Made by a program: the position numbers and the translations under genes. Shown one piece after another: positions 1 to 42,041 of a stretch of 42,041 nt of DNA. How positions within the stretch are numbered: the stretch's first letter is position 1; every line of letters starts with the position of its first letter. Location of the stretch: positions 1 to 42,041 of the forward strand of contig CAZRFU010000048.1 of the NCBI GenBank assembly GCA_964599475.1. Reading direction: 5' to 3'. This stretch comes from an uncultured Thermoanaerobaculia bacterium (GTDB lineage Bacteria; Acidobacteriota; Thermoanaerobaculia; Multivoradales; CAZRFU01). The notes beneath the pieces are model-generated. The model saw nothing but the letters and a program-made list of their open reading frames with translations. It searched no databases and was not told the DNA's origin.

Positions 1-9
1 GCATCCACC

Positions 10-98
10 CCTCCGTGGTGCACCCCGGAGGATGAAAATCAAGTCCGCCGTCCGGCCTCCGTTCCGGATCGGGTCCCGGGTCCCTGGTCCCGGGTCCC
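10..98. repeat. Intergenic repeat copy A: imperfect 22-nt palindrome CCTCCGTGGTGCACCCCGGAGG (10-31) and four tandem heptamers GGGTCCC/TGGTCCC (71-98), then ATTTTCT
   Basis: Read directly. Related copies at ~7928, ~12898, ~15468 and ~18570. The complementary strand gives four GGG tracts (G4 motif). Confidence 0.6.
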
Positions 99-135
99 AT
101 TTTCTGAGCAGAGTCGCTGCGCTACTCTTGTCCGA

Positions 136-888
136 GTGACGCACACTGGGCGGATACTGTTTCGGCGACTGCGGGTGGCTCTCCTGGCGGCGGCGGCAAG
201 CGCCGCCGCCGCCGGTGCCCAAGAAGGCGAGCCCGCCCCGATGCCAGCGCCGGGAGAGCTGGCGCGGGCCAAGGCCCTGATCGATGCGGGGCTGACCGGC
301 GCTGCCCGCATGCGCCTCGAGCCCCTGGTCGAGGCCCACCCAGCGTGGGCGCGCGCGCTCGGCCTGCTCGGGACCACCTACCTGAACGAGCGCCGCTACC
401 AGCTGGCAGTGTGGTGGTTCGAGCAAACACTGGCGGCCGATCCCGAGGAGCTCGCCGTGCGTCCGCTCCACGGCGTCGCCTTGTACGAGCTCGGGCGGCT
501 GGAAGAGGCGCGAGCGATGTTCGCATCGATCCTCGAGCGCCGGGCGAGCTTCGCTCCAGCGCACCTGTGGCTCGGCCGCATCGCCGCCGAGCTCGACCAC
601 ACCGAAGCCGCTCGTGATCACTTCGCCACCGCGATTCGCATTGCCGGCGCCGGCGTCGAGAGCACACTCGAGGCCGAAGCCCGGATGGGTCTCGCAGCGG
701 TCCTGCTGCGCCACGACCAGCTGGCCGCGGCCCGCGTCGAGCTCGAGCTCGCGGTCGCGCTCGACCCGGATCTGCGGGAGGCCTGGTTTCGCCTCGCCCA
801 CGTGGCGGCTCGCCTTGGCGACCCCGACGCCGCGGCCCGCGCCAGCGAGCGCGCCAGCGCGATCGACCCGCGGCAGCCTTCGCCATGA
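136..888 (+). CDS. Secreted tetratricopeptide (TPR) repeat protein
   Basis: GTG start. N-terminal signal-like segment (LLAAAASAAAAGAQ). Repeated Ala/Leu/Arg helical TPR-like units (…LGLLGTTYLNERRYQLAVWWFEQTLAADP…). Stop overlaps the next start (ATGA). Confidence 0.7.
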   Translation: MTHTGRILFRRLRVALLAAAASAAAAGAQEGEPAPMPAPGELARAKALIDAGLTGAARMRLEPLVEAHPAWARALGLLGTTYLNERRYQLAVWWFEQTLAADPEELAVRPLHGVALYELGRLEEARAMFASILERRASFAPAHLWLGRIAAELDHTEAARDHFATAIRIAGAGVESTLEAEARMGLAAVLLRHDQLAAARVELELAVALDPDLREAWFRLAHVAARLGDPDAAARASERASAIDPRQPSP

Positions 889-2582
889 GTCGCGGCCGCG
901 TGGTGCGAATCTCGATGCTGGCCCTGTGCTGGGATCTGCTCCCTGCCGTGGCCGAGCTGCGCTTCACGGCGATGCCTCCCTCGACCATCGACTTCGCGAT
1001 GACCAGCGGGGCCATGCCGAGTCGGCACATTCTGGAGGTCGACGGCGGTGGCGTCGCCCTCTTCGATTTCGACCGTGACGGCGACCTCGACGTCTTCCTC
1101 GCGAACGGCGCCGGCGTCGAACGGCCCGACCACGGCCCGGGCTCGCGGCTGTTCGCCAACCGCGGCAACTGGGTCTTCGAGGACGTCACCCGGAAGGTCG
1201 GCATCGACCTCACTCGTTGGGCGATGGGTGTCGCGGTGGGAGATGTCGACGGCGACGGCTGGGACGACCTCTACGTCACCTGCTTCGGCCCCAACGTGCT
1301 GCTGCGCAACGTCGAGGGCCGAACCTTCGAGGACTGGTCAACTCGCGCCGGCGTGGCGACGCCGGGCTGGTCGACGAGTGCTGCCTTCGCCGACCTCGAC
1401 GGCGACCTCGACCTCGATCTGGTCGTCGTCAACTACCTCACTTTCGACTCCGCCACACCTCCGGATCGGGCCGGGAAGGCCTACCGCGGTGTGCCAGTCA
1501 TGCCTGGCCCGATCGGTCTGCAGCCGGAGCCCGATCGGCTCTACGAGAACCTTGGCCAGGGACGATTTCGTGACGTCAGCAGTGCGGCTGGGCTGCGATC
1601 CAACGGCGCCGACTACGGTCTGGCGGTTCGTGTCTTCGACGCCGACGACGATGGGCGGCCCGAGATCTTCATCGGCAACGATTCGGGTGAAGACCAGCTC
1701 TACCGCAACCTCGGTGGAATGCGCTTCGACGAGGTCGGGGCGCTCGTCGGCATCGCGACAAGCGGCCGCGGTCTGCCGCAGGCGACCATGGGCACCGGCC
1801 TCGCGGATGTCGATGGCAACGGTCGCGTCGACCTCCTGATCACCGCCTTCTCGGACGACAGCAATACTCTGCACATGTCGCAAGCGGATGGGTTCTACGA
1901 GGACCGGACGGCAGCCTTCGGGCTGGCCGCACCCAGTCGGCCCCTGCTCGGATGGGGCGCCGGCTTCTACGACTTCGATCTCGACGGCGACGAGGACCTG
2001 CTCATCGCCAACGGCCACGTCTACCCCGAGATGGATCTTCCGGAGGTCGGCGAGCGCTGGGCCCAGCCGGTGCTGCTGTTCGAGCGCGAGGGCAGTCGCT
2101 TCCGTACGGCTTGTGCCGAAGCCTGGTGCAGCCAGCCGATCCACGGTCGCGCGACCGCCTTTGGTGATCTCGACGGCGACCTCGATGTCGATGTGGTAGT
2201 CACCACCCTCAACGGCCGACCGCTGCTGCTGCGCAACGACACCCCTGCGGGTCGTGCGCTCGTGGTGCGACTCTCTGCCCCGCCCCCGAACCGACACGGC
2301 TACGGCAGCGAAATCGAAGTGCTCAGCGCCGCCGGCACCCAACGCCGCTGGATCACCGGCGGAGGGAGTTTCCAGTCAGTCGATGCTCCCGAGGCCGTCT
2401 TCGGCCTGGCCTCACCCACCGAACCAGTAGCGATCCGCGTCCGCTGGCCGGACGGCACCGAGCAGCGGCTCGAGAACGTCTCCCCGAACCGCCTCGTCGT
2501 GATCACCAAACCCCCGCTCCGGTCTTCGCCTTCCTCCGAGCCCTCGACCCCTACCGCGCAATCTCCAACCCCGAACCCCTAA
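885..2582 (+). CDS. CRTAC1-family protein: FG-GAP/VCBS repeats with C-terminal ASPIC/UnbV domain
   Basis: Multiple DxDGDGxxD Ca-binding FG-GAP-like repeats (FDFDRDGDLDVFL, VGDVDGDGWDDLYV, ADLDGDLDLDLVVV). C-terminal block …GYGSEIEVLSAAGTQRRWITGGGSFQSVDAPEAVFGL…VRWPDG… is typical of the UnbV_ASPIC domain. Confidence 0.8.
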   Translation: MSRGRVVRISMLALCWDLLPAVAELRFTAMPPSTIDFAMTSGAMPSRHILEVDGGGVALFDFDRDGDLDVFLANGAGVERPDHGPGSRLFANRGNWVFEDVTRKVGIDLTRWAMGVAVGDVDGDGWDDLYVTCFGPNVLLRNVEGRTFEDWSTRAGVATPGWSTSAAFADLDGDLDLDLVVVNYLTFDSATPPDRAGKAYRGVPVMPGPIGLQPEPDRLYENLGQGRFRDVSSAAGLRSNGADYGLAVRVFDADDDGRPEIFIGNDSGEDQLYRNLGGMRFDEVGALVGIATSGRGLPQATMGTGLADVDGNGRVDLLITAFSDDSNTLHMSQADGFYEDRTAAFGLAAPSRPLLGWGAGFYDFDLDGDEDLLIANGHVYPEMDLPEVGERWAQPVLLFEREGSRFRTACAEAWCSQPIHGRATAFGDLDGDLDVDVVVTTLNGRPLLLRNDTPAGRALVVRLSAPPPNRHGYGSEIEVLSAAGTQRRWITGGGSFQSVDAPEAVFGLASPTEPVAIRVRWPDGTEQRLENVSPNRLVVITKPPLRSSPSSEPSTPTAQSPTPNP

Positions 2583-2597
2583 CACCCAACCCCTTCC

Positions 2598-4289
2598 CTA
2601 CGGGACCGTCGCCGACCACGCCGTAGTGTCGCCGGCTTCGAAGCCGTCGGCCAGCACCACCTCGGTCGGGATCGGCGCGAAGGTGCGGAACCGGACCAAC
2701 GGACTGACCGCCACTCCGCCCGCCGCTGCGGGATCGGTGACATACCAGCGGCCGAACCACTCCTTCCCGACAAGGCTCGAGTCCTCTGCGATAGCCACGC
2801 TGATCGATCCGAAACCCGCCCCGGCGCCGACCCCTCCGAGCACGGTGGTCTCGAACACCAACGCCGCCGAGACCGGAGGCAGAAGACCGGGGTCTTGGTC
2901 GTCGACCGCAAGCAGCGCAGAGGCTCCGCCGAGACTGTTCCACACCCCCACCGTAAAGCTCGGGTTGCCGACCAACGCCGGCTCGAGGGCGACCATCCGC
3001 GGCTCGTGTCCGCCGCTGCCGAGGATGCCCGTGCCCTGGACCGAGGGGACCCGTGGCGACTCGGTGTAGAGCCGAGGCCGGTCGAAAGGCGGCTGTTCGG
3101 CGGCGAGGCGTGGGTCGGTCAGCGGACGACCGAGAAACGCGATGAGGTCGGCCTTCTGCTGCGGCGTCAAGCCGAGGGGCGGTCCGAGCTCGTTGGGAGT
3201 GAAGTCGCCGCCGCGATCGTAAAACTCGACCACCTCGGTCAGGTTGATCAGCCGGCCGTTGTGCATGTAGGGCGCCCGCAGTGCGACGTTGCGCAGGCTT
3301 GGTGTGCGCATCTTGCCTTCGTCGGCTGCCAGGCCGGTGACCTCCGACCGGCCGATGTCGTCGGTCCTGGGGCGGACGCCGGTGTAGTGGAAGGCGTGGT
3401 CGCTCATGATCGCGAACTGGTGACAGTTGTCGCAACGCCCGACGCCCGCAAAAATCACCCGCCCGGAAGCCTCCTGAGGCGTCAACCCAGTGTTGGTTGC
3501 CAGGAACTGATCGAAAGGGGTCTGATTGGTGAACTGCGTGCGCTCGTAACTCGCGATCGCCATTGCCGCTCGCGTCGCGCTGATTCCGGGGCTCCCGAAA
3601 GCTTCCTCGAACAGCTCTGGATAGCTGCGCCCGTTGATCCAGATGCGCAACGGCGTCGGAATCGATGGAGCCAGGGCCAGCGGCCGGGCAGTCGCGATGC
3701 GATCGATGGTGGCGAGCCAGTCGCGGCCGACGTGCCCCATCTCGACCTCGTTGACGGGCGGACCGACGGCCTGGCTCTCGAGCGCCGCGCCAAAGGGCAG
3801 CTCGGTGACCATGGTCACCGGATCGACGAAGGCCTCACCCGCCCGCCCATCCCAGAACAACTCCGGGGAATAGCCGGCATTGATGGCTGAGACCGTCCGG
3901 CGCGGTGTCACCTGGGGCAGCAGTCCAAACGCCGTCTGCCAGGAGTAGCTGCCATCGGCGTGGTTCAGGGGCACCCCCGGCGACCCGAAAACATCATCCG
4001 GGCCGCCGAAGACACCGTCGGGTCCGGGATGAACGGCAAGCTGGCTCGCTCCTGAGCGGGGGTCGTCTCCCCCGGCCGCCGGGATATGACACGTGCCGCA
4101 CGACACCGTTCGCGTCGACGACAGCTGCTCGTCCCAGAACAAGACCTTCCCCAACAGCGCCTTGGAAGGGGTGACCGGGTTGCCCGGCGGCTCCGGCGGG
4201 GGAGGCAGCTGCGCGCCGGCGGCCGCCGCAAGCCCTGTCAGCGCCACGATCCAGAGGCGGCCTGCCGTCGTCTTCGAAGCACCTGCCAT
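2598..4289 (-). CDS. Di-heme cytochrome c peroxidase (CCP/MauG family) with ~150-aa C-terminal extension ending in the shared tail ...VVLADGFEAGDTTAWSATVP
   Basis: Two CxxCH haem motifs (CGTCH, CDNCH). Signal peptide MAGASKTTAGRLWIVALTGLAAAAGAQ from the internal ATG at 4289. AAGGA RBS on the minus strand. Convergent with the CRTAC1 gene, with only a 15-bp gap. Confidence 0.85.
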   Translation of the reverse strand: MAGASKTTAGRLWIVALTGLAAAAGAQLPPPPEPPGNPVTPSKALLGKVLFWDEQLSSTRTVSCGTCHIPAAGGDDPRSGASQLAVHPGPDGVFGGPDDVFGSPGVPLNHADGSYSWQTAFGLLPQVTPRRTVSAINAGYSPELFWDGRAGEAFVDPVTMVTELPFGAALESQAVGPPVNEVEMGHVGRDWLATIDRIATARPLALAPSIPTPLRIWINGRSYPELFEEAFGSPGISATRAAMAIASYERTQFTNQTPFDQFLATNTGLTPQEASGRVIFAGVGRCDNCHQFAIMSDHAFHYTGVRPRTDDIGRSEVTGLAADEGKMRTPSLRNVALRAPYMHNGRLINLTEVVEFYDRGGDFTPNELGPPLGLTPQQKADLIAFLGRPLTDPRLAAEQPPFDRPRLYTESPRVPSVQGTGILGSGGHEPRMVALEPALVGNPSFTVGVWNSLGGASALLAVDDQDPGLLPPVSAALVFETTVLGGVGAGAGFGSISVAIAEDSSLVGKEWFGRWYVTDPAAAGGVAVSPLVRFRTFAPIPTEVVLADGFEAGDTTAWSATVP

Positions 4290-4356
4290 GTCGATGGTCC
4301 TTTCTTGGTCACGAACCTCATATGCTACCCTCCGATGCTGCAGGAGCAATAGGGAC

Positions 4357-5751
4357 ATGGAATCGACCCGTCGCCGCCATCATTGCGCGCTGTGCCTGAC
4401 CTCGGCCCTGCTGGTCGCTGCACCGGCGGTGGCTGGCGACTGGATCACCTACGTCGACCAAACCGTCACGCGGCTGGTAGCCGACGCCAGCGTCGGCGTT
4501 TCGGACATCCGCGAGAAGGACTACGCCATCGGTGACCTCGATCGCGACGGCGATCTCGATCTAGTCGTGGTCCGCAAGATCCCGTTTACCAACCCGGGCG
4601 GCTTTCGGAACGTCTTGTTCATGAACGAAAACGGCGTGATGACCGACCGGGCGGCGACCCTGGCACCCGCGTTCCTCGACGCCACCGACGATCGCGACGT
4701 CGAAATCGTCGATGTCGACGCAGACGGGTGGCTCGATGTCATCACCGCCGGCACCTTCGAAGAGCAGCCGCGGATCCTGATGAACCTCGGGCGGGTCGCG
4801 GGCGTGTGGCAGGGCCTCGAGTACCAGCCCAATCGGCTCCCGGTTCTCACCTCACCGACCGGCAACGGTCCGAAATTCTGCGGCCTGGGAGTCGGCGACA
4901 TCACCGGCGATGGTCGCCCGGAGCTCTACTTCACCGACTACCAAAACGACCTCGAGGACCGGCTGCTGATCAACAACGGCGCCGGGTTCTTCTCCGATCA
5001 GACGGCGACACGCCTGACCGAAGCGATGGTCGATTCGACCTTCGGCACCGACGCCGACATCGTCGATGTCAACGGCGACGGTTTCAACGACATCGTCAAG
5101 AACAACGCCACTGGAGGGGGCACCGGGATTCCCGTGGCGCCCTCTCCGGAAGGCTCGATTTCCCCGAGCGTCATGGTGCTCTACAACGACGGCACCGGCC
5201 ACTTCTCGGTCTTCGACGTCGTCAACAACGATGCGCCCTACATGGTGGCCCCGGCCGACTTCAACCGGGACTCGCGCCTCGACCTGTTCGTCGTCGACGA
5301 CGCGCAGGATCGCTACCTGATCAACACCGGCAACAACGTCCAAGGGCGTGCCCAGTTCACGACGGCCCTGGTCAGCACCTCTCCCAACACCAGTTTCTTC
5401 GGCGGCAACACCGAGGTCGCGGACCTCAACGGCGACGGCTTGCTCGACATCCTGGTCGCCGATGTCGACACCGACGCCCCCGGCTGCGGCGGTCGCATGG
5501 TCGCCCTGCGCGGCCAGGGCAGCCCGCCGGCCGTGTCCTTCAGCGATCCCCTGGCCGGCGGCAGTCGCCCGTGGGCGCCACAAGGGACTCACGATGTCAA
5601 GGCCTTTCACATCGACGCCGACGGGCTCCCCGACCTCTTCATTGGCACCTGCTCCGGGACCAAGATCTTCATGAGCGTCAACCCGGACTTCCTCTTCGCG
5701 GACGGCTTGGAAAGCGGCGACACCACCGCCTGGAGCTCGACGGCGCCGTAG
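4357..5751 (+). CDS. FG-GAP/VCBS repeat beta-propeller protein ending in the shared tail ...FLFADGLESGDTTAWSSTAP
   Basis: ATG at 4357 preceded by GGAG. Signal peptide (HHCALCLTSALLVAAPAVAG). At least seven DxDxDGxxD repeats (DLDRDGDLDLVVV, VDVDADGWLDVI, DITGDGRPELYF, VDVNGDGFNDIV, ADLNGDGLLDILV, HIDADGLPDLFIG). Divergent from the peroxidase gene, 67-bp intergenic. Confidence 0.8.
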   Translation: MESTRRRHHCALCLTSALLVAAPAVAGDWITYVDQTVTRLVADASVGVSDIREKDYAIGDLDRDGDLDLVVVRKIPFTNPGGFRNVLFMNENGVMTDRAATLAPAFLDATDDRDVEIVDVDADGWLDVITAGTFEEQPRILMNLGRVAGVWQGLEYQPNRLPVLTSPTGNGPKFCGLGVGDITGDGRPELYFTDYQNDLEDRLLINNGAGFFSDQTATRLTEAMVDSTFGTDADIVDVNGDGFNDIVKNNATGGGTGIPVAPSPEGSISPSVMVLYNDGTGHFSVFDVVNNDAPYMVAPADFNRDSRLDLFVVDDAQDRYLINTGNNVQGRAQFTTALVSTSPNTSFFGGNTEVADLNGDGLLDILVADVDTDAPGCGGRMVALRGQGSPPAVSFSDPLAGGSRPWAPQGTHDVKAFHIDADGLPDLFIGTCSGTKIFMSVNPDFLFADGLESGDTTAWSSTAP

Positions 5752-5840
5752 TGAGGTGCAGGCTCCCACCCGCCCCGCTGGCCCCTTGTTCCCGCTACCC
5801 GATACCCCAAGTAGCCGGTTCGCCACTCGCAAATTGCCCC

Positions 5841-5869
5841 TTGACACATTGCGCGCCCCGTGGCACTAT
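5841..5869 (+). promoter_or_regulatory. Putative sigma70-type promoter: TTGACA (5841-5846), 17-nt spacer, extended -10-like TGgCACTAT
   Basis: Perfect -35 hexamer. The -10 is weak (CACTAT) but preceded by TG. Positioned ~25 nt upstream of the small ORF RBS. Confidence 0.4.
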
Positions 5870-5893
5870 CTCATTCTCTTCGGAGCAACGACT

Positions 5894-6022
5894 ATGAAGA
5901 CCTACCCACTGCATCTCGACCCCTCCAGGAGTGACCGCAACGGTTGCTTCGGTGGCCTGTTGCCCAGCTGCCCAAGCCGGCTGGACGACGCCCAAGATGC
6001 TCGCGGAGAAGGTTTTCCGTAA
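5894..6022 (+). CDS. Small 42-aa ORF (MKTYPLHLDPSRSDRNGCFGGLLPSCPSRLDDAQDARGEGFP) in a compact promoter-RBS-ORF-terminator unit; could instead be a non-coding sRNA
   Basis: GGAG is 8 nt upstream of the ATG. TAA stop. A strong hairpin terminator follows. Three Cys. No recognisable family. Confidence 0.35.
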   Translation: MKTYPLHLDPSRSDRNGCFGGLLPSCPSRLDDAQDARGEGFP

Positions 6023-6049
6023 CACCGCCGACAGCTCGGTGTGACGCTG

Positions 6050-6089
6050 AGGCCTTCCGCGACGGTGTCGCGGAAGGCCTTTTTGCTTG
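6050..6089 (+). terminator. Intrinsic terminator: 14-bp perfect stem AGGCCTTCCGCGAC/GTCGCGGAAGGCCT, short loop, then TTTT
   Basis: Read directly from the sequence. Confidence 0.65.
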
Positions 6090-6313
6090 TGGCCTACGTC
6101 GTAGCCGTGGACGCCGTCCATACAGGATACGTGTATCAATTCTGACCAGAAAGAAGCACCAATAGCGAAAGACTTACAAAGTTCGGCATCGGACCGACGG
6201 CACTTCAGCCACACGAGGCGCGCGCCGAGTGTGTTGCGGTGAGGTGTTCCGGGTACGGGTTCCGAGTGCGGTGTCGAAGCGGGACGCGGCTGGTGGCCGC
6301 CGCACCATGCGGT

Positions 6314-6338
6314 TGGGGTTCGATTCCCCGACGGCCCA
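6314..6338 (+). other. tRNA 3'-end-like fragment: T-arm hairpin (TGGGG-TTCGATT-CCCCG) plus 7-nt acceptor-like strand ACGGCCC; no D or anticodon arm
   Basis: Canonical TTCGAxT T-loop between GGGG/CCCC. Upstream GGCCGCC could pair with GACGGCC (6/7), giving a minihelix. It abuts the tRNA-like element. Confidence 0.3.
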
Positions 6339-6408
6339 ACGGATAGCTCAACGGTAGAGCACGAGACTGAGGATCTCGGTGTTGCGGGTTCGAATCCCGC
6401 TCCCCACT
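6337..6408 (+). tRNA. tRNA-like element, probably a pseudo-tRNA: anticodon loop CUGAGGA (GAG), 5-nt variable loop, but the 5' acceptor strand cannot pair with the 3' strand
   Basis: D arm TA-GCTC-AACGGTA-GAGC. Anticodon stem CGAGA/TCTCG. T arm GCGGG-TTCGAAT-CCCGC. The 3' strand TCCCCAC-T has no complement in the 5' position (CAACGGA). GAG would be Leu, but the variable arm is short, so this is atypical. A small hairpin plus T-run follows at 6411-6430. Confidence 0.4.
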
Positions 6409-6767
6409 CTGCAGCAGTAGCTGCCCTTTTCGACGCCGATCGGGAGCCGGTTCGCCCCGAGTGATCGTCCTCGGCTGAGGGTTCGCTCTCAGCTGAACGG
6501 CGATTCGGTCAGGACCCGACGGGTACGCCCGTCGAGGTCCAGCAGCCGCAACGGCCTCGAGCCCCGCCTCGCCTCGGCCAGACCGTGTGAGCCACCGTGC
6601 TCACCCGGAAGGTCGAGGAAGAGCGACGGCCCGCCACCAGCGCCTGTGACCCGCGGCAGAACCGGCTCCCGTGACGCATGCCGAACGACGAACGATCCCG
6701 CGCACGACGCTGCGCACAACCGGCGTGTGTCCACGCCACGACCCCTACGGGGAGGAAGGAGAAGGAG

Positions 6768-7871
6768 ATGAAGATCTTGTGGTTTCGGGTCGGTGCCTAC
6801 GAGCGGGCGTTGGTCTTCCGCGATGGCGCCCTGACCGAGGTGTTGGGGCCGGGCCTGCACCTGCGCGCTGCGCTGTTCGAGCAGCTCGAGGTCGAGACCT
6901 TTTCGGAGCGGTGGCCGTTCATCACCAGCGAGCGGCTCGACGTGATTGCGCGCTCGGGCCGGCTTGCCGCTGAGACCCGGCTGCTCGAGCTCGGCGACCG
7001 CGAGCGCGCCATCGTGCGTGTCGACGGGCGTTTGGCTCGGGTGCTCGGCCCGGGACGAACGATGCTCTGGACCGGCTTTGCGAAGGTCGAGGTCGAGGTG
7101 CTGGACGCCGGAGCAGTCCGGCTCGAGCGCAGCGATCTGAAGACCGTGCTCGCTCTCGAGGGTGCCCGTTCGTGGATCGAAGAGGTGGTCGTGCCGCAGG
7201 GCTCGATCGGCCTGGTCTACCTCGGCGGTGAAGTCCGCGAGGTGCTCCAGGCGGGTGCCTACGCCTTCTGGCGTGGGGTCGCCCACCTCGAGGTCAAGAC
7301 CGTCGACACTCGGCTCCAGGTGCTCGAGGTGGCGGGCCAGGATCTCCTGACCGCGGATCTGGTTTCGGTGCGTCTCAACGCCACGGCGATGGTGCGCATC
7401 AGCGACCCGGTCCGGGCTCTGGCGGCGGCAGAGTCTGCCACCCAGGCGCTCTACCGCGAGGCGCAGCTGGTGGTTCGTGCGGTGGTTGGCGCTCGCACCC
7501 TCGATCAGCTGTTGGCATCGAAGGTCGAGGTCGCCGGGGAGCTCGACACCGCGCTGCGGGCAAAGGCTTCGCTGCTCGGAATCGAGATCGAATCGTTCGG
7601 TATTCGCGACATCGTGTTGCCGGGCGAGATGAAGGCGATCATGAACCGGGTGACCGAGGCGCGCAAGGCGGCCGAGGCCAACCTCGTCACGCGCCGTGAG
7701 GAGACTGCGGCGATGCGTTCGCAGCTCAACACGGCGCGCCTGCTCGAGGGAAACCCGACGCTCATGCGTCTGCGCGAGCTCGAGGTGCTCGAGAAGGTGG
7801 CCGAGAAGACCAACCTCCAGGTCCTGCTCGGCGAAGGCCGCCTGACCGAGCGTGTCGTCAAGCTGATTTGA
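6768..7871 (+). CDS. SPFH/band-7 (stomatin/prohibitin-like) domain protein
   Basis: Strong RBS GGAGAAGGAGA before the ATG. SPFH-type sequence with a C-terminal coiled-coil (…GIRDIVLPGEMKAIMNRVTEARKAAEANLVTRREETAAMRSQ…). Confidence 0.85.
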   Translation: MKILWFRVGAYERALVFRDGALTEVLGPGLHLRAALFEQLEVETFSERWPFITSERLDVIARSGRLAAETRLLELGDRERAIVRVDGRLARVLGPGRTMLWTGFAKVEVEVLDAGAVRLERSDLKTVLALEGARSWIEEVVVPQGSIGLVYLGGEVREVLQAGAYAFWRGVAHLEVKTVDTRLQVLEVAGQDLLTADLVSVRLNATAMVRISDPVRALAAAESATQALYREAQLVVRAVVGARTLDQLLASKVEVAGELDTALRAKASLLGIEIESFGIRDIVLPGEMKAIMNRVTEARKAAEANLVTRREETAAMRSQLNTARLLEGNPTLMRLRELEVLEKVAEKTNLQVLLGEGRLTERVVKLI

Positions 7872-7875
7872 ACCG

Positions 7876-7910
7876 CCGGTCCACGATGGAGGTCGTGGAC
7901 CGGCATTTCT
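7876..7910 (+). terminator. Hairpin terminator after the SPFH gene: 11-bp perfect stem CCGGTCCACGA/TCGTGGACCGG, loop TGGAGG, then CATTTCT
   Basis: Begins 5 nt after the TGA. The U-tract is weak. Confidence 0.5.
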
Positions 7911-7927
7911 CCGGCAGTTGCGACGAA

Positions 7928-8011
7928 CCCTCCGTGGTACACCCCGGCCGGATGAGAACGGAGGCTTCGGTGCACCGCTACCAAGGTACCGGGTACCCGG
8001 TACCCTTGCAC
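7928..8011. repeat. Intergenic repeat copy B: box CCTCCGTGGTACACCCCGG..GGATGAGAACGGAGG, second GGTGCACC core, GGTACCN heptamers (7985-8011)
   Basis: Lies between the convergent SPFH and OsmC genes. Matches copies A, C, D and E. Confidence 0.55.
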
Positions 8012-8058
8012 CCAGCGTGCACGACCTTTGGTGGTCCACCATCTGACCAGGGCGAAGA

Positions 8059-8457
8059 CTAGCCCGCGTCGCTGAGCACCACGTCGATGGTCGGCGGTTC
8101 GAGGATGTGACGCCTGACTGCACACTGATCGACAGCGCGCTGGATCGCGTCGCGATACTTGGGCGGGAAATCCGGCGGCAGGTCGACCTCGATCCGCAGG
8201 GCGCCGATCCGCCCACGTTCCTGGTCGCGCACGACCTGCATGCGCACCGCCAACTGGTCGGTGGCAAGCCCGCGCTGGTGGCAGAACTGGTGGGCGTAGA
8301 ACCCGGCGCAGGTCGCGATCGACGCCAAGAACAGGTCGAACGGCGCAGGCGCCGTGTCGGTGCCTCCACTCTTCTCCGGCTGGTCCGTCGCGATGCGATG
8401 CCCCTTCCACAGTGCGTCGACCCGCTTGCCACCAGGAAACTCGATCCTCATTTCCAT
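8059..8457 (-). CDS. OsmC/Ohr-family peroxiredoxin-like protein
   Basis: Start MEMRIEFPGGKRVDALWKG with a GGAGGA RBS. OsmC-like core with two Cys (…SIATCAGFYAHQFCHQRGL…). Confidence 0.8.
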   Translation of the reverse strand: MEMRIEFPGGKRVDALWKGHRIATDQPEKSGGTDTAPAPFDLFLASIATCAGFYAHQFCHQRGLATDQLAVRMQVVRDQERGRIGALRIEVDLPPDFPPKYRDAIQRAVDQCAVRRHILEPPTIDVVLSDAG

Positions 8458-8581
8458 TGCCGTCCTCCACTGACTCGTTGGGGCCGAGACTATCGCGGGA
8501 TCCGGTGGAGGATCGCAGATTCCCAGGGCGCGCTGGGCCCGGCCTGGTACCATGCTCGCACCGGATCGTCGAGGAGGTCGC

Positions 8582-9382
8582 ATGGGCAGTTTGGCCAATC
8601 GTGTCGTCTGGATCACCGGAGCCTCGGCAGGAATCGGAGCCGCCCTGGCGCGAGAGCTCGCCATGCAGCAGGCCAAGTTGGTCCTGTCGGCCCGGCGGGT
8701 CGATCGGCTCGAGGCGCTGGCGCAAGACGTGGCTGCTGCGGGCGCGCCCGAACCGCTGATCGCCCCGCTCGACCTGACCAACTTCGACTCACACGCCCAT
8801 GTAGCCGAGGCTGTTCGGTCCCACTGGGGCCGGATCGACGTGTTGGTCCACAACGCCGGCATCAGTCAGCGCGGCAGCGCCCTCGAGTCCGACCTCGGCG
8901 TCGTCCAGCGCCTGATCGACGTCGACTTGATCGGACCGATCAGCCTGACCCACGCCGCTCTGCCCGCGATGGTCGAGCAAGGTTCCGGCCACTTCGTGGT
9001 GGTCTCGAGCCTGGTCGGCCTCTTCGGCACCCCCAAACGCTCGGCCTACTCCGCTGCCAAACACGGTCTTCACGGCTACTTCGAGAGTCTCGAGGCCGAG
9101 CTCTACGATCAGGGCATCCGCGTCACCATGATCTGCCCCGGTTTCATCAAGACCGAGCTCACCTACCATGCCTTGACCGCGGACGGCAGCGAGCAGGGCA
9201 CGATGGATCGCGCTCAGGCCAAAGGCATGTCCGCCGAGGAGTGCGCCCGGCAGATCGCTCGCGCCATCGCCAACCGGGAATCGTTGGTGCTGGTTGGCGG
9301 TCGCGAGGTGGTCATGGCCCACATCGCCAGGTTTGCGCCATGGCTGTACCGGAGGCTGATCCGGCGCGTCGCGGTGACCTAG
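8582..9382 (+). CDS. Short-chain dehydrogenase/reductase (SDR) family oxidoreductase
   Basis: TGASAGIG NAD(P)-binding motif, NAG motif, and catalytic YxxxK (YSAAKHG). GAGGAGG RBS. Confidence 0.85.
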   Translation: MGSLANRVVWITGASAGIGAALARELAMQQAKLVLSARRVDRLEALAQDVAAAGAPEPLIAPLDLTNFDSHAHVAEAVRSHWGRIDVLVHNAGISQRGSALESDLGVVQRLIDVDLIGPISLTHAALPAMVEQGSGHFVVVSSLVGLFGTPKRSAYSAAKHGLHGYFESLEAELYDQGIRVTMICPGFIKTELTYHALTADGSEQGTMDRAQAKGMSAEECARQIARAIANRESLVLVGGREVVMAHIARFAPWLYRRLIRRVAVT

Positions 9383-9414
9383 GAGGGATCCGGGACTCGG
9401 GAGCCGGGATCCGC
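9383..9414 (+). repeat. G-quadruplex-prone tandem octamer array GGAGGGATCC GGGACTC GGGAGCC GGGATCCG immediately after the SDR stop codon
   Basis: Four GGG tracts with 4-nt loops on the coding strand. A second G-rich tract lies on the minus strand at ~9440-9470, just after the minus-strand gene ending at 9477. Confidence 0.5.
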
Positions 9415-9476
9415 CGGAGTCATGGCGACACCGTCTGCCTTCGGTCTTTTCGGATCCCGGATCTGATCCCTTGTCC

Positions 9477-10511
9477 CTACTCGTCGCCTCCACCGCCCGG
9501 TCGCGGCGGCAACACGTGTACCGGCAGCTTCCAGCCTTGGAGGCGCTTTAGCCGTTCGAGGTCGACCTCCTGCTCGCGCAGGGACGGGTCGCCGGCGAGG
9601 CCAGGGGTGTCGATCTCGAGCTGCGGCGCCCTGCCCGGATCGGTCTCGCCCGGTGGCCGATAGCGGTTGGGATCGCGCAGGCCCGGGTCCTTGATACGCA
9701 CGTTGGGGGGAAGGATCGTCGAACCGCCGTCGGCGTTGGGGTCCAGAGTGCGGTTGATCCCTTCGCCCGGCCCCCGGAATCCGCGCCCCGTTTCGATCCA
9801 CTGCCCGTTGAGGTCACGCACGTAGTTGGTGATGATTCCGGAGCCGTCGGGATTGCGTTGTTCGACCGACCGCAACGCCATCCCCAACACCACCCGACCA
9901 TCGCCAAGCGGGACCCCACGAGGATCGTGGGTGTCGGTGACGATGGTCGAGGTGCCGTCACCGTGATCGTAGGTGGTACGGGTGTCCCCGCCGCCGAGAT
10001 CCTCCACGGTCTTGTCGCCGGTGTAGTCCTTGCCGCGGCTGCCGCTGATCCAGTCGCGGGGATCCATCGAGGGCCGCAGGGCGTCGGCACTCGAACCGGC
10101 GCTGCCCCCGGCATCGCGGTTGTTCGGCAGCTTGGGGAAGCGCGCCGCGTCCGGGTGAGCGCCTTGTGCCGCGTCGCCGCCCAATCGTTGCTGCAACTCG
10201 GCAAGCGCCGAACCCTTGCCGCCGAGCCCGAGATCCGGTCGGATCTGACCGGGCTCGACCGGCCCGGCGACGCTCGGCAGATCGCCGAGGTTGCGGGCAG
10301 CGTTGGCGATCACGGCTCGAGCGGCGTCCGCCAGCCCCATCGATCCTCCCGTCACGCGATCGAATCCGTCGACTTTGGCAGCCTTCGAAGCAGCCCCGGC
10401 CTCGGCCTCTGCCGCACTCTTGGCCGCTGGCGGCTGGATCGCATCCAGTGCCCCCTGTTTCGATGGCTTGGGCTGGAGCAGGCGCTTGGGATCCGACGGG
10501 ATCTTGACCAT
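9477..10511 (-). CDS. Hypothetical Gly/Asp-rich protein with YD-repeat-like motifs (TTYDHGDGTSTIV, ITNYVRDLNGQWIETGRGF); no signal peptide
   Basis: Start MVKIPSDPK with a GGAGG RBS. Composition is not antisense-like. The YD-repeat resemblance is weak. Confidence 0.5.
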   Translation of the reverse strand: MVKIPSDPKRLLQPKPSKQGALDAIQPPAAKSAAEAEAGAASKAAKVDGFDRVTGGSMGLADAARAVIANAARNLGDLPSVAGPVEPGQIRPDLGLGGKGSALAELQQRLGGDAAQGAHPDAARFPKLPNNRDAGGSAGSSADALRPSMDPRDWISGSRGKDYTGDKTVEDLGGGDTRTTYDHGDGTSTIVTDTHDPRGVPLGDGRVVLGMALRSVEQRNPDGSGIITNYVRDLNGQWIETGRGFRGPGEGINRTLDPNADGGSTILPPNVRIKDPGLRDPNRYRPPGETDPGRAPQLEIDTPGLAGDPSLREQEVDLERLKRLQGWKLPVHVLPPRPGGGGDE

Positions 10512-10574
10512 GGTGTCCTCCGCTGGGTTTCTCCCAGTGTACTCTCTCCGCGAGGCCCCGGTTTCGACCCGGTG

Positions 10575-10640
10575 GCCGAGCGGTATCGACCCGGCTACGG
10601 TCGCCAAGCTCACCGACTACGCACGCGCGGTGCACCGCGC
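10575..10640. promoter_or_regulatory. Upstream region of the 9477-10511 gene: two 14-nt direct repeats CGGT(T/A)TCGACCCGG and a perfect 16-nt palindrome GCGCGGTGCACCGCGC
   Basis: Read directly. The palindrome carries the GGTGCACC core shared with the repeat-family box. Confidence 0.3.
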
Positions 10641-10674
10641 TGCCCCCTCTGGCCCTTGACGGCCTCTGGACTGA

Positions 10675-11217
10675 TCAGCCGAAGCGCCGCAGCGACGGAT
10701 CGACCAGCCAGGCCCAGCTGCGACTGAACGGGTGGACGACGCGCACGGGAACGCCGCGGTCGTCCACCACCGGCAAACCTTTCGCCACCCACTCGAAGAT
10801 CGAACCTTCGAGGTTGACGACGTTCACGCCGACAGTCGCCAGACGCCGAGCCAAACGCGCCGACCGCCAGCCGACGGAGCAATAGGCAACGACTTCGGCC
10901 GCGGGATCGACCGCCACGTCGACGGCACGAGCGTTCGGATCTACCCGCATCGCTCCCGGAAGGTGAGAGACGCGATACTCCTCAGGCGTCCGGACGTCGA
11001 GCAGCACCACCGACGCACCGCCTTCGATCTTGGCTGCCAACTGGCCTGTGGTGATCGAGGCGACCTCCGGAAACGATCGGTGCACCATCGCCTTGATCGG
11101 ATCGAGGCGGGACGTCATGTCTCGGCGTTGCCAACGCCGCCAACGCCACGCCGCGCCCGCGAGCAGCCCCGATGCGATTGCACATACCGCCAGTCCCACC
11201 CAGCTTCGCCGACGCAC
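10675..11217 (-). CDS. Membrane-anchored rhodanese-domain sulfurtransferase
   Basis: N-terminal TM helix. Rhodanese fold with active-site Cys loop (VVAYCSVGWRSARLA). Confidence 0.8.
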   Translation of the reverse strand: MRRRSWVGLAVCAIASGLLAGAAWRWRRWQRRDMTSRLDPIKAMVHRSFPEVASITTGQLAAKIEGGASVVLLDVRTPEEYRVSHLPGAMRVDPNARAVDVAVDPAAEVVAYCSVGWRSARLARRLATVGVNVVNLEGSIFEWVAKGLPVVDDRGVPVRVVHPFSRSWAWLVDPSLRRFG

Positions 11218-11252
11218 CAGGACCTCCTCGCCGCCGACGATACACTGCTGCG

Positions 11253-11717
11253 ATGACTCCCCGCCCCAAAGCTGCGGCTTGGCTCGCCTTCGTCGGCGTC
11301 AGTTTCCTCGCCGCCGTGCCCGGTGCCTTCTTCGGCCCAGGCGCGTGGTACGGCGGCCTCGAGCGTCCGTCGTTTGCACCGCCGAACTGGACATTCGGTC
11401 CAGTGTGGACGCTCTTGTACCTGCTGATCGGCACCTCGGGCTGGCTTCTGTGGCGAAGCCACGGGTGGCGCCAATCAGCCCTGGCTTGGTGGGCGGTCCA
11501 ATGGCTGCTCAACGCCGCGTGGACGCCGCTGTTCTTCGGCGCCAGGGCCCTGGGGTTGGCGCTCGTCGAGATGACCGGACTGTGGTTCGCGATCGCCGCC
11601 ACCATTGCTGCCGCGCGACCGCGATCGAAACCCGCAGCCGTGCTGCTGCTGCCGTACCTCGCCTGGGTGAGCTTCGCCTGGATGCTGAACTTCGGATTCT
11701 GGTGGCTGAACCGCTGA
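11253..11717 (+). CDS. tspO: TspO/MBR tryptophan-rich sensory protein
   Basis: Five TM helices, Trp-rich (WYGGLERPSFAPPNWTFGPVWTLLY…WWAVQWLLNAAWTPLFF). Divergent from the rhodanese gene. Confidence 0.8.
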   Translation: MTPRPKAAAWLAFVGVSFLAAVPGAFFGPGAWYGGLERPSFAPPNWTFGPVWTLLYLLIGTSGWLLWRSHGWRQSALAWWAVQWLLNAAWTPLFFGARALGLALVEMTGLWFAIAATIAAARPRSKPAAVLLLPYLAWVSFAWMLNFGFWWLNR

Positions 11718-11961
11718 CCCTTACTTTCGTCAGTGGTCGCCGGCGCGGGTCTGGGCGAAGCTGGGAGACGCAGGCGGTCGAGCCAGGTCCGCACTCCTGG
11801 GCTTCGCGCTCCTTGGCTCGATCGCCTGCGCCTGACTCGATGGCGAAGTGCCGGAGCTCGACCGGCACCCGCTCCGCGCCGCGCGCGACGAGCCCAACGA
11901 GCCCGACCCCCGCCCTGGAGGGTGGTGCCCCTGCGGGTCGGCTTGGCTGACACTTGATGGT

Positions 11962-12897
11962 ATGGACGGTCCCCTGCCCAAGGTCGGCGAGACCCCGCTG
12001 CTCGAGATCGAAGGCGTCTATGCCAAGCTCGAGTGCGTCAACCCGTGCGGGTCGATCAAAGACCGCGTAGCCCGCTACATCCTCGAAACCAGCCGCGAAC
12101 GCGGGCTCTTGGCACCGGGGCAGCGGATCGTCGAAGCCACCAGCGGCAACACCGGCATCGCGCTCGCCTACTTCGCACGCGAGCTCGGGCACCCGATCAC
12201 GGTGGTGATGCCGGAGAACATGACCGAGGAGCGCAAGGCGATGATCCGCGGCTTTGGCGCCGAGCTGGTCTTGTGCTCGGCCGAAGGGTCGTTTGCCGAG
12301 GCGGCGGCGATTCGGGATCGGCTGGCCGCCGAAAACGGCTGGTTCAACCCGGATCAGTTCTCGAACCCGCTCAACGCCGAGTGTCACGAACACACCACCG
12401 GTGCCGAGCTGGTCGCGCAACTCGGAGGGCGGGAGGTGGGAGCGTTCGTGGCCGGCGTCGGCACCGGCGGAACTCTGGTTGGCGTCGGCTCCGCGCTCAA
12501 GACGAGTTACCCCGACCTCCGGATCGTGGCCGTCGAACCCGAGGAATCTGCGGTGATGAGCGGCGGTGCACCGGGCGAGCATGGAATATCGGGTATCGGC
12601 GACGGCTTCGTTCCGGCGCTCGCGACCGACGGCGGCCACGGCTTGCACCCGCTGATCGACGAGGTCCTCTGCGTACCGACCACCGAAGCGGTGGCAGCGG
12701 CACAACGACTCGCGCGCGAGCATGGCGTTTGCGTCGGCGTTTCGTCGGGCGCCAACTTCGTCGCGGCACAACGCCTGCGACCGCGCTTCGGGGCGATCGC
12801 CACGGTCTTTGCCGACGGCTTCACCAAGTACCAGTCGCGTGGCCTGTTCCGGTGCGAGCCGGGTCGATGCCCGTACGAGCACGAGCTGGTCCGCTAG
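11962..12897 (+). CDS. cysK: Cysteine synthase (O-acetylserine sulfhydrylase, PLP-dependent)
   Basis: PLP-Lys motif (CVNPCGSIKDR), TSGNTG motif and GTGGT loop. Whether it is CysK or CysM is not resolved. Confidence 0.85.
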   Translation: MDGPLPKVGETPLLEIEGVYAKLECVNPCGSIKDRVARYILETSRERGLLAPGQRIVEATSGNTGIALAYFARELGHPITVVMPENMTEERKAMIRGFGAELVLCSAEGSFAEAAAIRDRLAAENGWFNPDQFSNPLNAECHEHTTGAELVAQLGGREVGAFVAGVGTGGTLVGVGSALKTSYPDLRIVAVEPEESAVMSGGAPGEHGISGIGDGFVPALATDGGHGLHPLIDEVLCVPTTEAVAAAQRLAREHGVCVGVSSGANFVAAQRLRPRFGAIATVFADGFTKYQSRGLFRCEPGRCPYEHELVR

Positions 12898-12990
12898 CAC
12901 CCCTCCGCGGCGCACCCGGTCGACCAAAGACCGGTCCCTGGTCCCTGGTCCCAGATCCCCAGCACGCGTTGCCCAGTACCCGGTAACCCG
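12898..12990. repeat. Intergenic repeat copy C: box variant CCTCCGCGGCGCACCCGG, heptamers GGTCCCT x3 (12931-12960), then CAGTACCCGGTAACCCG
   Basis: Immediately after the cysK TAG. The minus strand gives a G4 motif (GGGG ATCT GGG ACCA GGG ACCA GGG). Confidence 0.55.
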
Positions 12991-13059
12991 ACGAGCGGCG
13001 GAAATTGGCGAGCGATGTCCGTCTCTCTGGCTGTCACCAGCCAGAGGAGGACCCTTTTC

Positions 13060-13431
13060 ATGTTCGGACGTTCGTCGCCTCGCCGCCTCACCCAACGTCG
13101 CCGATCCCACCGCCGGCGGTGGCGGGGACTGCTGCTCGCGGCACTGCTCACGCCGGCACTGGCCCAGGGCACCGATCTCCCTCCCGAGCCTGAGCTCGAG
13201 CCGGAGGGAACCACCGCCAGGCTCACCTTCACCATCGACTCGGGCGGCGGCACGTCGAGCTTCGGGACAACCGAGCTCACCGGCACCGTCGGCCAACCCG
13301 ATATTGGTGTCGCCACTGCCGGATCGATCGCGTTGATCGGCGGCTTCTGGGGCCGCGGCGTCCCCGATCACATCTTCACCGACGGCTTCGAGTCGGGCGA
13401 CTCGAGCGCCTGGTCGGCCACTGTCCCCTGA
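13060..13431 (+). CDS. Small secreted protein (~123 aa) ending in the shared tail ...[19 protein letters not shown]; upstream partner of the collagen-like gene
   Basis: GAGGAGGA RBS before the ATG at 13060. Arg-rich n-region plus hydrophobic signal ([17 protein letters not shown]). Gly/Thr-rich beta-like body. The stop lies 19 nt before the collagen-like gene start. Confidence 0.65.
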
Positions 13432-13450
13432 TCTCGTGGAGGAATCAACC

Positions 13451-15460
13451 ATGTCAGCTCGCCTCGCGTCCAGCCTGATGGCGCTTGCTCTTGCCCTGGT
13501 CACGGGCACCGGCATCGCCCAATCGACCAACTTCACCTACCAGGGCCGCCTGCTGCAAGGCAACACACCGGCCAACGGTCTGTTCGACTTCGAGTTTCGC
13601 GCCTTCGACGATCCTTCGGGCGGCAGCCAGGTGGGATTCGTCTCGACCCATCTGAACGTCGACGTCGACCGCGGGCAGCTGCAGGTCGTGGTCGACTTCG
13701 GCCCCGGGGTGTTTGTCGGTGACCCGCTGTGGATCGAAATTTCGATGCGCCCAGCAGGTGCCGGCCCGTACGACATCCTGAGCCCGCGCCAGCTGGTCAC
13801 GCCCGCACCTCTGGCGATCAACGCCGACACCGTCGACGGCTTGGATTCGACCGAGCTGCAGGGGCAAACCGGCCCAGCCGGCCCCCCCGGGCCGGTCGGC
13901 GCGCCCGGCATCGATGGCCTCGACGGCACCGCGGTGCTGCACGGCGCCGGGGTTCCGAGCGACGGCCTCGGCATCGACGGGGACTTCTTCCTCGATACCA
14001 CCTCCACGAGCCTCTGGGGCCCCAAGGCCGGCGGCACCTGGGTCGGATCCGGGCCGGTTGCCTTGATCGGTCCGACCGGCGCCCAAGGTCCGCCGGGGGC
14101 CACCGGTCCCGCAGGTCCGGCAGGCCCCCAGGGTGACACCGGCGCGACCGGTGCCACCGGTGCGACAGGCGCAACGGGAGCAACGGGTCCGCAGGGCATC
14201 CCCGGTCTCGACGGCCGCACCGTGCACTCCGATGCAGCCTCTCCAGGTGACGGCGTCGGCGCTGACGGCGACTTCTTCATCGACACCACCGGGCCGGCAC
14301 TCTGGGGCCCGAAGGCCTCCGGAACCTGGGCCGGCACCGGTCCGACCTCGATGGTTGGGCCAACCGGCGCGACGGGAGCCCAAGGTCCACAGGGTGATCC
14401 CGGTCCGCAGGGACCGATCGGCGCCACCGGGCCGCAGGGCGCCACCGGGCCACAGGGCGCGGTTGGTCCGCAGGGCCCTGCCGGGCCCCAGGGACTCCAA
14501 GGCGACGCCGGCCCAGCTGGACCGCAAGGTCCTGCGGGACCCCAGGGATCCCAGGGCGACCCCGGCCCAACCGGACCGCAGGGCCCCGCCGGCCCACAAG
14601 GGCTGCAAGGCGACACCGGCCCCGCCGGACCGCAAGGTGATCCCGGGATCCAAGGCCCTGCCGGCGCTACCGGCCCACAAGGTTCCGCCGGCCCCCAGGG
14701 AGACCCCGGCGCGACCGGAGCCCAAGGAGATCCCGGGCCGCCAGGGCCTCCCGGGGCACAAGGGCCGATGGGTCCGCAGGGGCCCCAGGGTGAACAAGGG
14801 ATCCAGGGCGAACCGGGCCCGGCCGGGCCCAGCGGCACCCCGGGTGGTGGCACCAACCGCGTGATCCGATGGAACGTCTTCAGCACCTACGACCAGAATG
14901 CCGGCTGGCTGGCCGCGAACAACGCCGACCTGTTCGGGGGCGTCAACCCGTCGAACTGGACCGACAACAACTACCGCGCCGACCAGATGAGCAGCAACAA
15001 GGACGTTCTACGCGCGCTGCTGACCCGCAAGGGGTACCCCGGCAACGACATGTTGCTGTACGCCGAAACCTGGGGCTACTACTCCTCGACCAACGGCCGG
15101 GTGGTGGTGGCGCTGGTGCGGATTCGCAACACCACCTTGGCGCCGATCGACTGGAACGTACGCTTCCACCACACCTGCTACCAGAACTGGAGCGAGCTTG
15201 CGAGCATCGCCGTCAATGGGGTCTTGCACTGGAGCTCCGCCCCACCGGCACTGAACTGCTCCTCGCAGACGCCGCTCAACACCACCATCTCGATCCCCGC
15301 CAACCGCACCAGCAGCGTGGTCTTCGTCTCGACCTCGAGCATACCGTCGGGCACCACCCGTTCGACCCTGATGGCCTTCTCGAACAACACTTTCCTGCTG
15401 CCGGCCGGGCTCGAGCTGGTCGACGACTTCGAAACCGCCACCGGAGGCTGGGAGCAGTAG
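13451..15460 (+). CDS. Secreted collagen-like triple-helix repeat protein with N-terminal FTYQGRL... domain and a sequon-rich C-terminal globular domain
   Basis: GGAGGA RBS before the ATG at 13451. Signal peptide. Three G-X-Y runs (~200 residues in total). Internal duplicate G(I/A)DGDFF(L/I)DTT...LWGPKA(G/S)GTW(V/A)G(S/T)GP. C-terminus [14 protein letters not shown] loosely resembles the shared tail. The C-terminal domain has many N-x-T/S. Confidence 0.85.
13860..14830 (+). repeat. GGN-rich collagen-encoding tandem repeats, including a perfect (GAT)5-coding run (~14139-14190)
   Basis: Read directly. Explains the long proline-rich antisense ORFs 13454..14797 and 13537..14886. Confidence 0.7.
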
Positions 15461-15467
15461 CGTCGAG

Positions 15468-15555
15468 CCGGTGGGTGCACCGGCGCGCTGATGGGGCCGG
15501 CGAGCGGCGCTGCAACCGGAGGGGACCGGGGACCGGGGACCAGGGACTTTTCCGG
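15468..15555. repeat. Intergenic repeat copy D: GGTGGGTGCACCGG near-palindrome, then GGAGGGGACC GGGGACC GGGGACC AGGGAC (G4 motif on + strand), then TTTTCC
   Basis: Immediately after the collagen-like gene TAG. Confidence 0.55.
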
Positions 15556-15754
15556 AGCGCGCATCCGCCGACACCAAGGTCCGCCCCGGGGGCTTCGATG
15601 AGGCCTCCGGGGTTCGCCTCAGGTGGCTTCCTGCTTGGTACACTCGTCGGGCCCGAGGCGGTCCGGCGACGGCCTCGAATGAGCCGGTGGGCGAGGGATC
15701 TTCGCCATTCCTCCCACACCGGCCTCGCCCGGCCACCACCATCAGGAGACCGCC

Positions 15755-17407
15755 TTGTCGACGTTGCGAGCCTCGCGCCTTCATCTCACCGCCTGCCTCC
15801 TTCTGACCGCCACCGGCACCGCGTCCTTTGCCGCAACCCTGGAGGCACCGCGCAAAGTCCAGGCAGGAGCCGAGATCACCGTGCAGTGGTCGGCCACCGT
15901 CGGCGAGGGGGACTTCATCAGCCTCGACCCTTCCGGCGCCCCCGACCACGAATACGGCGATTGGGTCTACCCCGGTGACGAGAGCACCGTCACCTTTCAG
16001 GCGCCGGGAGCTCCGGGCTCCTACGCGGTGCGCTACCACTCGGGTGGGGCCGGCTACAAAGTCTTGGCGACGGCACCGGTGGAGGTCGTCGCAGCCACCG
16101 CGACGGTGCGTGCGCCGGCGAGCGCAGCGGCTGGAGCCACGATCGAGGTTTCGTGGGACGGTCCCCTCAACCAGGGTGACTTCGTCAGCATCGACCCCGC
16201 CGGCGCCCCGGACCACGAGTACGGCGCCTACGTCTACGCCGACCGCGGCAATCCCGCCTCCTTGCCGGCACCCGACAGCGCCGGACCCTACGAAGTGCGC
16301 TATCACCTCGGCGCCAGTGGCTACGCCGTGATCGGATCGAGCCCCCTGACGGTCTCCGCCACCAGCGCCAGCGTCAAAGTCGCCACCCCCGTCGTGGCCG
16401 GCGAAACCTTCGAGGTTGCCTTTACCGGGCCCAACAACGAGAACGACTTCATCACCATCGTCCCCGAGGGCACTGCCGAGCGAGAGTACGGCAACTGGGC
16501 GGCGACTCGCCTCGGCAGCCCGGCGAAGCTCGAGGCGCCCAAACGAGCCGGTCGCTACGAGGTGCGCTACGCCACCGGCCAGGACTACCGCACGCTCGCG
16601 CGCGCCGCGGTCGAAGTGAGCCCTGGCCGACGCGGATCGCTGCGGGTGGTGGGCCGGACCGGCGGCACTGCGGCGACGGCTCCGGGAGCGGTCGAGGTGA
16701 TCCTCGACGCTTCGGGCAGCATGCTCCAGAAGATCGAAGGGACGCGGCGCATCGAGCTCGCCCGTGCTGCCCTGCTCGACCTGACCGGCTCGGCGCTCTC
16801 CGCCGGGACGCCTTTCGCCCTGCGCGTCTTCGGTCATCGCGAGGCCAACTCCTGTCGCACCGATCTCGAGCTGCCGCTCGCGGCGCTCGATCCGGCCAAG
16901 GCGTCCGCCACGATTGGGTCGATCGAGGCCAAGAACCTCGCCAAGACCCCAATCGCCGACTCCCTTCGGCGCGTGCGCGAGGACCTCGCCGCGGCTTCCG
17001 GGCGGCGAGTTGTGGTGCTGATCACCGACGGCGAGGAAACCTGCGGCGGCGACCCGGCCGCAGCGATCCGTGAGCTGCGCCAGGCAGGCATCGAGGTCGA
17101 GGTGTCGATCGTCGGTTTTGCCATCGACCAGCTGGCGCTCAAAGAACAGTTCCGCTCCTGGGCCAAGCTCGGTGGCGGGCTCTACCTCGATGCTGCCGAC
17201 GGCGAAGCGCTGCAGAAGGCGGTGCGCGGCGCGGTCGCGACGAGTTTCGATGTCGTTCAGGGCGGAAAGGTCATCACGACCGGGGCGGTCGGTGGCCCCG
17301 CGATTGACCTGCCGGCCGGAGGCTACGCGGTGCAAGTCGCCGGCCGGACCGTCGGCGAGGTGAGCATCGCCGCCGGCAAAGAAGTGGCGTTCACGCTGCC
17401 ACACTGA
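15755..17407 (+). CDS. Secreted VWA-domain protein with three tandem ~95-aa N-terminal repeat domains
   Basis: TTG start with a CAGGAGA RBS. Signal peptide. Three repeats carrying G(D/N)F(I/V)S(L/I)DPAGAPDHEYG...YEVRYH. C-terminal VWA fold with a DxSxS MIDAS motif (ILDASGSM) and ITDGEE. Confidence 0.8.
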   Translation: MSTLRASRLHLTACLLLTATGTASFAATLEAPRKVQAGAEITVQWSATVGEGDFISLDPSGAPDHEYGDWVYPGDESTVTFQAPGAPGSYAVRYHSGGAGYKVLATAPVEVVAATATVRAPASAAAGATIEVSWDGPLNQGDFVSIDPAGAPDHEYGAYVYADRGNPASLPAPDSAGPYEVRYHLGASGYAVIGSSPLTVSATSASVKVATPVVAGETFEVAFTGPNNENDFITIVPEGTAEREYGNWAATRLGSPAKLEAPKRAGRYEVRYATGQDYRTLARAAVEVSPGRRGSLRVVGRTGGTAATAPGAVEVILDASGSMLQKIEGTRRIELARAALLDLTGSALSAGTPFALRVFGHREANSCRTDLELPLAALDPAKASATIGSIEAKNLAKTPIADSLRRVREDLAAASGRRVVVLITDGEETCGGDPAAAIRELRQAGIEVEVSIVGFAIDQLALKEQFRSWAKLGGGLYLDAADGEALQKAVRGAVATSFDVVQGGKVITTGAVGGPAIDLPAGGYAVQVAGRTVGEVSIAAGKEVAFTLPH

Positions 17408-17677
17408 CGAATGACCGTCGCCCGGGCGCCCAGAAGCGCCGTCGCGTTTTCTGGGCATGGAGGGTGGAGGCTCGACGATCGCACCGTCGGCGGCTCGGCT
17501 GCGCTTGGCGGCCCGGCGCCGGGGCTGCGGCTGACGGCGGGTGCGTCGCGAAGAGGTGCGCGCGCAACGCGCACCCTGGGGCGCTCCCGCGGCCCGTACA
17601 TCAGAACGCCGGCCCGATTCTCCTCCTGCCGGGGTGCGTGTCGAAGGGCTGCCTGGGGCACCTGCTACGCTCCCAGG

Positions 17678-18196
17678 ATGGACCTGCGCTACCCGATAGG
17701 ACCCTACGACATCCACCATCGCCCGAGCGCGACGGAGCTCGATTCCGCCATCGAGGCGATCGGTCTGCTGCCGGCTGAGCTCGAGGCAGTCCTGGCCGAG
17801 CTCGAGCGTCGCCCGGCCGCACTCGACGCCCCATACCGTCCCGGCGGCTGGACCCGGCGGCAGGTGGTCCACCACTTGGCCGACAGCCACGCCAACGCCA
17901 CCATCCGCACTCGGCTCACACTGACCGAGGATGTGCCGACAGTCAAACCCTACGACGAGGTCGCCTGGGCCGAGCTCGTCGACGCGGCAACCGCCCAGAT
18001 CGAACCCTCGGTGCTGATGCTGCGGGGCATCCACCGGCGCTGGTCGATGTTGCTCGCGAGCCTCCCTGCGGCGGCCTTCGAGCGCCGCCTGCGGCACCCC
18101 GAGCACGGCGAGCTCACCCTCGCTCAGCTGATCGCCTCCTACGGCTGGCACTGTCGCCACCACCTTGCCCACCTCGGCAGCGCATGGGTGCCCTGA
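17678..18196 (+). CDS. DinB/YfiT-like putative metal-dependent hydrolase (DinB_2 superfamily)
   Basis: HHLADSHANATIR and HCRHHLAHL His motifs characteristic of DinB-like four-helix-bundle proteins. Confidence 0.7.
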   Translation: MDLRYPIGPYDIHHRPSATELDSAIEAIGLLPAELEAVLAELERRPAALDAPYRPGGWTRRQVVHHLADSHANATIRTRLTLTEDVPTVKPYDEVAWAELVDAATAQIEPSVLMLRGIHRRWSMLLASLPAAAFERRLRHPEHGELTLAQLIASYGWHCRHHLAHLGSAWVP

Positions 18197-18555
18197 TGGA
18201 TCCGATCGACATCGCCGCCAAACTCGCCGCCATCGACGACCACTGGAATCCGCGGGTGATCGCCGAGCTCAACGGCCAGCAGGTCAAGGCGGTCAAGTTC
18301 ATCGGCACCTTCGTCTGGCACGACCACACCGACGAGGACGAGCTCTTCCTGGTGGTCAAAGGCCGCTTCCGGATGGACTTCCGCGACCGTTCGGTGTGGA
18401 TCGAGCAGGGCCAGGCGATCGTCGTGCCACGCGGCGTCGAGCACCGACCCCACGCCGACGACGAGGTCGAAGTCCTGCTCTTCGAGCCCGCGAGCACGAT
18501 CAACACCGGCGAGGCCGACGACCCCCGCAGGCGCACCGAGCTCGAGCGGCTCTAG
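18196..18555 (+). CDS. Cupin-domain protein
   Basis: Small beta-barrel cupin motifs (…HDHTDEDELFLVVKGRF…AIVVPRGVEHRP). Start overlaps the previous stop (TGATG). Confidence 0.7.
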   Translation: MDPIDIAAKLAAIDDHWNPRVIAELNGQQVKAVKFIGTFVWHDHTDEDELFLVVKGRFRMDFRDRSVWIEQGQAIVVPRGVEHRPHADDEVEVLLFEPASTINTGEADDPRRRTELERL

Positions 18556-18569
18556 CAGTTGCCCATGCA

Positions 18570-18624
18570 CCTTCGTGGTGCACCCCGGGGGATCAAGAAT
18601 CGAATTCCGTAGTACCCGGTACCC
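18570..18624. repeat. Intergenic repeat copy E: box CCTTCGTGGTGCACCCCGGGGG, then GATCAAGAATCGAATTCC, then GTAGTACCCGGTACCC
   Basis: Starts 15 nt after the cupin TAG. Near-identical to copy A's box. Confidence 0.55.
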
Positions 18625-18794
18625 ATCTTCCGAGCAGGCATCGGGTACTCCTCGAGCGCGAGAGGCTTGTCTGCGAGCACTCCGCGTCGGGCCCCGACCG
18701 ACGGGGCGGCTGCAGGTTGGAGTCGAGTTGCTATGATCATCGGCCACACGACACGCGACCGCCGTCCGGCAGGTCGTTCTGGAGATCCCCTACA

Positions 18795-19070
18795 GTGCGC
18801 GCGAAGATCACCGTCTACCCACGTCCGGAGATCCTCGACCCGCAGGGCGCCGCCGTGACGGCAGCGCTCGGCCGGCTGGGTTTCGGCGAGGTTTCGGACG
18901 TCCGCGTCGGCAAGAGCCTCGAGCTGGTGCTCGAGGCAACCGACGCCGGCGCCGCCCGAGCCCGTCTCGAGGCAATGTGCGAGGCCCTCTTGGTCAACCG
19001 CATCGTCGAGGACTACACGATCGATATCGACCACGGCGACGTCAGCAGCGAGCCTGCCGGGGAGGCATGA
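18795..19070 (+). CDS. purS: Phosphoribosylformylglycinamidine synthase subunit PurS
   Basis: GTG start. …KITVYPRPEILDPQGAAV…LGFGEVSDVRVGKSLELVLEA… matches PurS. The upstream in-frame extension to 18165 is antisense-like and rejected. Confidence 0.85.
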   Translation: MRAKITVYPRPEILDPQGAAVTAALGRLGFGEVSDVRVGKSLELVLEATDAGAARARLEAMCEALLVNRIVEDYTIDIDHGDVSSEPAGEA

Positions 19071-19774
19071 TGCGCTGCGGTGTCGTCGTTTTTCCCGGAA
19101 GCAACTGCGACCACGATGTGTACCACGTGCTCAAACACGTGCTCGGCTGCGAGACCTATTTCCTGTGGCACGGCGAAACGTCGATCCGCGGCTGTGACTT
19201 GGTGGTGCTGCCCGGCGGCTTCGCCTACGGCGACTACCTGCGCGCCGGCGCGATGGCGGCGGTGTCGCCGATCATGAGTGCGGTCAAGGAGATGGCGGAC
19301 GCCGGCGGCTACGTCCTCGGCATCTGTAACGGCTTCCAGGTGTTGACCGAAAGTGGCCTGCTGCCGGGAGCCTTGCGCCGCAACGCGGGGCTGCGCTTCA
19401 GCTGCCGCGACGTTACGCTCGAGGTCGCCAACACCAACCTGCCGTGGACCCGCCGCTACGCCGCCGGGGCGGTGATCCGCCTGCCGATCGCCCACGCCGA
19501 GGGCTGCTTTACTGCGGACGCCGAGACTCTCGAGCAGCTGGAAACGAACCAGCGCGTGGTGTTCCGCTACGTCGACGCCGACGGCAACCGCGGCGGCGCG
19601 GGCAACCCCAACGGCTCGGCCCACGACATCGCCGGCATCACCAATGCCGCGAACAACGTGCTCGGTTTGATGCCGCACCCCGAACGCGCAGCGGAGGAGA
19701 TGTTGGGCAATCTCGACGGCCTGGCGCTGTTCGAGAGCTTGCTGAGCGAGGCCGTTGCCGAGGTGCACGCATGA
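19067..19774 (+). CDS. purQ: Phosphoribosylformylglycinamidine synthase I, glutamine amidotransferase subunit PurQ
   Basis: [17 protein letters not shown]…[12 protein letters not shown]…GICNGFQVL…HPER carries the class-I GATase Cys-His triad. ATGA overlap with purS. Confidence 0.9.
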
Positions 19775-21972
19775 GCGAGCAACCGATCGTCGATCTCGAT
19801 CTGGCCCTCGCCCGTGGGCTGACCGCGGAGGAATACCAGACACTGTGCAACGGCCTCGGTCGCACGCCGACCTACACCGAGCTCGGGATCACTGCGGCCC
19901 TGTGGTCGGAGCACTGCTCCTACAAGTCCTCCAAGGTCTACCTGCGCGAGTTCCCCACCGACGGCCCGGCGGTGGTCCAGGGCCCCGGCGAAAACGCCGG
20001 CATCGTCGACCTGGGCCACGGTTGGGTGGCGGCGTTCAAGATGGAGTCGCACAACCACCCGAGTTACCTCGAGCCCTTCCAGGGCGCGGCGACCGGCGTC
20101 GGCGGCATCCTGCGCGATGTCTTCACCATGGGGGCGCGACCGATCGCGTTGATGGACTCGTTGCGGTTCGGGCGTCCCGACACCCCCAAGATGCGGCATC
20201 TGATCGACGGGGTGGTCCGCGGCATCTCCCACTACGGCAACTGCGTCGGGGTGCCGACGGTGGGCGGTGAAACCGGGTTCCACAGCTGCTACGACGGCAA
20301 CATCCTGGTCAATGCCTTTGCCCTCGGAGTCGCCCGGCGCGAACGGGTCTTCCGCGCCCGCGCCGTCGGCCCCGGCAACCCGATCCTCTACGTCGGCAGC
20401 AAGACCGGCCGCGACGGAGTGCACGGCGCAACCATGGCGTCGGAGTCCTTCGGCGAGGACGGTGCCGACAAGCGCCCGACGGTGCAGGTGGGCGATCCGT
20501 TCACCGAGAAGATCCTGCTCGAGGCCTGCCTCCAGGCAGTCCGCACCGGGTGTGTGGTCGCCTTGCAGGACATGGGCGCCGCCGGTCTCACCAGCTCGAC
20601 CTTCGAGATGGCCAGCCGCGGCGGGACCGGATTGGTGCTCGAGCTCGATCGTGTGCCGCTGCGCGAGAAGGGCCTTTCGGCCTACGAGATCATGCTGTCC
20701 GAGTCCCAGGAGCGGATGGTGTTCGTGGCGCGTCAGGGCCGCGAAGACGAGGTCATCCGCATTTTCGATCGTTGGGGGCTCGATGCGGTGCGCATCGGCA
20801 AGGTTGCCGATGGCCACCGCGCGGTGATCTCCCACCACGGCGAGGTCGTCGCCGACCTTCCCATCGCCTTGTTGACCGATGAGGCCCCGCAGTACCGGCG
20901 GCCGGCGGAGCCGCCCAAGGACCTCGCCGCACGCCAGGCCGACCCGGAGCTGCCCCAGCCCAAGAACCTTGGCGGCGCCCTGCTCGACCTGCTCGGAACC
21001 CCGGAGCTCGGCGACACCTCCTGGATCTGGCGGCAGTACGACTACAGTGTGCGCGCGAGCACAGTGATCGGACCCGGCGGCGACGCCGCCGTGGTGGCGC
21101 TCAAGGGCACCCCGCTCGGGATCGCCATGAGTACCGACGTCAACCCGGTCTACTGCCACCTCGATCCGCGCACCGGCGGCGCCCAGGCGGTCGCGGAAGC
21201 GGTGCGCAACCTCGCCTGTGTCGGTGCCGAGCCTCTCGGCATGACCGACTGCCTCAACTTCGGCAACCCCGAGCTGCCCGAGGTCTCGTGGGCGCTGCGC
21301 GAGTGTGTGCGCGGCATGAGCCTCGCCTCGCGGGCACTCGAATGTCCGGTGGTGTCGGGCAACGTTTCGCTCTACAACGACACCGCCGGCCGATCGATCT
21401 ACCCGACGCCGACGGTGGCGGTGGTCGGGGTGATCCCGGACTTGGTCAAGCTTCCCAAAGCCCATTTCAGCGAGGCTGGCGGGCGCATCGTTCTGCTGGG
21501 CGAAGACCATCGCGAGCTCGGCGGCTCGGCTTACCTCAGACTGCTGCACGGTATCGAGCAGGGCAAACCGCCACGGGTCGACCTCGAAGCCGAACGACGG
21601 CTCGGGGATCTGTTGCGACTGTTGGTGTTCGAGGGGATCCTCGACACCGCTCATGATTGCGGCACCGGCGGCCTCGCCATCGCCCTGGCCGAAGCCACGT
21701 TCGCCAAGGGACTCGGCTGTCACGTCCGTGTACCCCTCGACCCCGTGGCGTTGTTCTCGGAGTCGCAGGCGCGTGCGTTCATCGCCGTGCCCGCGGGCGA
21801 GCTCGACGCAGTCCTGCTCTCAGCCGAAGAAGCAGGAGTTCCCGCTCGCGAGGTCGGCGAGGTCGGTGGGGAACGACTGATCATCGAAGCAGATGGTGAT
21901 CGGCTCGACCTCGAGGTCGGCGACTTGCGGGCGCGCTGGGAGCAGGCGCTGCCGAGCGCCCTCGGGCTCTGA
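19771..21972 (+). CDS. purL: Phosphoribosylformylglycinamidine synthase II, PurL (small form)
   Basis: Duplicated AIRS-like domains (…[20 protein letters not shown]…). ATGA overlap with purQ. About 733 aa. Confidence 0.9.
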
Positions 21973-21991
21973 GGCAACGGAAGGCGATCCA

Positions 21992-23389
21992 ATGTGCGGC
22001 ATCTTCGGCATCCACGGCCAGGACGACGCGTCGAACCTGACCTATCTCGGCCTCTACGCCCTGCAGCACCGGGGTCAGGAGAGTGCCGGAATCGTCTCCT
22101 TCGACGGGCGCCAGATGCACGTCGAGCGGGGCATGGGCCACGTCGCCGACATCTTCCGCCACCATGTCCTCGCCCGGCTGCCGGGTCGCCTGGCCCTGGG
22201 GCACACGCGCTACTCGACCAGCGGCACCAGTGTGCTCGCCAATGCCCAGCCGATCGTCGTGGTCACGTCGATGGGCCCGCTCGCGCTGGTGCACAACGGC
22301 AACCTCGTCAACGCCGGCGAGCTGCGAACCGCTCTCGAAGCCGACGGGTCGATCTTCCAGACCACCAGCGACACGGAGGTGATCCTCCACCTGATGGCGC
22401 GCAATCCGCGCAAGGACGTGGTCGAGTCGCTGATGGTCGCGCTCCAGCAGGTCCGCGGCGCCTATTCGCTGCTGCTCGCCACCGGCGAGGGGCTGATCGC
22501 CGCCCGTGACCCGCACGGCTTCCGACCGTTGCTGACCGGATCGGTGCGGGGAGGTACCGCGTTCGGCTCGGAAGGGTGCGCCTTCGACCTAGTCGAGGCC
22601 ACCGAATCCCGCGAGCTGGCACCGGGCGAGGTGCTGGTGTGCCGCGACAACGGCGAAACCGAAAGTTATCGGCTGCCGGCCGTGCCCAAGCCCAGCCGCT
22701 GCATCTTCGAGCACGTCTACTTCGCACGGCCGGATTCCTCGGTTTTCGGCGATGCCGTCTCCGAGGTGCGTTTGGCGGTGGGCCAGCGGCTGGCGGCCGA
22801 GGCACCGGTCGACGCCGACCTCGTCTGCCCGGTGCCCGACAGCGGCGTCTTTGCGGCGCTCGGCTTCTCGCGGGCCTCGGGGATCCCGTTCGAGTTTGCA
22901 CTGATCCGCAATCACTACGTCGGCCGCACCTTCATCGAGCCCAAGCAGTCGATTCGCAACTTCGGGGTCAAGGTCAAGCTCAACCCGATCCGGCCGCTGA
23001 TCGAGGGCCGCAGGGTGGTGCTGATCGACGACTCGATCGTGCGCGGGACCACGTCGCGCAAGATCGTGCGCATGGTGCGCGAGGCCGGAGCCACCGAGGT
23101 GCACATGCGGATCTCCTCCCCGCCGACTGCCTGGCCCTGTCACTACGGCATCGACACGCCGGACCGGGACGAGCTGATCGCGGCGCAGAAGTCGCTGCCC
23201 GAGATCACCGCCTGGATCGAGGCGGACTCCCTCGCCTACGTCTCGCTCGACGGACTGCTCGCCTCGGTCAGCGGCCCGCCCGGCAGCTACTGCACCGCCT
23301 GTTGGACCGGTGAGTACCGCGTCCCGATCGCAGCTCCTCGCGGGCGTCAGGTCGAGCTCTTTCCGATTCGCGCCGAGGAGGCGTCGTGA
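21992..23389 (+). CDS. purF: Amidophosphoribosyltransferase
   Basis: N-terminal MCGIFGI (Ntn Cys1). PRTase motif VVLIDDSIVRGTT. C-terminal Cys cluster (CHYGID…CTAC) suggests the [4Fe-4S] type. Confidence 0.9.
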   Translation: MCGIFGIHGQDDASNLTYLGLYALQHRGQESAGIVSFDGRQMHVERGMGHVADIFRHHVLARLPGRLALGHTRYSTSGTSVLANAQPIVVVTSMGPLALVHNGNLVNAGELRTALEADGSIFQTTSDTEVILHLMARNPRKDVVESLMVALQQVRGAYSLLLATGEGLIAARDPHGFRPLLTGSVRGGTAFGSEGCAFDLVEATESRELAPGEVLVCRDNGETESYRLPAVPKPSRCIFEHVYFARPDSSVFGDAVSEVRLAVGQRLAAEAPVDADLVCPVPDSGVFAALGFSRASGIPFEFALIRNHYVGRTFIEPKQSIRNFGVKVKLNPIRPLIEGRRVVLIDDSIVRGTTSRKIVRMVREAGATEVHMRISSPPTAWPCHYGIDTPDRDELIAAQKSLPEITAWIEADSLAYVSLDGLLASVSGPPGSYCTACWTGEYRVPIAAPRGRQVELFPIRAEEAS

Positions 23390-24453
23390 GCTCGCGACCG
23401 CCGGAGCCCTCGGCCTACGCTCGAGCCGGGGTCGACATCGATGCGCAGGACCGCGCCCTCGAACGGGTCAAGCAGCTGGCCAAGACCACCTTCACCCCAG
23501 GAGTGATCGGCGGGCTCGGGGGCTTCGGCGGTGTCTTTCGCGCCGATACCGCCGGCTTCGCCGACCCGCTGCTGGTGGCCTCCGCGGACGGCGTCGGCAC
23601 CAAACTGGCGGTCGCCAAGGCCGCCGGGGACTTCTCGACCGTCGGCCACGACCTCGTCAACCACTGCGTCAACGACATCCTCGCCCAGGGTGCACGGCCG
23701 CTGTTCTTTCTGGACTACGTCGGCGCCGGCACTCTCGATCCGGACCAGATGGTGGCGTTGGTAGGCGGGGTGGCAGCCGGCTGTCGCGAGAATGGCTGTG
23801 CCTTGATCGGCGGGGAAACCGCCGAGATGCCGGGCTTCTATCAACCCGGCGACTACGAGCTCGTGGGTTTCATCGTTGGTCTGGTGGACGGCGCTGCCGC
23901 ACTTGGACCCCAGCGGGTAGTGCCCGGCGACATCCTCGTCGGTCTGCCATCCTCGGGACTGCACACCAACGGCTACAGCCTGGCGCGGCGGATCCTGTTC
24001 GGGACCATGGGACTTGGGATCGACGACGAGCTCGACCTCCCCGGCAGGCCGCGGGTTGGCGAGGCTCTGCTCGCGGTCCATCGCAGCTATCTGCGAGCCT
24101 TTTCGCCGTTGCTCGGCGATCCTGCGCTGCACGCCTTGGCCCACATCACCGGCGGCGGGATCACCGACAATCTGCCGCGGATCCTGCCCGCCGGCTGTGT
24201 GGCCGAGATTCGCCGCGACGCCTGGGTGGTACCGCCCCTGTTTCGCCTGTTGCAAGACCACGGCGAGGTCAGCGACGAGGAAATGCTGCGGGTCTTCAAC
24301 ATGGGTGTGGGGATGATTGCGGCCGTGGCCGGCGACCGGCTCGCCCCTGCCCTCGACGTGCTGAGAGCCGCCGGTGAGGCGCCATTCGTGATCGGTGCGG
24401 TGCACGAGGGAGACGGCGGCGTGATCTACCAGCCCCCGGATCCTCGCTCGTGA
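23386..24453 (+). CDS. purM: Phosphoribosylformylglycinamidine cyclo-ligase (AIR synthetase)
   Basis: GTG overlapping the purF stop. …GGLGGFGG…DGVGTKL…GGETAEMPG… matches PurM. Confidence 0.9.
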   Translation: MSSRPPEPSAYARAGVDIDAQDRALERVKQLAKTTFTPGVIGGLGGFGGVFRADTAGFADPLLVASADGVGTKLAVAKAAGDFSTVGHDLVNHCVNDILAQGARPLFFLDYVGAGTLDPDQMVALVGGVAAGCRENGCALIGGETAEMPGFYQPGDYELVGFIVGLVDGAAALGPQRVVPGDILVGLPSSGLHTNGYSLARRILFGTMGLGIDDELDLPGRPRVGEALLAVHRSYLRAFSPLLGDPALHALAHITGGGITDNLPRILPAGCVAEIRRDAWVVPPLFRLLQDHGEVSDEEMLRVFNMGVGMIAAVAGDRLAPALDVLRAAGEAPFVIGAVHEGDGGVIYQPPDPRS

Positions 24454-25064
24454 CCGTCGCGCGTGTGGGTATTCTGGCGTCGGGGCGCGGGAGCAACTTC
24501 GTCGCCCTGGATGCAGCGATGCGGCGCGCCGAGGTCCCGGCCGAGGTCGTGCTCGTGCTCTCCAACCGGCCGGGCGCGCCGGTACTCGAAAAGGCCGCTG
24601 GTCTCGGCATCCCGGCGCGGGCGATCGACCTGGACGACCGACTGGACCAGGAGCGAGCGTTGATCACGGCGCTCCTCGATGTCGGCGTCGAATGGGTGTG
24701 CCTGGCCGGCTATATGCGGGTGCTGGGGGTGGATTTCGTTCGCGCTTTTCCGGAGCGCATCCTCAACATCCACCCGAGCCTTCTGCCGTCCTTCCCGGGT
24801 TTGGCCGCCCAACGCCAGGCGATCGAGCACGGCGTCTCCATCAGTGGGTGCACGGTGCATTTCGTCGATGAAGGTCTCGATACCGGTCCGATCGTAGGCC
24901 AAGCGGCGGTGGCGGTTGCTCAGGACGACGATGCCGGGTCGCTCGCCCAGCGGATCCTCGAAGCCGAGCATCGGCTCTATCCCGAGAGTTTGCGACGGCT
25001 CTTGACCGAGCCTTGGCACTTCGAAGGCCGCCGCGTGCGCTGGGGATCCAGCGTGGTAGCCTGA
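24450..25064 (+). CDS. purN: Phosphoribosylglycinamide formyltransferase
   Basis: GTG overlapping the purM stop. …ILASGRGSNF…NIHPSLLP…GCTVHFVDEGLDTGPI… matches PurN. Confidence 0.9.
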   Translation: MTVARVGILASGRGSNFVALDAAMRRAEVPAEVVLVLSNRPGAPVLEKAAGLGIPARAIDLDDRLDQERALITALLDVGVEWVCLAGYMRVLGVDFVRAFPERILNIHPSLLPSFPGLAAQRQAIEHGVSISGCTVHFVDEGLDTGPIVGQAAVAVAQDDDAGSLAQRILEAEHRLYPESLRRLLTEPWHFEGRRVRWGSSVVA

Positions 25065-25068
25065 AGTC

Positions 25069-27966
25069 ATGGCCGCGCCGCGCCGGCTCGTGTCCGTCCT
25101 GATGACGTGGATGTTCGCCTCCGCGGCCGTGGCGTTCGCCGCCGGAGCCCTCGAAGGCACCCTGCCGATTCGGGTCTATCGGGACATCGACGGCCTGCCA
25201 CAGAACACCGTCCACGCCATCACCCTCGACCACGAGGGGTTGTTGTGGATCGGCACCCAGGATGGCGCTGCGGTCTGGGACGGACGTGCCTGGCTGGCGG
25301 TGCCGATGCCCGATCGGGCGACCTCCAACTTCGTGCGCACCATCCTCGCGAGCCGCGATGGCAGCCTCTGGTTCGGAACCCAGGCTGGGGGCCTCCACCG
25401 TCGCAGCGAAGGTCGCTGGGAACGCCATGAGCCGCGCGTCGACGGTCTGCCCGCAGCGCGCGTCAACCACCTCGCAGAGCTCGACGGCCTGCTGCTGGTG
25501 GCCACGCACGAGGCGGGGGTCGCGACGTTCGACGGCACCCGATGGCAGCGTCTGACGGTCGCCGATGGGCTACCGACCGATCGGGTGTGGAGGCTGGCTC
25601 CCGGGACATTCGCCGGTGCCAGCGGTGCTTGGGCCGCGTGTGAAGGCGGGTTGGTGTTCATCGTCCCCGAGTCGAATCGCGTCGTGACCGACCCCGGCTT
25701 CCCCAAGGGTCACGCCAACTCAGTGGTGGTCTCGGGACGCCCCGGCGCCGAAGAGGTCTGGGTCGGCACCTACGGAGAAGGGGTCTTTCGCCTGGACGCC
25801 GGCGGCTGGCAGAACCTCGGCTTGGCCGCCGGCCTCGAGAACCTCTTCGTGACCAGCATCGCGGTCGATCCCGAAGGGCAGACCGTGTGGGTCGGCACCG
25901 ACGGTGGTGGGGCTGCCCGCTGGGATCAGGCGGCCAAACGCTTCGAGGTGCTGGGCTCGGCGGCCGGCCTGCCGTCCGACGCCGTCTACAGCTTGCTCGC
26001 CACCTCGGCCTCCGAAGGTGCCCAAGCCCTGTGGGTGGGAACCCGCAACGGCGGCTTGGCGCGGGTGCGCGAGCTCGGCTGGCGGGCCCTGCGGCCGCTG
26101 CCGGAGAACCCGCAAGCAGCGGTGACCGCGCTGGCCGAGGAAGCCTTGAGCGATGGCACGTCGGCACTGTGGTTCGGCACCGACGGCGCCGGCTTGGTCC
26201 GGCGCGACGCCACCAGCCACCAGCACTGGGATGTCGCTGCCGGCCTGCCGAACGGCTTCGTCCAGGCCCTGGTCGTCGCCGGAGGTGGAAGCGAACGCCA
26301 GGTGTGGGTTGGACTGCGCAACGGGGGACTGGTGCGGATCGACGCGGCCGGGCGCATCGTCGAGGAGGTGCGGGCAGCCGGCGGTGGGCTCCCGCACGAT
26401 CTGGTCCAGGCCATCGCGCTGCGCCAAGGAGAACGCGGGCAAGAGCTGTGGGTCGGTACGCGCGAGGGCCTCGCGGTCCGCCGAGAAGGTGCCTGGCACC
26501 GCATTCCCGGGCTGCCGCCCGTCTCCATCACCGACTTCGAGCCGAGCGCCGACGGCGCCATGTGGGTCGGCTCGGCGGTCGGCATCCTCCGCATCGAAGG
26601 CGAGCGCTTTTCGATCATCGATCAGCGCAACGGCCTGCGCAACACCGGCATCCTCCACCTCCTGGAAGCGGCCGGGCCGGACGGCGAGCCGCAGCTGTGG
26701 GTCGGCACCGACGGGGGTGGACTGGCGTTGTTTTCTGGAGGTGACACCCCCAGGCTGTTGGCGGAGTTCAACGAAGCCTCGGAGCCGCCTTTGCCCAACG
26801 ACGTGGTCTCCGGACTCGCCAAGGTCGACGAGCAGACGCTGTTCGTGCTTTCCAATCGGGGCGTCGCCGAGATGTCTCTGAGCGATCCGGCCGTGCGATA
26901 CGGCCCTTCGGTCCACGTGCACGTGTCCGGACCCGAGGATGGGCTGCCGGCGCTCGCCGGCAATCGTGCAGCGGTTCTGGTCGATCACCAGCGGCGCCTG
27001 TGGGTCGGCACGGTGGAAGGGGCCGCCTCTCTCGATCTCGGAGTTGCCCAGCGCGAGGATCGGCAACCAAAGCGGCTGGTGCTGCGCGGTATCGCCGTCG
27101 ACCAAGCCGCGCGGCCGCCGGCTGCAGACGGCGGCATTCAGCTCGGCAAGAACGACCGCACCGTGAGGATCGAATACGCCTTGTTGTCGTTCTTTCGCGA
27201 GCACGATTCCCGCTATCGCAGCCAGCTCGTCGGCGTCGAGGACCAACCGGGTGCCTGGACCAGCCAGTCGAGTCGCGAGCTCACCGGCCTGCCGCCCGGC
27301 AGGTACACCCTGCAGGTCCAAGGCCGCGACTTCGAAGGGAACCTGTCGGTACCGCTCGAAGTCCCGATCGTCGTCTCCGCCGACCTCTGGGCCACGCTCT
27401 GGACCCATGTGGCGCCGCCCGCGGCTGTGGCGCTGGTCGCCCTGGTCGCATTCGCCGTACGGCGCAAGCGTTCCCTCCGGCTGGTCGAGGGCTTGGAGCA
27501 ACGGATCGCCGAGCTCGAGCTTCCCGCGCGCAGAGCCCGTCGGGCGCTGATTGCGTGTGGTCTCGCTGATCCTCTCACCGGCACGCCCAATGACGAAGTG
27601 CTGAGCCTGCTTTCTCGTCGGCCGACTCCGGCCGGGGCATCGCTCCTGCTCTTCGGCCTTCGTGACGGGACCACATCGTTGGCCGAGGCGGCGGTGTTCG
27701 AGGAGGCCGCCGCCGAAACCCTGACCCGACTTTGCCCGAGCGCCGAGGTTGGCCGCTTCGACGTCGGGGTCGTGTGGGCGTGGGTGGCGACCGCTGATCC
27801 GCACAATCCGCGCCGCTGGCTCGACAGCGCTCGCGCCGACCACGCCGAGCAGCACACGGTGGGCGCGTATGGCACCGCCGATGCCGCCCACGTGGCCGAG
27901 TTGCCGGAACGCATCGCCGATGCCTTTGCCGGAGCTCGCCGAACCGGGGTCGTCACCGCGGGTTAG
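25069..27966 (+). CDS. Membrane sensor protein: periplasmic two-component-regulator beta-propeller repeats, Y_Y_Y domain, one TM helix, and a degenerate GGDEF-like C-terminal domain
   Basis: Signal peptide. At least ten LW(V/F)GT…GG(L/A) propeller blades. Y_Y_Y block (RIEYALLSFFREHDSRYRSQL…GRYTLQVQGRD). TM helix VAPPAAVALVALVAFAV. C-terminal DPLTGTPN…GRFDVGVVWAW resembles a GGDEF domain with the GGDEF motif replaced by RFDVG. Starts 4 nt after purN. Confidence 0.7.
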   Translation: MAAPRRLVSVLMTWMFASAAVAFAAGALEGTLPIRVYRDIDGLPQNTVHAITLDHEGLLWIGTQDGAAVWDGRAWLAVPMPDRATSNFVRTILASRDGSLWFGTQAGGLHRRSEGRWERHEPRVDGLPAARVNHLAELDGLLLVATHEAGVATFDGTRWQRLTVADGLPTDRVWRLAPGTFAGASGAWAACEGGLVFIVPESNRVVTDPGFPKGHANSVVVSGRPGAEEVWVGTYGEGVFRLDAGGWQNLGLAAGLENLFVTSIAVDPEGQTVWVGTDGGGAARWDQAAKRFEVLGSAAGLPSDAVYSLLATSASEGAQALWVGTRNGGLARVRELGWRALRPLPENPQAAVTALAEEALSDGTSALWFGTDGAGLVRRDATSHQHWDVAAGLPNGFVQALVVAGGGSERQVWVGLRNGGLVRIDAAGRIVEEVRAAGGGLPHDLVQAIALRQGERGQELWVGTREGLAVRREGAWHRIPGLPPVSITDFEPSADGAMWVGSAVGILRIEGERFSIIDQRNGLRNTGILHLLEAAGPDGEPQLWVGTDGGGLALFSGGDTPRLLAEFNEASEPPLPNDVVSGLAKVDEQTLFVLSNRGVAEMSLSDPAVRYGPSVHVHVSGPEDGLPALAGNRAAVLVDHQRRLWVGTVEGAASLDLGVAQREDRQPKRLVLRGIAVDQAARPPAADGGIQLGKNDRTVRIEYALLSFFREHDSRYRSQLVGVEDQPGAWTSQSSRELTGLPPGRYTLQVQGRDFEGNLSVPLEVPIVVSADLWATLWTHVAPPAAVALVALVAFAVRRKRSLRLVEGLEQRIAELELPARRARRALIACGLADPLTGTPNDEVLSLLSRRPTPAGASLLLFGLRDGTTSLAEAAVFEEAAAETLTRLCPSAEVGRFDVGVVWAWVATADPHNPRRWLDSARADHAEQHTVGAYGTADAAHVAELPERIADAFAGARRTGVVTAG

Positions 27967-28071
27967 GCCCGCCCCTGGCAGTTCGACGCCGTTCGGAGTA
28001 GTGTTCTCGCTCCCAGCGATTCCCCGAGTCGCCACCTTGTCCGCCCCCCTCTGGTTCAGGAGATCTCCTCG

Positions 28072-30138
28072 ATGACTGCCTCTGTAGCCTCGCCGGCGAG
28101 CGCCCGGATCCTTCGCCATGCCTACATGACCCTCGCACGCGAGCTCGACTCGCGGTTCGAGAACCTCCTTCTGACCGGGCGCATCAGCAAGTGGTACAGC
28201 GAGGTCGGCAACGAGGCAACGACTGTCCCTGCCGGATTGGCTCTGGGTCCAGGGGATGTGCTGTGCTCCTTGCACCGGGACCTCGGCGCGATTCTGGCCT
28301 ACTACCTCGATCCAGCCCGGACCTTCCCAGCCCTCGGCCTGGGTCAGGCCGACGGGCGCCGACCCGCGCCCGAAGACGTCCTCTACCGCTTGGCCTGTCA
28401 GCTGCTCGGCAAAGGGGATGGCTTCTCGCAAGGTGTCGAACGTTCATTCCACTATGCCTGGACGGACCCGGACGCGGATCTGTGGCATCTCGGCATGATC
28501 AGTCATCTCGGCTCGATGATCCCGGTGGCCGCCGGGGCAGCATTCGCCCGGAGGTTCAAGGATACCGATCGGGTCGCCATCAACTTCATCGGCGACGGCG
28601 GCACCTCGACCGGCGACTTCCACGAGGGCCTGAACATGGCTGCAGTGTGGAAGCTGCCGCTGGTGCTGGTGGTCGAGAACAACCGCTACGCTTTCTCGAC
28701 TCCCACGAGCGCCCAGTACGCGGCTCGTCAACTGGCCGATCGTGGCCCCGGGTATGGCATCCCGGGCGTGGTCGTCGACGGCAACGATCCAGACGCTGTC
28801 GCCGCGGTCCTCGAGACTGCCATCGGCAGAGCTCGCGCAGGGGAGGGCCCAACCCTGGTCGAGGCCATGCTCGGCCGGATGCGAGGCCACAGCGAGGGTG
28901 ACGACTCACTCAAGGTCGTGCCCCCCGACGAGCTTGCCGTGTACCAGGCAGCTGACCCGGTTCCCACCTACCAGCGGCGGCTGCTCGAGGAGGGTGTCCT
29001 CGACCAGGATACCGCCGCAGCCATTGCGACTCGTTGCCGAGAGCTCGTGGAGGAGATGCTCGGCCGCAGCCTCGACGCAGCGCCACCCGCCGTGTCGATT
29101 GCCCGCCGCAGCGTCTTCGCCGAGGCCCCCGCGGTCGTCCGAGCGAGCTCCGCCGCGCCTGCCGACGGTGCCACGACGACCTACGTCGACGGCCTGCACC
29201 AGGCGCTGCGGGAAGAGCTCGAGCGCGACCCGGATCTGGTGTTGATGGGCCAGGACATCGGGGTTTTCGAGGGTGCCTTCCGCATCACCAAAGGGCTCTG
29301 GGCGCGCTGGCCGAAACGCGTGCTCGACACCCCCATCGCCGAAAGCGGCACCATCGGAATCGCCTCGGGTGCGGCCCTTCTGGGCGTGCCCGTGGTCGTC
29401 GAGATGCAGTTCGGCGACTTCGTCACCTGCGGCTTCAACCAGATCGTGAACCTCGCCGCCAAGGCGTTCTACCGCTGGCAGTTGCCATGCCCGATCGTGG
29501 TCCGGCTGCCGGTCGGCGCGGGAGTCGGCGCGGGCCCCTTCCACTCGCAGAGTCCCGAGGCGTGGTTCGCTCACGCCGCCGGCCTCAAGGTCATCTGCCC
29601 TGCAACTGCCCGCGACGCCAAAGGTATGCTCAAGGCCGCCATCCGCGATCCCAACCCGGTCATCGTGTGTGAGCACAAGTTCCTCTATCGGCGAATCAAA
29701 GAAGTGCTGCCCGAAGGGGACTGGACCGAGCCACTCGGCGAAGCTGCGATCCGTCGCAGCGGCAGCGACGTGACCCTGATCGGTTGGGGTGCCACGACCT
29801 GGACCTGCCTGGAGGCCGCCGAGACCTTGGCGCAGGAAGGCATCGCCGCCGAAGTTGTCGACCTGCGGTCAATCGTCCCCTTCGACGAGGCCACCGTCCT
29901 CGCCTCGGTCAAGAAGACCGGCCGAGCCATCGTCGTCCACGAGGCCCAGATGACCGCGGGCTTCGGCGGAGAGGTCGTCGCACGCATCGCCGAAGCCGCG
30001 TTCGAATGGCTCGATGCCCCAGTGCGGCGGATCACGTGGCCCGACTGTCCGGTGCCCTATTCGCGAGTTCTCGAAGCCGATCTCATCCCGACGGCCGCAG
30101 CCGTGGTGGAGGCCACCCGGGCTCTGGTTCAGCAATAG
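28072..30138 (+). CDS. Fused alpha/beta E1 component of a TPP-dependent 2-oxoacid (pyruvate or branched-chain) dehydrogenase
   Basis: N-terminal half with the TPP-binding motif (GDGGTSTGDFHEGLNMAAVWKLPLVLVVENNRYA). C-terminal half is E1-beta/transketolase-like (…LMGQDIG…GAFRITKGL…EHKFLYR…). No E2 or E3 gene in the window. Confidence 0.8.
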   Translation: MTASVASPASARILRHAYMTLARELDSRFENLLLTGRISKWYSEVGNEATTVPAGLALGPGDVLCSLHRDLGAILAYYLDPARTFPALGLGQADGRRPAPEDVLYRLACQLLGKGDGFSQGVERSFHYAWTDPDADLWHLGMISHLGSMIPVAAGAAFARRFKDTDRVAINFIGDGGTSTGDFHEGLNMAAVWKLPLVLVVENNRYAFSTPTSAQYAARQLADRGPGYGIPGVVVDGNDPDAVAAVLETAIGRARAGEGPTLVEAMLGRMRGHSEGDDSLKVVPPDELAVYQAADPVPTYQRRLLEEGVLDQDTAAAIATRCRELVEEMLGRSLDAAPPAVSIARRSVFAEAPAVVRASSAAPADGATTTYVDGLHQALREELERDPDLVLMGQDIGVFEGAFRITKGLWARWPKRVLDTPIAESGTIGIASGAALLGVPVVVEMQFGDFVTCGFNQIVNLAAKAFYRWQLPCPIVVRLPVGAGVGAGPFHSQSPEAWFAHAAGLKVICPATARDAKGMLKAAIRDPNPVIVCEHKFLYRRIKEVLPEGDWTEPLGEAAIRRSGSDVTLIGWGATTWTCLEAAETLAQEGIAAEVVDLRSIVPFDEATVLASVKKTGRAIVVHEAQMTAGFGGEVVARIAEAAFEWLDAPVRRITWPDCPVPYSRVLEADLIPTAAAVVEATRALVQQ

Positions 30139-30171
30139 GGTAAGGAGGGCAGGGATTGTGCCCGCAGCCTG

Positions 30172-32220
30172 CTAGCGTCGACGCTTGAGGTCCTCGAGGC
30201 GCCGGCGTGCATCCTGCAGCTCGACCCGATCCGGGTCGAGCTGCGTGAGGATCTTGACGGCGACCTCGGCCTGCTGTATCTGCCCGGCCTCGAGGAAGGC
30301 TTCGAGCTGCGCGAGCCCGACTACCACCGACTGGCGTCGGCGGGAAGCCTCTTCGGCGCGGCTGACCTCGGCAAACATCGCCGCCGGCTTGCCGCTCTTG
30401 GGAGCCAGCCTCTCGAGCTCCAGCGCGACCTCGCGCGCGCCGCCGAAATCCTGCGCGCGGACCCGTTCGCGAAAGCGCGTCTCGAAGCTGCGCTCGGCGC
30501 TCTGCGCCGCGACCTGGGATTGAAGCTCGTCGAGCCGACGCCGATACGAGGCGATCGTGACACGGGGCACCGTCGACAACGACTCGAGCGCGGCCAGGGC
30601 CTGTTCGGCTGCCGCCGCATCGCCGCCATCGAGGGCTCGATCCAGCTCCAGACGACGAGCCTCGCCGGTCGTTGCCGCCGCCTCCTGGTGCTCGGCCTCG
30701 CGGATCTCGGCCAGCAGTGCGGCCGACATCTTTCCCGCTGGGTCGTACCTTTCGAGCTCCTGCAGTGCCCTGCGAGCACCGTCGAGGTCACTGCGAGCCA
30801 GTGAGCGACGCCCCTGCGACATCGCGTCTTCCGCACGCTTGGCCTGCTGCGCCTCGTCGCCGAGGAGCTTGACCCAGGCCTCGTAGTCGCCGCGCTTGGG
30901 ATGATTGGGGTAGATCTCCAACAGGGTTTCGAGGGCCAGCGCGGCGAGGGTCTGCTGCTTCTCCAGCAGGTACTTCTCGAGCATCTGCTCGGCTTGACGC
31001 ACCTGCTCGCGGCGCTTGGCGACCTGCTCGTGCTCTGCCAGGCGCGCCTTGAGCTCCGCCAGGCCCTGCATTCGCGGGTTGGCAGCCTCGAGCCGGCGGA
31101 CGTGCTCGCGAGCCTCCTCGAAACGGCCCTCACGCAGCGCGATTTCGGCGTCCGTGTGGACCTTCGAGGTTTCCTTGACACGCCTGGCTGCCTCGTCGAT
31201 CTGGGCCAGCAGCTGGAGGCGCTCGTCCATCGAGAGCTCCGAGCTCTTCTTGGGCGCTTGCTTGACCGACGGCGCAGGACCGGGCGCTGCCGGGGCGGGG
31301 GGCTTGGCAGCGGGGACGGCCGGAGGGGGAGCGGGGATGGCAAAGCCACGCGAGTCGTCGCGGCCCAACGTCTGTCCCACCTCGACCAGGGCCTTGATGT
31401 ATTCGATCGCGTCGTGGAAGCGGTTCTCCCGATCCCGCGCCAGCCCGCGCATCACCACCTGCTCGAGGCCGGCCGGCAGGTTGCCCGGCCCGAGGCGCTC
31501 CGACAGCGGGATCGGATCCTCGCTGAGGCGCTTGAGGACGTACCCGTGTTGGCTCTCGGACTCGAAGGGTGGCAGGCCGCTGAGCATCTCGTAGAGCACG
31601 AGCGAAAAGGAATAGAGGTCCGAGCGAGCGTCGAGAGCCTCACCACGCCGATAACCCGCCTGTTCCGGCGAGCAGTACTGAAGCTTGCCGAGGAATGTCC
31701 CGGCCTGGGTCAGCTCGAGGTTCGACCCGAGGTCCTTGGCCAACCCGAGGTCGATGATCTTGACGATCTCGCGATCCTTGCGGTCCGTCGTCAACATGAG
31801 GTTGTCGGGGCTGATGTCACGGTGAATGACGCCGCCGGAGTGGATCGCATCCAGACCTCGCAGGGCCTGAACTCCGAGCTCGACCGCCAAGGCCGCCGGC
31901 AGCGGTCCGCGGCCGCGGATCCGTGCGCCGATGTCCTCGCCCTCGATGTGCTCCCAGATCATGTAGAAGCGTCCATCGGGGAGCTGCGAGTAGTCGTAGA
32001 GAATGGCGACGTTGGGGTGCTTGATCTGAATGGCGGTGCGCGCCTCCTGATGGAAACGCTGCGCCGCACCTTCGTCCGCTGCGAGATCCGCGCGCAGCAC
32101 CTTCAGCACCCGCAGCTGCTGCAGGTGGAGGTGTCGCACGAGGTACACCTCGCCCATTCCCCCGCTTCCCAGGCGTCGGAGGATCTCGTACTTGCCGTCG
32201 AGAAGGCCGCTCAAGCTCAC
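30172..32220 (-). CDS. Ser/Thr protein kinase (Hanks-type) with Pro/Ala-rich linker and C-terminal helical/TPR-like repeat region
   Basis: All catalytic motifs present: GSGGMGEVY, VLKVL (Lys), HRDISPDN, DLG, SPEQ. No TM helix. Confidence 0.85.
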   Translation of the reverse strand: MSLSGLLDGKYEILRRLGSGGMGEVYLVRHLHLQQLRVLKVLRADLAADEGAAQRFHQEARTAIQIKHPNVAILYDYSQLPDGRFYMIWEHIEGEDIGARIRGRGPLPAALAVELGVQALRGLDAIHSGGVIHRDISPDNLMLTTDRKDREIVKIIDLGLAKDLGSNLELTQAGTFLGKLQYCSPEQAGYRRGEALDARSDLYSFSLVLYEMLSGLPPFESESQHGYVLKRLSEDPIPLSERLGPGNLPAGLEQVVMRGLARDRENRFHDAIEYIKALVEVGQTLGRDDSRGFAIPAPPPAVPAAKPPAPAAPGPAPSVKQAPKKSSELSMDERLQLLAQIDEAARRVKETSKVHTDAEIALREGRFEEAREHVRRLEAANPRMQGLAELKARLAEHEQVAKRREQVRQAEQMLEKYLLEKQQTLAALALETLLEIYPNHPKRGDYEAWVKLLGDEAQQAKRAEDAMSQGRRSLARSDLDGARRALQELERYDPAGKMSAALLAEIREAEHQEAAATTGEARRLELDRALDGGDAAAAEQALAALESLSTVPRVTIASYRRRLDELQSQVAAQSAERSFETRFRERVRAQDFGGAREVALELERLAPKSGKPAAMFAEVSRAEEASRRRQSVVVGLAQLEAFLEAGQIQQAEVAVKILTQLDPDRVELQDARRRLEDLKRRR

Positions 32221-32408
32221 GTCACGCTCACGATCGCCGGTATCTTAGCAGCAGGCCGGAGCCCCTCGGCGGACCGCCGCTCGGCTCTTGCCGCATTCCG
32301 TCGTAACCCTGCCGCGCCGCGGCTAAGCGCAGAGGCTAGAGTCATTTGCATCCCTCACCCCGCTTGCGCTCGCGGCCGGCCTCTGGCATCCTCGGAGCAG
32401 GAGGCCGT

Positions 32409-34310
32409 ATGAGCGACGAACGACTCGGATCCTGGGTGGTTCTCCGCAGACTCGCCGATGATCTGCTGGGGCCGACCTGGCGACTGGCGCGAGCCGACCT
32501 CCAAGGCGGTGTCGAGCGCTTGGCTTTGGGCCGCGCCTTCATCGGTGCCGGGTTGGCGGCCGAGGGTCGCAACCTCGCGGCAGTCGTCGATCATCCGTTC
32601 GTCGCGACCACCGCCGATCTCTTCGATCATCAGGGCCAATGTATCGTCGCGTGGGACTACACCTCCGGGCATTCGCTGCGGGAGATCCTCGAGCGGGCGA
32701 GCGATCGCATGATGCCCCTCAACCCCGGCTTGTGCCTGCTGATCGCGGAGCGGGTGGCGCAGGGATTAGCCGCCGCCTCGCAGCGCCAGCTCGATGGCAA
32801 GGCACTCCACCACGGCCTGCTGCGGCCGGAGCTGGTGTGGGTCACCAACGATGGCGAGGTCAAGATACTCGGCTTCGAGATCGGCAGAGCCTTGGCGGCT
32901 CGGCTCGCGGGCTCTCCTGCCTTCGGCCCCTTCCTCGCACCCGAAGTGCGCGCCGGCAGCCCGGTCGAGGCGCGCGACGACGTCTACTCGCTGGCTGCGG
33001 TGCTCCATGCGGCGCTCACCGGCATCGATCCGCCGAGCCATGATGCGGACCGCGCGGCCGAAGACGCCACCAGTGCCGAGGACGGGGCGCCTTTGCCTGC
33101 CGAGTTGACCAGGCTGCTCGCCTCGTGTCTCGGTCCTCGCAGTGGCCGGCCGGCCAACCCCGGCGCGCTGCACGACGCACTGCGCGAAATTTCCCTGACC
33201 GCCGCACGAAGGGTCGGTCCGTTCGAGCTGGCGTACGCCATTCACGGGCTGTTCGGCGACGAAATCACCACCGAGGCCCGAGAGCTAGAACGGGGAGGGC
33301 GTCCGGAGCCGGTGGGTGGACCGGCATCGCCGCGAGCGGCATCGGTTCCCGCTGGTCCGCAGCCGCTTCCGACCCAGCCGGTGGTGGTGGCGAGCTTCGC
33401 CGACGAGCTCCGTGCGGAACCGGCGAAACCTCGACGGGCTCCGTGGCTGCCGATCGCCGCAGGCATTGCTGTCGTGGCGGTGGGTGTCGGCCTGGTGCTG
33501 TCACGAGACCAGGGAGGCTCGCCGCCCGCTGCCACTCCCGCAGCCCAACCGGCACCTGTCGCATCGCCGACGGTGCCGGCCGGCCCATCGCCGGAGGAGT
33601 TGCAGGCGCAGATCCGCGCTCTGGTGGAACAACGGACGGGAGCCGTTGCCGCCGAGATGCGGGATCAACAGGAGGCGGAGATCAAGGCGCTCCAGGAGCA
33701 ACTGGCTGCGGCCCAGGCGGCGACAGTGGCGGTGCCGGAGCCCGCCCCCAGGCCTACACCTCCCGTGCCCACACCCGTTCCGGTCACGAGCCCGCACGCG
33801 GGCACCAGCCAGCCCCCGGCATCGCCGGCGACGGCTGCGCCGCCCGAACCGTCCGCGAACGCACAAGCAGCTCCCGCAACTCCTGCGGCAGCGAGCACCG
33901 TCGCCTCGAGCCCCGCGGCAGCCGCACCGCCGCCGCAGGCGGCACCGCGCGTGGAACCGGCCGCCCCGCCGCGCGCAGCCACCTCCACACCACCCGCTAC
34001 ACCATCTGCTACCGCCATCGCCACGCCGGGCCCGGGCGTCACCCCGCCCACGATGTTGACCTTCGCCAAACCGGAGTACCCCCTGCTGGCCCGTCGCACC
34101 AAGGTGCAGGGTACCGTCATCCTCTCGATCCTCGTCGACGAACAGGGTCGTGCGACGGACATCAAGTTCCTCAAGCGGGTCGAGCAGGATGTCGGACTGA
34201 ACGAGGCGGCCGAAAAGGCTGCCCGCGCGTCGACCTGGCGCCCCGCCTCCAAGGACGGCAAGCCGGTCAAGATGTGGTTTACCCTCCCGGTCCCCTTTGC
34301 GCTTGAGTAG
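32409..34310 (+). CDS. Kinase-like pseudokinase domain fused via a TM helix and Pro/Ala-rich linker to a TonB C-terminal domain
   Basis: AGGAGG RBS. Kinase-fold remnants without catalytic residues: no Gly-loop, HHGLLRPELVWV in place of HRDxxxxN, LGFEIG in place of DFG, and APEV kept. TM helix LPIAAGIAVVAVGVGLVL. C-terminal TonB_C (…PEYPLLARRTKVQGTVILSILVDEQGRATDIKFLK…). Divergent from the Ser/Thr kinase gene, 188-bp gap. Confidence 0.75.
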   Translation: MSDERLGSWVVLRRLADDLLGPTWRLARADLQGGVERLALGRAFIGAGLAAEGRNLAAVVDHPFVATTADLFDHQGQCIVAWDYTSGHSLREILERASDRMMPLNPGLCLLIAERVAQGLAAASQRQLDGKALHHGLLRPELVWVTNDGEVKILGFEIGRALAARLAGSPAFGPFLAPEVRAGSPVEARDDVYSLAAVLHAALTGIDPPSHDADRAAEDATSAEDGAPLPAELTRLLASCLGPRSGRPANPGALHDALREISLTAARRVGPFELAYAIHGLFGDEITTEARELERGGRPEPVGGPASPRAASVPAGPQPLPTQPVVVASFADELRAEPAKPRRAPWLPIAAGIAVVAVGVGLVLSRDQGGSPPAATPAAQPAPVASPTVPAGPSPEELQAQIRALVEQRTGAVAAEMRDQQEAEIKALQEQLAAAQAATVAVPEPAPRPTPPVPTPVPVTSPHAGTSQPPASPATAAPPEPSANAQAAPATPAAASTVASSPAAAAPPPQAAPRVEPAAPPRAATSTPPATPSATAIATPGPGVTPPTMLTFAKPEYPLLARRTKVQGTVILSILVDEQGRATDIKFLKRVEQDVGLNEAAEKAARASTWRPASKDGKPVKMWFTLPVPFALE

Positions 34311-34361
34311 ACCTCTCCCGTCGGGCTCGGGCTTGCGCGCGCACCAGGCGGGCCGTGCCTG

Positions 34362-34925
34362 ATGCTGGTGGTTCGCTCGACTGGTTCGCTACGCCTCATC
34401 ACCCAGGCCGATCAGGCGGCTTTGGCGGTGCGGCTGCTGTCGCTCTGGCTGCTCGATGGCGTCCCGCAGCATCCGCGCCGCGCCGAGCTCCTGGCGGCGG
34501 TGCGCGGCCACGGCCTCGGCTGGCAGGGCGCAGACGCCGCGCCGACGCTCGACTCGCGGGGCCGCCCCTGCTCGATGTCCGGACTGCCACCGGCTGCTCT
34601 CGTGAGGATCTTCGAGGAGACCCTCGATCGCATCCAGGGGCGCGGCTGGGTCGCGTTGGTCGTTCGCGGCTATCTCCGGGAGCAGATTGCGACAGCGGTC
34701 GGACCGGGCTCGGGTGAGCTCATCGCGCGGATCGAGGAGGCCCAGGCGCGTGCCCTGGAGGCTGCGAGCGAGTCGAGTGGGCGCGGAATCGGTCGCCTCG
34801 AGGCGGATCTTGCAGAGGACATCGAGCTCGTCCGCACCGTCGACGCCGTCTCGCAAGTCGCCTGTGGGGTGCCCGTGGAGGCGCTCCTCAGCGTCTGCGC
34901 GCCCAAGCCACAGCCAAAGGGGTAG
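34362..34925 (+). CDS. Hypothetical protein
   Basis: ATG start 51 nt after the TonB-fusion gene stop. No recognised motifs. Composition is less Arg-rich than the antisense artefacts. Confidence 0.4.
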   Translation: MLVVRSTGSLRLITQADQAALAVRLLSLWLLDGVPQHPRRAELLAAVRGHGLGWQGADAAPTLDSRGRPCSMSGLPPAALVRIFEETLDRIQGRGWVALVVRGYLREQIATAVGPGSGELIARIEEAQARALEAASESSGRGIGRLEADLAEDIELVRTVDAVSQVACGVPVEALLSVCAPKPQPKG

Positions 34926-35242
34926 CACTTTCGCCGTTCCCGCTGGCGGGCCCGACGACGCTGCGACTTGCGGCTCGCGAGATTGCCGATCGTCGCTACG
35001 AGAGTCTGGGCGACCTCGTCGCCGCGCTTGGACGAGCGCGCTGGCAAACCATCTCTATCCTGTTCGAACCGCTAACCTCGGGTTGACGACCTGCGGCCCG
35101 CGCATTTCGGCACCGGCCCCGTTTCACATTGCCGAGCACAAATGCCACGACTTGCACTATGATCGTGGCGTTCTGCTCAAACAGCCACCTGCAGGGTTCG
35201 CCTGCGGGTCTGTGTGCGCACCGACCCAAGGAGAGGTTTTTC

Positions 35243-36535
35243 ATGAAGAAGTTCTTCGCCCCAACCCTCTGCGTCGCTGCGTTGGCGATGGCGAGCCCGG
35301 CTTCGGCCGTGCTCGACACCATCGACGCGGTGCCCGGAGCGACCCTGCTGATCCCGTACTTCGCCGTCGACGCGAACGACCCGAACGGGCTCACCACCCT
35401 GTTCTCGGTCAACAACGCTTCGGCTACTGCGGTCCTCGCCCACGTCACGGTGTGGACGGACCAGTCGGTGCCGACCCTCGACTTCGACATCTACCTGACC
35501 GGGTACGACGTCCAGACGGTCAACGTTCGCGACATCCTGATCAACGGCAACCTGCCCCGGACCGCGTCCGACGGCCAGGATCCGTCCGACACCATCAGCC
35601 CCCAGGGCCCGCTGTCGCAGGACATCAACTTCGCCAGCTGCGGCGGCACCCTGCCGTACGTCAACCCCGGCATCTCCTCCGGCTTCTTGGCCCACCTGCA
35701 GGCCTGGCACACCGGCAATCAGTCGCCGGTGACCGGCAACTGTGCCGGCCAGGACCTCGGTGACGGCATCCTGCGCGGCTACATCACCATCGACACCACC
35801 AACCAGTGCTCGCTGCTGTTCCCGGCCGACACCGGCTACTTCGGCCCCGGTGGCACCGGTATCGCGACCAACCAGAACGTCCTCTGGGGTGACTGGTTCC
35901 TCGTCGACGCCACCAACAACTTCGCCGAGGGCTTCTCCGCGGTCCACGTCGAGGCCGATCGCACCGGCCAGGCCTACGGCCCCGGCGACTACACTTTCTA
36001 CGGCCGCTACGTGGCTTGGGCCGGTATCGATGGTCGCGAGCCGCTCGCCACCTCGTTCGCCGCCCGCTACGCCACCGGCGGTGCCTTCGACGGCACGGCC
36101 TACACCGTCTGGCGCGACTCGAAGACCACCCCGGTCGCCTACAACTGCGCCCTCGCCGGCCCGTCCTGGTACCCCCTCGGTGCCGAGCAGGTCGTGATCT
36201 TCGACGAAGAAGAGCGCATCTTCGAGCCGTCGGGCTGCCCCTCGGGTGACCCGACCTGCACCCCGGACGGCGTGCTGATTCCGGCCGAGGCCAACCGCAT
36301 CGCGGTTGGTGGCGAGCTGTACCCGCTGCCCCCGGGCTTCGAGTTCGGCTGGTCGTACCTCAACCTGAACACCACCGTGGTGGGCCAGGTTGCCGGCCAG
36401 ACCGATCCGGCCGCTGCCCAGGCGTGGGTGAGCTGGAGCTTGACCGCCGAGGGCCGCTTCGCGGTGGGTCTCGACGCGATTCAGCTCGACAACGCCTCGA
36501 ACGCCAACCACACCCTTCTGCCGATCGGCGACTGA
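35243..36535 (+). CDS. Secreted hypothetical protein (~430 aa), Asn/Thr/Gly-rich with conserved Cys pairs
   Basis: AAGGAGAGG RBS. Signal peptide MKKFFAPTLCVAALAMASPASA. Followed by a textbook terminator. No family recognised. Confidence 0.75.
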   Translation: MKKFFAPTLCVAALAMASPASAVLDTIDAVPGATLLIPYFAVDANDPNGLTTLFSVNNASATAVLAHVTVWTDQSVPTLDFDIYLTGYDVQTVNVRDILINGNLPRTASDGQDPSDTISPQGPLSQDINFASCGGTLPYVNPGISSGFLAHLQAWHTGNQSPVTGNCAGQDLGDGILRGYITIDTTNQCSLLFPADTGYFGPGGTGIATNQNVLWGDWFLVDATNNFAEGFSAVHVEADRTGQAYGPGDYTFYGRYVAWAGIDGREPLATSFAARYATGGAFDGTAYTVWRDSKTTPVAYNCALAGPSWYPLGAEQVVIFDEEERIFEPSGCPSGDPTCTPDGVLIPAEANRIAVGGELYPLPPGFEFGWSYLNLNTTVVGQVAGQTDPAAAQAWVSWSLTAEGRFAVGLDAIQLDNASNANHTLLPIGD

Positions 36536-36558
36536 CGATCGTTTGGTTCGATGTGGAA

Positions 36559-36589
36559 GAGGCGGGCTTCGGCCCGCCTCTTTTTTTTT
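36559..36589 (+). terminator. Intrinsic terminator: 9-bp stem GAGGCGGGC/GCCCGCCTC with a UUCG tetraloop, then T9
   Basis: Read directly from the sequence. Confidence 0.85.
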
Positions 36590-36826
36590 GTCCGCCCGGC
36601 TGCCTCGGACCAGGCCCCCGATCGCCCCCTGCAACGGCGACCTGCCCGGGACGGCCTGCTCGGCTCTGAGGCTGGGTCGTAGCGGCCGCCGTGTGCCCCG
36701 TGGGGCGCACCCCCTGCCCGGACACCAGAAGCGCGCTGCGCGGCTCCAAGGGCCGCCCTCCCTGGCCAGCCAGCGAGCAGGCCGGCTCCGGGTCCGACGC
36801 GAGTGGTGTCGGTTGCGGGCGCCGAG

Positions 36827-37378
36827 TCAGTTCACGTTGGCAGGGGCAAGTCCGAGCTTCTCCCGCACCACCGGCTCGAGGCGCGCCGTCAAACCCGCCG
36901 CCTTGCCGAGCTCGATGGCTTCGCCGGCTGCGCGTCCTTCGACCCAGGCGGCCTCGAGAGCGAGCAGGGCTCCGACCCGGTTGCCACTCGCACAGGTCAG
37001 CAGCAGCGGCCGGTTGGAGGCGAGAAGTGCTCCCAGTCGGCGCGCGTTGCCTTCGTTGAGATCGTCGGGCCCCGCGATGGGAATGACATGCACGTCGAGG
37101 CCGAGCTCGCGGGCTTTGGCTTCGAGCTGGGGTACCCGCTCGGCGTCGCTGCGCAACTCGATGAACGTCTTGAAGCCGGCGGCTGCAGCACGTTCGAGCA
37201 CCGCCTCGTCCGGAGCACCACCGGTGACCACCCCGGTCAGTGGGCTGCGCTCGTTGAGCAGACCGAGAACCACCTGGGAGGGCTCAGCGGCGACGCTGGT
37301 GACCGAATCGGGCTGCTGGGCCATCATCCGGGTGGCGATCGAGAGGGCGAGGAACGCGACAGCAAGAGGAATTCGCAT
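36827..37378 (-). CDS. Secreted rhodanese/phosphatase-fold protein (DUF442/TIGR01244-like) with a CASGNR Cys-x4-Arg motif
   Basis: Signal peptide MRIPLAVAFLALSIA. Motif LLLTCASGNRVGALLA. The overlapping + strand ORF 36543..37391 is Ser/Arg/Ala-rich and rejected. Confidence 0.5.
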   Translation of the reverse strand: MRIPLAVAFLALSIATRMMAQQPDSVTSVAAEPSQVVLGLLNERSPLTGVVTGGAPDEAVLERAAAAGFKTFIELRSDAERVPQLEAKARELGLDVHVIPIAGPDDLNEGNARRLGALLASNRPLLLTCASGNRVGALLALEAAWVEGRAAGEAIELGKAAGLTARLEPVVREKLGLAPANVN

Positions 37379-37453
37379 GCCGTCATTCTAGCGAGGCCGG
37401 GACCTCAGACCCAGGAGTCGCCGTCAGACACTGCACCACCACCCAAGCTCGAC

Positions 37454-39700
37454 TCAGGTGTGAGGATCGCGCATGGACCGGGCGGGCGCGGCGTCGAGCA
37501 ACTCGACCGGGGCGCCCGACCACGCCACGATGCGGCCGATCCGCTCGGCACCCCCGGGAAGTTGCTGCAGCTGCTCGAGGAGCCGAGGAGCACTCGCGGG
37601 CGGTACGACGATCAGCAGGCCGCCCGCAGTCTGCGGATCGGCGGCGAGTGCCGCGCGCGCAAGCTCGTCTGTCGGCGGCGCCAACGCGGCGCCTTCGAGC
37701 ACGGCCCTGTTCTGGGCGTGGAAGCTGCTGCGTTCGCCGGTCTCGAGCAGCTCCAACGCCCCGGGCAGGGCCGGAAGGGTGGCGAGCTCGATCTCGGCGG
37801 TAACCCGCGGCTCCCGAGGCAACACGGTGACGAGGTGCCCCACCAGCCCGAACCCGGTCACGTCCGTGCACACCCGGAGCTCGGACTTGCTGAGAACGGC
37901 GGCGGCGGACGCGTTGCCGGTTTCGAGGTGCCGGTACAGAGCTTCGACCCAGCGTCCCTCCGCTCGCCCTGCCATGTCGGCGTGGAGCAACACCCCCGAG
38001 CCCAGCGCGCGAGTGAGCAGGATGACGTCCCCGATCTGGACCGCGCCGCGCAGCAGGCGGCCGGGTAGCTCCGGCTGACCATCGATCGAAAATCCAACCA
38101 GAAGCTCGGCTGCTCGGGCGGTGTGACCGCCGAGCAGCGGGACGCCGCGGCCTTCGAGCACACTGCGGGCGCCGAGGAGGATCTGCCGCAGCATCCACAC
38201 CGCCTCGGCCTCGGGCAGGTCCAGCGGTAGTGCAACGATCGCCTGGGCGGCCCGTGGAGTCACTGCCTTGGCATCGAGATCCGACAGGGTGTTGATGGCG
38301 GCCACTCGACCGAAGAGGTACGGATCGTTGGTGAAGGCACGCAGGAGCTCGAGGTTCGAGACCACCACCTCCGAGCCCAGGGTCCGCCACGCGACGACAT
38401 CGTCGGCGGCCTCGATCCCGAGGACGACCTGATCGGGCCGCGGACTCCCCGCGAGGTCTCCCAACGCCTGCTGCAGTGCCGACGGCCCGAGCTTGGCGGC
38501 ACACCCGCCGCACACCATTACCGCCGCCGGGTCCGTGGTCGACATCGGAGCGAGTCTGAAGCGTTCGACGAAACGCCGGTCGATGTGGTCCTTCCAGTGC
38601 ATCACCCAGCGGCCTGCGACGATCACGCCGTTGCGCTCGCCGAGAGCCTCGCCGTCGCCGAGATTGAGGAGCGCGAGGAAGTGCCGTTGCGGTCGCCATC
38701 GCCGGAGAGGGCGCCCTGCGAGCCGGGCCTCGAGGTTTTCGAGCAGCAGCGGCCCCGCGCGCACAGCGTACACGCCGGCCCGCAGAACCCACGGAAAGGT
38801 GGGGAAGGCGGCGCAGTCACCGACCGCAAAAAGCCCGGGGACGCCCTTGACTTCGAGGGTTTCCTCGACTTCGAGGAAACCTGCGGAGTCGAGGGCCAGT
38901 CCAGCGGTCTCGAAGTCCCGGTGCGCCGCGGCACCGGCAGCCCAGACTACGAGGTCGGCCGGCCGAAATCCACCACCCGCGAGGGCCACGCCCGCGGGTT
39001 CCACAGCGTTCACCGTCACACCACACTCCACTGCGATCCCACGATCCTCGAGCTCCAGCCGTGCCCGCTCGGCCAGCTTCGTCGAGCGCTCCGACAGGAG
39101 CCTCGGGCCCGCCGCCAGCAGCTGCACCCGCGACTCATGTCCGCGGTGGCGGGCGCGAGCCCCAAAGGTGGCGGCGAGCTCGACTCCCGCCGCGCCGCCA
39201 CCAACCACCACCAGATCGACGCCGTTGCGGCGCTCGCGGCAGAGCTCGTCGAACCGCTCGATGGCGCTCAGCAGGCGCCCGAGAGGCCGGGTCAGCACCG
39301 CACGCTCGACCACTCCGGCCGCGCCCCCGTCGGCCCCGGTCGAGCCGATGTCGAGGGAGGCCACGTCGAACTCGAGAGGAGGTCGATCGGCGATCAGGAT
39401 CGTCCGGGCCTCCGGGTCGACGCCCTTGGCGCGGGCCAGGATGATCCGGACGCCCGCGCGCCGGGCCAGCTTCACGGCATCGATCTCGAGGTCTTGCTGT
39501 GTGTAGCGTCCCTCGATCAGGCCGGGGACCATTCCCGAGTAGAGCGCCACCGCCGCGTCGACGACCAGCGTGACATCGAGGTCGGGGCGAGGACGCATGG
39601 CCCAGGCCCGCAGCACCTGCACGTGGGCGTGGCCGGCCCCGACCAGCACCACTCGGGGCCGGGCGCCTCTTGCTCCGATCGAAGTCATTGCTCGAGCCAC
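37454..39700 (-). CDS. selD: Bifunctional fusion: N-terminal FAD/NAD(P)-dependent pyridine nucleotide-disulfide oxidoreductase (NDH-2-like) and C-terminal selenide, water dikinase SelD (Cys-type)
   Basis: N-terminal VVLVGAGHAHV and VVVGGGAAGVELA Rossmann motifs. The C-terminal half aligns with E. coli SelD: VCGGCAAK~GCGCK, DPYLFGRVAAINTLSDL~NPFDFGRIAATNAISDI, VTDVTGFGLVGHL, DPQTAGGLLIVV. Cys, not Sec, at the active-site position. Confidence 0.8.
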   Translation of the reverse strand: MARAMTSIGARGARPRVVLVGAGHAHVQVLRAWAMRPRPDLDVTLVVDAAVALYSGMVPGLIEGRYTQQDLEIDAVKLARRAGVRIILARAKGVDPEARTILIADRPPLEFDVASLDIGSTGADGGAAGVVERAVLTRPLGRLLSAIERFDELCRERRNGVDLVVVGGGAAGVELAATFGARARHRGHESRVQLLAAGPRLLSERSTKLAERARLELEDRGIAVECGVTVNAVEPAGVALAGGGFRPADLVVWAAGAAAHRDFETAGLALDSAGFLEVEETLEVKGVPGLFAVGDCAAFPTFPWVLRAGVYAVRAGPLLLENLEARLAGRPLRRWRPQRHFLALLNLGDGEALGERNGVIVAGRWVMHWKDHIDRRFVERFRLAPMSTTDPAAVMVCGGCAAKLGPSALQQALGDLAGSPRPDQVVLGIEAADDVVAWRTLGSEVVVSNLELLRAFTNDPYLFGRVAAINTLSDLDAKAVTPRAAQAIVALPLDLPEAEAVWMLRQILLGARSVLEGRGVPLLGGHTARAAELLVGFSIDGQPELPGRLLRGAVQIGDVILLTRALGSGVLLHADMAGRAEGRWVEALYRHLETGNASAAAVLSKSELRVCTDVTGFGLVGHLVTVLPREPRVTAEIELATLPALPGALELLETGERSSFHAQNRAVLEGAALAPPTDELARAALAADPQTAGGLLIVVPPASAPRLLEQLQQLPGGAERIGRIVAWSGAPVELLDAAPARSMRDPHT

Positions 39701-39836
39701 GTCACGCTCCGCTGGGAAGACCCGCGCCCACCCGGGGCGCCGAGGCCGGCCTCAACAGACGAGAGCCTATCAGCGCCGCTCCTCGCCCAGCACCAGGCCC
39801 GATCCGACACAGTATGCTCTGCGGGGAGGCTCGATC

Positions 39837-40292
39837 GTGCTCAGCGGACGAGAAAAGCAAGACTTCGTGGCATGGCTGCGCGCCCGCGGACAACGCGTGA
39901 CACGCGAGCGGCTGGCCCTGCTCGACGAGATCTTCACCCGCCACGAGCACCTCGACGCGGACTCGGTCTTGGCGGCGCTGCGCGCCAGAGGCGCGAAGAC
40001 GTCTCGAGCGACGGTCTACCGCAACCTCAATCTGCTGGTCGAGGCCGGCTTCGTGCGCCGTGCGCGCCTGGCTGCGGATCGCTGGGTCTACGAGCACGTC
40101 CACCGCGGCCAGGCTCACGATCATCTGGTCTGCGAGGAGTGCGAACGGATCATCGAGTTCGTCAGCCCCGGGGTCCGTGCGATGCTCAGTGAGATCGCCC
40201 GGGCTCACGGTTTCAGCGCCACGCGCCACGCGCTGCAGCTGTACGGAAGCTGCCTCGACGCCACGTGCCCACATCGCCCGGCTGCTGCGTGA
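39837..40292 (+). CDS. Fur-family metalloregulator (Fur/Zur/PerR type unresolved)
   Basis: GTG start with a GGGAGG RBS. Winged-helix N-terminus plus HDHLVCEECERIIEF and a C-terminal CxxxxC. Divergent from the SelD-fusion gene, 136-bp gap. Confidence 0.75.
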   Translation: MLSGREKQDFVAWLRARGQRVTRERLALLDEIFTRHEHLDADSVLAALRARGAKTSRATVYRNLNLLVEAGFVRRARLAADRWVYEHVHRGQAHDHLVCEECERIIEFVSPGVRAMLSEIARAHGFSATRHALQLYGSCLDATCPHRPAAA

Positions 40293-41503
40293 CGAAGCCC
40301 GACATCATCATCGTAGGAGCAGGTATCGTCGGGCTCGCGACCGCCGATCGGCTGGGTCGCGACGGTTCGCGGGTCACCGTGCTCGAGGCTGCTGGCCGCC
40401 TTGGTGCCCACCAGACCGGACGCAACAGTGGCGTCATCCATTCCGGCCTGTACTACACACCCGGATCCCTCAAGGCCGAGCTCTGCGTCCGCGGCCGGGG
40501 CCTACTGGAGGCGTTTTGCAGCGCCGAGGGCGTGGCCTGGGAACGCACCGGGAAGCTCGTCGTAGCGGTCGATGACGGCGAGAGGGCCCGACTCGACGAG
40601 CTCGAGCGCCGCGGGCGCGCCAACGGCTTGGCGGGCCTCGAGCGCGTCGATGGCCCCGGCATCAGAGACATCGAGCCCGAGTGTCACGCTCTCGAGGGTT
40701 TGTGGGTCCCGGAAACCGGCATCACCAGCTACATCGAGGTTTCGGCGGCTCTGGTGCGGCGAATCGAGGCTCAGGGAGGACGAGTGGTCTTTGGCGCGGC
40801 GGTGGAGACGATCGTCTCGGAACCGCGGACGGTGACGGTCACCGATCGCGGGGGCACGACCTTCACGGGGCGCGTCGTGGTGGGATGCGCCGGGGCTCAG
40901 AGTGACCGGCTCGCGCGCGCCGCAGGTCTCGCTCCTGGGCTCCAGATCGTGCCCTTCCGCGGCGAGTACTGCGAGCTTCTGCCTGCGTTCCGGCATCTCG
41001 TCCGCGGTCTGATCTACCCGGTCCCCGACCCCAGCTTCCCCTTTCTCGGGGTCCATACCACCCGGATGCTCGATGGCCGCATCGAGGCCGGCCCGAACGC
41101 GGTGTTGGCCTTCCGGCGCGACGGCTACCGCTTCCGGGACCTGGGTGTCAGAGACCTGGTCGAAACGGTCATCCACGGCGGGTTCCGGCGGCTTGCGCGG
41201 CGCCACTGGCGTACCGGTCTCGGGGAGATGTACCGCTCCGTGTCGCTCGCAGCGTTCGCGCGGGCCCTTGCGCGCCTCGTGCCTGCGGTCCGGCCCCACA
41301 TGCTGCGACGCACCAGAGCGGGCATCCGCGCGCAGGCCATCGACGAGAATGGTGCTCTGGTCGACGACTTCCGAGTCCTCCGCGAGTCGGGGATGGTCCA
41401 CGTGCTCAACGCGCCGTCGCCCGCGGCCACCGCCTCGCTCGCGATCGGTGAGCGCATCGCGGCCTGGGCGCTCGAGGCTCTCGAGGATCGCGGCGGGGCA
41501 TGA
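40289..41503 (+). CDS. FAD-dependent oxidoreductase, L-2-hydroxyglutarate oxidase/dehydrogenase (LhgO)-like
   Basis: GTG overlapping the Fur stop. DIIIVGAGIVGLATA dinucleotide-binding motif. Overall LhgO/DAO-family features. Confidence 0.7.
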   Translation: MTKPDIIIVGAGIVGLATADRLGRDGSRVTVLEAAGRLGAHQTGRNSGVIHSGLYYTPGSLKAELCVRGRGLLEAFCSAEGVAWERTGKLVVAVDDGERARLDELERRGRANGLAGLERVDGPGIRDIEPECHALEGLWVPETGITSYIEVSAALVRRIEAQGGRVVFGAAVETIVSEPRTVTVTDRGGTTFTGRVVVGCAGAQSDRLARAAGLAPGLQIVPFRGEYCELLPAFRHLVRGLIYPVPDPSFPFLGVHTTRMLDGRIEAGPNAVLAFRRDGYRFRDLGVRDLVETVIHGGFRRLARRHWRTGLGEMYRSVSLAAFARALARLVPAVRPHMLRRTRAGIRAQAIDENGALVDDFRVLRESGMVHVLNAPSPAATASLAIGERIAAWALEALEDRGGA

Positions 41504-42041
41504 GCGCGGTCGCCGTCGATCTCGCCTTGTTCCTGGCCGGCTCGGCCGCGATCGTCGCCATGGCGCGTTGGTGGCGCCCCGGCCTCGATCGGCCGACCGT
41601 CCTGTGTATGGTCGCCCTTGCCCTTCTGCTGCTCGCTCCCGGGCTGGCGACCACGGGGCACCTGACCGCCACCGATTTGGTGGCGCGCTGGCGCCCTTGG
41701 TCCCAGACCATGCCGCAGCGTCCGCCGGCCAACGACTTGCTTTCGGACCCGGTGCTGCAGATGTTGCCGTTTCGCACCCTGGTGCGCGAGCGGCTGCTCG
41801 ACCTCGATCTGCCGCTTTGGGCTCCGGAGCTCGGGACCGGCCAGCCCCTGCTCGCGAACGCCCAGTCGGCGCCGTTTGCGCCCCTCCACCTTGCCGCCCT
41901 GGCCTTGCCGCCGCTGCGTGCCATGGATGTGGCGGCGGGCTGGCAGACTCTGATCGGGCTGCTGCTGATGGCCCTGCTCACGCGCCACCTGGGGGCGGGC
42001 AGGACCGGGAGTATTCTCGCTGCGGTCGCCTGGGCATGGTC
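41500..42041 (+). CDS. Partial (3'-truncated by window end) polytopic membrane protein
   Basis: ATG overlapping the lhgO-like stop (ATGA). Several hydrophobic helices. Open to the end of the window. Confidence 0.45.
   Translation, partial: MSAVAVDLALFLAGSAAIVAMARWWRPGLDRPTVLCMVALALLLLAPGLATTGHLTATDLVARWRPWSQTMPQRPPANDLLSDPVLQMLPFRTLVRERLLDLDLPLWAPELGTGQPLLANAQSAPFAPLHLAALALPPLRAMDVAAGWQTLIGLLLMALLTRHLGAGRTGSILAAVAWAW

Follow-up and report, generated by a model that had tools for sequence, protein, structure and literature searches.

A modular, lineage-specific intergenic repeat family with heptamer arrays in a Thermoanaerobaculia-like bacterium

Intergenic repeats of comparable design

BOX elements of Streptococcus pneumoniae, organized as boxA-(boxB)n-boxC, are intergenic repeats with conserved end modules, a variable number of internal tandem units and stable hairpins, and they are not known to have a transposase of their own. 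Cyanobacterial STRR heptamers are lineage-specific intergenic tandem heptamers with a patchy phylogenetic distribution. The short non-coding, heptamer-array repeats considered here, copies of which are carried in the intergenic DNA of an uncultured soil-type bacterium (Acidobacteriota, Thermoanaerobaculia-like) over a stretch of 42,041 nucleotides (the window), resemble such types already known in other bacteria. Like BOX, they are modular and intergenic, with conserved ends and variable internal units, but the two are unrelated in sequence, the internal unit measures 7 nt here against 45 nt in BOX, and phylum and base composition differ.

The arrays match a known class of G-quadruplex-type heptamer repeats, found in Xanthomonas (GGGAATC) and Nostoc (GGGGAYT), which are likewise tandem GGG-N4 heptamers of mostly about four units, strongly intergenic, near the stop codon of a neighbouring ORF, frequently in inverted pairs (the Xanthomonas "inverted repeats", comparable to a pair in the window), variable in length and sequence at the same site between close relatives, and without a link to gene function (Rehm et al. 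2015, PLoS One, PMC4692102). An apparent slippage signature and the four-unit habit also agree with that class. Here, however, the unit varies from array to array (GGGTCCC, GGTACCC, GATACCC, GGGGACC, GGGATCC) with no single consensus, a palindromic hexamer forms the core of most units, the phylum is Acidobacteriota, and many arrays lie inside a larger conserved head-linker-tail unit of a kind absent from that paper. In Beggiatoaceae, the TAACTGA direct repeats are also tandem heptamers, intergenic, lineage-specific and patchy in distribution (MacGregor 2015, PMC4679880), but they are A/T-rich and placed just upstream of start codons, whereas the present arrays are G/C-rich, self-complementary and mostly just past stops. 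Proteobacterial REP/BIME/REPIN sequences share with our repeats the short imperfect palindromes, high density in intergenic DNA typically just past stops, mosaics with other short motifs, and decay and turnover from one relative to another (Bertels & Rainey 2011, PMC3116915; Di Nocera et al. 2013, PMC3733652); they differ in lacking heptamer arrays, in the GTAG/CGTC tag, which does not adjoin the box here, and in their inverted doublets, since the present copies are single or in direct tandem.

Modules and copies in the window

The repeat family is real and lineage-specific, but looser than an earlier note on this DNA had it. Its units, of about 85-130 nt, comprise four modules (Table 1): a head, in which (T[G]AG)CAGTTGCCCATGCACC precedes the imperfect palindrome CCTCCGTGGTGCACCCCGGRGG (the box); a purine-rich linker, GATGARAATC; an array of mostly 3-5 heptamers in GGG-N4 or N4-CCC form (GGGTCCC, GGTACCC, GATACCC, GGGGACC and others); and a tail rich in pyrimidines, ATTTYCTGAGCAG or TTYCGGAGCGC. 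Such units can be stacked head to tail. At least five copies had been thought to share the 22-nt box CCTCCGTGGTGCACCCCGGAGG; within three mismatches it is present in three only, copies A (no mismatch), E (two) and B (three), against a chance expectation of 0 in 100 shuffles. In copy C the box is strongly diverged, with an indel (CCTCCGCGGCGCACCC-GGTCGA), and copy D has a different hairpin, GCCGGTGGGTGCACCGGC, with only the octamer GGTGCACC in common. A profile made from A, B, C, E and the copy of a relative (L023) gives E = 1e-17 to 1e-22 for the four copies in the window on which it was built, scores that are not independent because all four were in the training set. Copy D is missed by this profile in a search of the window, and is placed in the family on the order of its modules (hairpin, GATG, array, tail TTTTCCGGAGCGC), not by its box; its tail motif CCGGAGCGC is common to the A', B' and L091 copies of relatives. 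Two copies, F and G, are additions to the earlier list, though G is weak and could be a chance match. The palindrome that had been reported as related near 10620 is perfect, but was rejected as a family member, having only the octamer in common and no profile match.

The tandem heptamers described previously were recovered by TRF as period-7 arrays at six sites (70-98, 2565-2593, 7985-8005, 9385-9413, 12933-12952 and 15521-15547), and array length clusters at about four units. Canonical G4 motifs (four G3+ tracts, loops of 1-7) number 13 in the whole window, compared with 5.9 +/- 2.3 in Markov-1 simulations, and six are intergenic. The G4-prone character previously ascribed to the arrays is borne out for four of them (A and C on the minus strand, D and 9385-9408 on the plus strand), but not for the GGTACCC arrays of B and E, which lack four G3 tracts.

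Table 1. Repeat copies and related elements, by position in the window
Feature	Position	Strand	Modules and context
Copy A	1-111	+	left side cut by window edge; head and box 10-31; linker ATGAAAATC 32-40; spacer 41-70 (30 nt); array (GGGTCCC)x4 71-98; G4 motif 75-98 (-); tail ATTTTCTGAGCAG 99-111; TPR gene start (136) 25 nt downstream
Headless array	2565-2598	-	CCAACCC-type on plus; G4 motif 2576-2598 (-); covers convergent stop codons of FG-GAP/ASPIC and cytochrome c peroxidase genes; ortholog in L080 at 3190-3227
Copy F (decayed)	5752-5830	+	directly 3' of second FG-GAP gene's TAG stop; retains GGTGCAGG..., GCTACCC GATACCC and G4 motif 5782-5808 (-); weak profile match (E = 0.5)
Copy B	7914-8011	+	head GCAGTTGC 7914-7928; box 7929-7950; GATGAGAAC 7951-7959; second arm ACGGAGGCTTCGGTGCACC 7958-7976; array GGTACCG GGTACCC GGTACCC 7985-8005; between convergent genes, behind SPFH gene's own hairpin (7875-7903, then CATTTCTCC)
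Inverted array pair, no head	9383-9476	.	GGGATCC GGGACTC GGGAGCC GGGATCC 9385-9413 (+), facing CGGATCCCGGATCTGATCCCTTGTCCC 9450-9476; G4 motif 9385-9408 (+); each G-rich arm directly 3' of one convergent gene's stop, on that gene's sense strand
Palindrome GCGCGGTGCACCGCGC (rejected)	10622-10637	.	downstream of minus-strand rhodanese gene
Copy C (diverged)	12895-12989	+	begins at PALP gene TAG stop, TAGCACCCCTCCGCGGCGCACCCGGTCGACC; GGTCCCT x3 and GATCCCC 12933-12959; G4 motif 12936-12960 (-); GTACCCGGTAACCC 12976-12989; E = 8e-17 (as training member)
Copy D (variant)	15467-15563	+	hairpin 15467-15484, then GCGCTGATGGGG; array (GGGGACC)x4 15521-15547, G-rich strand plus; G4 motif 15521-15545 (+); tail TTTTCCGGAGCGCGC 15548-15563
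Copy G (degenerate, reversed)	17604-17668	-	TAGCAGGTGCCCCAGGCAGCCCTTCGACACGCACCCCGGCAGGAGGAGAATCGG...TTCTGA; no array; E = 0.003; in VWA-DinB intergenic region (17408-17671 taken as intergenic because the L077 DinB gene is called from the position equivalent to 17672)
Copy E	18553-18637	+	begins at cupin gene TAG stop, TAGCAGTTGCCCATGCACC; box 18570-18591; linker ATCAAGAATC 18592-18601; array GTACCCGGTACCC 18612-18624; tail ATCTTCCGAGCAG 18625-18637; purS next, at ~18795

The proximity of copies to stop codons, already remarked upon, is confirmed, with starts 0-58 nt past the stop; the heads of C, E and F' abut the upstream stop codon exactly. TAG is over-represented, preceding 7 of 8 elements compared with 7 of 24. 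This excess and the exact abutment hint at a possible tie to translation or transcript ends, and count against a near-neutral reading of the family. The TAG excess is tempered by the fact that overlapping genes inside operons typically end in TGA.

Copies in relatives, turnover and constraint

Other Thermoanaerobaculia-like contigs (L023, L080-82, L091) carry copies at non-orthologous sites. The L023 copy adjoins a TlpA gene and is 83% identical to copy E over 84 nt, the flanking gene being unrelated. In L091, arrays or units occupy most intergenic regions within 10.6 kb, one of them with the specific spacer of copy A and a tail-to-head junction (ATTTTTCTGAGCAGTTCCCCATGCACCCCTCC). The L091 copy at 9806-9900, again non-orthologous, is about 80% identical to copy A from box to spacer (by eye on the alignment). 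Nine independent Logan contigs share one end point, to the base, within a head 146 nt past the TlpA stop, and the L080/L081 contigs end inside B', the ortholog of copy B; such assembly breaks inside copies point to multi-copy status.

Turnover is evident between close relatives. Copy E is identical in the strain-level contig L076, while L077, in which copy D is identical, has a 4.7-kb three-gene segment in place of copy E. Copy F, decayed in the window, is intact at the same site in L080 (6375-6460). Copies A and A' occupy the same site but cannot be aligned, and they have different heptamer units. Copy B is absent from L083 (SPFH 75% identical), and no copies were found in L101, L102 or L105 (marker proteins 66-71% identical). 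On the other hand, A, E and the L023 copy look young and, in no fewer than two genomes, have kept almost the same head; alternatively, this sameness could reflect selection on a subset of copies, which would count against near-neutrality.

Copy B, the one copy comparable with an ortholog, shows no sign of constraint and evolves at or above the synonymous-site rate: B and B' (L080-82) are about 76-82% identical, with a different array, as compared with 87% at third codon positions of SPFH, whereas the adjoining true terminator hairpin of SPFH is conserved, with a single substitution and a single indel. In an 8-bp stem, three positions differ on both arms between B and B' with pairing kept, which could reflect either selection for the hairpin or quasi-palindrome template switching. 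The head has no Rfam match and shows no covariation, and 12 heads yielded no consensus structure.

Origin of the repeats and alternative readings

We think it probable, if only just, that this is a near-neutral or selfish, clade-restricted, modular non-coding repeat of the REP/BIME/BOX-like kind, with slippage-prone arrays and incidental terminator-like hairpins. From distribution alone we infer mobility: copies may have reached numerous intergenic sites at gene ends through copy-and-paste or recombination, for which the best-fitting candidate would be a single-strand, hairpin-recognizing route (HUH/Y1, REP- or IS200/IS605-like), given the hairpin head and the lack of recognizable inverted ends or target duplications. 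The heptamer tract would then expand, contract and homogenize locally through slipped-strand mispairing, which would leave units uniform inside an array and different between arrays and between relatives. Copies would survive at sites that tolerate insertion, immediately 3' of stop codons, and decay afterwards. As the core of most units is a palindromic hexamer (GGTACC, GGATCC, GGGNCCC), two or more units could form a hairpin rich in G+C with the U/pyrimidine tail behind it, so that a transcribed copy would resemble a weak intrinsic terminator or a 3' exonuclease barrier; this look is regarded as a by-product and not as a selected function of each copy. The proposal that these were REP/BIME-like or MITE-like elements was right as to kind, as judged by the non-orthologous L023 and L091 copies, the decay and turnover, and the assemblies breaking inside copies, though no feature places them in either family: inspection by eye revealed neither terminal inverted repeats nor target duplications, a clean empty site was lacking, the window has no transposase genes, and the copies have neither the GTAG/CGTC tag nor inverted doublets.

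That the copies are instead portable terminators or 3'-UTR stabilizers, selected because, when cotranscribed with the gene upstream, their head hairpin, array hairpin and U/pyrimidine tail would end transcription or stop 3' exonucleases, appears doubtful. Intrinsic (Rho-independent) terminators have the same position past stops and the same G+C-rich hairpin and U/pyrimidine tract, sometimes with an upstream complementary purine tract, and the purine linker could pair with the tail in the manner of the A-tract/U-tract of a bidirectional terminator. A linker/tail stem (GGRGGAUG/CAUYUYCY) can be formed in A, E, L023 and L091c, and its richness in G-U pairs would restrict it to the sense strand; this candidate long-range stem, however, shows no covariation beyond composition (75% paired, 73% in column shuffles). 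Between co-directional genes six loci are in sense and two in antisense orientation, a bias that is not significant (6/8). Array plus tail of copy A, a hairpin followed by AUUUUCU, passes a terminator scan, but only this copy satisfies a simple terminator rule. The U-tracts are short, and in most copies poor. Copy B stands behind the separate, well-conserved SPFH hairpin and itself changes at least at the synonymous rate, and the organism has canonical terminators elsewhere in the window (6049-6091 and ~36560).

It is unlikely that the arrays act as G-quadruplex or i-motif regulators, with four-tract arrays folding in DNA or RNA and modulating transcription, translation or replication near gene ends, a G4-type regulatory role of the sort proposed for the GGGAATC and GGGGAYT repeats. 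The excess of canonical motifs, the clustering at about four units and the occurrence of inverted pairs would suit such a role, but fewer than four G3 tracts are present in B, E and many arrays of relatives (GGTACCC, GATACCC), and the G-rich strand can be sense or antisense, depending on the locus. Each G-tract is also matched within its own array by a complementary C-tract, so that hairpins compete with G4. The published study identified no function for G-rich heptamer repeats (Rehm et al. 2015, PMC4692102), and such a role would not account for the conservation of head, linker and tail.

Very improbable is the earlier suggestion that the palindrome centred on the octamer is a dimeric-regulator or nucleoid-associated-protein site, the copies forming a regulon or architectural sites. 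The octamer is enriched (seven in the window, 1.35 expected; five of the seven intergenic), and in A, E and L023 the box comes close to a perfect palindrome; yet GGTACACC/GGTGCACC in B has become GGAACACC/CATGCACC in B', and A' has GGAGCACC, so that neither position of B' retains the octamer, nor does A'. Most boxes, moreover, lie past stop codons and not in promoter regions, and the functions of the flanking genes are unrelated. Chance similarity or a purely local duplication within the 18-kb stretch, which the confinement of all window copies to the first 18.6 kb might suggest, can be dismissed: the second half consists mostly of tightly packed operons and has little DNA between genes, no box matches are expected by chance, and the box, which the earlier note allowed might be absent elsewhere, is found at unrelated loci in other genomes, as in L023 and L091.

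Copies, modules and gene context

The repeat family is real, clade-restricted, modular and intergenic, but it is looser than the earlier note had supposed. That note credited at least five copies with a shared 22-nt palindromic box. At three mismatches or fewer the box is found only at 10-31, 7929-7950 and 18570-18591, with no matches expected by chance; it is present in window copies A, B and E and in the copy on L023, a contig from another genome, and degenerate in the other copies. The octamer GGTGCACC occurs seven times, against 1.35 expected. A profile trained on five copies (A, B, C, E and that of L023) recovered the four from the window at E = 1e-17 to 1e-22, scores that are not independent of its training, and missed copy D, whose hairpin differs from the box and merely includes the octamer. 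D keeps the order of modules and carries the tail motif CCGGAGCGC, which is also present in copies from relatives. A decayed copy (F) and a weak, reversed one (G) were added to the list. The period-7 arrays described earlier were borne out by TRF.

Positions of repeat copies, heptamer arrays and genes in the window
Feature	Position	Strand	Basis
Copy A	1-111		
Copy B	7914-8011		
Copy C	12895-12989		
Copy D	15467-15563		
Copy E	18553-18637		
Copy F	5752-5830		
Copy G	17604-17668		
Heptamer array	70-98		TRF
Heptamer array	2565-2593		TRF
Heptamer array	7985-8005		TRF
Heptamer array	9385-9413		TRF
Heptamer array	12933-12959		TRF
Heptamer array	15521-15547		TRF
TPR	136-888	+	Pfam/GC3 map
FG-GAP/ASPIC	885-2582	+	Pfam/GC3 map
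Di-haem cytochrome c peroxidase	2598-4358	-	Pfam/GC3 map
FG-GAP (second)	end at 5751	+	Pfam/GC3 map
SPFH	6678-7871	+	Pfam/GC3 map
OsmC-like	from 8059	-	Pfam/GC3 map
SDR	8552-9382	+	Pfam/GC3 map
Unknown gene	9477-10613	-	Pfam/GC3 map
Rhodanese	10675-11217	-	Pfam/GC3 map
TspO	end at 11717	+	Pfam/GC3 map
PALP enzyme	11848-12897	+	Pfam/GC3 map
Small ORF	13061-13336	+	Pfam/GC3 map
Collagen-like	13436-15460	+	Pfam/GC3 map
VWA	15755-17407	+	Pfam/GC3 map
DinB	about 17672-18196	+	Pfam/GC3 map
Cupin	18184-18555	+	Pfam/GC3 map
purS, purQ, purL, purF, purM, purN, then more operons	3' of cupin		

Alignment of copies from the window and from relatives defines a head, in which (T[G]AG)CAGTTGCCCATGCACC precedes the box, then the linker GATGARAATC, an optional spacer of two subtypes (CCGCCGTCCGGCCTCCGTTCCGGATC in A and in L091a, a copy on contig L091; GTGCACCGCTNNCAAG in B and in A' and B', the relatives' copies at the sites of A and B), the heptamer array, and a tail reading ATTTYCTGAGCAG or TTYCGGAGCGC. 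Conservation is strongest in GCACCCCGG-N(1-3)-GATGARAATC, rather than in the palindrome as such. On L091 one unit's tail directly joins its neighbor's head (ATTTTTCTGAGCAGTTCCCCATGCACCCCTCC); a tandem arrangement of units is thus possible. In most heptamers a single base is added to a palindromic hexamer (GGTACC+C, GGATCC+G, GGGTCCC), which makes the arrays self-complementary and able to form hairpins on either strand. Arrays comprise 2.9-4.1 units in the window and mostly 3-5.6 in relatives, with one of 8.9. The array at 9385 begins 3 nt past its stop codon and that at 2576 overlaps its stop, both on the sense strand, while the array at 75-98 is antisense and lies 38 nt 5' of the TPR gene; those at 9385 and 9450 form an inverted pair. 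The arrays of D and C are more distant, D lying 61 nt from its stop and C about 100 nt before the following ORF.

The window has a G+C content of 68.7%, and its gene map was drawn from Pfam scans and GC3 frame analysis. The closest homologue of its PurL, at 96% identity, comes from JGI metagenomes; the next best are about 70% identical, and the named ones among them belong to Thermoanaerobaculia or Acidobacteriota. Close relatives are present in JGI samples 3300048838/39 and 3300048591/92. The second half has little intergenic DNA and no repeat copies. GC skew is weakly negative throughout the window and taught us nothing on replication direction. The long ORF 17411-18196 is too long for DinB: the gene call on L077, a relative's contig, starts at the equivalent of about 17672, so that 265 nt at 17411-17671 are intergenic. 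Another repeat of about 100 nt (CTCTGATGTACGGGCYGCGG...GCGCGTTGCGCGC) occurs at 17509-17610 (minus strand), adjoining G, and at 4574-4676 (plus strand) of L077, with 85% identity between the two different intergenic sites. The collagen-like protein (674 aa, long G-X-Y repeats; Pfam Collagen, 1.7e-36) is encoded by the source of most coding tandem repeats and of several coding G4 motifs. At 37454-39700 (minus strand) a pyridine nucleotide-disulphide oxidoreductase domain fused to AIRS/AIRS_C, of which Pfam reports the AIRS domains only, resembles a SelD-type selenophosphate synthetase fusion.

Occurrence and turnover in related genomes

A scan of 185,579 species genomes with the box matched 66 stretches, the sole true copy being that on L023. 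The great majority of the 66 are one conserved coding motif, read as that of a Bcp-type peroxiredoxin (PGCTTEA), and most others look like unrelated coding sequence. The 19-nt core of the box, CCTCCGTGGTGCACCCCGG, is the reverse complement of this coding motif (...PGCTTEA...), which is widespread in bacteria and archaea and is a trap for any motif search using the box. A metagenome scan with box and linker gave nine matches, all looking like unrelated coding sequence, and a scan of viral contigs gave two chance matches only. L023 (JAGQPW010000364.1, 692 nt) is labelled Planctomycetaceae; those of its more distant TlpA homologues that have names are from Thermoanaerobaculia, and the contig was probably mis-binned under the wrong phylum, as the repeat family would probably explain.

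Other relatives' contigs were obtained through homologous proteins, and they reveal turnover. L077, with a purL 96% identical to that of the window, matches it at 98.7% identity through the last cupin codon and at 86% from 18693 onward; D is identical in the two, and at the site of E a 4.7-kb three-gene segment stands in its place. The mosaic breakpoint falls at 18552-18692 of the window versus 4176-8908 of L077, the segment encoding a peptidase S8 and two unknown genes. Contigs L080-82 (SPFH 96% identical in amino acids, 84-91% in DNA) have units at the sites of A, F and B; their heptamer units and copy numbers differ from those of the window, and A' is not alignable with A. L083 (SPFH 75%) is without B, yet carries a TTCTGAGCA motif in reverse and further arrays; on L091, whose TlpA is 80% identical to that of L023, most of the intergenic regions in a stretch of 10.6 kb contain arrays or units; and three relatives at 66-71% (L101, L102, L105) have neither arrays nor units. 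The family may serve as a marker for strain typing.

Nine independent Logan assemblies stop at the identical base inside a head, and the L080 and L081 contigs terminate inside B'. Such shared end points are the signature of a genome-repeated sequence and, with the high local density, suggest many copies per genome, REP/REPIN families numbering tens to hundreds. The family breaks short-read assemblies of these genomes.

Folding, constraint and transcript ends

On balance we lean towards a near-neutral or selfish element as the explanation of these repeats. It would have spread over intergenic sites at gene ends; slippage would vary its heptamer tract, and the resemblance of its hairpins and pyrimidine tail to weak terminators would be incidental.

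Foremost among the alternatives, and in our view unlikely, is that the copies are selected terminators or stabilizers. The array and tail of A pass a terminator scan; no other copy does, the others having hairpins with 2-4 U in the tail, and canonical terminators exist elsewhere in the organism. Orientation between co-directional genes is sense at six loci and antisense at two, which is not significant. TAG is the preceding stop at seven of the eight gene ends that bear an element and at 7 of the 24 that do not, an association that is confounded because TGA is typical of overlapping, operon-internal stops. RNAalifold applied to 12 heads gave no consensus pairs and no conserved box hairpin. A stem between linker (GGRGGAUG) and tail (CAUYUYCY), with apparent compensatory changes, can be seen by eye in A, E, L023 and L091c (a further L091 copy). 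With eight copies aligned, its pairing in register reaches 75%; sliding lowers this to 42-56%, but column shuffles still give 73%. Being no better than the shuffles, the pairing reflects purine-rich versus pyrimidine-rich composition, not covariation, and a conserved stem was rejected.

The orthologous copies B and B' bear on the same question. They are about 76-82% identical, as compared with 87% for SPFH third codon positions, and the SPFH terminator hairpin adjoining B differs from that of the relative by one substitution and one indel. Both GGTGCACC octamers of B are missing from B'. This divergence, together with the octamer loss, argues against purifying selection on copy B and against an operator site. 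Three positions of the B/B' stem are changed on both arms with pairing kept, which fits either selection on the hairpin or quasi-palindrome template switching.

Other functional candidates were rejected. A small ORF from the linker ATG is contradicted by the want of an ATG in E, by frame shifts with heptamer number and by an SD-to-ATG spacing of zero; sigma-54, sigma-70 or ECF promoters in head and tail misfit in hexamers and spacing, and the array length is variable; the motifs of a C/D-box or kink-turn (GATGA...CTGA) are not conserved, E having GATCA and CCGA; and a hammerhead-like core found no match. Rfam gave no match in the window at the gathering threshold, and none at E <= 1 in the copy-carrying contigs L023, L076 and L082. 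On present evidence no new regulatory mechanism is revealed.

Relation to known repeat systems

The earlier note likened the copies to REP/BIME or MITE elements, a comparison that holds for the behavior of the head and not for its flanking tag. The 22-nt box is, as in REP sequences, an imperfect palindrome of 20-40 nt repeated in intergenic DNA. In PMC3733652 the REP palindrome is described with a GTAG or CGTC tetranucleotide conserved at one end; by eye, the box in A, E and L023 is flanked by ...CATGCACC and GATGA..., with no adjacent GTAG or CGTC. REPINs are inverted doublets and go with a RAYT (Y1/HUH) gene; the copies here are single or in direct tandem, and the window proteins include no transposase. 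The head behaves like a REP/BIME-type palindrome that lacks the tag. MITEs have terminal inverted repeats and a target-site duplication, and such features were not recognized: the two ends, CAGTTGCC on the left and CTGAGCAG on the right, whose boundaries are approximate, are by eye not complementary, and comparison of the boundaries of E, A and F with L077 and L080 reveals no visible target duplication and no clean empty site.

A bolder reading, and quite an unlikely one, would make the family a mobile element of a new type, active but non-autonomous. It would insert through a hairpin-recognizing single-strand mechanism exactly at the ends of coding sequences, and would carry in a stop codon of its own (T[G]AGCAG...) together with a heptamer tract that expands by itself and forms hairpins or G4; it would then be a portable transcript-end module in Thermoanaerobaculia-like bacteria.

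Two further architectures invite comparison. The attC sites of integrons, imperfect palindromes bounded by the core sites RYYYAAC and GTTRRRY, close short cassettes at their 3' end; this was rejected, the copies having no core sites by eye, a spacing of 2.5-8 kb, neighboring genes in both orientations, and pur housekeeping genes after E. The closest architectural analogy is the pneumococcal BOX element, in which conserved ends enclose an internal tandem unit that varies.

For the arrays themselves the nearest precedent is the class of GGG-N4 heptamers of Rehm et al. 2015 (PMC4692102), which have a mode of four units and lie in intergenic DNA near a neighboring stop codon, occur in inverted pairs, and vary between close relatives, and to which that paper could assign no function; the TAACTGA repeats (PMC4679880) are related lineage-specific heptamers. 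The window arrays are likewise tandem heptamers with a tract of at least three G, in at least two and by preference about four units. They fit this class, from which G4 folding in vitro is predicted, and extend it from Xanthomonas and cyanobacteria to an uncultured lineage of Acidobacteriota. As they lie within a larger conserved unit, they offer a handle on the seeding and spread of such arrays, which published work has left open.

A regulatory role through G4 or i-motif folding ranks below selected terminators or stabilizers and seems improbable. A regular-expression scan of the window gave 13 canonical G4 motifs where 5.9 +/- 2.3 were expected; six of the 13 are intergenic, all within the first 18.6 kb. 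Those described in the earlier note lie on the strands named there, and six intergenic arrays fit G3+N1-7 x4; those of B and E do not. A protein operator, which the loss of both octamers from B' opposes, is very improbable, and chance or local duplication, given copies at unrelated loci of other genomes, is practically negligible. Among these readings we retain that of a near-neutral or selfish element.

Two further features lie between 5843 and 6403. A compact unit at 5843-6095, conserved in L080, has a promoter-like pair (TTGACA...CACTAT), an interior of about 200 nt, possibly a small RNA or an ORF of about 40 codons, and a strong canonical terminator at its end (hairpin 6049-6081 plus TTTTTGCTTG); beyond it, 6120-6180 is a patch of low GC. 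Two adjacent tRNA-like modules at 6288-6403 recur in L080 (about 6930-7050) and L082 (1304-1421). The first (6288-6336) is a weak mascRNA-like cloverleaf at 24 bits; the second (6341-6403) matches the Rfam tRNA model at 54 bits over positions 5-66, with only 3 bp of acceptor stem paired and no ARAGORN call. This second module is kept in the relative, though with a different anticodon loop (CUGAGGA versus CUGGAAA).

Follow-up and report, generated by a model that had tools for sequence, protein, structure and literature searches.

A short acidic C-terminal tail shared by unrelated exported proteins of Thermoanaerobaculia, a putative sorting or docking tag without a membrane-spanning segment

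We identified a large, undescribed family of C-terminal tags of 17-20 residues, with the consensus (I/L)-F-x-D-G-F-E-S-G-D-T-S-A-W-S-x-x-V-P-COOH, that is specific to Thermoanaerobaculia, the class of Acidobacteriota from which the DNA examined most likely derives. We consider it moderately probable that these tails represent a new type of C-terminal sorting or docking tag that lacks a transmembrane (TM) segment and is putatively read in trans.

The stretch of DNA analyzed here (42,041 nucleotides; the window) encodes three tagged proteins. In a six-frame search, the pattern (I/L)F-x-DGFE-S-GD-(T/S)(T/S)-AWS-x-x-V-P-stop was found at the end of exactly three open reading frames (ORFs), and in all three the distance from the Asp of DG(F/L)E to the stop is exactly 16 residues. 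The first is a 563 aa MauG/MbnH-like di-haem cytochrome c peroxidase (2598-4289, minus strand; Pfam CCP_MauG, 4.6e-34; NCBIfam MbnH/MauG). It terminates in ...VVLADGFEAGDTTAWSATVP (2601-2660, minus strand; core DGFE..VP at 2601-2648; stop codon at 2598-2600). A divergent intergenic region of 67 bp (4290-4356; start codons checked) separates it from the second, a 464 aa FG-GAP repeat protein on the plus strand (4357-5751; Pfam FG-GAP_3, 6e-27) with a signal peptide starting MESTRRRHHCALCLTSALLVAAPAVAGD. This protein terminates in ...FLFADGLESGDTTAWSSTAP, and its tag, DFLFADGLESGDTTAWSSTAP, is encoded at 5689-5748 (plus strand; core 5701-5748). The third is a small exported protein of 123 aa (13060-13431, plus strand), in which an Arg-rich signal peptide and a '...LTGTVGQPD...GGFWG' core precede the tag (13369-13428, plus strand; core 13381-13428). 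Signal-peptide-like N-termini are present in all three proteins.

The small protein has no Pfam or NCBIfam family match, and its AlphaFold2 (AF2) model, based on a 6-sequence alignment, is uninformative (pLDDT of 44). Its start in other assemblies corresponds to position 13060; a longer ORF (13015-13431) has no exact product on record. Homologues P0278-P0282 (41-99% identity) retain the tag. In another homologue, P0283, the segment in the tag's place looks dockerin-like by eye (no profile was used).

The preliminary description held that three unrelated signal-peptide proteins share this tail and that the motif is kept at the protein level rather than through recent DNA duplication. Both claims are supported. 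Over the 48-nt core, 31-37 nt are common to the copies in pairwise comparison, and each pair differs by 4-5 synonymous and 3-5 non-synonymous codons, AGC/TCG serine swaps included. The 100-nt flanks on each side of the copies are 26-40% identical without gaps, about the level of unrelated sequence of the same base composition. Given the synonymous divergence and the unrelated flanks, recent DNA duplication was rejected as the source of the copies. A tail HMM built from 88 independent tails gave 44.6 bits for the small protein, 40.6 bits for the peroxidase and 32.5 bits for the FG-GAP protein; the next-best window ORF scored 6 bits. These scores, the retention in orthologues and the codon comparison also led us to reject chance matching and erroneous gene calling. 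The end of a collagen-like protein was considered as a fourth, degenerate copy, but received no score from the tail HMM and was not counted.

The tail was also proposed to be undescribed, and this appears to be the case. No Pfam-A or NCBIfam model matches it, either in the tails alone or within 74 full proteins. The motif was not found in the literature, nor did we find anything relevant on Thermoanaerobaculia or Acidobacteriota with C-terminal sorting. A sequence search of the PDB returned just HasA (E ~0.7), which we attribute to chance; no solved structure covers the tail.

The expectation of members beyond the first three was borne out by HMM search, and a family of only three is refuted. 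The tail profile matched 3351 protein clusters at E<=1e-3 in a representative library, and the genome scan recovered at least 119 genomic loci with the tag. An alignment of 45-aa tails yielded 12 word-index candidates; family size was therefore taken from the representative-library search. Among the matches listed, the motif occurs almost only in metagenome-assembled genomes (MAGs) of Thermoanaerobaculia: those labelled Acidobacteriota account for 104 C-terminal and 7 internal matches, and other taxa for 9 and 10, respectively (labels as given by the MAG submitters). Single MAGs have at least seven tagged loci each among the matches listed; the window has three copies in 42 kb.

The motif lies exactly 16 residues ahead of the stop in 89 of the 131 genomic matches listed, and 11-24 residues ahead in most of the others. 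Tails end in Pro, or in Q, N or D, and 0 to ~9 residues follow AWS among real members. The motif is also found internally in other proteins, where it starts a domain or is repeated in short tandem copies that alternate with linkers, in some cases Pro/Thr linkers. It can therefore not be regarded purely as a terminal signal.

The strong preference for a near-terminal position could indicate a processing or quality-control signal, in which a periplasmic PDZ-type C-terminal-processing protease would see the tail as a propeptide, maturation signal or degron. The predicted flexibility of the tail (see below) fits this idea. However, given the variable length after AWS, an exact C-terminal register is not required. 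Moreover, no S41 or PDZ gene was identified among the neighbours of tagged genes, and the cargo resembles that of surface or secreted sorting systems rather than a set of proteins under regulated turnover. We regard this explanation as unlikely.

The cargo was evaluated for 74 complete tagged ORFs, which carry 58 Pfam families. Domains include FG-GAP, BNR, S8, beta-helix, InhA-MAM, LVIVD, M36, C25, M28 and cadherin. NCBIfam matches include choice-of-anchor B/J/O/Q, rhombotarget A, and myxosortase- and rhombosortase-dependent M36. Judged from these domain assignments, the predicted cargo is a typical sorting-signal repertoire of the secreted or surface type. The hosts of the tails are soluble enzymes or propellers. 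Signal-peptide-like N-termini are present in 58 of the 74 tagged ORFs vs 48 of 110 neighbouring ORFs, as scored with a crude heuristic. The tail had been described as acidic and without a TM segment, and both properties hold across the family: no TM-like segment occurs within the final 45 aa of any of the 74 carriers, and the final 20 aa carry a mean net charge of -3.3 (-5 to -1 in individual carriers), with no basic cluster.

Criteria for tripartite signals (LPXTG, PEP-CTERM, MYXO-CTERM, GlyGly-CTERM and IPTL-CTERM) were set out by Haft (bioRxiv 10.1101/2023.06.07.544157). They comprise a C-terminal location, multiple occurrences per genome on unrelated proteins, at least three nearly invariant residues, a TM segment after the motif, an Arg-rich end, an N-terminal signal peptide and a dedicated sorting enzyme (10.1101/2023.06.07.544157). 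The tag resembles these signals in its placement at the extreme C-terminus, its many copies per genome on unrelated proteins, its several near-invariant signature residues, the N-terminal signal peptides of its hosts, its lineage restriction and a cargo that overlaps choice-of-anchor families. It differs in that tripartite signals have a TM helix, an Arg/Lys cluster and a cognate enzyme: no hydrophobic TM segment follows the motif (0/74), there is no Arg-rich cluster (mean charge -3.3), and we identified no co-occurring sorting enzyme within the window or among the neighbours of tagged genes. Intramembrane sortase-type cleavage cannot apply to the tag. IPTL-CTERM-like tripartite signals are also present in Thermoanaerobaculia, on other proteins.

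Other terminal signals were considered. Type 1 secretion substrates lack a Sec signal peptide and carry a ~50-60 aa signal that in many cases follows RTX repeats. The tag does not correspond to such a signal, as an N-terminal signal peptide is present in each of the three proteins of the window and no RTX matches were found. Nor does it correspond to the beta-signal of outer-membrane proteins (a terminal aromatic residue on a beta-barrel), given the terminal Pro, Q, N or D and the soluble hosts. The Pfam scan gave no Dockerin_1 match for the tails, and the tag has none of the duplicated Ca2+-binding loop-helix repeats of dockerins.

The peroxidase consists of a signal peptide, the catalytic domain, a ~120-aa C-terminal beta-sandwich, a variable 8-residue linker and the tag. 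The CCP_MauG/cytochrome c part stops near residue 410-425 (numbering of the 586-aa ORF), and the beta-sandwich and tail follow; the preliminary description had noted a non-catalytic C-terminal extension of ~150 aa. The top Foldseek match is 6e1c, a MauG-like protein, and the window peroxidase is identical to protein P0158. The tail is retained in 119 of 120 orthologues (56-100% identity). The lone tail-less orthologue, P0277, is 59% identical, and its alignment to the peroxidase runs up to residue 539. Beyond this junction, exactly where the tag would be, P0277 has a type A C-terminal domain (CTD) of the type IX secretion system (T9SS; TIGR04183 Por_Secre_tail, 27 bits vs a cutoff of 23). Both are TM-less C-terminal modules on Sec-exported cargo. 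The T9SS CTD, however, folds into a beta-sandwich of ~70-100 aa, whereas the tag has ~17-20 aa and no sequence similarity to it; the NCBIfam scan gave no match of the tails to the Por_Secre_tail profile. We take P0277, and more tentatively P0283, as signs that known modules can replace the tag.

In an alignment of 72 peroxidase sequences, the mean share of the commonest residue per column is 0.66 for the tail, 0.69-0.73 for the folded domains and 0.25 for the linker; conservation of the tail is thus on a par with that of the folded domains. Residues F546, D548, F550, E551, G553 and W558 are conserved in 62-70 of the 72 sequences, and the final Pro in 51. The AF2 model from this alignment has a mean pLDDT of 86, with values >90 in the beta-sandwich up to residue 537, and shows the tail as coil (pLDDT 53-60). 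The tail is thus predicted to hang on a variable linker, unpacked against its own protein, but its low pLDDT is weak evidence on this point.

These data bear on the possibility that the tail is a cis-acting terminal cap, i.e., a small hairpin, possibly Ca2+-binding, that stabilizes the C-terminus or blocks carboxypeptidases and has no sorting role. The three acidic residues in DGFE-x-GD and the frequent terminal Pro are compatible with a cap, as are the location of the tag on extracellular enzymes and the lack of a partner among the neighbouring genes. Yet the AF2 model leaves the tail unpacked on its host, and conservation of two Phe and the Trp at the level of the folded core is hard to square with a solvent-exposed cap. 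P0277, with its T9SS sorting domain in place of the tail, also argues against it, and restriction to one class is unexpected for a generic stabilizer. We therefore consider a cap quite unlikely.

The sequence of the tag is related to a known fold. In other phyla, positions 1-40 of Pfam Polysacc_lyase (PF14099) and positions 3-46 of CBM_4_9 (PF02018) match the motif, and the tag and the N-terminal strand(s) of these jelly-roll domains have (I/L)FxDGFESGDxSAW(S/T) in common. Against a 212-position HMM of the ConA-like/CBM4_9-type jelly-roll, every tail aligns at positions 1-17 only; the complete domain (~130-210 aa) is absent from the tails. The jelly-roll domain runs on for ~190 residues after the motif, but the tagged proteins stop instead. 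In Chloroflexota and Actinomycetota, the full jelly-roll frequently occupies the C-terminal end of the protein. These relationships could suggest that the tails are functionless remnants of jelly-roll domains truncated just past the first strand. We find this hardly credible, as nearly all peroxidase orthologues, including those with as little as 56% identity, keep the tail while the adjoining linker varies. Furthermore, the same end point is found on dozens of unrelated host domains, and proteins truncated independently of one another would not all terminate after ...xxVP.

Alternatively, the tail may bind a surface glycan, extracellular polymeric substances or a metal, and so tether proteins to the matrix. 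The carbohydrate-binding-module-like ancestry, the aromatic and acidic residues, and the tandem copies with Pro/Thr linkers, which are reminiscent of binding modules, are consistent with this. However, 17 residues is far below the size of the binding site of a carbohydrate-binding module, and direct binding of this type is very unlikely.

We looked for a partner of the tag near the tagged genes. As in the preliminary description, no sortase, exosortase or rhombosortase gene was identified among the window ORFs, and CPBP-type genes and candidates for a protease or outer-membrane partner are likewise absent from the window. A Pfam scan of the 110 immediate neighbours of tagged genes returned no family with >3 members and none that was enriched. 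All-vs-all clustering of ORFs from 120 loci yielded sulfatases and Ser/Thr kinases alone, each of which has many members in these genomes. We identified neither a cohesin-like nor a strand-deficient receptor for the tag; a jelly-roll without its first strand (the putative receptor) was not found in the window or in ~0.9 Mb of Thermoanaerobaculia loci, a small sample.

Under the favored reading, that of a sorting or docking tag, the proteins would be exported by the Sec pathway via their N-terminal signal peptides, and the acidic, TM-less tag would be displayed on its variable linker beyond the last folded domain, predicted not to pack in cis. A lineage-specific partner may then read the tag in trans, and either pass the tagged protein through the outer membrane or dock it at the cell surface or matrix. 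If the tag is indeed read by such an envelope partner, its role would be that played elsewhere by T9SS CTDs, PEP-CTERM, MYXO-CTERM, GlyGly-CTERM or dockerins. Dockerins and the donor-strand complementation of chaperone-usher pilins, in which a small terminal module attaches non-covalently to a partner, provide an analogy only. Corresponding to residues 1 to ~17 of a jelly-roll, detached from the rest of the domain, the tag is presumably a first strand or hairpin, and beta-strand augmentation, in which it complements the sheet of a partner, would be the most economical, if speculative, mode of recognition. More broadly, this could be a new diderm sorting or surface-docking system, in which a detached jelly-roll strand or hairpin on dozens of exoproteins per Thermoanaerobaculia genome is captured by a dedicated envelope receptor or translocon via beta-strand complementation, in parallel to the IPTL-CTERM-type system. 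This fuller scheme is tentative, and we think it unlikely as a whole.

Thermoanaerobaculia, of which hardly any have been cultured, are abundant Acidobacteriota in sediments, soils and wastewater, and have large sets of proteases, propeller proteins and adhesin-like proteins. The tag provides an HMM-searchable marker of their exoproteome and a handle for finding their export or display machinery. To our knowledge, all sortase-like systems need a membrane-spanning segment. The tag is a test case for C-terminal sorting without such a segment, and possibly an example of a domain fragment that has been re-used as a signal.

We identified three genes in the window whose products, as the preliminary description had claimed, share a C-terminal tail; it spans 17-20 residues. 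In a six-frame regular-expression search, DG(F/L)E(S/A)G matched the window (G+C ~68-70%) only at these three places, in each case with the Asp exactly 16 codons upstream of the stop. The tagged proteins, all with signal-peptide-like N-termini, are a MauG/MbnH-like di-haem peroxidase (2598-4289, minus strand), an FG-GAP protein (4357-5751, plus strand) and a small protein of 123 aa (13060-13431, plus strand). The peroxidase and FG-GAP genes are divergent and 67 bp apart (start codons checked). Against a tail HMM made from 88 independent sequences, the small protein scores 44.6, the peroxidase 40.6 and the FG-GAP protein 32.5 bits, and every other window ORF 6 bits or less. The 48-nt tail cores are identical at 31-37 nt between copies, show 4-5 synonymous codon differences per pair (among them serine exchanges between AGC and TCG) and are flanked by DNA of 26-40% ungapped identity. 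Thus, what is conserved is the protein motif and not the DNA, and the earlier argument against DNA duplication holds.

A gene for a collagen-like protein of 674 aa with its own signal peptide (13436-15460, plus strand; Pfam Collagen, 1.7e-36) starts 4 nt past the stop of the small tagged gene, and thus the two are probably co-transcribed. The collagen-like C-terminus loosely resembles the tag, yet was unscored by the tail HMM, and we rejected it as a copy. In other assemblies that encode an identical peroxidase (loci L121/L122), the adjacent FG-GAP gene (4540-5157, minus strand) is called at only 205 aa versus 464 aa in the window, either through a gene-calling or assembly difference or through real truncation.

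The tails match no Pfam-A or NCBIfam model, placing them outside described families as proposed. An initial database search yielded 11 metagenomic proteins, and every one of them ends in GFESGD(T/S)(T/S)AWSATVP or no more than three residues from it. Searching 1.84 billion representative proteins with a profile of these tails (full HMMER), we matched 3351 clusters (E≤1e-3). Across one genome per species, a degenerate DNA search for D-G-(F/L)-E-x-G-D-x-x-A-W-S found at least 119 genomic loci; the possibility that the family has only three members was not borne out. In the best 150 proteins of the profile search, the distance between motif and C-terminus is exactly 16 residues for 110 of ~200 instances. 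Among the genomic matches listed, the stop follows the motif by exactly 16 residues in 89 of 131 instances and by 11-24 residues in most others. Among these matches, C-terminal instances number 104 and internal ones 7 in MAGs labelled Thermoanaerobaculia, Multivoradales, Sulfomarinibacteraceae, 'Holophagae' or Acidobacteriota, versus 9 and 10 in all remaining taxa; single MAGs account for at least 7 tagged loci. Tagged genes are dispersed among housekeeping genes, and some are tandem paralogues. At L001 (contig_3257, MAG MFD00032.bin.2.196; ~3000-6200, minus strand), four consecutive ORFs each end in the tag, and two ORFs of this stretch, when scanned, proved to contain LVIVD repeats. Here and at L051, L088, L101 and L027, tagged genes have expanded into tandem arrays.

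Four public assemblies contain an identical copy of the window peroxidase. Its named orthologues are mostly from Thermoanaerobaculia or Acidobacteriota MAGs, and the window itself most likely derives from Thermoanaerobaculia. The tail or a close variant (e.g., DNFETGDTSRWSSTVQ, DDFESGDFSEWTQAVP) ends 119 of 120 listed orthologues (56-100% identity). Across an alignment of 72 sequences, the commonest residue of a column reaches a mean frequency of 0.66 for the tail, 0.69-0.73 for the catalytic and beta-sandwich domains and 0.25 for the eight-residue linker; F546, D548, F550, E551, G553 and W558 are retained in 62-70 sequences. The small-protein family likewise keeps the tail across 41-99% identity. 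Such conservation speaks against the tag being an evolutionary remnant, a reading we disfavour. The AlphaFold2 model from the same alignment (mean pLDDT 86), whose MauG/MbnH/CcpA fold was confirmed by Foldseek, is mostly above pLDDT 90 in the catalytic domain and C-terminal beta-sandwich (residues ~416-537), and shows residues 540-563 as coil (pLDDT 53-60). The tail could possibly act in cis, as a cap. However, it is conserved like the fold yet unplaced on it in the model, which is suggestive of a linear motif bound in trans.

Other C-terminal modules can stand in the place of the tail. The sole tail-less listed peroxidase orthologue, P0277 (59% identity), aligns to residue 539, just ahead of the tail, and then continues for ~100 residues with a match to TIGR04183 (T9SS type A sorting domain; 27 bits versus a cutoff of 23). 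In P0283, a more distant homologue of the small protein, a segment that is dockerin-like by eye (GDLDGDNAIGLADLAQLL...DLDGDGDVDLADLAALL) replaces the tail. P0283 shares with the small protein a 'TIDGGGG...LSGTVGQPDAG...GGFW' core, which has no Pfam or NCBIfam match.

Among the matches listed from Chloroflexota, Actinomycetota and one Bathyarchaeota MAG, the motif lies ~185-235 residues upstream of the stop, and in many metagenomic proteins it repeats every ~190-440 residues. Internal instances map to positions 1-40 of Pfam Polysacc_lyase (ConA-like) or 3-46 of CBM_4_9; a glycan-binding motif is one possible reading of the tag. We built a 212-position HMM from 37 internal motif-starting domains; over 100 tails, all three of the window among them, align to it at positions 1-17 and nowhere else. 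Thus, we infer from these alignments that the tag represents the N-terminal strand or hairpin of a jelly-roll domain, detached from the remainder. Short tandem copies separated by Pro/Thr-rich linkers suggest that the motif can act as an autonomous unit.

The 74 complete tag-bearing ORFs taken from genomic loci carry FG-GAP, BNR, subtilase, beta-helix, InhA-type MAM, LVIVD, M36, C25, M28, cadherin-like and GH8 domains. Their NCBIfam matches include choice-of-anchor B, J, O and Q, myxosortase-dependent and rhombosortase-dependent M36 peptidases, and rhombotarget A; such families are defined by C-terminal sorting signals that differ from lineage to lineage. By a crude heuristic, 58 of the 74 have signal-peptide-like N-termini, versus 48 of 110 neighbouring ORFs. 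TM-like stretches are absent from the last 45 residues of all 74, and the last 20 have a mean net charge of -3.3, consistent with the TM-less, acidic tail first described.

As noted previously, no sortase-like enzyme is encoded in the window, where the remaining genes are housekeeping or regulatory (purine synthesis, CysK, TspO, SDR, OsmC, an SPFH protein, kinases, an E1 dehydrogenase). No family proved enriched when we clustered the ORFs of 120 loci or scanned 110 immediate neighbours with Pfam, and a limited sample of loci contained no partner jelly-roll lacking a strand. Two window genes encode Ser/Thr protein kinases (32346-34310, plus strand; 30172-32220, minus strand), one fused to TonB_C. 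Such kinases neighbour tagged genes more often than any other kind of protein (19 loci), which probably reflects the very large kinase family in these genomes. Another window gene (37454-39700, minus strand) fuses Pyr_redox_2 (pyridine nucleotide-disulphide oxidoreductase) to a possibly SelD/ThiL-like AIRS/AIRS_C module.

We found the motif in no publication and in no solved structure. Membership tests ruled out a T9SS CTD, dockerin, T1SS signal or OMP beta-signal. Of Haft's seven criteria for tripartite C-terminal sorting signals (bioRxiv 10.1101/2023.06.07.544157), the tag agrees with five (position, multiplicity, invariant signature, signal peptides, unrelated cargo). It departs from the two on which the tripartite architecture rests: unlike those signals, it has neither TM helix nor basic cluster. 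In ORF L082_-1_540 (locus L082, minus strand), tag and tripartite-type signal appear combined, as a hydrophobic segment and basic cluster follow the tag (...GDGFETGDTSAWSTVIP-ALFGDGPLVNGMLLVLMVAGAAVMRLKER, then the stop).

The proposal of a sorting or processing tag is therefore supported as a candidate. A processing signal is possible; on balance, we lean towards a sorting or docking tag of a new, TM-less kind that is C-terminal, specific to Thermoanaerobaculia and recognised in trans. Recognition would involve strand complementation with a receptor, and the outcome could be secretion, surface retention or processing. No IPTL-CTERM-like signal occurs in the window. At L083, L092, L102, L119 and L078 (Thermoanaerobaculia), untagged ORFs end in IPTL-CTERM-like tripartite signals (e.g., ...DIPTLSSRSLVVQAIVLAIATLAVLVRRRK); judged by these C-termini, the same lineage also has a classical TM-type sorting system. 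Thus, the tag would be a parallel system in these genomes and not a substitute for a missing one.

Follow-up and report, generated by a model that had tools for sequence, protein, structure and literature searches.

A gene for a small, tail-bearing secreted protein is followed in the window (the whole stretch of DNA analysed, 42,041 nucleotides) by a gene for a collagen-like protein. The question raised by this locus is whether the two genes form one unit, whether the collagen-like protein ends in a degenerate copy of its neighbour's tail, as had been proposed, and what the two proteins might do together.

Organization of the locus

The unit and its edges comprise the following features:

12933..12952, no strand assigned: tandem array of the heptamer GGTCCCT (x3), 36 nt past the upstream cysteine-synthase-like gene; upstream edge of the unit
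13044..13050, + strand: ribosome-binding site GAGGAGG of the small gene, 9 nt ahead of ATG 13060, read directly
13060..13431, + strand: small secreted protein gene (signal peptide, beta-hairpin core, C-terminal tag)
13439..13444, + strand: ribosome-binding site GGAGGA of the collagen-like gene, starting 7 nt past the stop of the small gene
13451..15460, + strand: collagen-like fibre gene, 669 aa, with an alternative GTG start at 13436
15521..15547, no strand assigned: tandem array of the heptamer GGGGACC (x4), 61 nt past the fibre gene stop, inverted relative to the array at 12933; downstream edge of the unit

The small gene runs from ATG 13060 to its stop codon at 13429-13431 (123 aa) and the collagen-like gene from ATG 13451 to its stop at 15460, which leaves a gap of 19 nt between the stop of the first and the ATG of the second. 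The original prediction had given this distance as that to the ribosome-binding site; the number stands, but it is the distance to the ATG, the ribosome-binding site lying already 7 nt past the stop. No terminator-like sites were found between the two genes, and the only two terminator-like matches (13966 and 14254) both fall within the collagen gene, at chance level. The adjacency of small gene and fibre gene is retained in the relatives L001, L002 and L068 (L001 is a near-identical JGI contig with an identical collagen-like gene call and, for the small protein, a homologue of 99% identity, also with an identical gene call), and in L003 and L070 the two genes overlap at start and stop (ATGA). 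These observations and the metagenome linkage described below (20 of 21 instances) bear out the claim of a two-gene unit, and on sequence grounds we regard the pair as an operon.

The neighbours are housekeeping genes (the cysteine-synthase-like PALP gene, VWA, DinB and pur genes), and the GC content is even throughout the region. Comparable heptamer arrays were found past other stop codons within the window. The two inverted arrays that flank the unit were also considered as the ends of a mobile cassette; this was rejected, because similar arrays also follow other genes of the window, and the related locus L068 has none.

The small secreted protein and its C-terminal tail

Three segments were distinguished in the small protein:

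13060..13164, + strand: signal peptide, aa 1-35, with an Arg-rich n-region, the h-region LLLAALL and cleavage after ALA (read from the sequence)
13219..13350, + strand: conserved core, aa 54-97, 44 residues (alignments A1, A2 and A6)
13369..13428, + strand: C-terminal tag of 20 residues, a lineage-wide tail of Thermoanaerobaculia/Holophagae

The earlier description of a tail-bearing, Gly/Thr-rich protein of about 123 aa proved accurate: the protein has 123 aa, its mature part contains 18% Gly and 15% Thr, and the tail occupies its end. An N-terminal hydrophobic leader is present in all homologues, and the protein shares with them the layout of the family, i.e., a signal peptide followed by a core of ~45 aa with the pattern TIDSGGG...GTVGQP...GGFW (also in a GTIGQP variant), encoded beside a fibre gene with the N-domain described below. 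To judge from its residue pattern, the core looks like two GGxYxLxG hairpin-like repeats. At least 561 confirmed matches to it were found in metagenomes. Sequence and profile searches of the PDB with three modules of the locus (the small-protein core and the N- and C-domains of the fibre) gave no significant match, and the cluster look-ups for names returned only the label "hypothetical protein".

The tail profile was built from 86 real tails, all instances at ORF ends, which score 32-55 bits on it (median 47.6; the small protein of the window is among the 86, so that its own score is circular). The motif hIF[ST]DGFESGDxxAWSxxVP is placed at the extreme C-terminus, with the Trp usually 5 residues before the stop, and the small protein agrees with it in both motif and position. 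Like the PEP-CTERM/exosortase, GlyGly-CTERM/rhombosortase and T9SS CTD tags, the tail keeps to a constant spacing from the stop codon and is borne by numerous exported proteins of a single lineage that are not related to each other, and in a Bacteroidota-like locus its slot on the small-protein family is held by a T9SS CTD. It differs from PEP-CTERM and GlyGly-CTERM in having neither a transmembrane helix nor a basic cluster, and from the T9SS CTD in its length (20 aa versus a domain of ~80 aa); because it has no hydrophobic segment, it is unlike the known membrane-anchoring sorting signals. None of the NCBIfam models matches the tail, and a literature search for the DGFESG motif and for Thermoanaerobaculia sorting signals found no papers. 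There is indirect evidence that the tail of the Acidobacteriota may serve as an address tag, since it shares its slot with a T9SS sorting domain in another lineage and with a dockerin-like module in a third.

Domain architecture of the collagen-like protein

The N-terminal part and the stalk of the collagen-like protein are composed as follows:

13451..13516, + strand: signal peptide, aa 1-22, ending ...TGTGIA with QS after the cleavage site (read from the sequence; homologues have AWA, then Q, at the equivalent place)
13520..13855, + strand: FTYQG N-domain, ~105 aa, an all-beta Ig/FN3-like sandwich directly after the signal peptide
13862..13933, + strand: G-X-Y run 1, 8 triplets, aa 138-161 (G-X-Y repeat count)
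13970..14056, + strand: stalk module copy 1, 29 residues
14069..14221, + strand: G-X-Y run 2, 17 triplets, aa 207-257
14258..14344, + strand: stalk module copy 2, 29 residues
14357..14851, + strand: G-X-Y run 3, 55 triplets, aa 303-467

All the elements that had been predicted for this part, i.e., the N-terminal domain (FTYQGRL and the 18 residues quoted with it), the three G-X-Y runs and the duplicated module, were found again. The N-domain spans aa 24-135, is all-beta in the AF2 model, and has its start at about residue 24-30 in a further 55 proteins. Its relatives were gathered with a custom HMM and jackhmmer on the retrieved proteins and loci (a word-index search with the N-domain yielded only 10 short fragments); this homologue search, which had been suggested at the outset, showed that in other loci the domain opens fibres whose far ends are Peptidase_S74, beta-helix or collagen modules. 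The stalk module, G[IA]DGDFF[LI]DTT...LWGPKAxGTWxGxGP, is present twice in the fibre and recurs in the proteins P0013, P0065, P0079, P0123 and P0137 (five copies). Over the whole protein, Pfam Collagen (PF01391) matched with E = 1.7e-36 and 124 bits against a cut-off of 27.2, which places the protein among the bacterial collagen-like proteins. Because of the collagen (G-X-Y) repeats we infer that the fibre is trimeric, and the architecture fits the surface-fibre module that had been suggested.

The end of the collagen-like protein

14864..15457, + strand: C-terminal globular domain, 198 aa, including the conserved terminal 20 residues; jelly-roll beta sandwich, probably galactose-binding/PA14-like

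The original prediction read the C-terminus of the collagen-like protein as a degenerate form of the tail, and it is true that both C-termini carry close to their ends a superficially similar D[DG]FE[ST]...W pattern, and that 16 of 1431 control C-termini equal or exceed the collagen end on the tail profile, which puts it near the 99th percentile. However, its score is 3.5 bits as compared to 32-55 bits for real tails, and its Trp stands 2 residues from the end (the protein finishes ...GGWEQ, the last residues of the 16 in question) versus typically 5 in the tails. The terminus is instead the conserved end of a separate domain family of ~195 aa, for which an exhaustive representative search returned 372 cluster representatives (55 of the 150 representatives listed also bear the N-domain). 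The family end has the consensus LPAGLE[FY] followed by 13 further conserved residues, in which the place of DDFE is taken by DDLD, so that the F and E of the fibre are local variants of L and D. For the 65 family ends that were scored, the median on the tail profile is -1.1 bits, and the family occurs in loci or architectures with other sorting signals and without tail matches (PEP-CTERM in P0009, T9SS genes beside L157). The last residues, moreover, belong to a domain that was modelled with confidence (mean pLDDT 87 over the final 10-residue block), and D187 and D188 are invariant. The reading failed the alignment test that had been set for it beforehand and was rejected. It is accordingly very improbable that a single tail-recognising system has both proteins as its substrates, the collagen-like protein bearing a degenerate DGFESGD copy.

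Structure prediction of the C-terminal domain, which had been asked to separate a C1q/TNF-like from a phage-fibre-like fold, gave a jelly roll, probably of the galactose-binding/PA14-like kind; a C1q/TNF-like jelly-roll trimer tip of the BclA type was rejected. Compared to the PA14/GH2 N-terminal sugar-binding jelly rolls, the identity is 8-12%, and ~70 residues have no counterpart in the core that they share. No sequence match to the domain was found in Pfam, NCBIfam or the PDB, and the N-domain and this ~195-aa tip domain are two domain families for which Pfam has no model. As the tip of the fibre, this PA14/GH2-like jelly roll most likely binds a glycan and helps to register the triple helix.

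The same domain had been described as dense in N-x-S/T sequons. Seven sequons are indeed present in the C-terminal 198 aa versus one in the remaining 471 aa, but composition-matched shuffles contain 3.8 +/- 1.6, and 108 of 2000 reach seven; the density is thus mostly a matter of N/S/T richness and only marginally above chance, and a functional clustering of N-glycosylation sequons was rejected on this basis.

Linkage of the core and the N-domain across lineages

In 20 of the 21 informative metagenome instances, the core of the small protein adjoins a gene with the FTYQG N-domain, usually directly. The same linkage was found in the genome loci L003, L004 (two pairs), L005, L007, L010, L020, L022, L045, L051 and L070, which come from Holophagae, Acidobacteriota, Phycisphaerales, Pirellulales, Verrucomicrobiia and Ahniellaceae, and the pairing occurs in genomes of Acidobacteriota, Planctomycetota, Verrucomicrobiota and Gammaproteobacteria. 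The fibres with the N-domain vary only beyond it: the N-domain precedes Peptidase_S74 in L051, L045, L020, L007 and L070, beta-helix modules in L003, L004 and L005, and collagen in L022 and L051, and others have the C-domain. L070 has a single small gene amid three fibre genes with a common N-domain and differing tips.

What follows the core also differs among lineages. It is the DGFESGD tail in Acidobacteriota, in Planctomycetes a dockerin-like module (its match to Pfam Dockerin_1, at E = 1e-3, does not reach the Pfam cut-off) and elsewhere a ~75-aa FYRL beta domain; the core is further part of a 2294-aa adhesin-like protein in L072 and of a T9SS Por_Secre_tail protein with PKD domains in L157. 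The gene order is variable (small gene then fibre gene here, fibre gene then small gene in most other lineages). Some N-domain fibre genes have no recognisable core gene nearby (L161/L162, L154 and L155; L159 is ambiguous), so that the small partner may act in trans or be dispensable.

Similarity to known fibres

To our knowledge, Bdellovibrio is as yet the only genus in which secreted, phage-like trimeric fibres with exchangeable tips have been studied. The mosaic adhesive trimer (MAT) fibres of Bdellovibrio bacteriovorus, of which there are 21, mediate prey recognition. Each of them has a conserved beta-rich domain without a close PDB homologue directly after the signal peptide, which presumably binds an as yet unidentified surface element (Caulton et al. 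2024, Nat Microbiol, PMC10769870). By this published architecture, the fibre of the window can be likened to the MATs: a signal peptide is followed by a beta-rich N-domain of ~100-130 aa, the family has a common N-domain and swappable tips with or without Peptidase_S74 (NS74), a single genome or locus may carry several paralogous fibres (as in L070 and L007), and the stalk would be trimeric, to judge from the collagen repeats. The stalk is different, however (collagen and GDFFxDTT modules here, beta-helix in MATs), and the passages of PMC10769870 consulted mention no small partner gene. The host is Acidobacteriota-like, with no sign of predation.

In the Bacillus exosporium, the collagen-like filament BclA is anchored by its N-terminal domain to a small basal-layer protein, ExsFA/BxpB. 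The arrangement proposed here would be similar (a trimer of collagen-like chains whose C-terminal tip is globular and whose N-terminal end is held via a small separate protein), but the BclA tip is C1q/TNF-like and that of the fibre is not, there is no sequence relation, and BclA belongs to spore assembly as opposed to a Sec-exported, Gram-negative-type system. With the streptococcal Scl1/Scl2 and the Legionella Lcl the fibre shares a G-X-Y triple-helix region and a probable adhesin function; on their NCBIfam models (NF038330, NF038329 and NF046116) it scores 93-110 bits, far short of the curated cut-offs of 325-500, all from the collagen region. Unlike Scl, it lacks LPXTG, and its N- and C-domains are different.

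Proposed function and rival explanations

As a whole, it is on balance probable that this chromosomal locus of an Acidobacteriota-like bacterium is a two-gene operon for a Sec-exported fibre and a conserved small partner, which would dock or tether the base of the fibre. The fibre has its Ig-like domain immediately after the signal peptide, then a stalk of three collagen runs broken by two GDFFxDTT...GPK modules, and a swappable C-terminal tip, here the PA14/GH2-like jelly roll. The core of the small protein would bind the fibre N-domain, and the tag, common to many exported proteins of the lineage, would address or tether the complex to the cell envelope, presumably at the cell surface, so that the fibre would stand base-in and tip-out. 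Since the linkage persists while other parts are swapped, the core and the N-domain may be interacting modules.

Other explanations of the pair were weighed against docking. Instead of being a stable anchor, the small protein may help to assemble the N-terminal end of the fibre in the periplasm or outside the cell, as a chaperone of folding or trimerisation or as a secretion pilot, the tag routing the helper only. Small genes that adjoin fibre genes, in many cases with start and stop overlapping as in L003 and L070, are typical of such factors, and one small gene for three fibre genes in L070 would suit them; but in L157 (T9SS CTD, PKD) and L072 (2294 aa) large modules of surface type come after the core, odd for a transient chaperone, and S74 fibres already have their own intramolecular chaperone, and we consider this role rather unlikely. 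Somewhat less likely still is that adjacency reflects mere co-regulation of independent secreted proteins without direct contact, e.g., of a matrix fibre and a small peptide, unrelated to it, that is associated with the matrix or the S-layer. The differing gene order among lineages and the fibre genes without a small-gene neighbour would agree with it, but the linkage is kept across several phyla while all but the N-domain and the core are exchanged, as is usual for a pair of modules that interact.

A prophage or tailocin remnant, with a tail fibre and its assembly protein, is suggested by the collagen and GDFYxDT segments, which match PHROG tail-fibre families, by partner fibres elsewhere that end in Peptidase_S74, and by the viral contig L073, in which three C-domain genes lie beside a sheath-like gene. 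Phage tail fibres and tailspikes with S74 are also modular trimeric fibres with a swappable tip and an adjoining small gene, and the sister fibres with the N-domain carry S74. Both proteins of the locus, however, have signal peptides, the setting is a chromosomal one with housekeeping neighbours (PALP, VWA, DinB, pur) and uniform GC, and the part of the fibre that is conserved together with the small gene is its N-terminus and not the tip. Moreover, in a scan of 2.9 million viral contigs the families were almost absent (small protein, 0 loci; C-domain, 1; N-domain, 3). A phage origin is thus unlikely, and the tail fibre with assembly protein was rejected on context, this explanation of the pair being hardly credible.

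Returning to docking, the recurrence of the pairing across several bacterial phyla makes the small protein a candidate for the surface element that holds the fibre. We tentatively suggest, as a possibility that goes further than docking in this locus and is less secure, that the TIDSGGG...GGFW core protein is the missing surface receptor or anchor of the MAT-type N-domain in several phyla, with one small adaptor, interchangeable fibres and a phylum-specific C-terminal attachment module, and likewise that the DGFESGD...W-x4-P tail is an undescribed sorting or anchoring signal of Thermoanaerobaculia/Holophagae, carried by dozens of exported proteins per genome. If the docking were wrong, the locus would be an ordinary but unannotated collagen-like adhesin operon. 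Together with about 40 related loci, it offers a testable candidate partner in the form of a tiny, unannotated and widely distributed protein encoded beside fibre genes, and the related loci suggest that this class of fibres occurs widely among soil and water bacteria that are not predators.

Organisation of the two-gene unit

The window DNA is chromosomal (68% G+C), and the pair of genes lies close to a housekeeping gene of the PALP type and a VWA protein gene; DinB and purine biosynthesis genes are further housekeeping neighbours within the window.

11848-12897, PALP gene, cysteine-synthase-like
13060-13431 (+), small gene, ATG to stop, 123 aa, with GAGGAGG 9 nt before the ATG
13451-15460 (+), collagen-like (fibre) gene, starting at ATG, 669 aa
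15755-17407, VWA protein gene

In the small protein, a signal peptide rich in Arg precedes a 44-aa core rich in Gly and Thr and a C-terminal tail. The pair of genes had been described accurately in the original prediction, except that the 19 nt counted there from the small-gene stop to the RBS of the next gene in fact separate the stop from the fibre-gene ATG, the RBS (GGAGGA) lying only 7 nt past the stop. The predicted operon is supported by this short gap, by a terminator scan in which no terminator-like site was found between the two genes, and by two close relatives, L002 (49% identity) and L068 (locus of the family protein P0013, orthologue-like), where the small gene likewise comes first and the fibre gene starts 15-16 nt after it. 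The fibre-gene call is identical on the near-identical JGI contig L001.

Intergenic tandem heptamer arrays (3-4 copies; units CGGGTCC, CCAACCC, GGTACCC, GGGATCC, GGTCCCT and GGGGACC) were observed at 70-98, 2565-2593, 7985-8005, 9385-9413, 12933-12952 and 15521-15547. Their pattern is enriched in the window (8 matches vs 0.5 expected); five of the six directly follow a stop codon, three of these between convergent genes, and the arrays at 12933 and 15521 flank the operon in mutually inverted orientation. In this genome they may be elements associated with 3' ends or terminators; at the corresponding places of L068 they are absent.

The fibre protein and its family

Behind its signal peptide, the fibre protein carries an FTYQG domain (N-domain), G-X-Y runs with inserted modules, and a globular domain of 198 aa (C-domain). 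The three G-X-Y runs (8, 17 and 55 triplets) are parted by two copies of a stalk module, G[IA]DGDFF[LI]DTT...LWGPKAxGTWxGxGP (13970-14056 and 14258-14344). Its family form, GDF[FY][LI][DN]T...[IL][FWY]GPK, also occurs in the fibres P0013, P0065, P0079 and P0123 and, five times in tandem, in P0137; it is without a Pfam match, and the TRF and terminator scans saw it only as chance hairpins. Pfam matched the fibre protein at the collagen repeats only, and NCBIfam collagen-adhesin models scored far below their cut-offs. The predicted density of N-x-T/S sequons in the C-domain holds as a count (7 present) and is mostly compositional (3.8 +/- 1.6 in shuffles, p ~0.05).

According to our own HMM and jackhmmer on the fetched sequences, the N-domain begins at residue ~24-30, directly behind the signal peptide, and it takes this position in 55 of the 150 C-domain representatives listed and in many ORFs of the comparison loci. 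What comes next varies between loci: collagen and/or YadA-like repeats with a Peptidase_S74 intramolecular chaperone in L051 (twice), L045, L020, L007 and L070, a beta-helix in L003, L004 and L005, and collagen plus another domain in L022. In arrangement, this is the architecture of the mosaic adhesive trimer (MAT) fibres of Bdellovibrio, of which the published account gives 21 proteins, 13 of them carrying S74 and 8 lacking it; in each, a conserved beta-rich domain comes directly behind the signal peptide and presumably binds an element of the cell surface (PMC10769870). The surface fibre foreseen in the original prediction is thus supported by family architecture, and by analogy the protein is a putative MAT-like mosaic fibre with an undescribed tip domain.

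The C-domain and the tail

Exhaustive searching by HMMER, with the C-terminal 198 aa as query, recovered 372 cluster representatives (222 at E <= 1e-30), the matches mostly extending to the final residue of query and target alike. The AlphaFold2 model (56-sequence alignment; pLDDT 95.6, pTM 0.92) is a beta sandwich with three short helices, and Foldseek gave only weak matches to viral models (best TM-score 0.47). By its predicted fold, the C-domain probably belongs to the galactose-binding/PA14-like jelly rolls, among which it forms a new sequence family, and a lectin-like tip is its simplest reading. Giant proteins (P0007-P0012, up to 3554 aa) have three copies of it in tandem, and elsewhere it stands behind beta-propellers or Ig domains; P0009 terminates in a PEP-CTERM signal.

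The family ends in LPAGLE[FY]VDDL[DE]TATGGWEQ before the stop, with D187 and D188 invariant, and the F and E of the "DDFE" in the fibre protein are local substitutions of the family L and D. A profile was built from 86 real tails, taken from the window and 64 genome loci (consensus HIFSDGFESGDTSAWSSTVP before the stop, Trp usually exactly 5 residues from it). These tails score 32-55 bits (median 47.6), the fibre C-terminus 3.5 bits, and 65 C-domain family ends a median of -1.1 bits (maximum 3.6). By the test that the original prediction itself had set, the suggestion that the fibre protein ends in a degenerate tail is therefore rejected: its motif is the conserved family end.

Among the C-domain proteins P0007-P0012 and P0014, where copies stand in tandem, the linker after ...VD[DE]L enters the YRW strand of the next copy at about the GGW offset of single-copy proteins, so the terminal GGWEQ may imitate, or stem from, the strand with which a further copy would begin. 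The fibre gene is overlapped at its 3' end by a minus-strand ORF (15178-15618, 146 aa, third-position GC 0.83); because the plus-strand product has those 372 relatives, high G+C most likely explains this ORF as an antisense artefact. No relatives of an out-of-frame plus-strand ORF (14869-15978) were found by word-index search.

C-terminal ends of the small-protein family

The region after the GGFW motif is lineage-dependent, in a choice-of-anchor pattern. Acidobacteriota have the 20-aa DGFESGD tail (shortened to ...DGFEN or ...NGFEP in L003 and L010), Planctomycetes dockerin/EF-hand-like modules of 58-68 aa (one Dockerin_1 match, E = 1e-3, below the Pfam cut-off), and Verrucomicrobia-type loci a beta domain of ~75-80 aa with an FYRLxxP terminus; other ends are hydrophobic (16-21 aa, ...FLPLIMR) or long adhesin-like extensions. 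Homologues in L112, L149, L125, L123 and L119 have hydrophobic termini 16-21 aa past GGFW (among them SQFFYDLFLPLIMR, NLIENFLPLILRP and YSIYLPVVVR, each before the stop), which may be another lineage-specific C-terminal signal. In Bacteroidota-like L157 (7018-9402), a divergent core, YPSTGGYQAAGSATLSWTIGQPVQPTLTGGGKMLSQGFQQP (...LSWTIGQP...MLSQGFQQP), heads a PKD protein of 794 aa that closes with a T9SS Por_Secre_tail, and in L072 (6167-11152) an SdrD_B/PKD/Big protein of 2294 aa begins with the core. Each of the two is immediately downstream of a fibre gene with N-domain and C-domain.

The tail ends many unrelated ORFs (71-2024 aa) in Thermoanaerobaculia and Holophagae MAGs, at least 80 of them, often several per locus (L004-L067), and two further window proteins:

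2601-4379 (-), di-haem cytochrome c peroxidase/MauG-like protein
4090-5751 (+), FG-GAP repeat protein

Since the T9SS sorting domain of L157 and a dockerin-like module occupy the same slot elsewhere, the tail is probably the address or anchor tag of this lineage. No NCBIfam model covers it, and no paper on it was found in the literature searched. A minority of copies are internal (before a PKD-like region in L016, at a domain start in L064).

Linkage of core and N-domain

Word-index search gave six relatives of the small protein, locus-based searches a large family, and a core-only alignment scan of metagenomes at least 561 confirmed matches; the distant loci come from MAGs of Holophagae, Acidobacteriota, Phycisphaerales, Pirellulales, Verrucomicrobiia and Ahniellaceae. 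The core adjoins an N-domain gene of the same orientation in L003, L004, L005, L007, L010, L020, L022, L045 and L051, in varying order: fibre then small gene with an ATGA overlap (L003), two consecutive core/N-domain pairs (L004), fibre, fibre, small gene, fibre (L007), and fibre, fibre, small gene (L051). Among 80 metagenome loci retained, 21 core instances had an informative flank, and 20 of these had a same-strand N-domain gene beside the core, most pairs being directly adjacent (50-330 nt from fibre-gene stop to core start). Loci found through the C-domain are a sample unbiased for the small gene: a core-bearing gene is nearby in L068, L070 (one small gene, three fibre genes with different tips), L072 (within the adhesin-like protein) and L157/L158, ambiguous in L159/L160 and absent in L161/L162. 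Only the N-domain and the core are constant, all else being exchanged between loci; from this retained linkage we infer that the core contacts the N-domain. No description of a conserved small partner with lineage-specific C-ends was found in the literature searched, and the small partner and its C-ends make testable a question left explicitly open for the Bdellovibrio fibres, namely what holds the N-domain on the cell.

Possible function of the pair

Fibre and small protein alike would be exported by Sec; the collagen runs would trimerise the fibre, the jelly roll would set the register and probably serve as a glycan-binding tip, and the N-domains would form the base, to which the hairpin core of the small protein would bind while its tag would tether the whole assembly at the envelope. 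Our confidence in the descriptive part of the analysis is high; that the small protein anchors the fibre is put forward tentatively, at slightly under an even chance. The alternative given most weight is that it acts as an assembly or pilot factor instead, followed by mere co-regulation without contact between the proteins and then by a reading of both as substrates sharing the tail.

Least weight falls on a prophage remnant, which is disfavoured by the signal peptides of both proteins, by the housekeeping context, and by a scan of 2.9 million viral contigs that returned no locus for the small protein, three for the N-domain and a single one for the C-domain. This sole contig, L073 (IMG/VR UViG_3300009481_005163, 42% G+C), has three tandem C-domain genes (4449-7481; 301-385 aa) adjoining a sheath-like gene, with the domain at the C-terminus and with neither signal peptide nor GGWEQ end, which suggests occasional use of the C-domain as a phage receptor-binding tip.

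Follow-up and report, generated by a model that had tools for sequence, protein, structure and literature searches.

The 42,041-nt stretch of DNA analyzed here (the window) carries a gene for a protein, hereafter the fusion, that joins a catalytically degenerate kinase fold to a TonB-type C-terminal domain through one transmembrane (TM) helix and a long periplasmic spacer. Alignments indicate that its kinase domain belongs to a conserved pseudokinase family, rather than being a decaying copy. We hold with moderate confidence that the fusion acts as a non-catalytic, receptor-like pseudokinase scaffold of the cell envelope, and not as a conventional TonB. No description of a pseudokinase–TonB_C family was found in the literature, and two recent surveys of bacterial pseudokinases neither list this family nor mention TonB or Acidobacteria in their main text.

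Results

The fusion gene and its product

The longest open reading frame for the fusion spans positions 32346 to 34310 (+) and begins with a TTG codon, and that of the divergent kinase spans 30172 to 32220 (−), both as placed by the first-pass annotation. The ATG at 32409 is the likelier start of the fusion because the Shine–Dalgarno-like sequence GGAGCAGGAGG lies upstream and because a public annotation calls the same 633-aa product, which is identical to database protein P0001. The 188-bp region that separates the two genes showed no match to a sigma-70-like promoter or terminator consensus. The gene directly downstream, encoding a DUF3891 protein, is frameshifted near 34880 in this contig relative to a 99%-identical 241-aa protein (P0126). 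The order of domains reported in the first-pass annotation, namely a pseudokinase, one TM helix, a Pro/Ala linker, and TonB_C, proved to be real.

Table 1. Positions of the fusion, its parts, and its neighbors in the window
Feature	Position	Strand	Details and basis
Soluble Hanks-type Ser/Thr kinase	30172–32220	−	682 aa; ORF, Pfam Pkinase
Kinase: A/E/R/L-rich tail	30175–31245	−	
Kinase: Pro/Ala linker		−	
Kinase: kinase domain	about 31351–32220	−	
Divergent intergenic region	32221–32408		188 bp; ORF coordinates
Pseudokinase–TM–TonB_C gene (fusion)	32409–34310	+	633 aa from ATG 32409; ORF, Pfam Pkinase and TonB_C
Cytoplasmic pseudokinase domain	32409–33218	+	residues 1–270; alignments, AF2, Foldseek
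Family signature helix	33219–33293	+	residues 271–295, straight after kinase fold; conservation, AF2 model
Cytoplasmic juxtamembrane linker	33294–33440	+	residues 296–344, disordered, Pro/Ala-rich; pLDDT <50, composition
Single TM helix	33441–33506	+	residues 345–366, PWLPIAAGIAVVAVGVGLVLSR; hydropathy 2.37
Conserved periplasmic helix	33585–33731	+	49 residues (393–441); AF2 models, family conservation
Periplasmic Pro/Ala/Thr/Ser-rich spacer	33732–34028	+	residues 442–540; composition
TonB-type C-terminal domain	34029–34307	+	residues 541–633, YP motif Y557-P558; Pfam, TIGR01352, PDB, Foldseek
DUF3891 gene	34362–35086	+	directly downstream of fusion; Pfam DUF3891

The N-terminal domain is a kinase fold that has lost its catalytic residues

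The Pfam Pkinase model matches the fusion at 31.2 bits (E 2e-7), slightly below the cutoff of 31.7. Structure prediction bore out the proposed fold, in that residues 1 to 300, like residues 540 to 633, are modeled by AF2 with pLDDT >90, and Foldseek matches of the N-terminal domain are kinases, including the kinase domains of PknI, Nek2, and Stk1. The top match is Mycobacterium tuberculosis PknI (5m09_B; E 2e-12, target TM-score 0.77, 22–24% identity).

As had been claimed, every catalytic element is degenerate. When the fusion is aligned with the neighboring kinase, the β3 Lys is replaced by Arg42, HRD by H135-G-L, the catalytic-loop Asn by Leu, and DFG by G155-F-E, and the Gly-loop position reads LADDLLGPTW; the earlier readings of HRD as HHG and DFG as LGF were one residue out of register. 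The APE motif, D191-x-Y-S-L, and Arg247 are kept. The same substitutions (K to R, HRD to HG(F/L/C), N to L, and DFG to GF(E/G)) recur in 85 of 90 relatives, and the family is therefore one of conserved pseudokinases. Moreover, because the replacement residues are themselves conserved, the domain is under selection for a non-enzymatic role.

It is extremely improbable that the domain instead has an atypical enzymatic or ligand-binding activity provided by relocated residues, for which SelO and SidJ set a precedent. The candidates would be Arg25 and Arg42, both near-invariant, which occupy the sites in β2 and β3 at which the phosphates of ATP would be held, and the authors of the pseudokinase atlas raise, as a speculation, the binding of non-canonical ligands by K-to-R pseudokinases (ActPs2). 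However, the domain has no catalytic base, no metal-binding Asn or Asp, and no Gly-loop, the acidic residues E17 and D18 stand in place of Gly-loop glycines, and no alternative catalytic constellation was found.

The most conserved stretch of the family is the signature helix (consensus TTFNLAFFMHNLFRDEIERE), which was used for the locus scan of relatives and is modeled as helical by AF2 with pLDDT 94–98. Residues F272, L274, A275, and L281 are invariant in all 85 pseudokinase members, and I286 and E289 are kept in 84 of the 85.

The C-terminal domain is of the TonB type

The fusion scores 59.4 bits against Pfam TonB_C (cutoff 24.6) and 42.9 bits against TIGR01352, and PDB TonB chains are matched by sequence (E 4e-5). 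By Foldseek, the domain superimposes on the Pseudomonas aeruginosa TonB C-terminal domain (CTD) 6i97_D with a target TM-score of 0.84 and an rmsd of 1.8 Å. Further TonB CTD matches are 1u07 and 2gsk_B, and the matched structures, which include complexes with FoxA, BtuB, and FhuA, give target TM-scores of 0.79–0.84. In contrast, TolA domain III is a poor match (TM-score about 0.4). The YP motif is present and conserved in the family. Thus the TonB_C similarity noted in the first-pass annotation is not spurious, and the domain is genuinely TonB-type and much closer to TonB than to TolA.

Membrane anchor and periplasmic region

The only hydrophobic segment of the fusion (residues 345–366 of P0001) is flanked by K/R on its N side, and the fusion is thus a single-pass inner-membrane protein, with its N terminus inside by the positive-inside rule. 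This segment is modeled with low confidence by AF2. It has essentially no polar residue and lacks the Ser-His signature of TonB and TolA, and His is found in the TM segment of 0 of 90 family members. The Thr-rich juxtamembrane motif of subclade A is absent from the window fusion linker (residues 296–344).

The periplasmic helix is helical in both AF2 models (pLDDT about 90–95) and is conserved across the pseudokinase family and its active-kinase relatives. It is possibly a coiled coil or dimerization element. The 99-residue spacer that follows is 30% Pro and 29% Ala, and the distance from TM to TonB_C across the family is 155–206 residues (median 175).

The family and its active sister group

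Clustered at 50% identity, the family comprises about 100 clusters, which come from Thermoanaerobaculia and allied Acidobacteriota, and it has an active sister group. The latter consists of catalytically canonical kinase–TM–TonB_C proteins, several with an N-terminal receiver domain, whose periplasmic helix, spacer, and TonB_C module match those of the pseudokinases; 27 active and 89 pseudokinase representatives are among the best 150. Relationships were read from a rapid, distance-based neighbor-joining tree that carries no support values. The pseudokinase family descends from, or shares an ancestor with, the active proteins, and the existence of this canonical sister group makes the evolutionary link between Hanks-type kinases and the TonB_C module real. 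The window fusion is a rare second paralog (clade B, five clusters in 5.8 billion sequences), which arose from the core family gene by a lineage-specific duplication.

Genomic context argues against a conventional TonB

Core family genes lie in the order ruvX–yceG(mltG)–fusion on one strand, with gaps of about 24–150 bp, adjoining lptD–thiolase. This order is found in at least 14 distinct relatives from subclades A and C, down to 28% identity, and is the ancestral context, in which mltG and the core fusion gene look like one operon. The core genes often have an LpoB-like lipoprotein gene nearby, and several subclade A loci carry an LpoB/CsgG-like gene downstream. The B paralog of the window has left the mltG context. 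The one neighbor that stays linked to this paralog, in the relatives L004 and L006, is the DUF3891 gene, which is also near the fusion in subclade A loci.

The first-pass annotation had proposed coupling to TonB-dependent transport. On this reading, the fusion would be a working TonB or TonB/TolA-like transducer whose TonB_C energizes TonB-dependent transporters, its ExbB/ExbD- or TolQ/R-type motor would be encoded elsewhere, and the pseudokinase would gate it via Ser/Thr-kinase signaling. The TonB CTD structure with its YP motif and the TonB-like length of the Pro-rich spacer fit this proposal, as do the many TonB-dependent receptors of Acidobacteriota (two near a kinase ortholog in L092 and one in L089) and, by analogy, GltJ, which shows that TonB-C proteins with big cytosolic domains can join motor-driven machines. 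However, no exbB, exbD, or TonB-dependent receptor gene occurs within the window, and no exbB/exbD is annotated within about 8 kb in the family loci that carry Pfam annotation. In addition, the S-x3-H signature that mediates motor coupling in E. coli TonB and TolA has no counterpart in the nearly nonpolar TM segments of the family, the conserved operon partner is mltG and not transport genes, and active receptor-type kinases carry the same periplasmic module, which argues for a sensor or anchor role. The fusion is probably not an ExbB/ExbD-driven energy transducer, and the wider transducer proposal is unlikely. That the TM segment needs a His or polar residue is known from Proteobacteria, and this rule may not apply to Acidobacteriota. 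Also, tonB genes are often unlinked to exbBD, and missing linkage is therefore weak evidence.

It is very improbable that the window gene, as a duplicate of the core gene, is redundant or degenerating and serves no separate function. Its clade is small, neither the ancestral operon context nor the Thr-rich motif has been kept, and it has diverged faster than its neighbors (74–79% identity vs 95% for the kinase in the same genome pair). However, its reading frame is intact over 633 codons with a good ribosome-binding site, and every family-defining residue is retained. Within clade B, TonB_C is 75–97% and the pseudokinase domain 56–87% identical, and most of the divergence sits in low-complexity linkers. 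Given its move away from mltG and the missing Thr-rich motif, the window paralog may nevertheless differ in role from the core family.

The neighboring kinase

The divergent kinase, previously called intact, scores 130 bits against Pkinase and keeps GxGxxG, the β3 Lys, HRD, Asn, DLG, and SPE, but, as a qualification to that label, its catalytic loop (HRDISPDN) has Ser in place of Lys, which is a minority variant (3 of the 85 loops sampled). It has no TM segment. The helical repeat tail ascribed to it is plausible from sequence, given an A/E/R/L-rich composition with weak TPR matches only, but BLAST found no internal repeats. The kinase is one of a large family in Thermoanaerobaculia, in which >120 full-length homologs are found at about 50% identity.

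Head-to-head genes 188 bp apart could constitute a dedicated two-gene module, wherein the kinase phosphorylates, or is allosterically controlled by, the pseudokinase paralog and a shared promoter region co-regulates both. Pseudokinase–kinase pairs are a common regulatory logic (PMC12599244), the kinase tail is helical and of a protein-interaction type, the 59%-identity kinase ortholog follows ftsZ and thus the kinase would also be linked to envelope or division, and the same arrangement occurs in L004. However, L004 is a very close, near-identical relative (kinase 95% identical) and is therefore not independent evidence, and the adjacency was found only there and in the window. In the other two clade B relatives with readable context (L006 and L007), the B paralog is preceded by the A paralog and not by a kinase. 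Kinase orthologs at 75%, 59%, and 52% identity adjoin cox genes, ftsZ, or Band_7 plus an E1 dehydrogenase, and a fusion gene was never found near them. The kinase–E1 dehydrogenase adjacency is older than the kinase–fusion adjacency, and the kinase family is far more widespread than clade B (>120 homologs vs five clusters). Such a module is distinctly unlikely, and the linkage that the first-pass annotation took for a functional divergent pair seems to be fortuitous. The fusion may have the adjacent kinase as a partner, but gene order lends no support to this.

Discussion

Of the first-pass interpretation, the architecture and the pseudokinase, which proved to be conserved, are supported; transport coupling and the functional pair are not. 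We favor a receptor-like scaffold in which TonB_C would act as the ectodomain, on a spacer that should be long enough to reach the outer membrane. There it would probably dock by β-strand pairing, like TonB on a TonB box, to an outer-membrane or periplasmic partner, and it possibly touches peptidoglycan. The periplasmic helix and the small-residue-rich TM segment may favor dimerization. On the cytoplasmic side, active Hanks kinases or other effectors could use the pseudokinase domain and signature helix as a docking or allosteric platform that would report or organize envelope biogenesis. By analogy, this mode may resemble those of the MviN pseudokinase and of PASTA kinases in monoderms.

Comparison with known systems

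E. coli and P. aeruginosa TonB share with the fusion the CTD fold (rmsd about 2 Å) and the YP motif, as well as one N-in TM anchor with a Pro-rich spacer in the periplasm. TonB has a short N terminus, whereas the fusion has about 345 cytoplasmic residues with a pseudokinase domain, an extra conserved periplasmic helix, no Ser/His signature in its TM segment, and, in its family, mltG as operon partner with no exbBD linkage found.

PknI, to whose kinase domain the N-terminal domain is structurally closest, is reportedly in an inactive, pseudokinase-like conformation; it was deposited as a kinase domain, and its extracellular part differs. The cytosolic domains of GltJ are said to be a zinc-ribbon and a GYF domain, not kinase-like. 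GltJ/GltG of the Myxococcus Agl-Glt gliding machinery nonetheless have the same plan as the fusion, with a structured cytosolic effector domain, TM, flexible periplasmic region, and TonB-C in GltJ (PMC11135422), but GltJ works with the AglRQS motor within a glt gene cluster, and nothing such lies near the fusion gene.

The catalogued families of bacterial pseudokinases (ActPs1-3, GLW, CP1, DYD, and DLHK) and EssB/YukC likewise lack the VAIK Lys, HRD Asp, and DFG Asp, and several have a TM segment C-terminal to the kinase fold. Their motifs differ from those of the fusion. In the proteobacterial GLW family, GLW takes the place of HRD and β3 is poly-Leu, and the actinobacterial ActPs families have characteristic indels.

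PASTA receptor kinases (PknB/StkP/PrkC; KAPD family) combine a kinase fold, a single TM, and an extracytoplasmic envelope-reading domain, a layout that the active kinase–TM–TonB_C sister family fits. The fusion differs in being catalytically dead and in its ectodomain, where a TonB_C domain at the end of a long spacer, as suits a diderm envelope, takes the place of PASTA.

The MviN/MurJ-linked pseudokinase of M. tuberculosis (ActPs3) is also membrane-tethered with all catalytic motifs degraded. It has a separate origin, and the fusion lacks the activation-loop deletion typical of ActPs3, has TonB_C where MviN has a carbohydrate-binding domain, and has no FHA partner seen. The MviN pseudokinase is a scaffold and Hanks kinase substrate that is phosphorylated by PknB, recruits FhaA, and controls peptidoglycan synthesis (PMC12599244), and the core fusion family is in an apparent operon with mltG, the gene for a peptidoglycan enzyme.

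Domain layout of the pseudokinase-TonB fusion

An ORF listing recovers both members of the divergent pair at the positions that the first-pass annotation assigned to them: a Hanks-type Ser/Thr kinase, here called the neighbour kinase, and the fusion of a kinase-like domain to a TonB C-terminal domain (TonB_C). The longest ORF of the fusion opens on a TTG codon. An internal ATG, with GGAGCAGGAGG upstream of it, is the likelier start, and the resulting product is exactly P0001, a database protein whose residue numbering we follow (other P-numbers are homologous database proteins).

Features of the window and of the loci of relatives (L-numbers) discussed in the text.
Sequence	Feature	Coordinates	Strand	Product or remark
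Window	Collagen-repeat and VWA-domain genes	13436-17407	+	674 aa, then VWA-domain protein
Window	Fused E1 α/β dehydrogenase	28072-30138	+	
Window	Neighbour kinase	30172-32220	-	682 aa
Window	Fusion, longest ORF	32346-34310	+	654 aa from TTG
Window	Fusion, likelier start at ATG	32409-34310	+	633 aa
Window	DUF3891 gene	34362-35086	+	Downstream of fusion
Window	ORF without Pfam match	35129-36535	+	468 aa
Window	Oxidoreductase-AIRS fusion	37454-39700	-	748 aa
Window	Fur-family regulator	39570-40292	+	PF01475
L006	Tandem fusion paralogs (A then B)	1867-5799		
L007	Tandem fusion paralogs (A then B)	1875-6052		
L091	Locus of 59%-identity kinase ortholog	1-8987		
L092	Fused E1 α/β dehydrogenase	10241-12424		

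The Pfam TonB_C model (PF03544) matches the final 79 residues of the product with 59.4 bits against a cutoff of 24.6, and the NCBIfam model TIGR01352 (tonB_Cterm) scores 42.9 bits, above its cutoff. Pkinase (PF00069) matches the N-terminal part with 31.2 bits (E 2e-7) against a cutoff of 31.7. NCBIfam matches to "antiphage MADS6", "lanthionine synthetase" and "BREX PglW" lie far under their cutoffs, and we set them aside as generic kinase-fold likeness.

The protein has a single hydrophobic segment (residues 345 to 366), and the Lys and Arg residues on its N-terminal flank place the kinase fold in the cytoplasm and TonB_C in the periplasm. The cytoplasmic part preceding this transmembrane (TM) segment thus comprises about 345 residues. 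An AlphaFold2 model computed from 35 family sequences has pLDDT values above 90 at residues 1 to 300, in a helix at 395 to 440, and at 540 to 633; the periplasmic half was also modelled separately. The spacer at residues 442 to 540 is 30% Pro and 29% Ala.

The N-terminal domain is a conserved kinase fold lacking catalytic residues

A Foldseek comparison of the N-terminal domain with the PDB yielded 1976 kinase chains at E ≤ 0.001, the top match being the kinase domain of Mycobacterium tuberculosis PknI (E 2e-12, target TM-score 0.77, 22-24% identity). Model, structural matches and Pfam agree on the bilobal fold of the protein kinase superfamily, so the fold on which the first-pass interpretation depended is borne out.

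Motifs were read from an alignment of the window fusion, the neighbour kinase and 90 relatives. The fusion reads LADDLLGPTW at the GxGxxG position; the β3 Lys is replaced by Arg, HRD by H-G-L, the catalytic-loop Lys by Arg, the Asn by Leu, and DFG by G-F-E. Hence the Gly-loop, β3 Lys, HRD Asp, Asn and DFG Asp are all replaced. The loss of catalytic residues had been recognized in the first-pass annotation, but its spelling of the altered motifs as HHG and LGF is one residue out of register.

These substitutions are shared. The K to R, HG[F/L/C], N to L and GF[E/G] changes occur in 85 of the 90 relatives, and APE, D-x-Y-S-L-G and the subdomain XI Arg are retained and invariant or nearly so (H135, P140, P178, E179, D191 and R247 are invariant in the family alignment). 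The VAIK-Lys, HRD-Asp and DFG-Asp, whose absence from a conserved fold defines a pseudokinase by sequence, are missing together. Because the catalytic-site substitutions are themselves conserved, the domain is, as judged from the alignment, a pseudokinase under purifying selection and not a decaying kinase. That the kinase-fold domain has an atypical enzymatic activity instead is an explanation to which we give very little credence. The most conserved stretch in the whole protein is a 25-residue helix immediately after the kinase fold (consensus TTFNLAFFMHNLFRDEIERE), and the family signature consists of HG[F/L], GF[E/G], the β3 Arg and this TTFNLAFFMH helix.

The periplasmic domain is TonB-like, and the TM segment is not

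The model of the periplasmic half superposes on Pseudomonas aeruginosa TonB bound to FoxA (6i97_D) with a target TM-score of 0.84 and an rmsd of 1.8 A. It also matches Escherichia coli 1u07 and TonB in its BtuB and FhuA complexes, and a PDB sequence search returned TonB chains only. The YP positions typical of TonB C-terminal domains are occupied by Y in 71 and by P in 82 of 85 family members. The TonB_C similarity is therefore genuine and includes the YP motif, as the first-pass annotation had supposed. The domain is carried on a Pro-rich spacer able to span the periplasm (155-206 residues from TM to TonB_C across the family), as in TonB; it differs, however, from the (Glu-Pro)n(Lys-Pro)n type found in E. 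coli TonB. A long periplasmic helix led us to consider TolA, but the C-terminal domain fits TonB far better (TolA domain III gives E 0.26-0.4 and a target TM-score of about 0.4), and no tolQRB-pal genes of a tolQ-tolR-tolA-tolB-pal context occur near the fusion in the window or in the loci of relatives.

The fusion lacks the short cytoplasmic N-terminus that precedes the TM helix of TonB. In E. coli TonB and TolA, coupling to the ExbB/ExbD-type motor is mediated by a Ser/His signature in the TM helix. This SHLS-type signature is absent from the fusion family: the TM helix has no His in any of 90 members, and the 19-residue TM core contains a mean of 0.02 strongly polar residues. A Pfam scan of 39 ORFs in the 42-kb window found no exbB, exbD or TonB-dependent receptor genes, and no exbB or exbD is annotated within approximately 8 kb of fusion genes in those loci that carry Pfam annotation, a result to be read in light of the fact that tonB genes are often unlinked from exbBD. 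The main alternative to the role proposed below is that the fusion acts as a TonB coupled to a motor, with the pseudokinase gating its activity. We consider this unlikely and rank it no lower because of such unlinked tonB genes and because the TM rule is proteobacterial.

The fusion defines a family probably derived from active kinases

The combination is recurrent. A word-indexed search identified approximately 100 proteins of 620-680 aa with both PF00069 and PF03544, almost all of them from MAGs of Thermoanaerobaculia or Acidobacteriota. Those that have a name in the database are called "TonB family protein". Clustered at 50% identity, the family numbers about 100 clusters.

An exhaustive search of 1.84 billion representatives returned 182 homologs at E ≤ 1e-30. 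The best 150 of these include 89 pseudokinase-TonB_C proteins, 27 in which a catalytically canonical kinase is joined to TonB_C, and 13 with three to six tandem TonB_C domains and no kinase fold. Proteins with this last, unusual architecture (P0177, P0184, P0216, P0230, P0258 and P0266) are among the closest relatives of the fusion's TonB_C.

Among the 27 active representatives the median length is 1087 aa. Several carry a receiver domain at the N-terminus, and every one has HRD[V/I]SPQN as its catalytic loop, wherein Lys is changed to Ser. They align with the pseudokinases across the periplasmic helix and spacer as well. Eight proteins (P0085, P0087, P0093, P0094, P0173, P0211, P0213 and P0215; 870-1340 aa) consist of a receiver domain, a canonical Ser/Thr kinase, a TM segment and TonB_C, uniting two-component with Hanks-type signalling and a TonB-type ectodomain.

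In a neighbor-joining tree, computed quickly and without support values, the pseudokinases form one clade with the active fusions as sister group. This is most simply read as a single loss of catalysis in a receptor-type Hanks kinase bearing a TonB_C ectodomain. The pseudokinase clade comprises subclade A (the main one), subclade C (with GFG) and subclade B, to which the window fusion belongs. Subclade B has only five clusters (P0001 to P0005), and as a paralog the window copy is peripheral to the family. In subclade A (for example P0009 and P0012), a conserved Thr-rich motif, DLRE(T/V)TGVREATWPGTRAQ, is found in the cytoplasmic juxtamembrane linker just before the TM segment. This sequence is a candidate phospho-acceptor segment, and the window's clade does not have it.

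The family resides beside mltG and lptD

At least 14 distinct relatives, drawn from subclades A and C and as little as 28% identical, share one arrangement, with lptD and a thiolase gene on one strand and ruvX, yceG (mltG) and the fusion gene on the other. The gap before the fusion gene at ruvX-yceG loci is roughly 24-150 bp. Several subclade A loci also have, convergently downstream, a gene for an LpoB/CsgG-like lipoprotein, and DUF3891 genes are frequent in the vicinity.

Two relatives (L006 and L007) carry two pseudokinase-TonB_C paralogs in tandem downstream of ruvX-yceG, a subclade A copy followed by a subclade B copy. The window fusion corresponds to the second of these, and in the window, L004 and L006 alike a DUF3891 gene comes after the B copy. 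The reading that the window copy is a redundant duplicate seems to us quite improbable. The ORF upstream of the L006 paralogs was considered as a truncated neighbour-kinase ortholog and rejected for want of a significant BLASTP match.

In the window, the DUF3891 gene has a 1-bp frameshift near 34880 relative to P0126, a 99%-identical protein of 241 aa present in 10 other contigs; either the assembly is wrong at this point or the gene is a pseudogene in this MAG. The 468-aa ORF that follows has an internal signal-peptide-like start (MKKFFAPTLCVAALAMASPASA) and is kept at the equivalent position in L004 with 94% identity. The Fur-family regulator (100 bits), approximately 5.5 kb downstream of the fusion, is probably unrelated. 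Elsewhere in the window are a pyridine-nucleotide-disulphide oxidoreductase fused to AIRS/AIRS_C (SelD- or ThiL-like) and a protein with collagen triple-helix repeats (124 bits).

The pairing with the neighbour kinase is recent

The neighbour kinase, described as intact by the first-pass annotation, retains the full set of catalytic residues except for the catalytic-loop Lys, which is replaced by Ser (HRDISPDN). This change is a minority variant that occurs in 3 of 85 sampled kinase loops, but it is universal in the active TonB_C kinases. Its A/E/R/L-rich tail gives weak TPR matches, but self-BLAST detected none of the internal repeats that the description "helical repeat tail" implies. The protein has no TM segment. 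A close relationship to the active TonB_C kinases, with which it shares the HRDxSPxN loop, was considered; at only approximately 32% identity, the neighbour kinase is a generic relative. It is one of a large Thermoanaerobaculia family, in which over 120 full-length homologs were found at approximately 50% identity.

The first-pass annotation had suggested phospho- or pseudokinase-mediated coupling of cytoplasmic signalling to TonB-dependent transport or transducer signalling, and had listed conservation of the genetic linkage as a check. Linkage is not conserved. The head-to-head arrangement recurs only in L004, where the kinase is 95% identical, so that L004 is essentially the same organism as the source of the window. 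Orthologs with 75%, 59% and 52% identity have other neighbors and no fusion gene nearby. The first precedes cox genes and derives from the same sample as the tandem L007 locus; the second (L091) directly follows ftsW-murG-murC-ftsQ-ftsA-ftsZ; and the third (L092) is located between a Band_7 gene and an E1 dehydrogenase gene. The ftsZ adjacency hints that this widespread kinase family is linked to cell division. The juxtaposition of kinase and fusion is therefore recent, and a dedicated kinase-pseudokinase pair, an explanation that we judge decidedly unlikely, finds no support in gene order.

The window E1 dehydrogenase is 68% identical to its L092 ortholog, and each adjoins the kinase gene. 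The two genes are convergent in the window and co-directional in L092, implying a local inversion. Sigma-70-type promoters and terminators were sought in the intergenic region and none was found, an uninformative result for this phylum.

Proposed role in the cell envelope

What we propose beyond architecture and genomic context we infer, the organisms being uncultured. Our preferred reading, held with about even confidence, is that the window fusion is a receptor-like pseudokinase in envelope biogenesis. Through TonB_C it would engage a partner in the outer membrane or periplasm, probably by pairing of β-strands in the manner of TonB. Dimerisation may be favoured by the periplasmic helix together with the TM segment, which is rich in small residues. 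Active Hanks kinases or further effectors of envelope biogenesis would find a cytoplasmic platform in the pseudokinase domain and its signature helix.

A broader proposal, which we advance as doubtful, is that Thermoanaerobaculia and allied Acidobacteriota possess a diderm counterpart of the PASTA-kinase/MviN system. Envelope-spanning receptor kinases and the pseudokinases derived from them would present a TonB-type ectodomain on a long spacer, which might dock to an outer-membrane or peptidoglycan-associated partner, perhaps the neighbouring LptD machinery or the LpoB-like lipoprotein. The pseudokinase would scaffold soluble Hanks kinases, such as the ftsZ-linked family that contains the neighbour kinase, and peptidoglycan strand termination (MltG), outer-membrane biogenesis and division could thereby be coordinated. 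If this is true, TonB_C has been repurposed from energy transduction to trans-envelope signalling.

The genomic context beside mltG and lptD is strikingly stable, and the TonB C-terminal domain serves here as the outward-facing module of a Ser/Thr-kinase-type receptor. This suggests a route by which diderms might connect phospho-signalling in the cytoplasm with conditions in the outer envelope. The annotation "TonB family protein" probably misstates the role of the family.

Comparison with known systems

Bacterial pseudokinases are barely explored. Seven families (ActPs1-3, GLW, CP1, DYD and DLHK) are catalogued in the main texts of the two latest systematic surveys, a 2025 review (PMC12599244) and the bSTK atlas; those texts mention neither TonB nor Acidobacteria, the motifs of their families are unlike those described here, and none of the seven is presented there as having a TonB-type ectodomain or an acidobacterial origin. 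As described in these main texts, GLW proteins have GLW in place of HRD and a poly-Leu β3, and ActPs families have actinobacterial indels such as an activation-loop deletion or a 250-residue insertion. Membership in GLW or ActPs2, considered because of the poly-Leu β3 and the K-to-R change, is rejected on motifs, taxonomy and indels: the fusion family has HG[F/L], VVLLRVF and an activation segment of normal length, as compared with published descriptions rather than profiles. Full-text searches for literature joining a pseudokinase or kinase with TonB found no relevant paper. The family sequences were already public, with both Pfam domains precomputed and the automatic name attached, and what is new is accordingly the recognition and delimitation of the family rather than its sequences. 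A further well-conserved pseudokinase family is thereby defined, together with its evolutionary source, active kinase-TM-TonB_C proteins that often bear an N-terminal receiver domain.

By analogy, the closest functional counterparts of the fusion would be the MviN pseudokinase, the PASTA kinases and, for layout, GltJ. PknB phosphorylates the MviN pseudokinase, which recruits FhaA and regulates peptidoglycan synthesis (PMC12599244). A scaffold of this type would be expected to have a phospho-acceptor Thr in its tail or linker and an FHA-domain reader; subclade A has its Thr-rich motif, whereas the window's clade lacks one, and no FHA gene was seen near any fusion locus examined. GltJ comprises a cytosolic effector domain, a TM segment, a flexible region and TonB-C (PMC11135422). 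GltJ and GltG share this layout with the fusion, an analogy of plan only. The cytosolic domain of the fusion is a kinase fold, and GltJ and GltG are encoded in the agl/glt gliding cluster, whereas the fusion family neighbors ruvX, mltG, lptD and DUF3891 genes and no glt or agl genes. Set against these systems, the fusion is a bacterial membrane pseudokinase or receptor-type Hanks kinase with a new ectodomain, representing a conserved and undescribed family in a suggestive envelope context.
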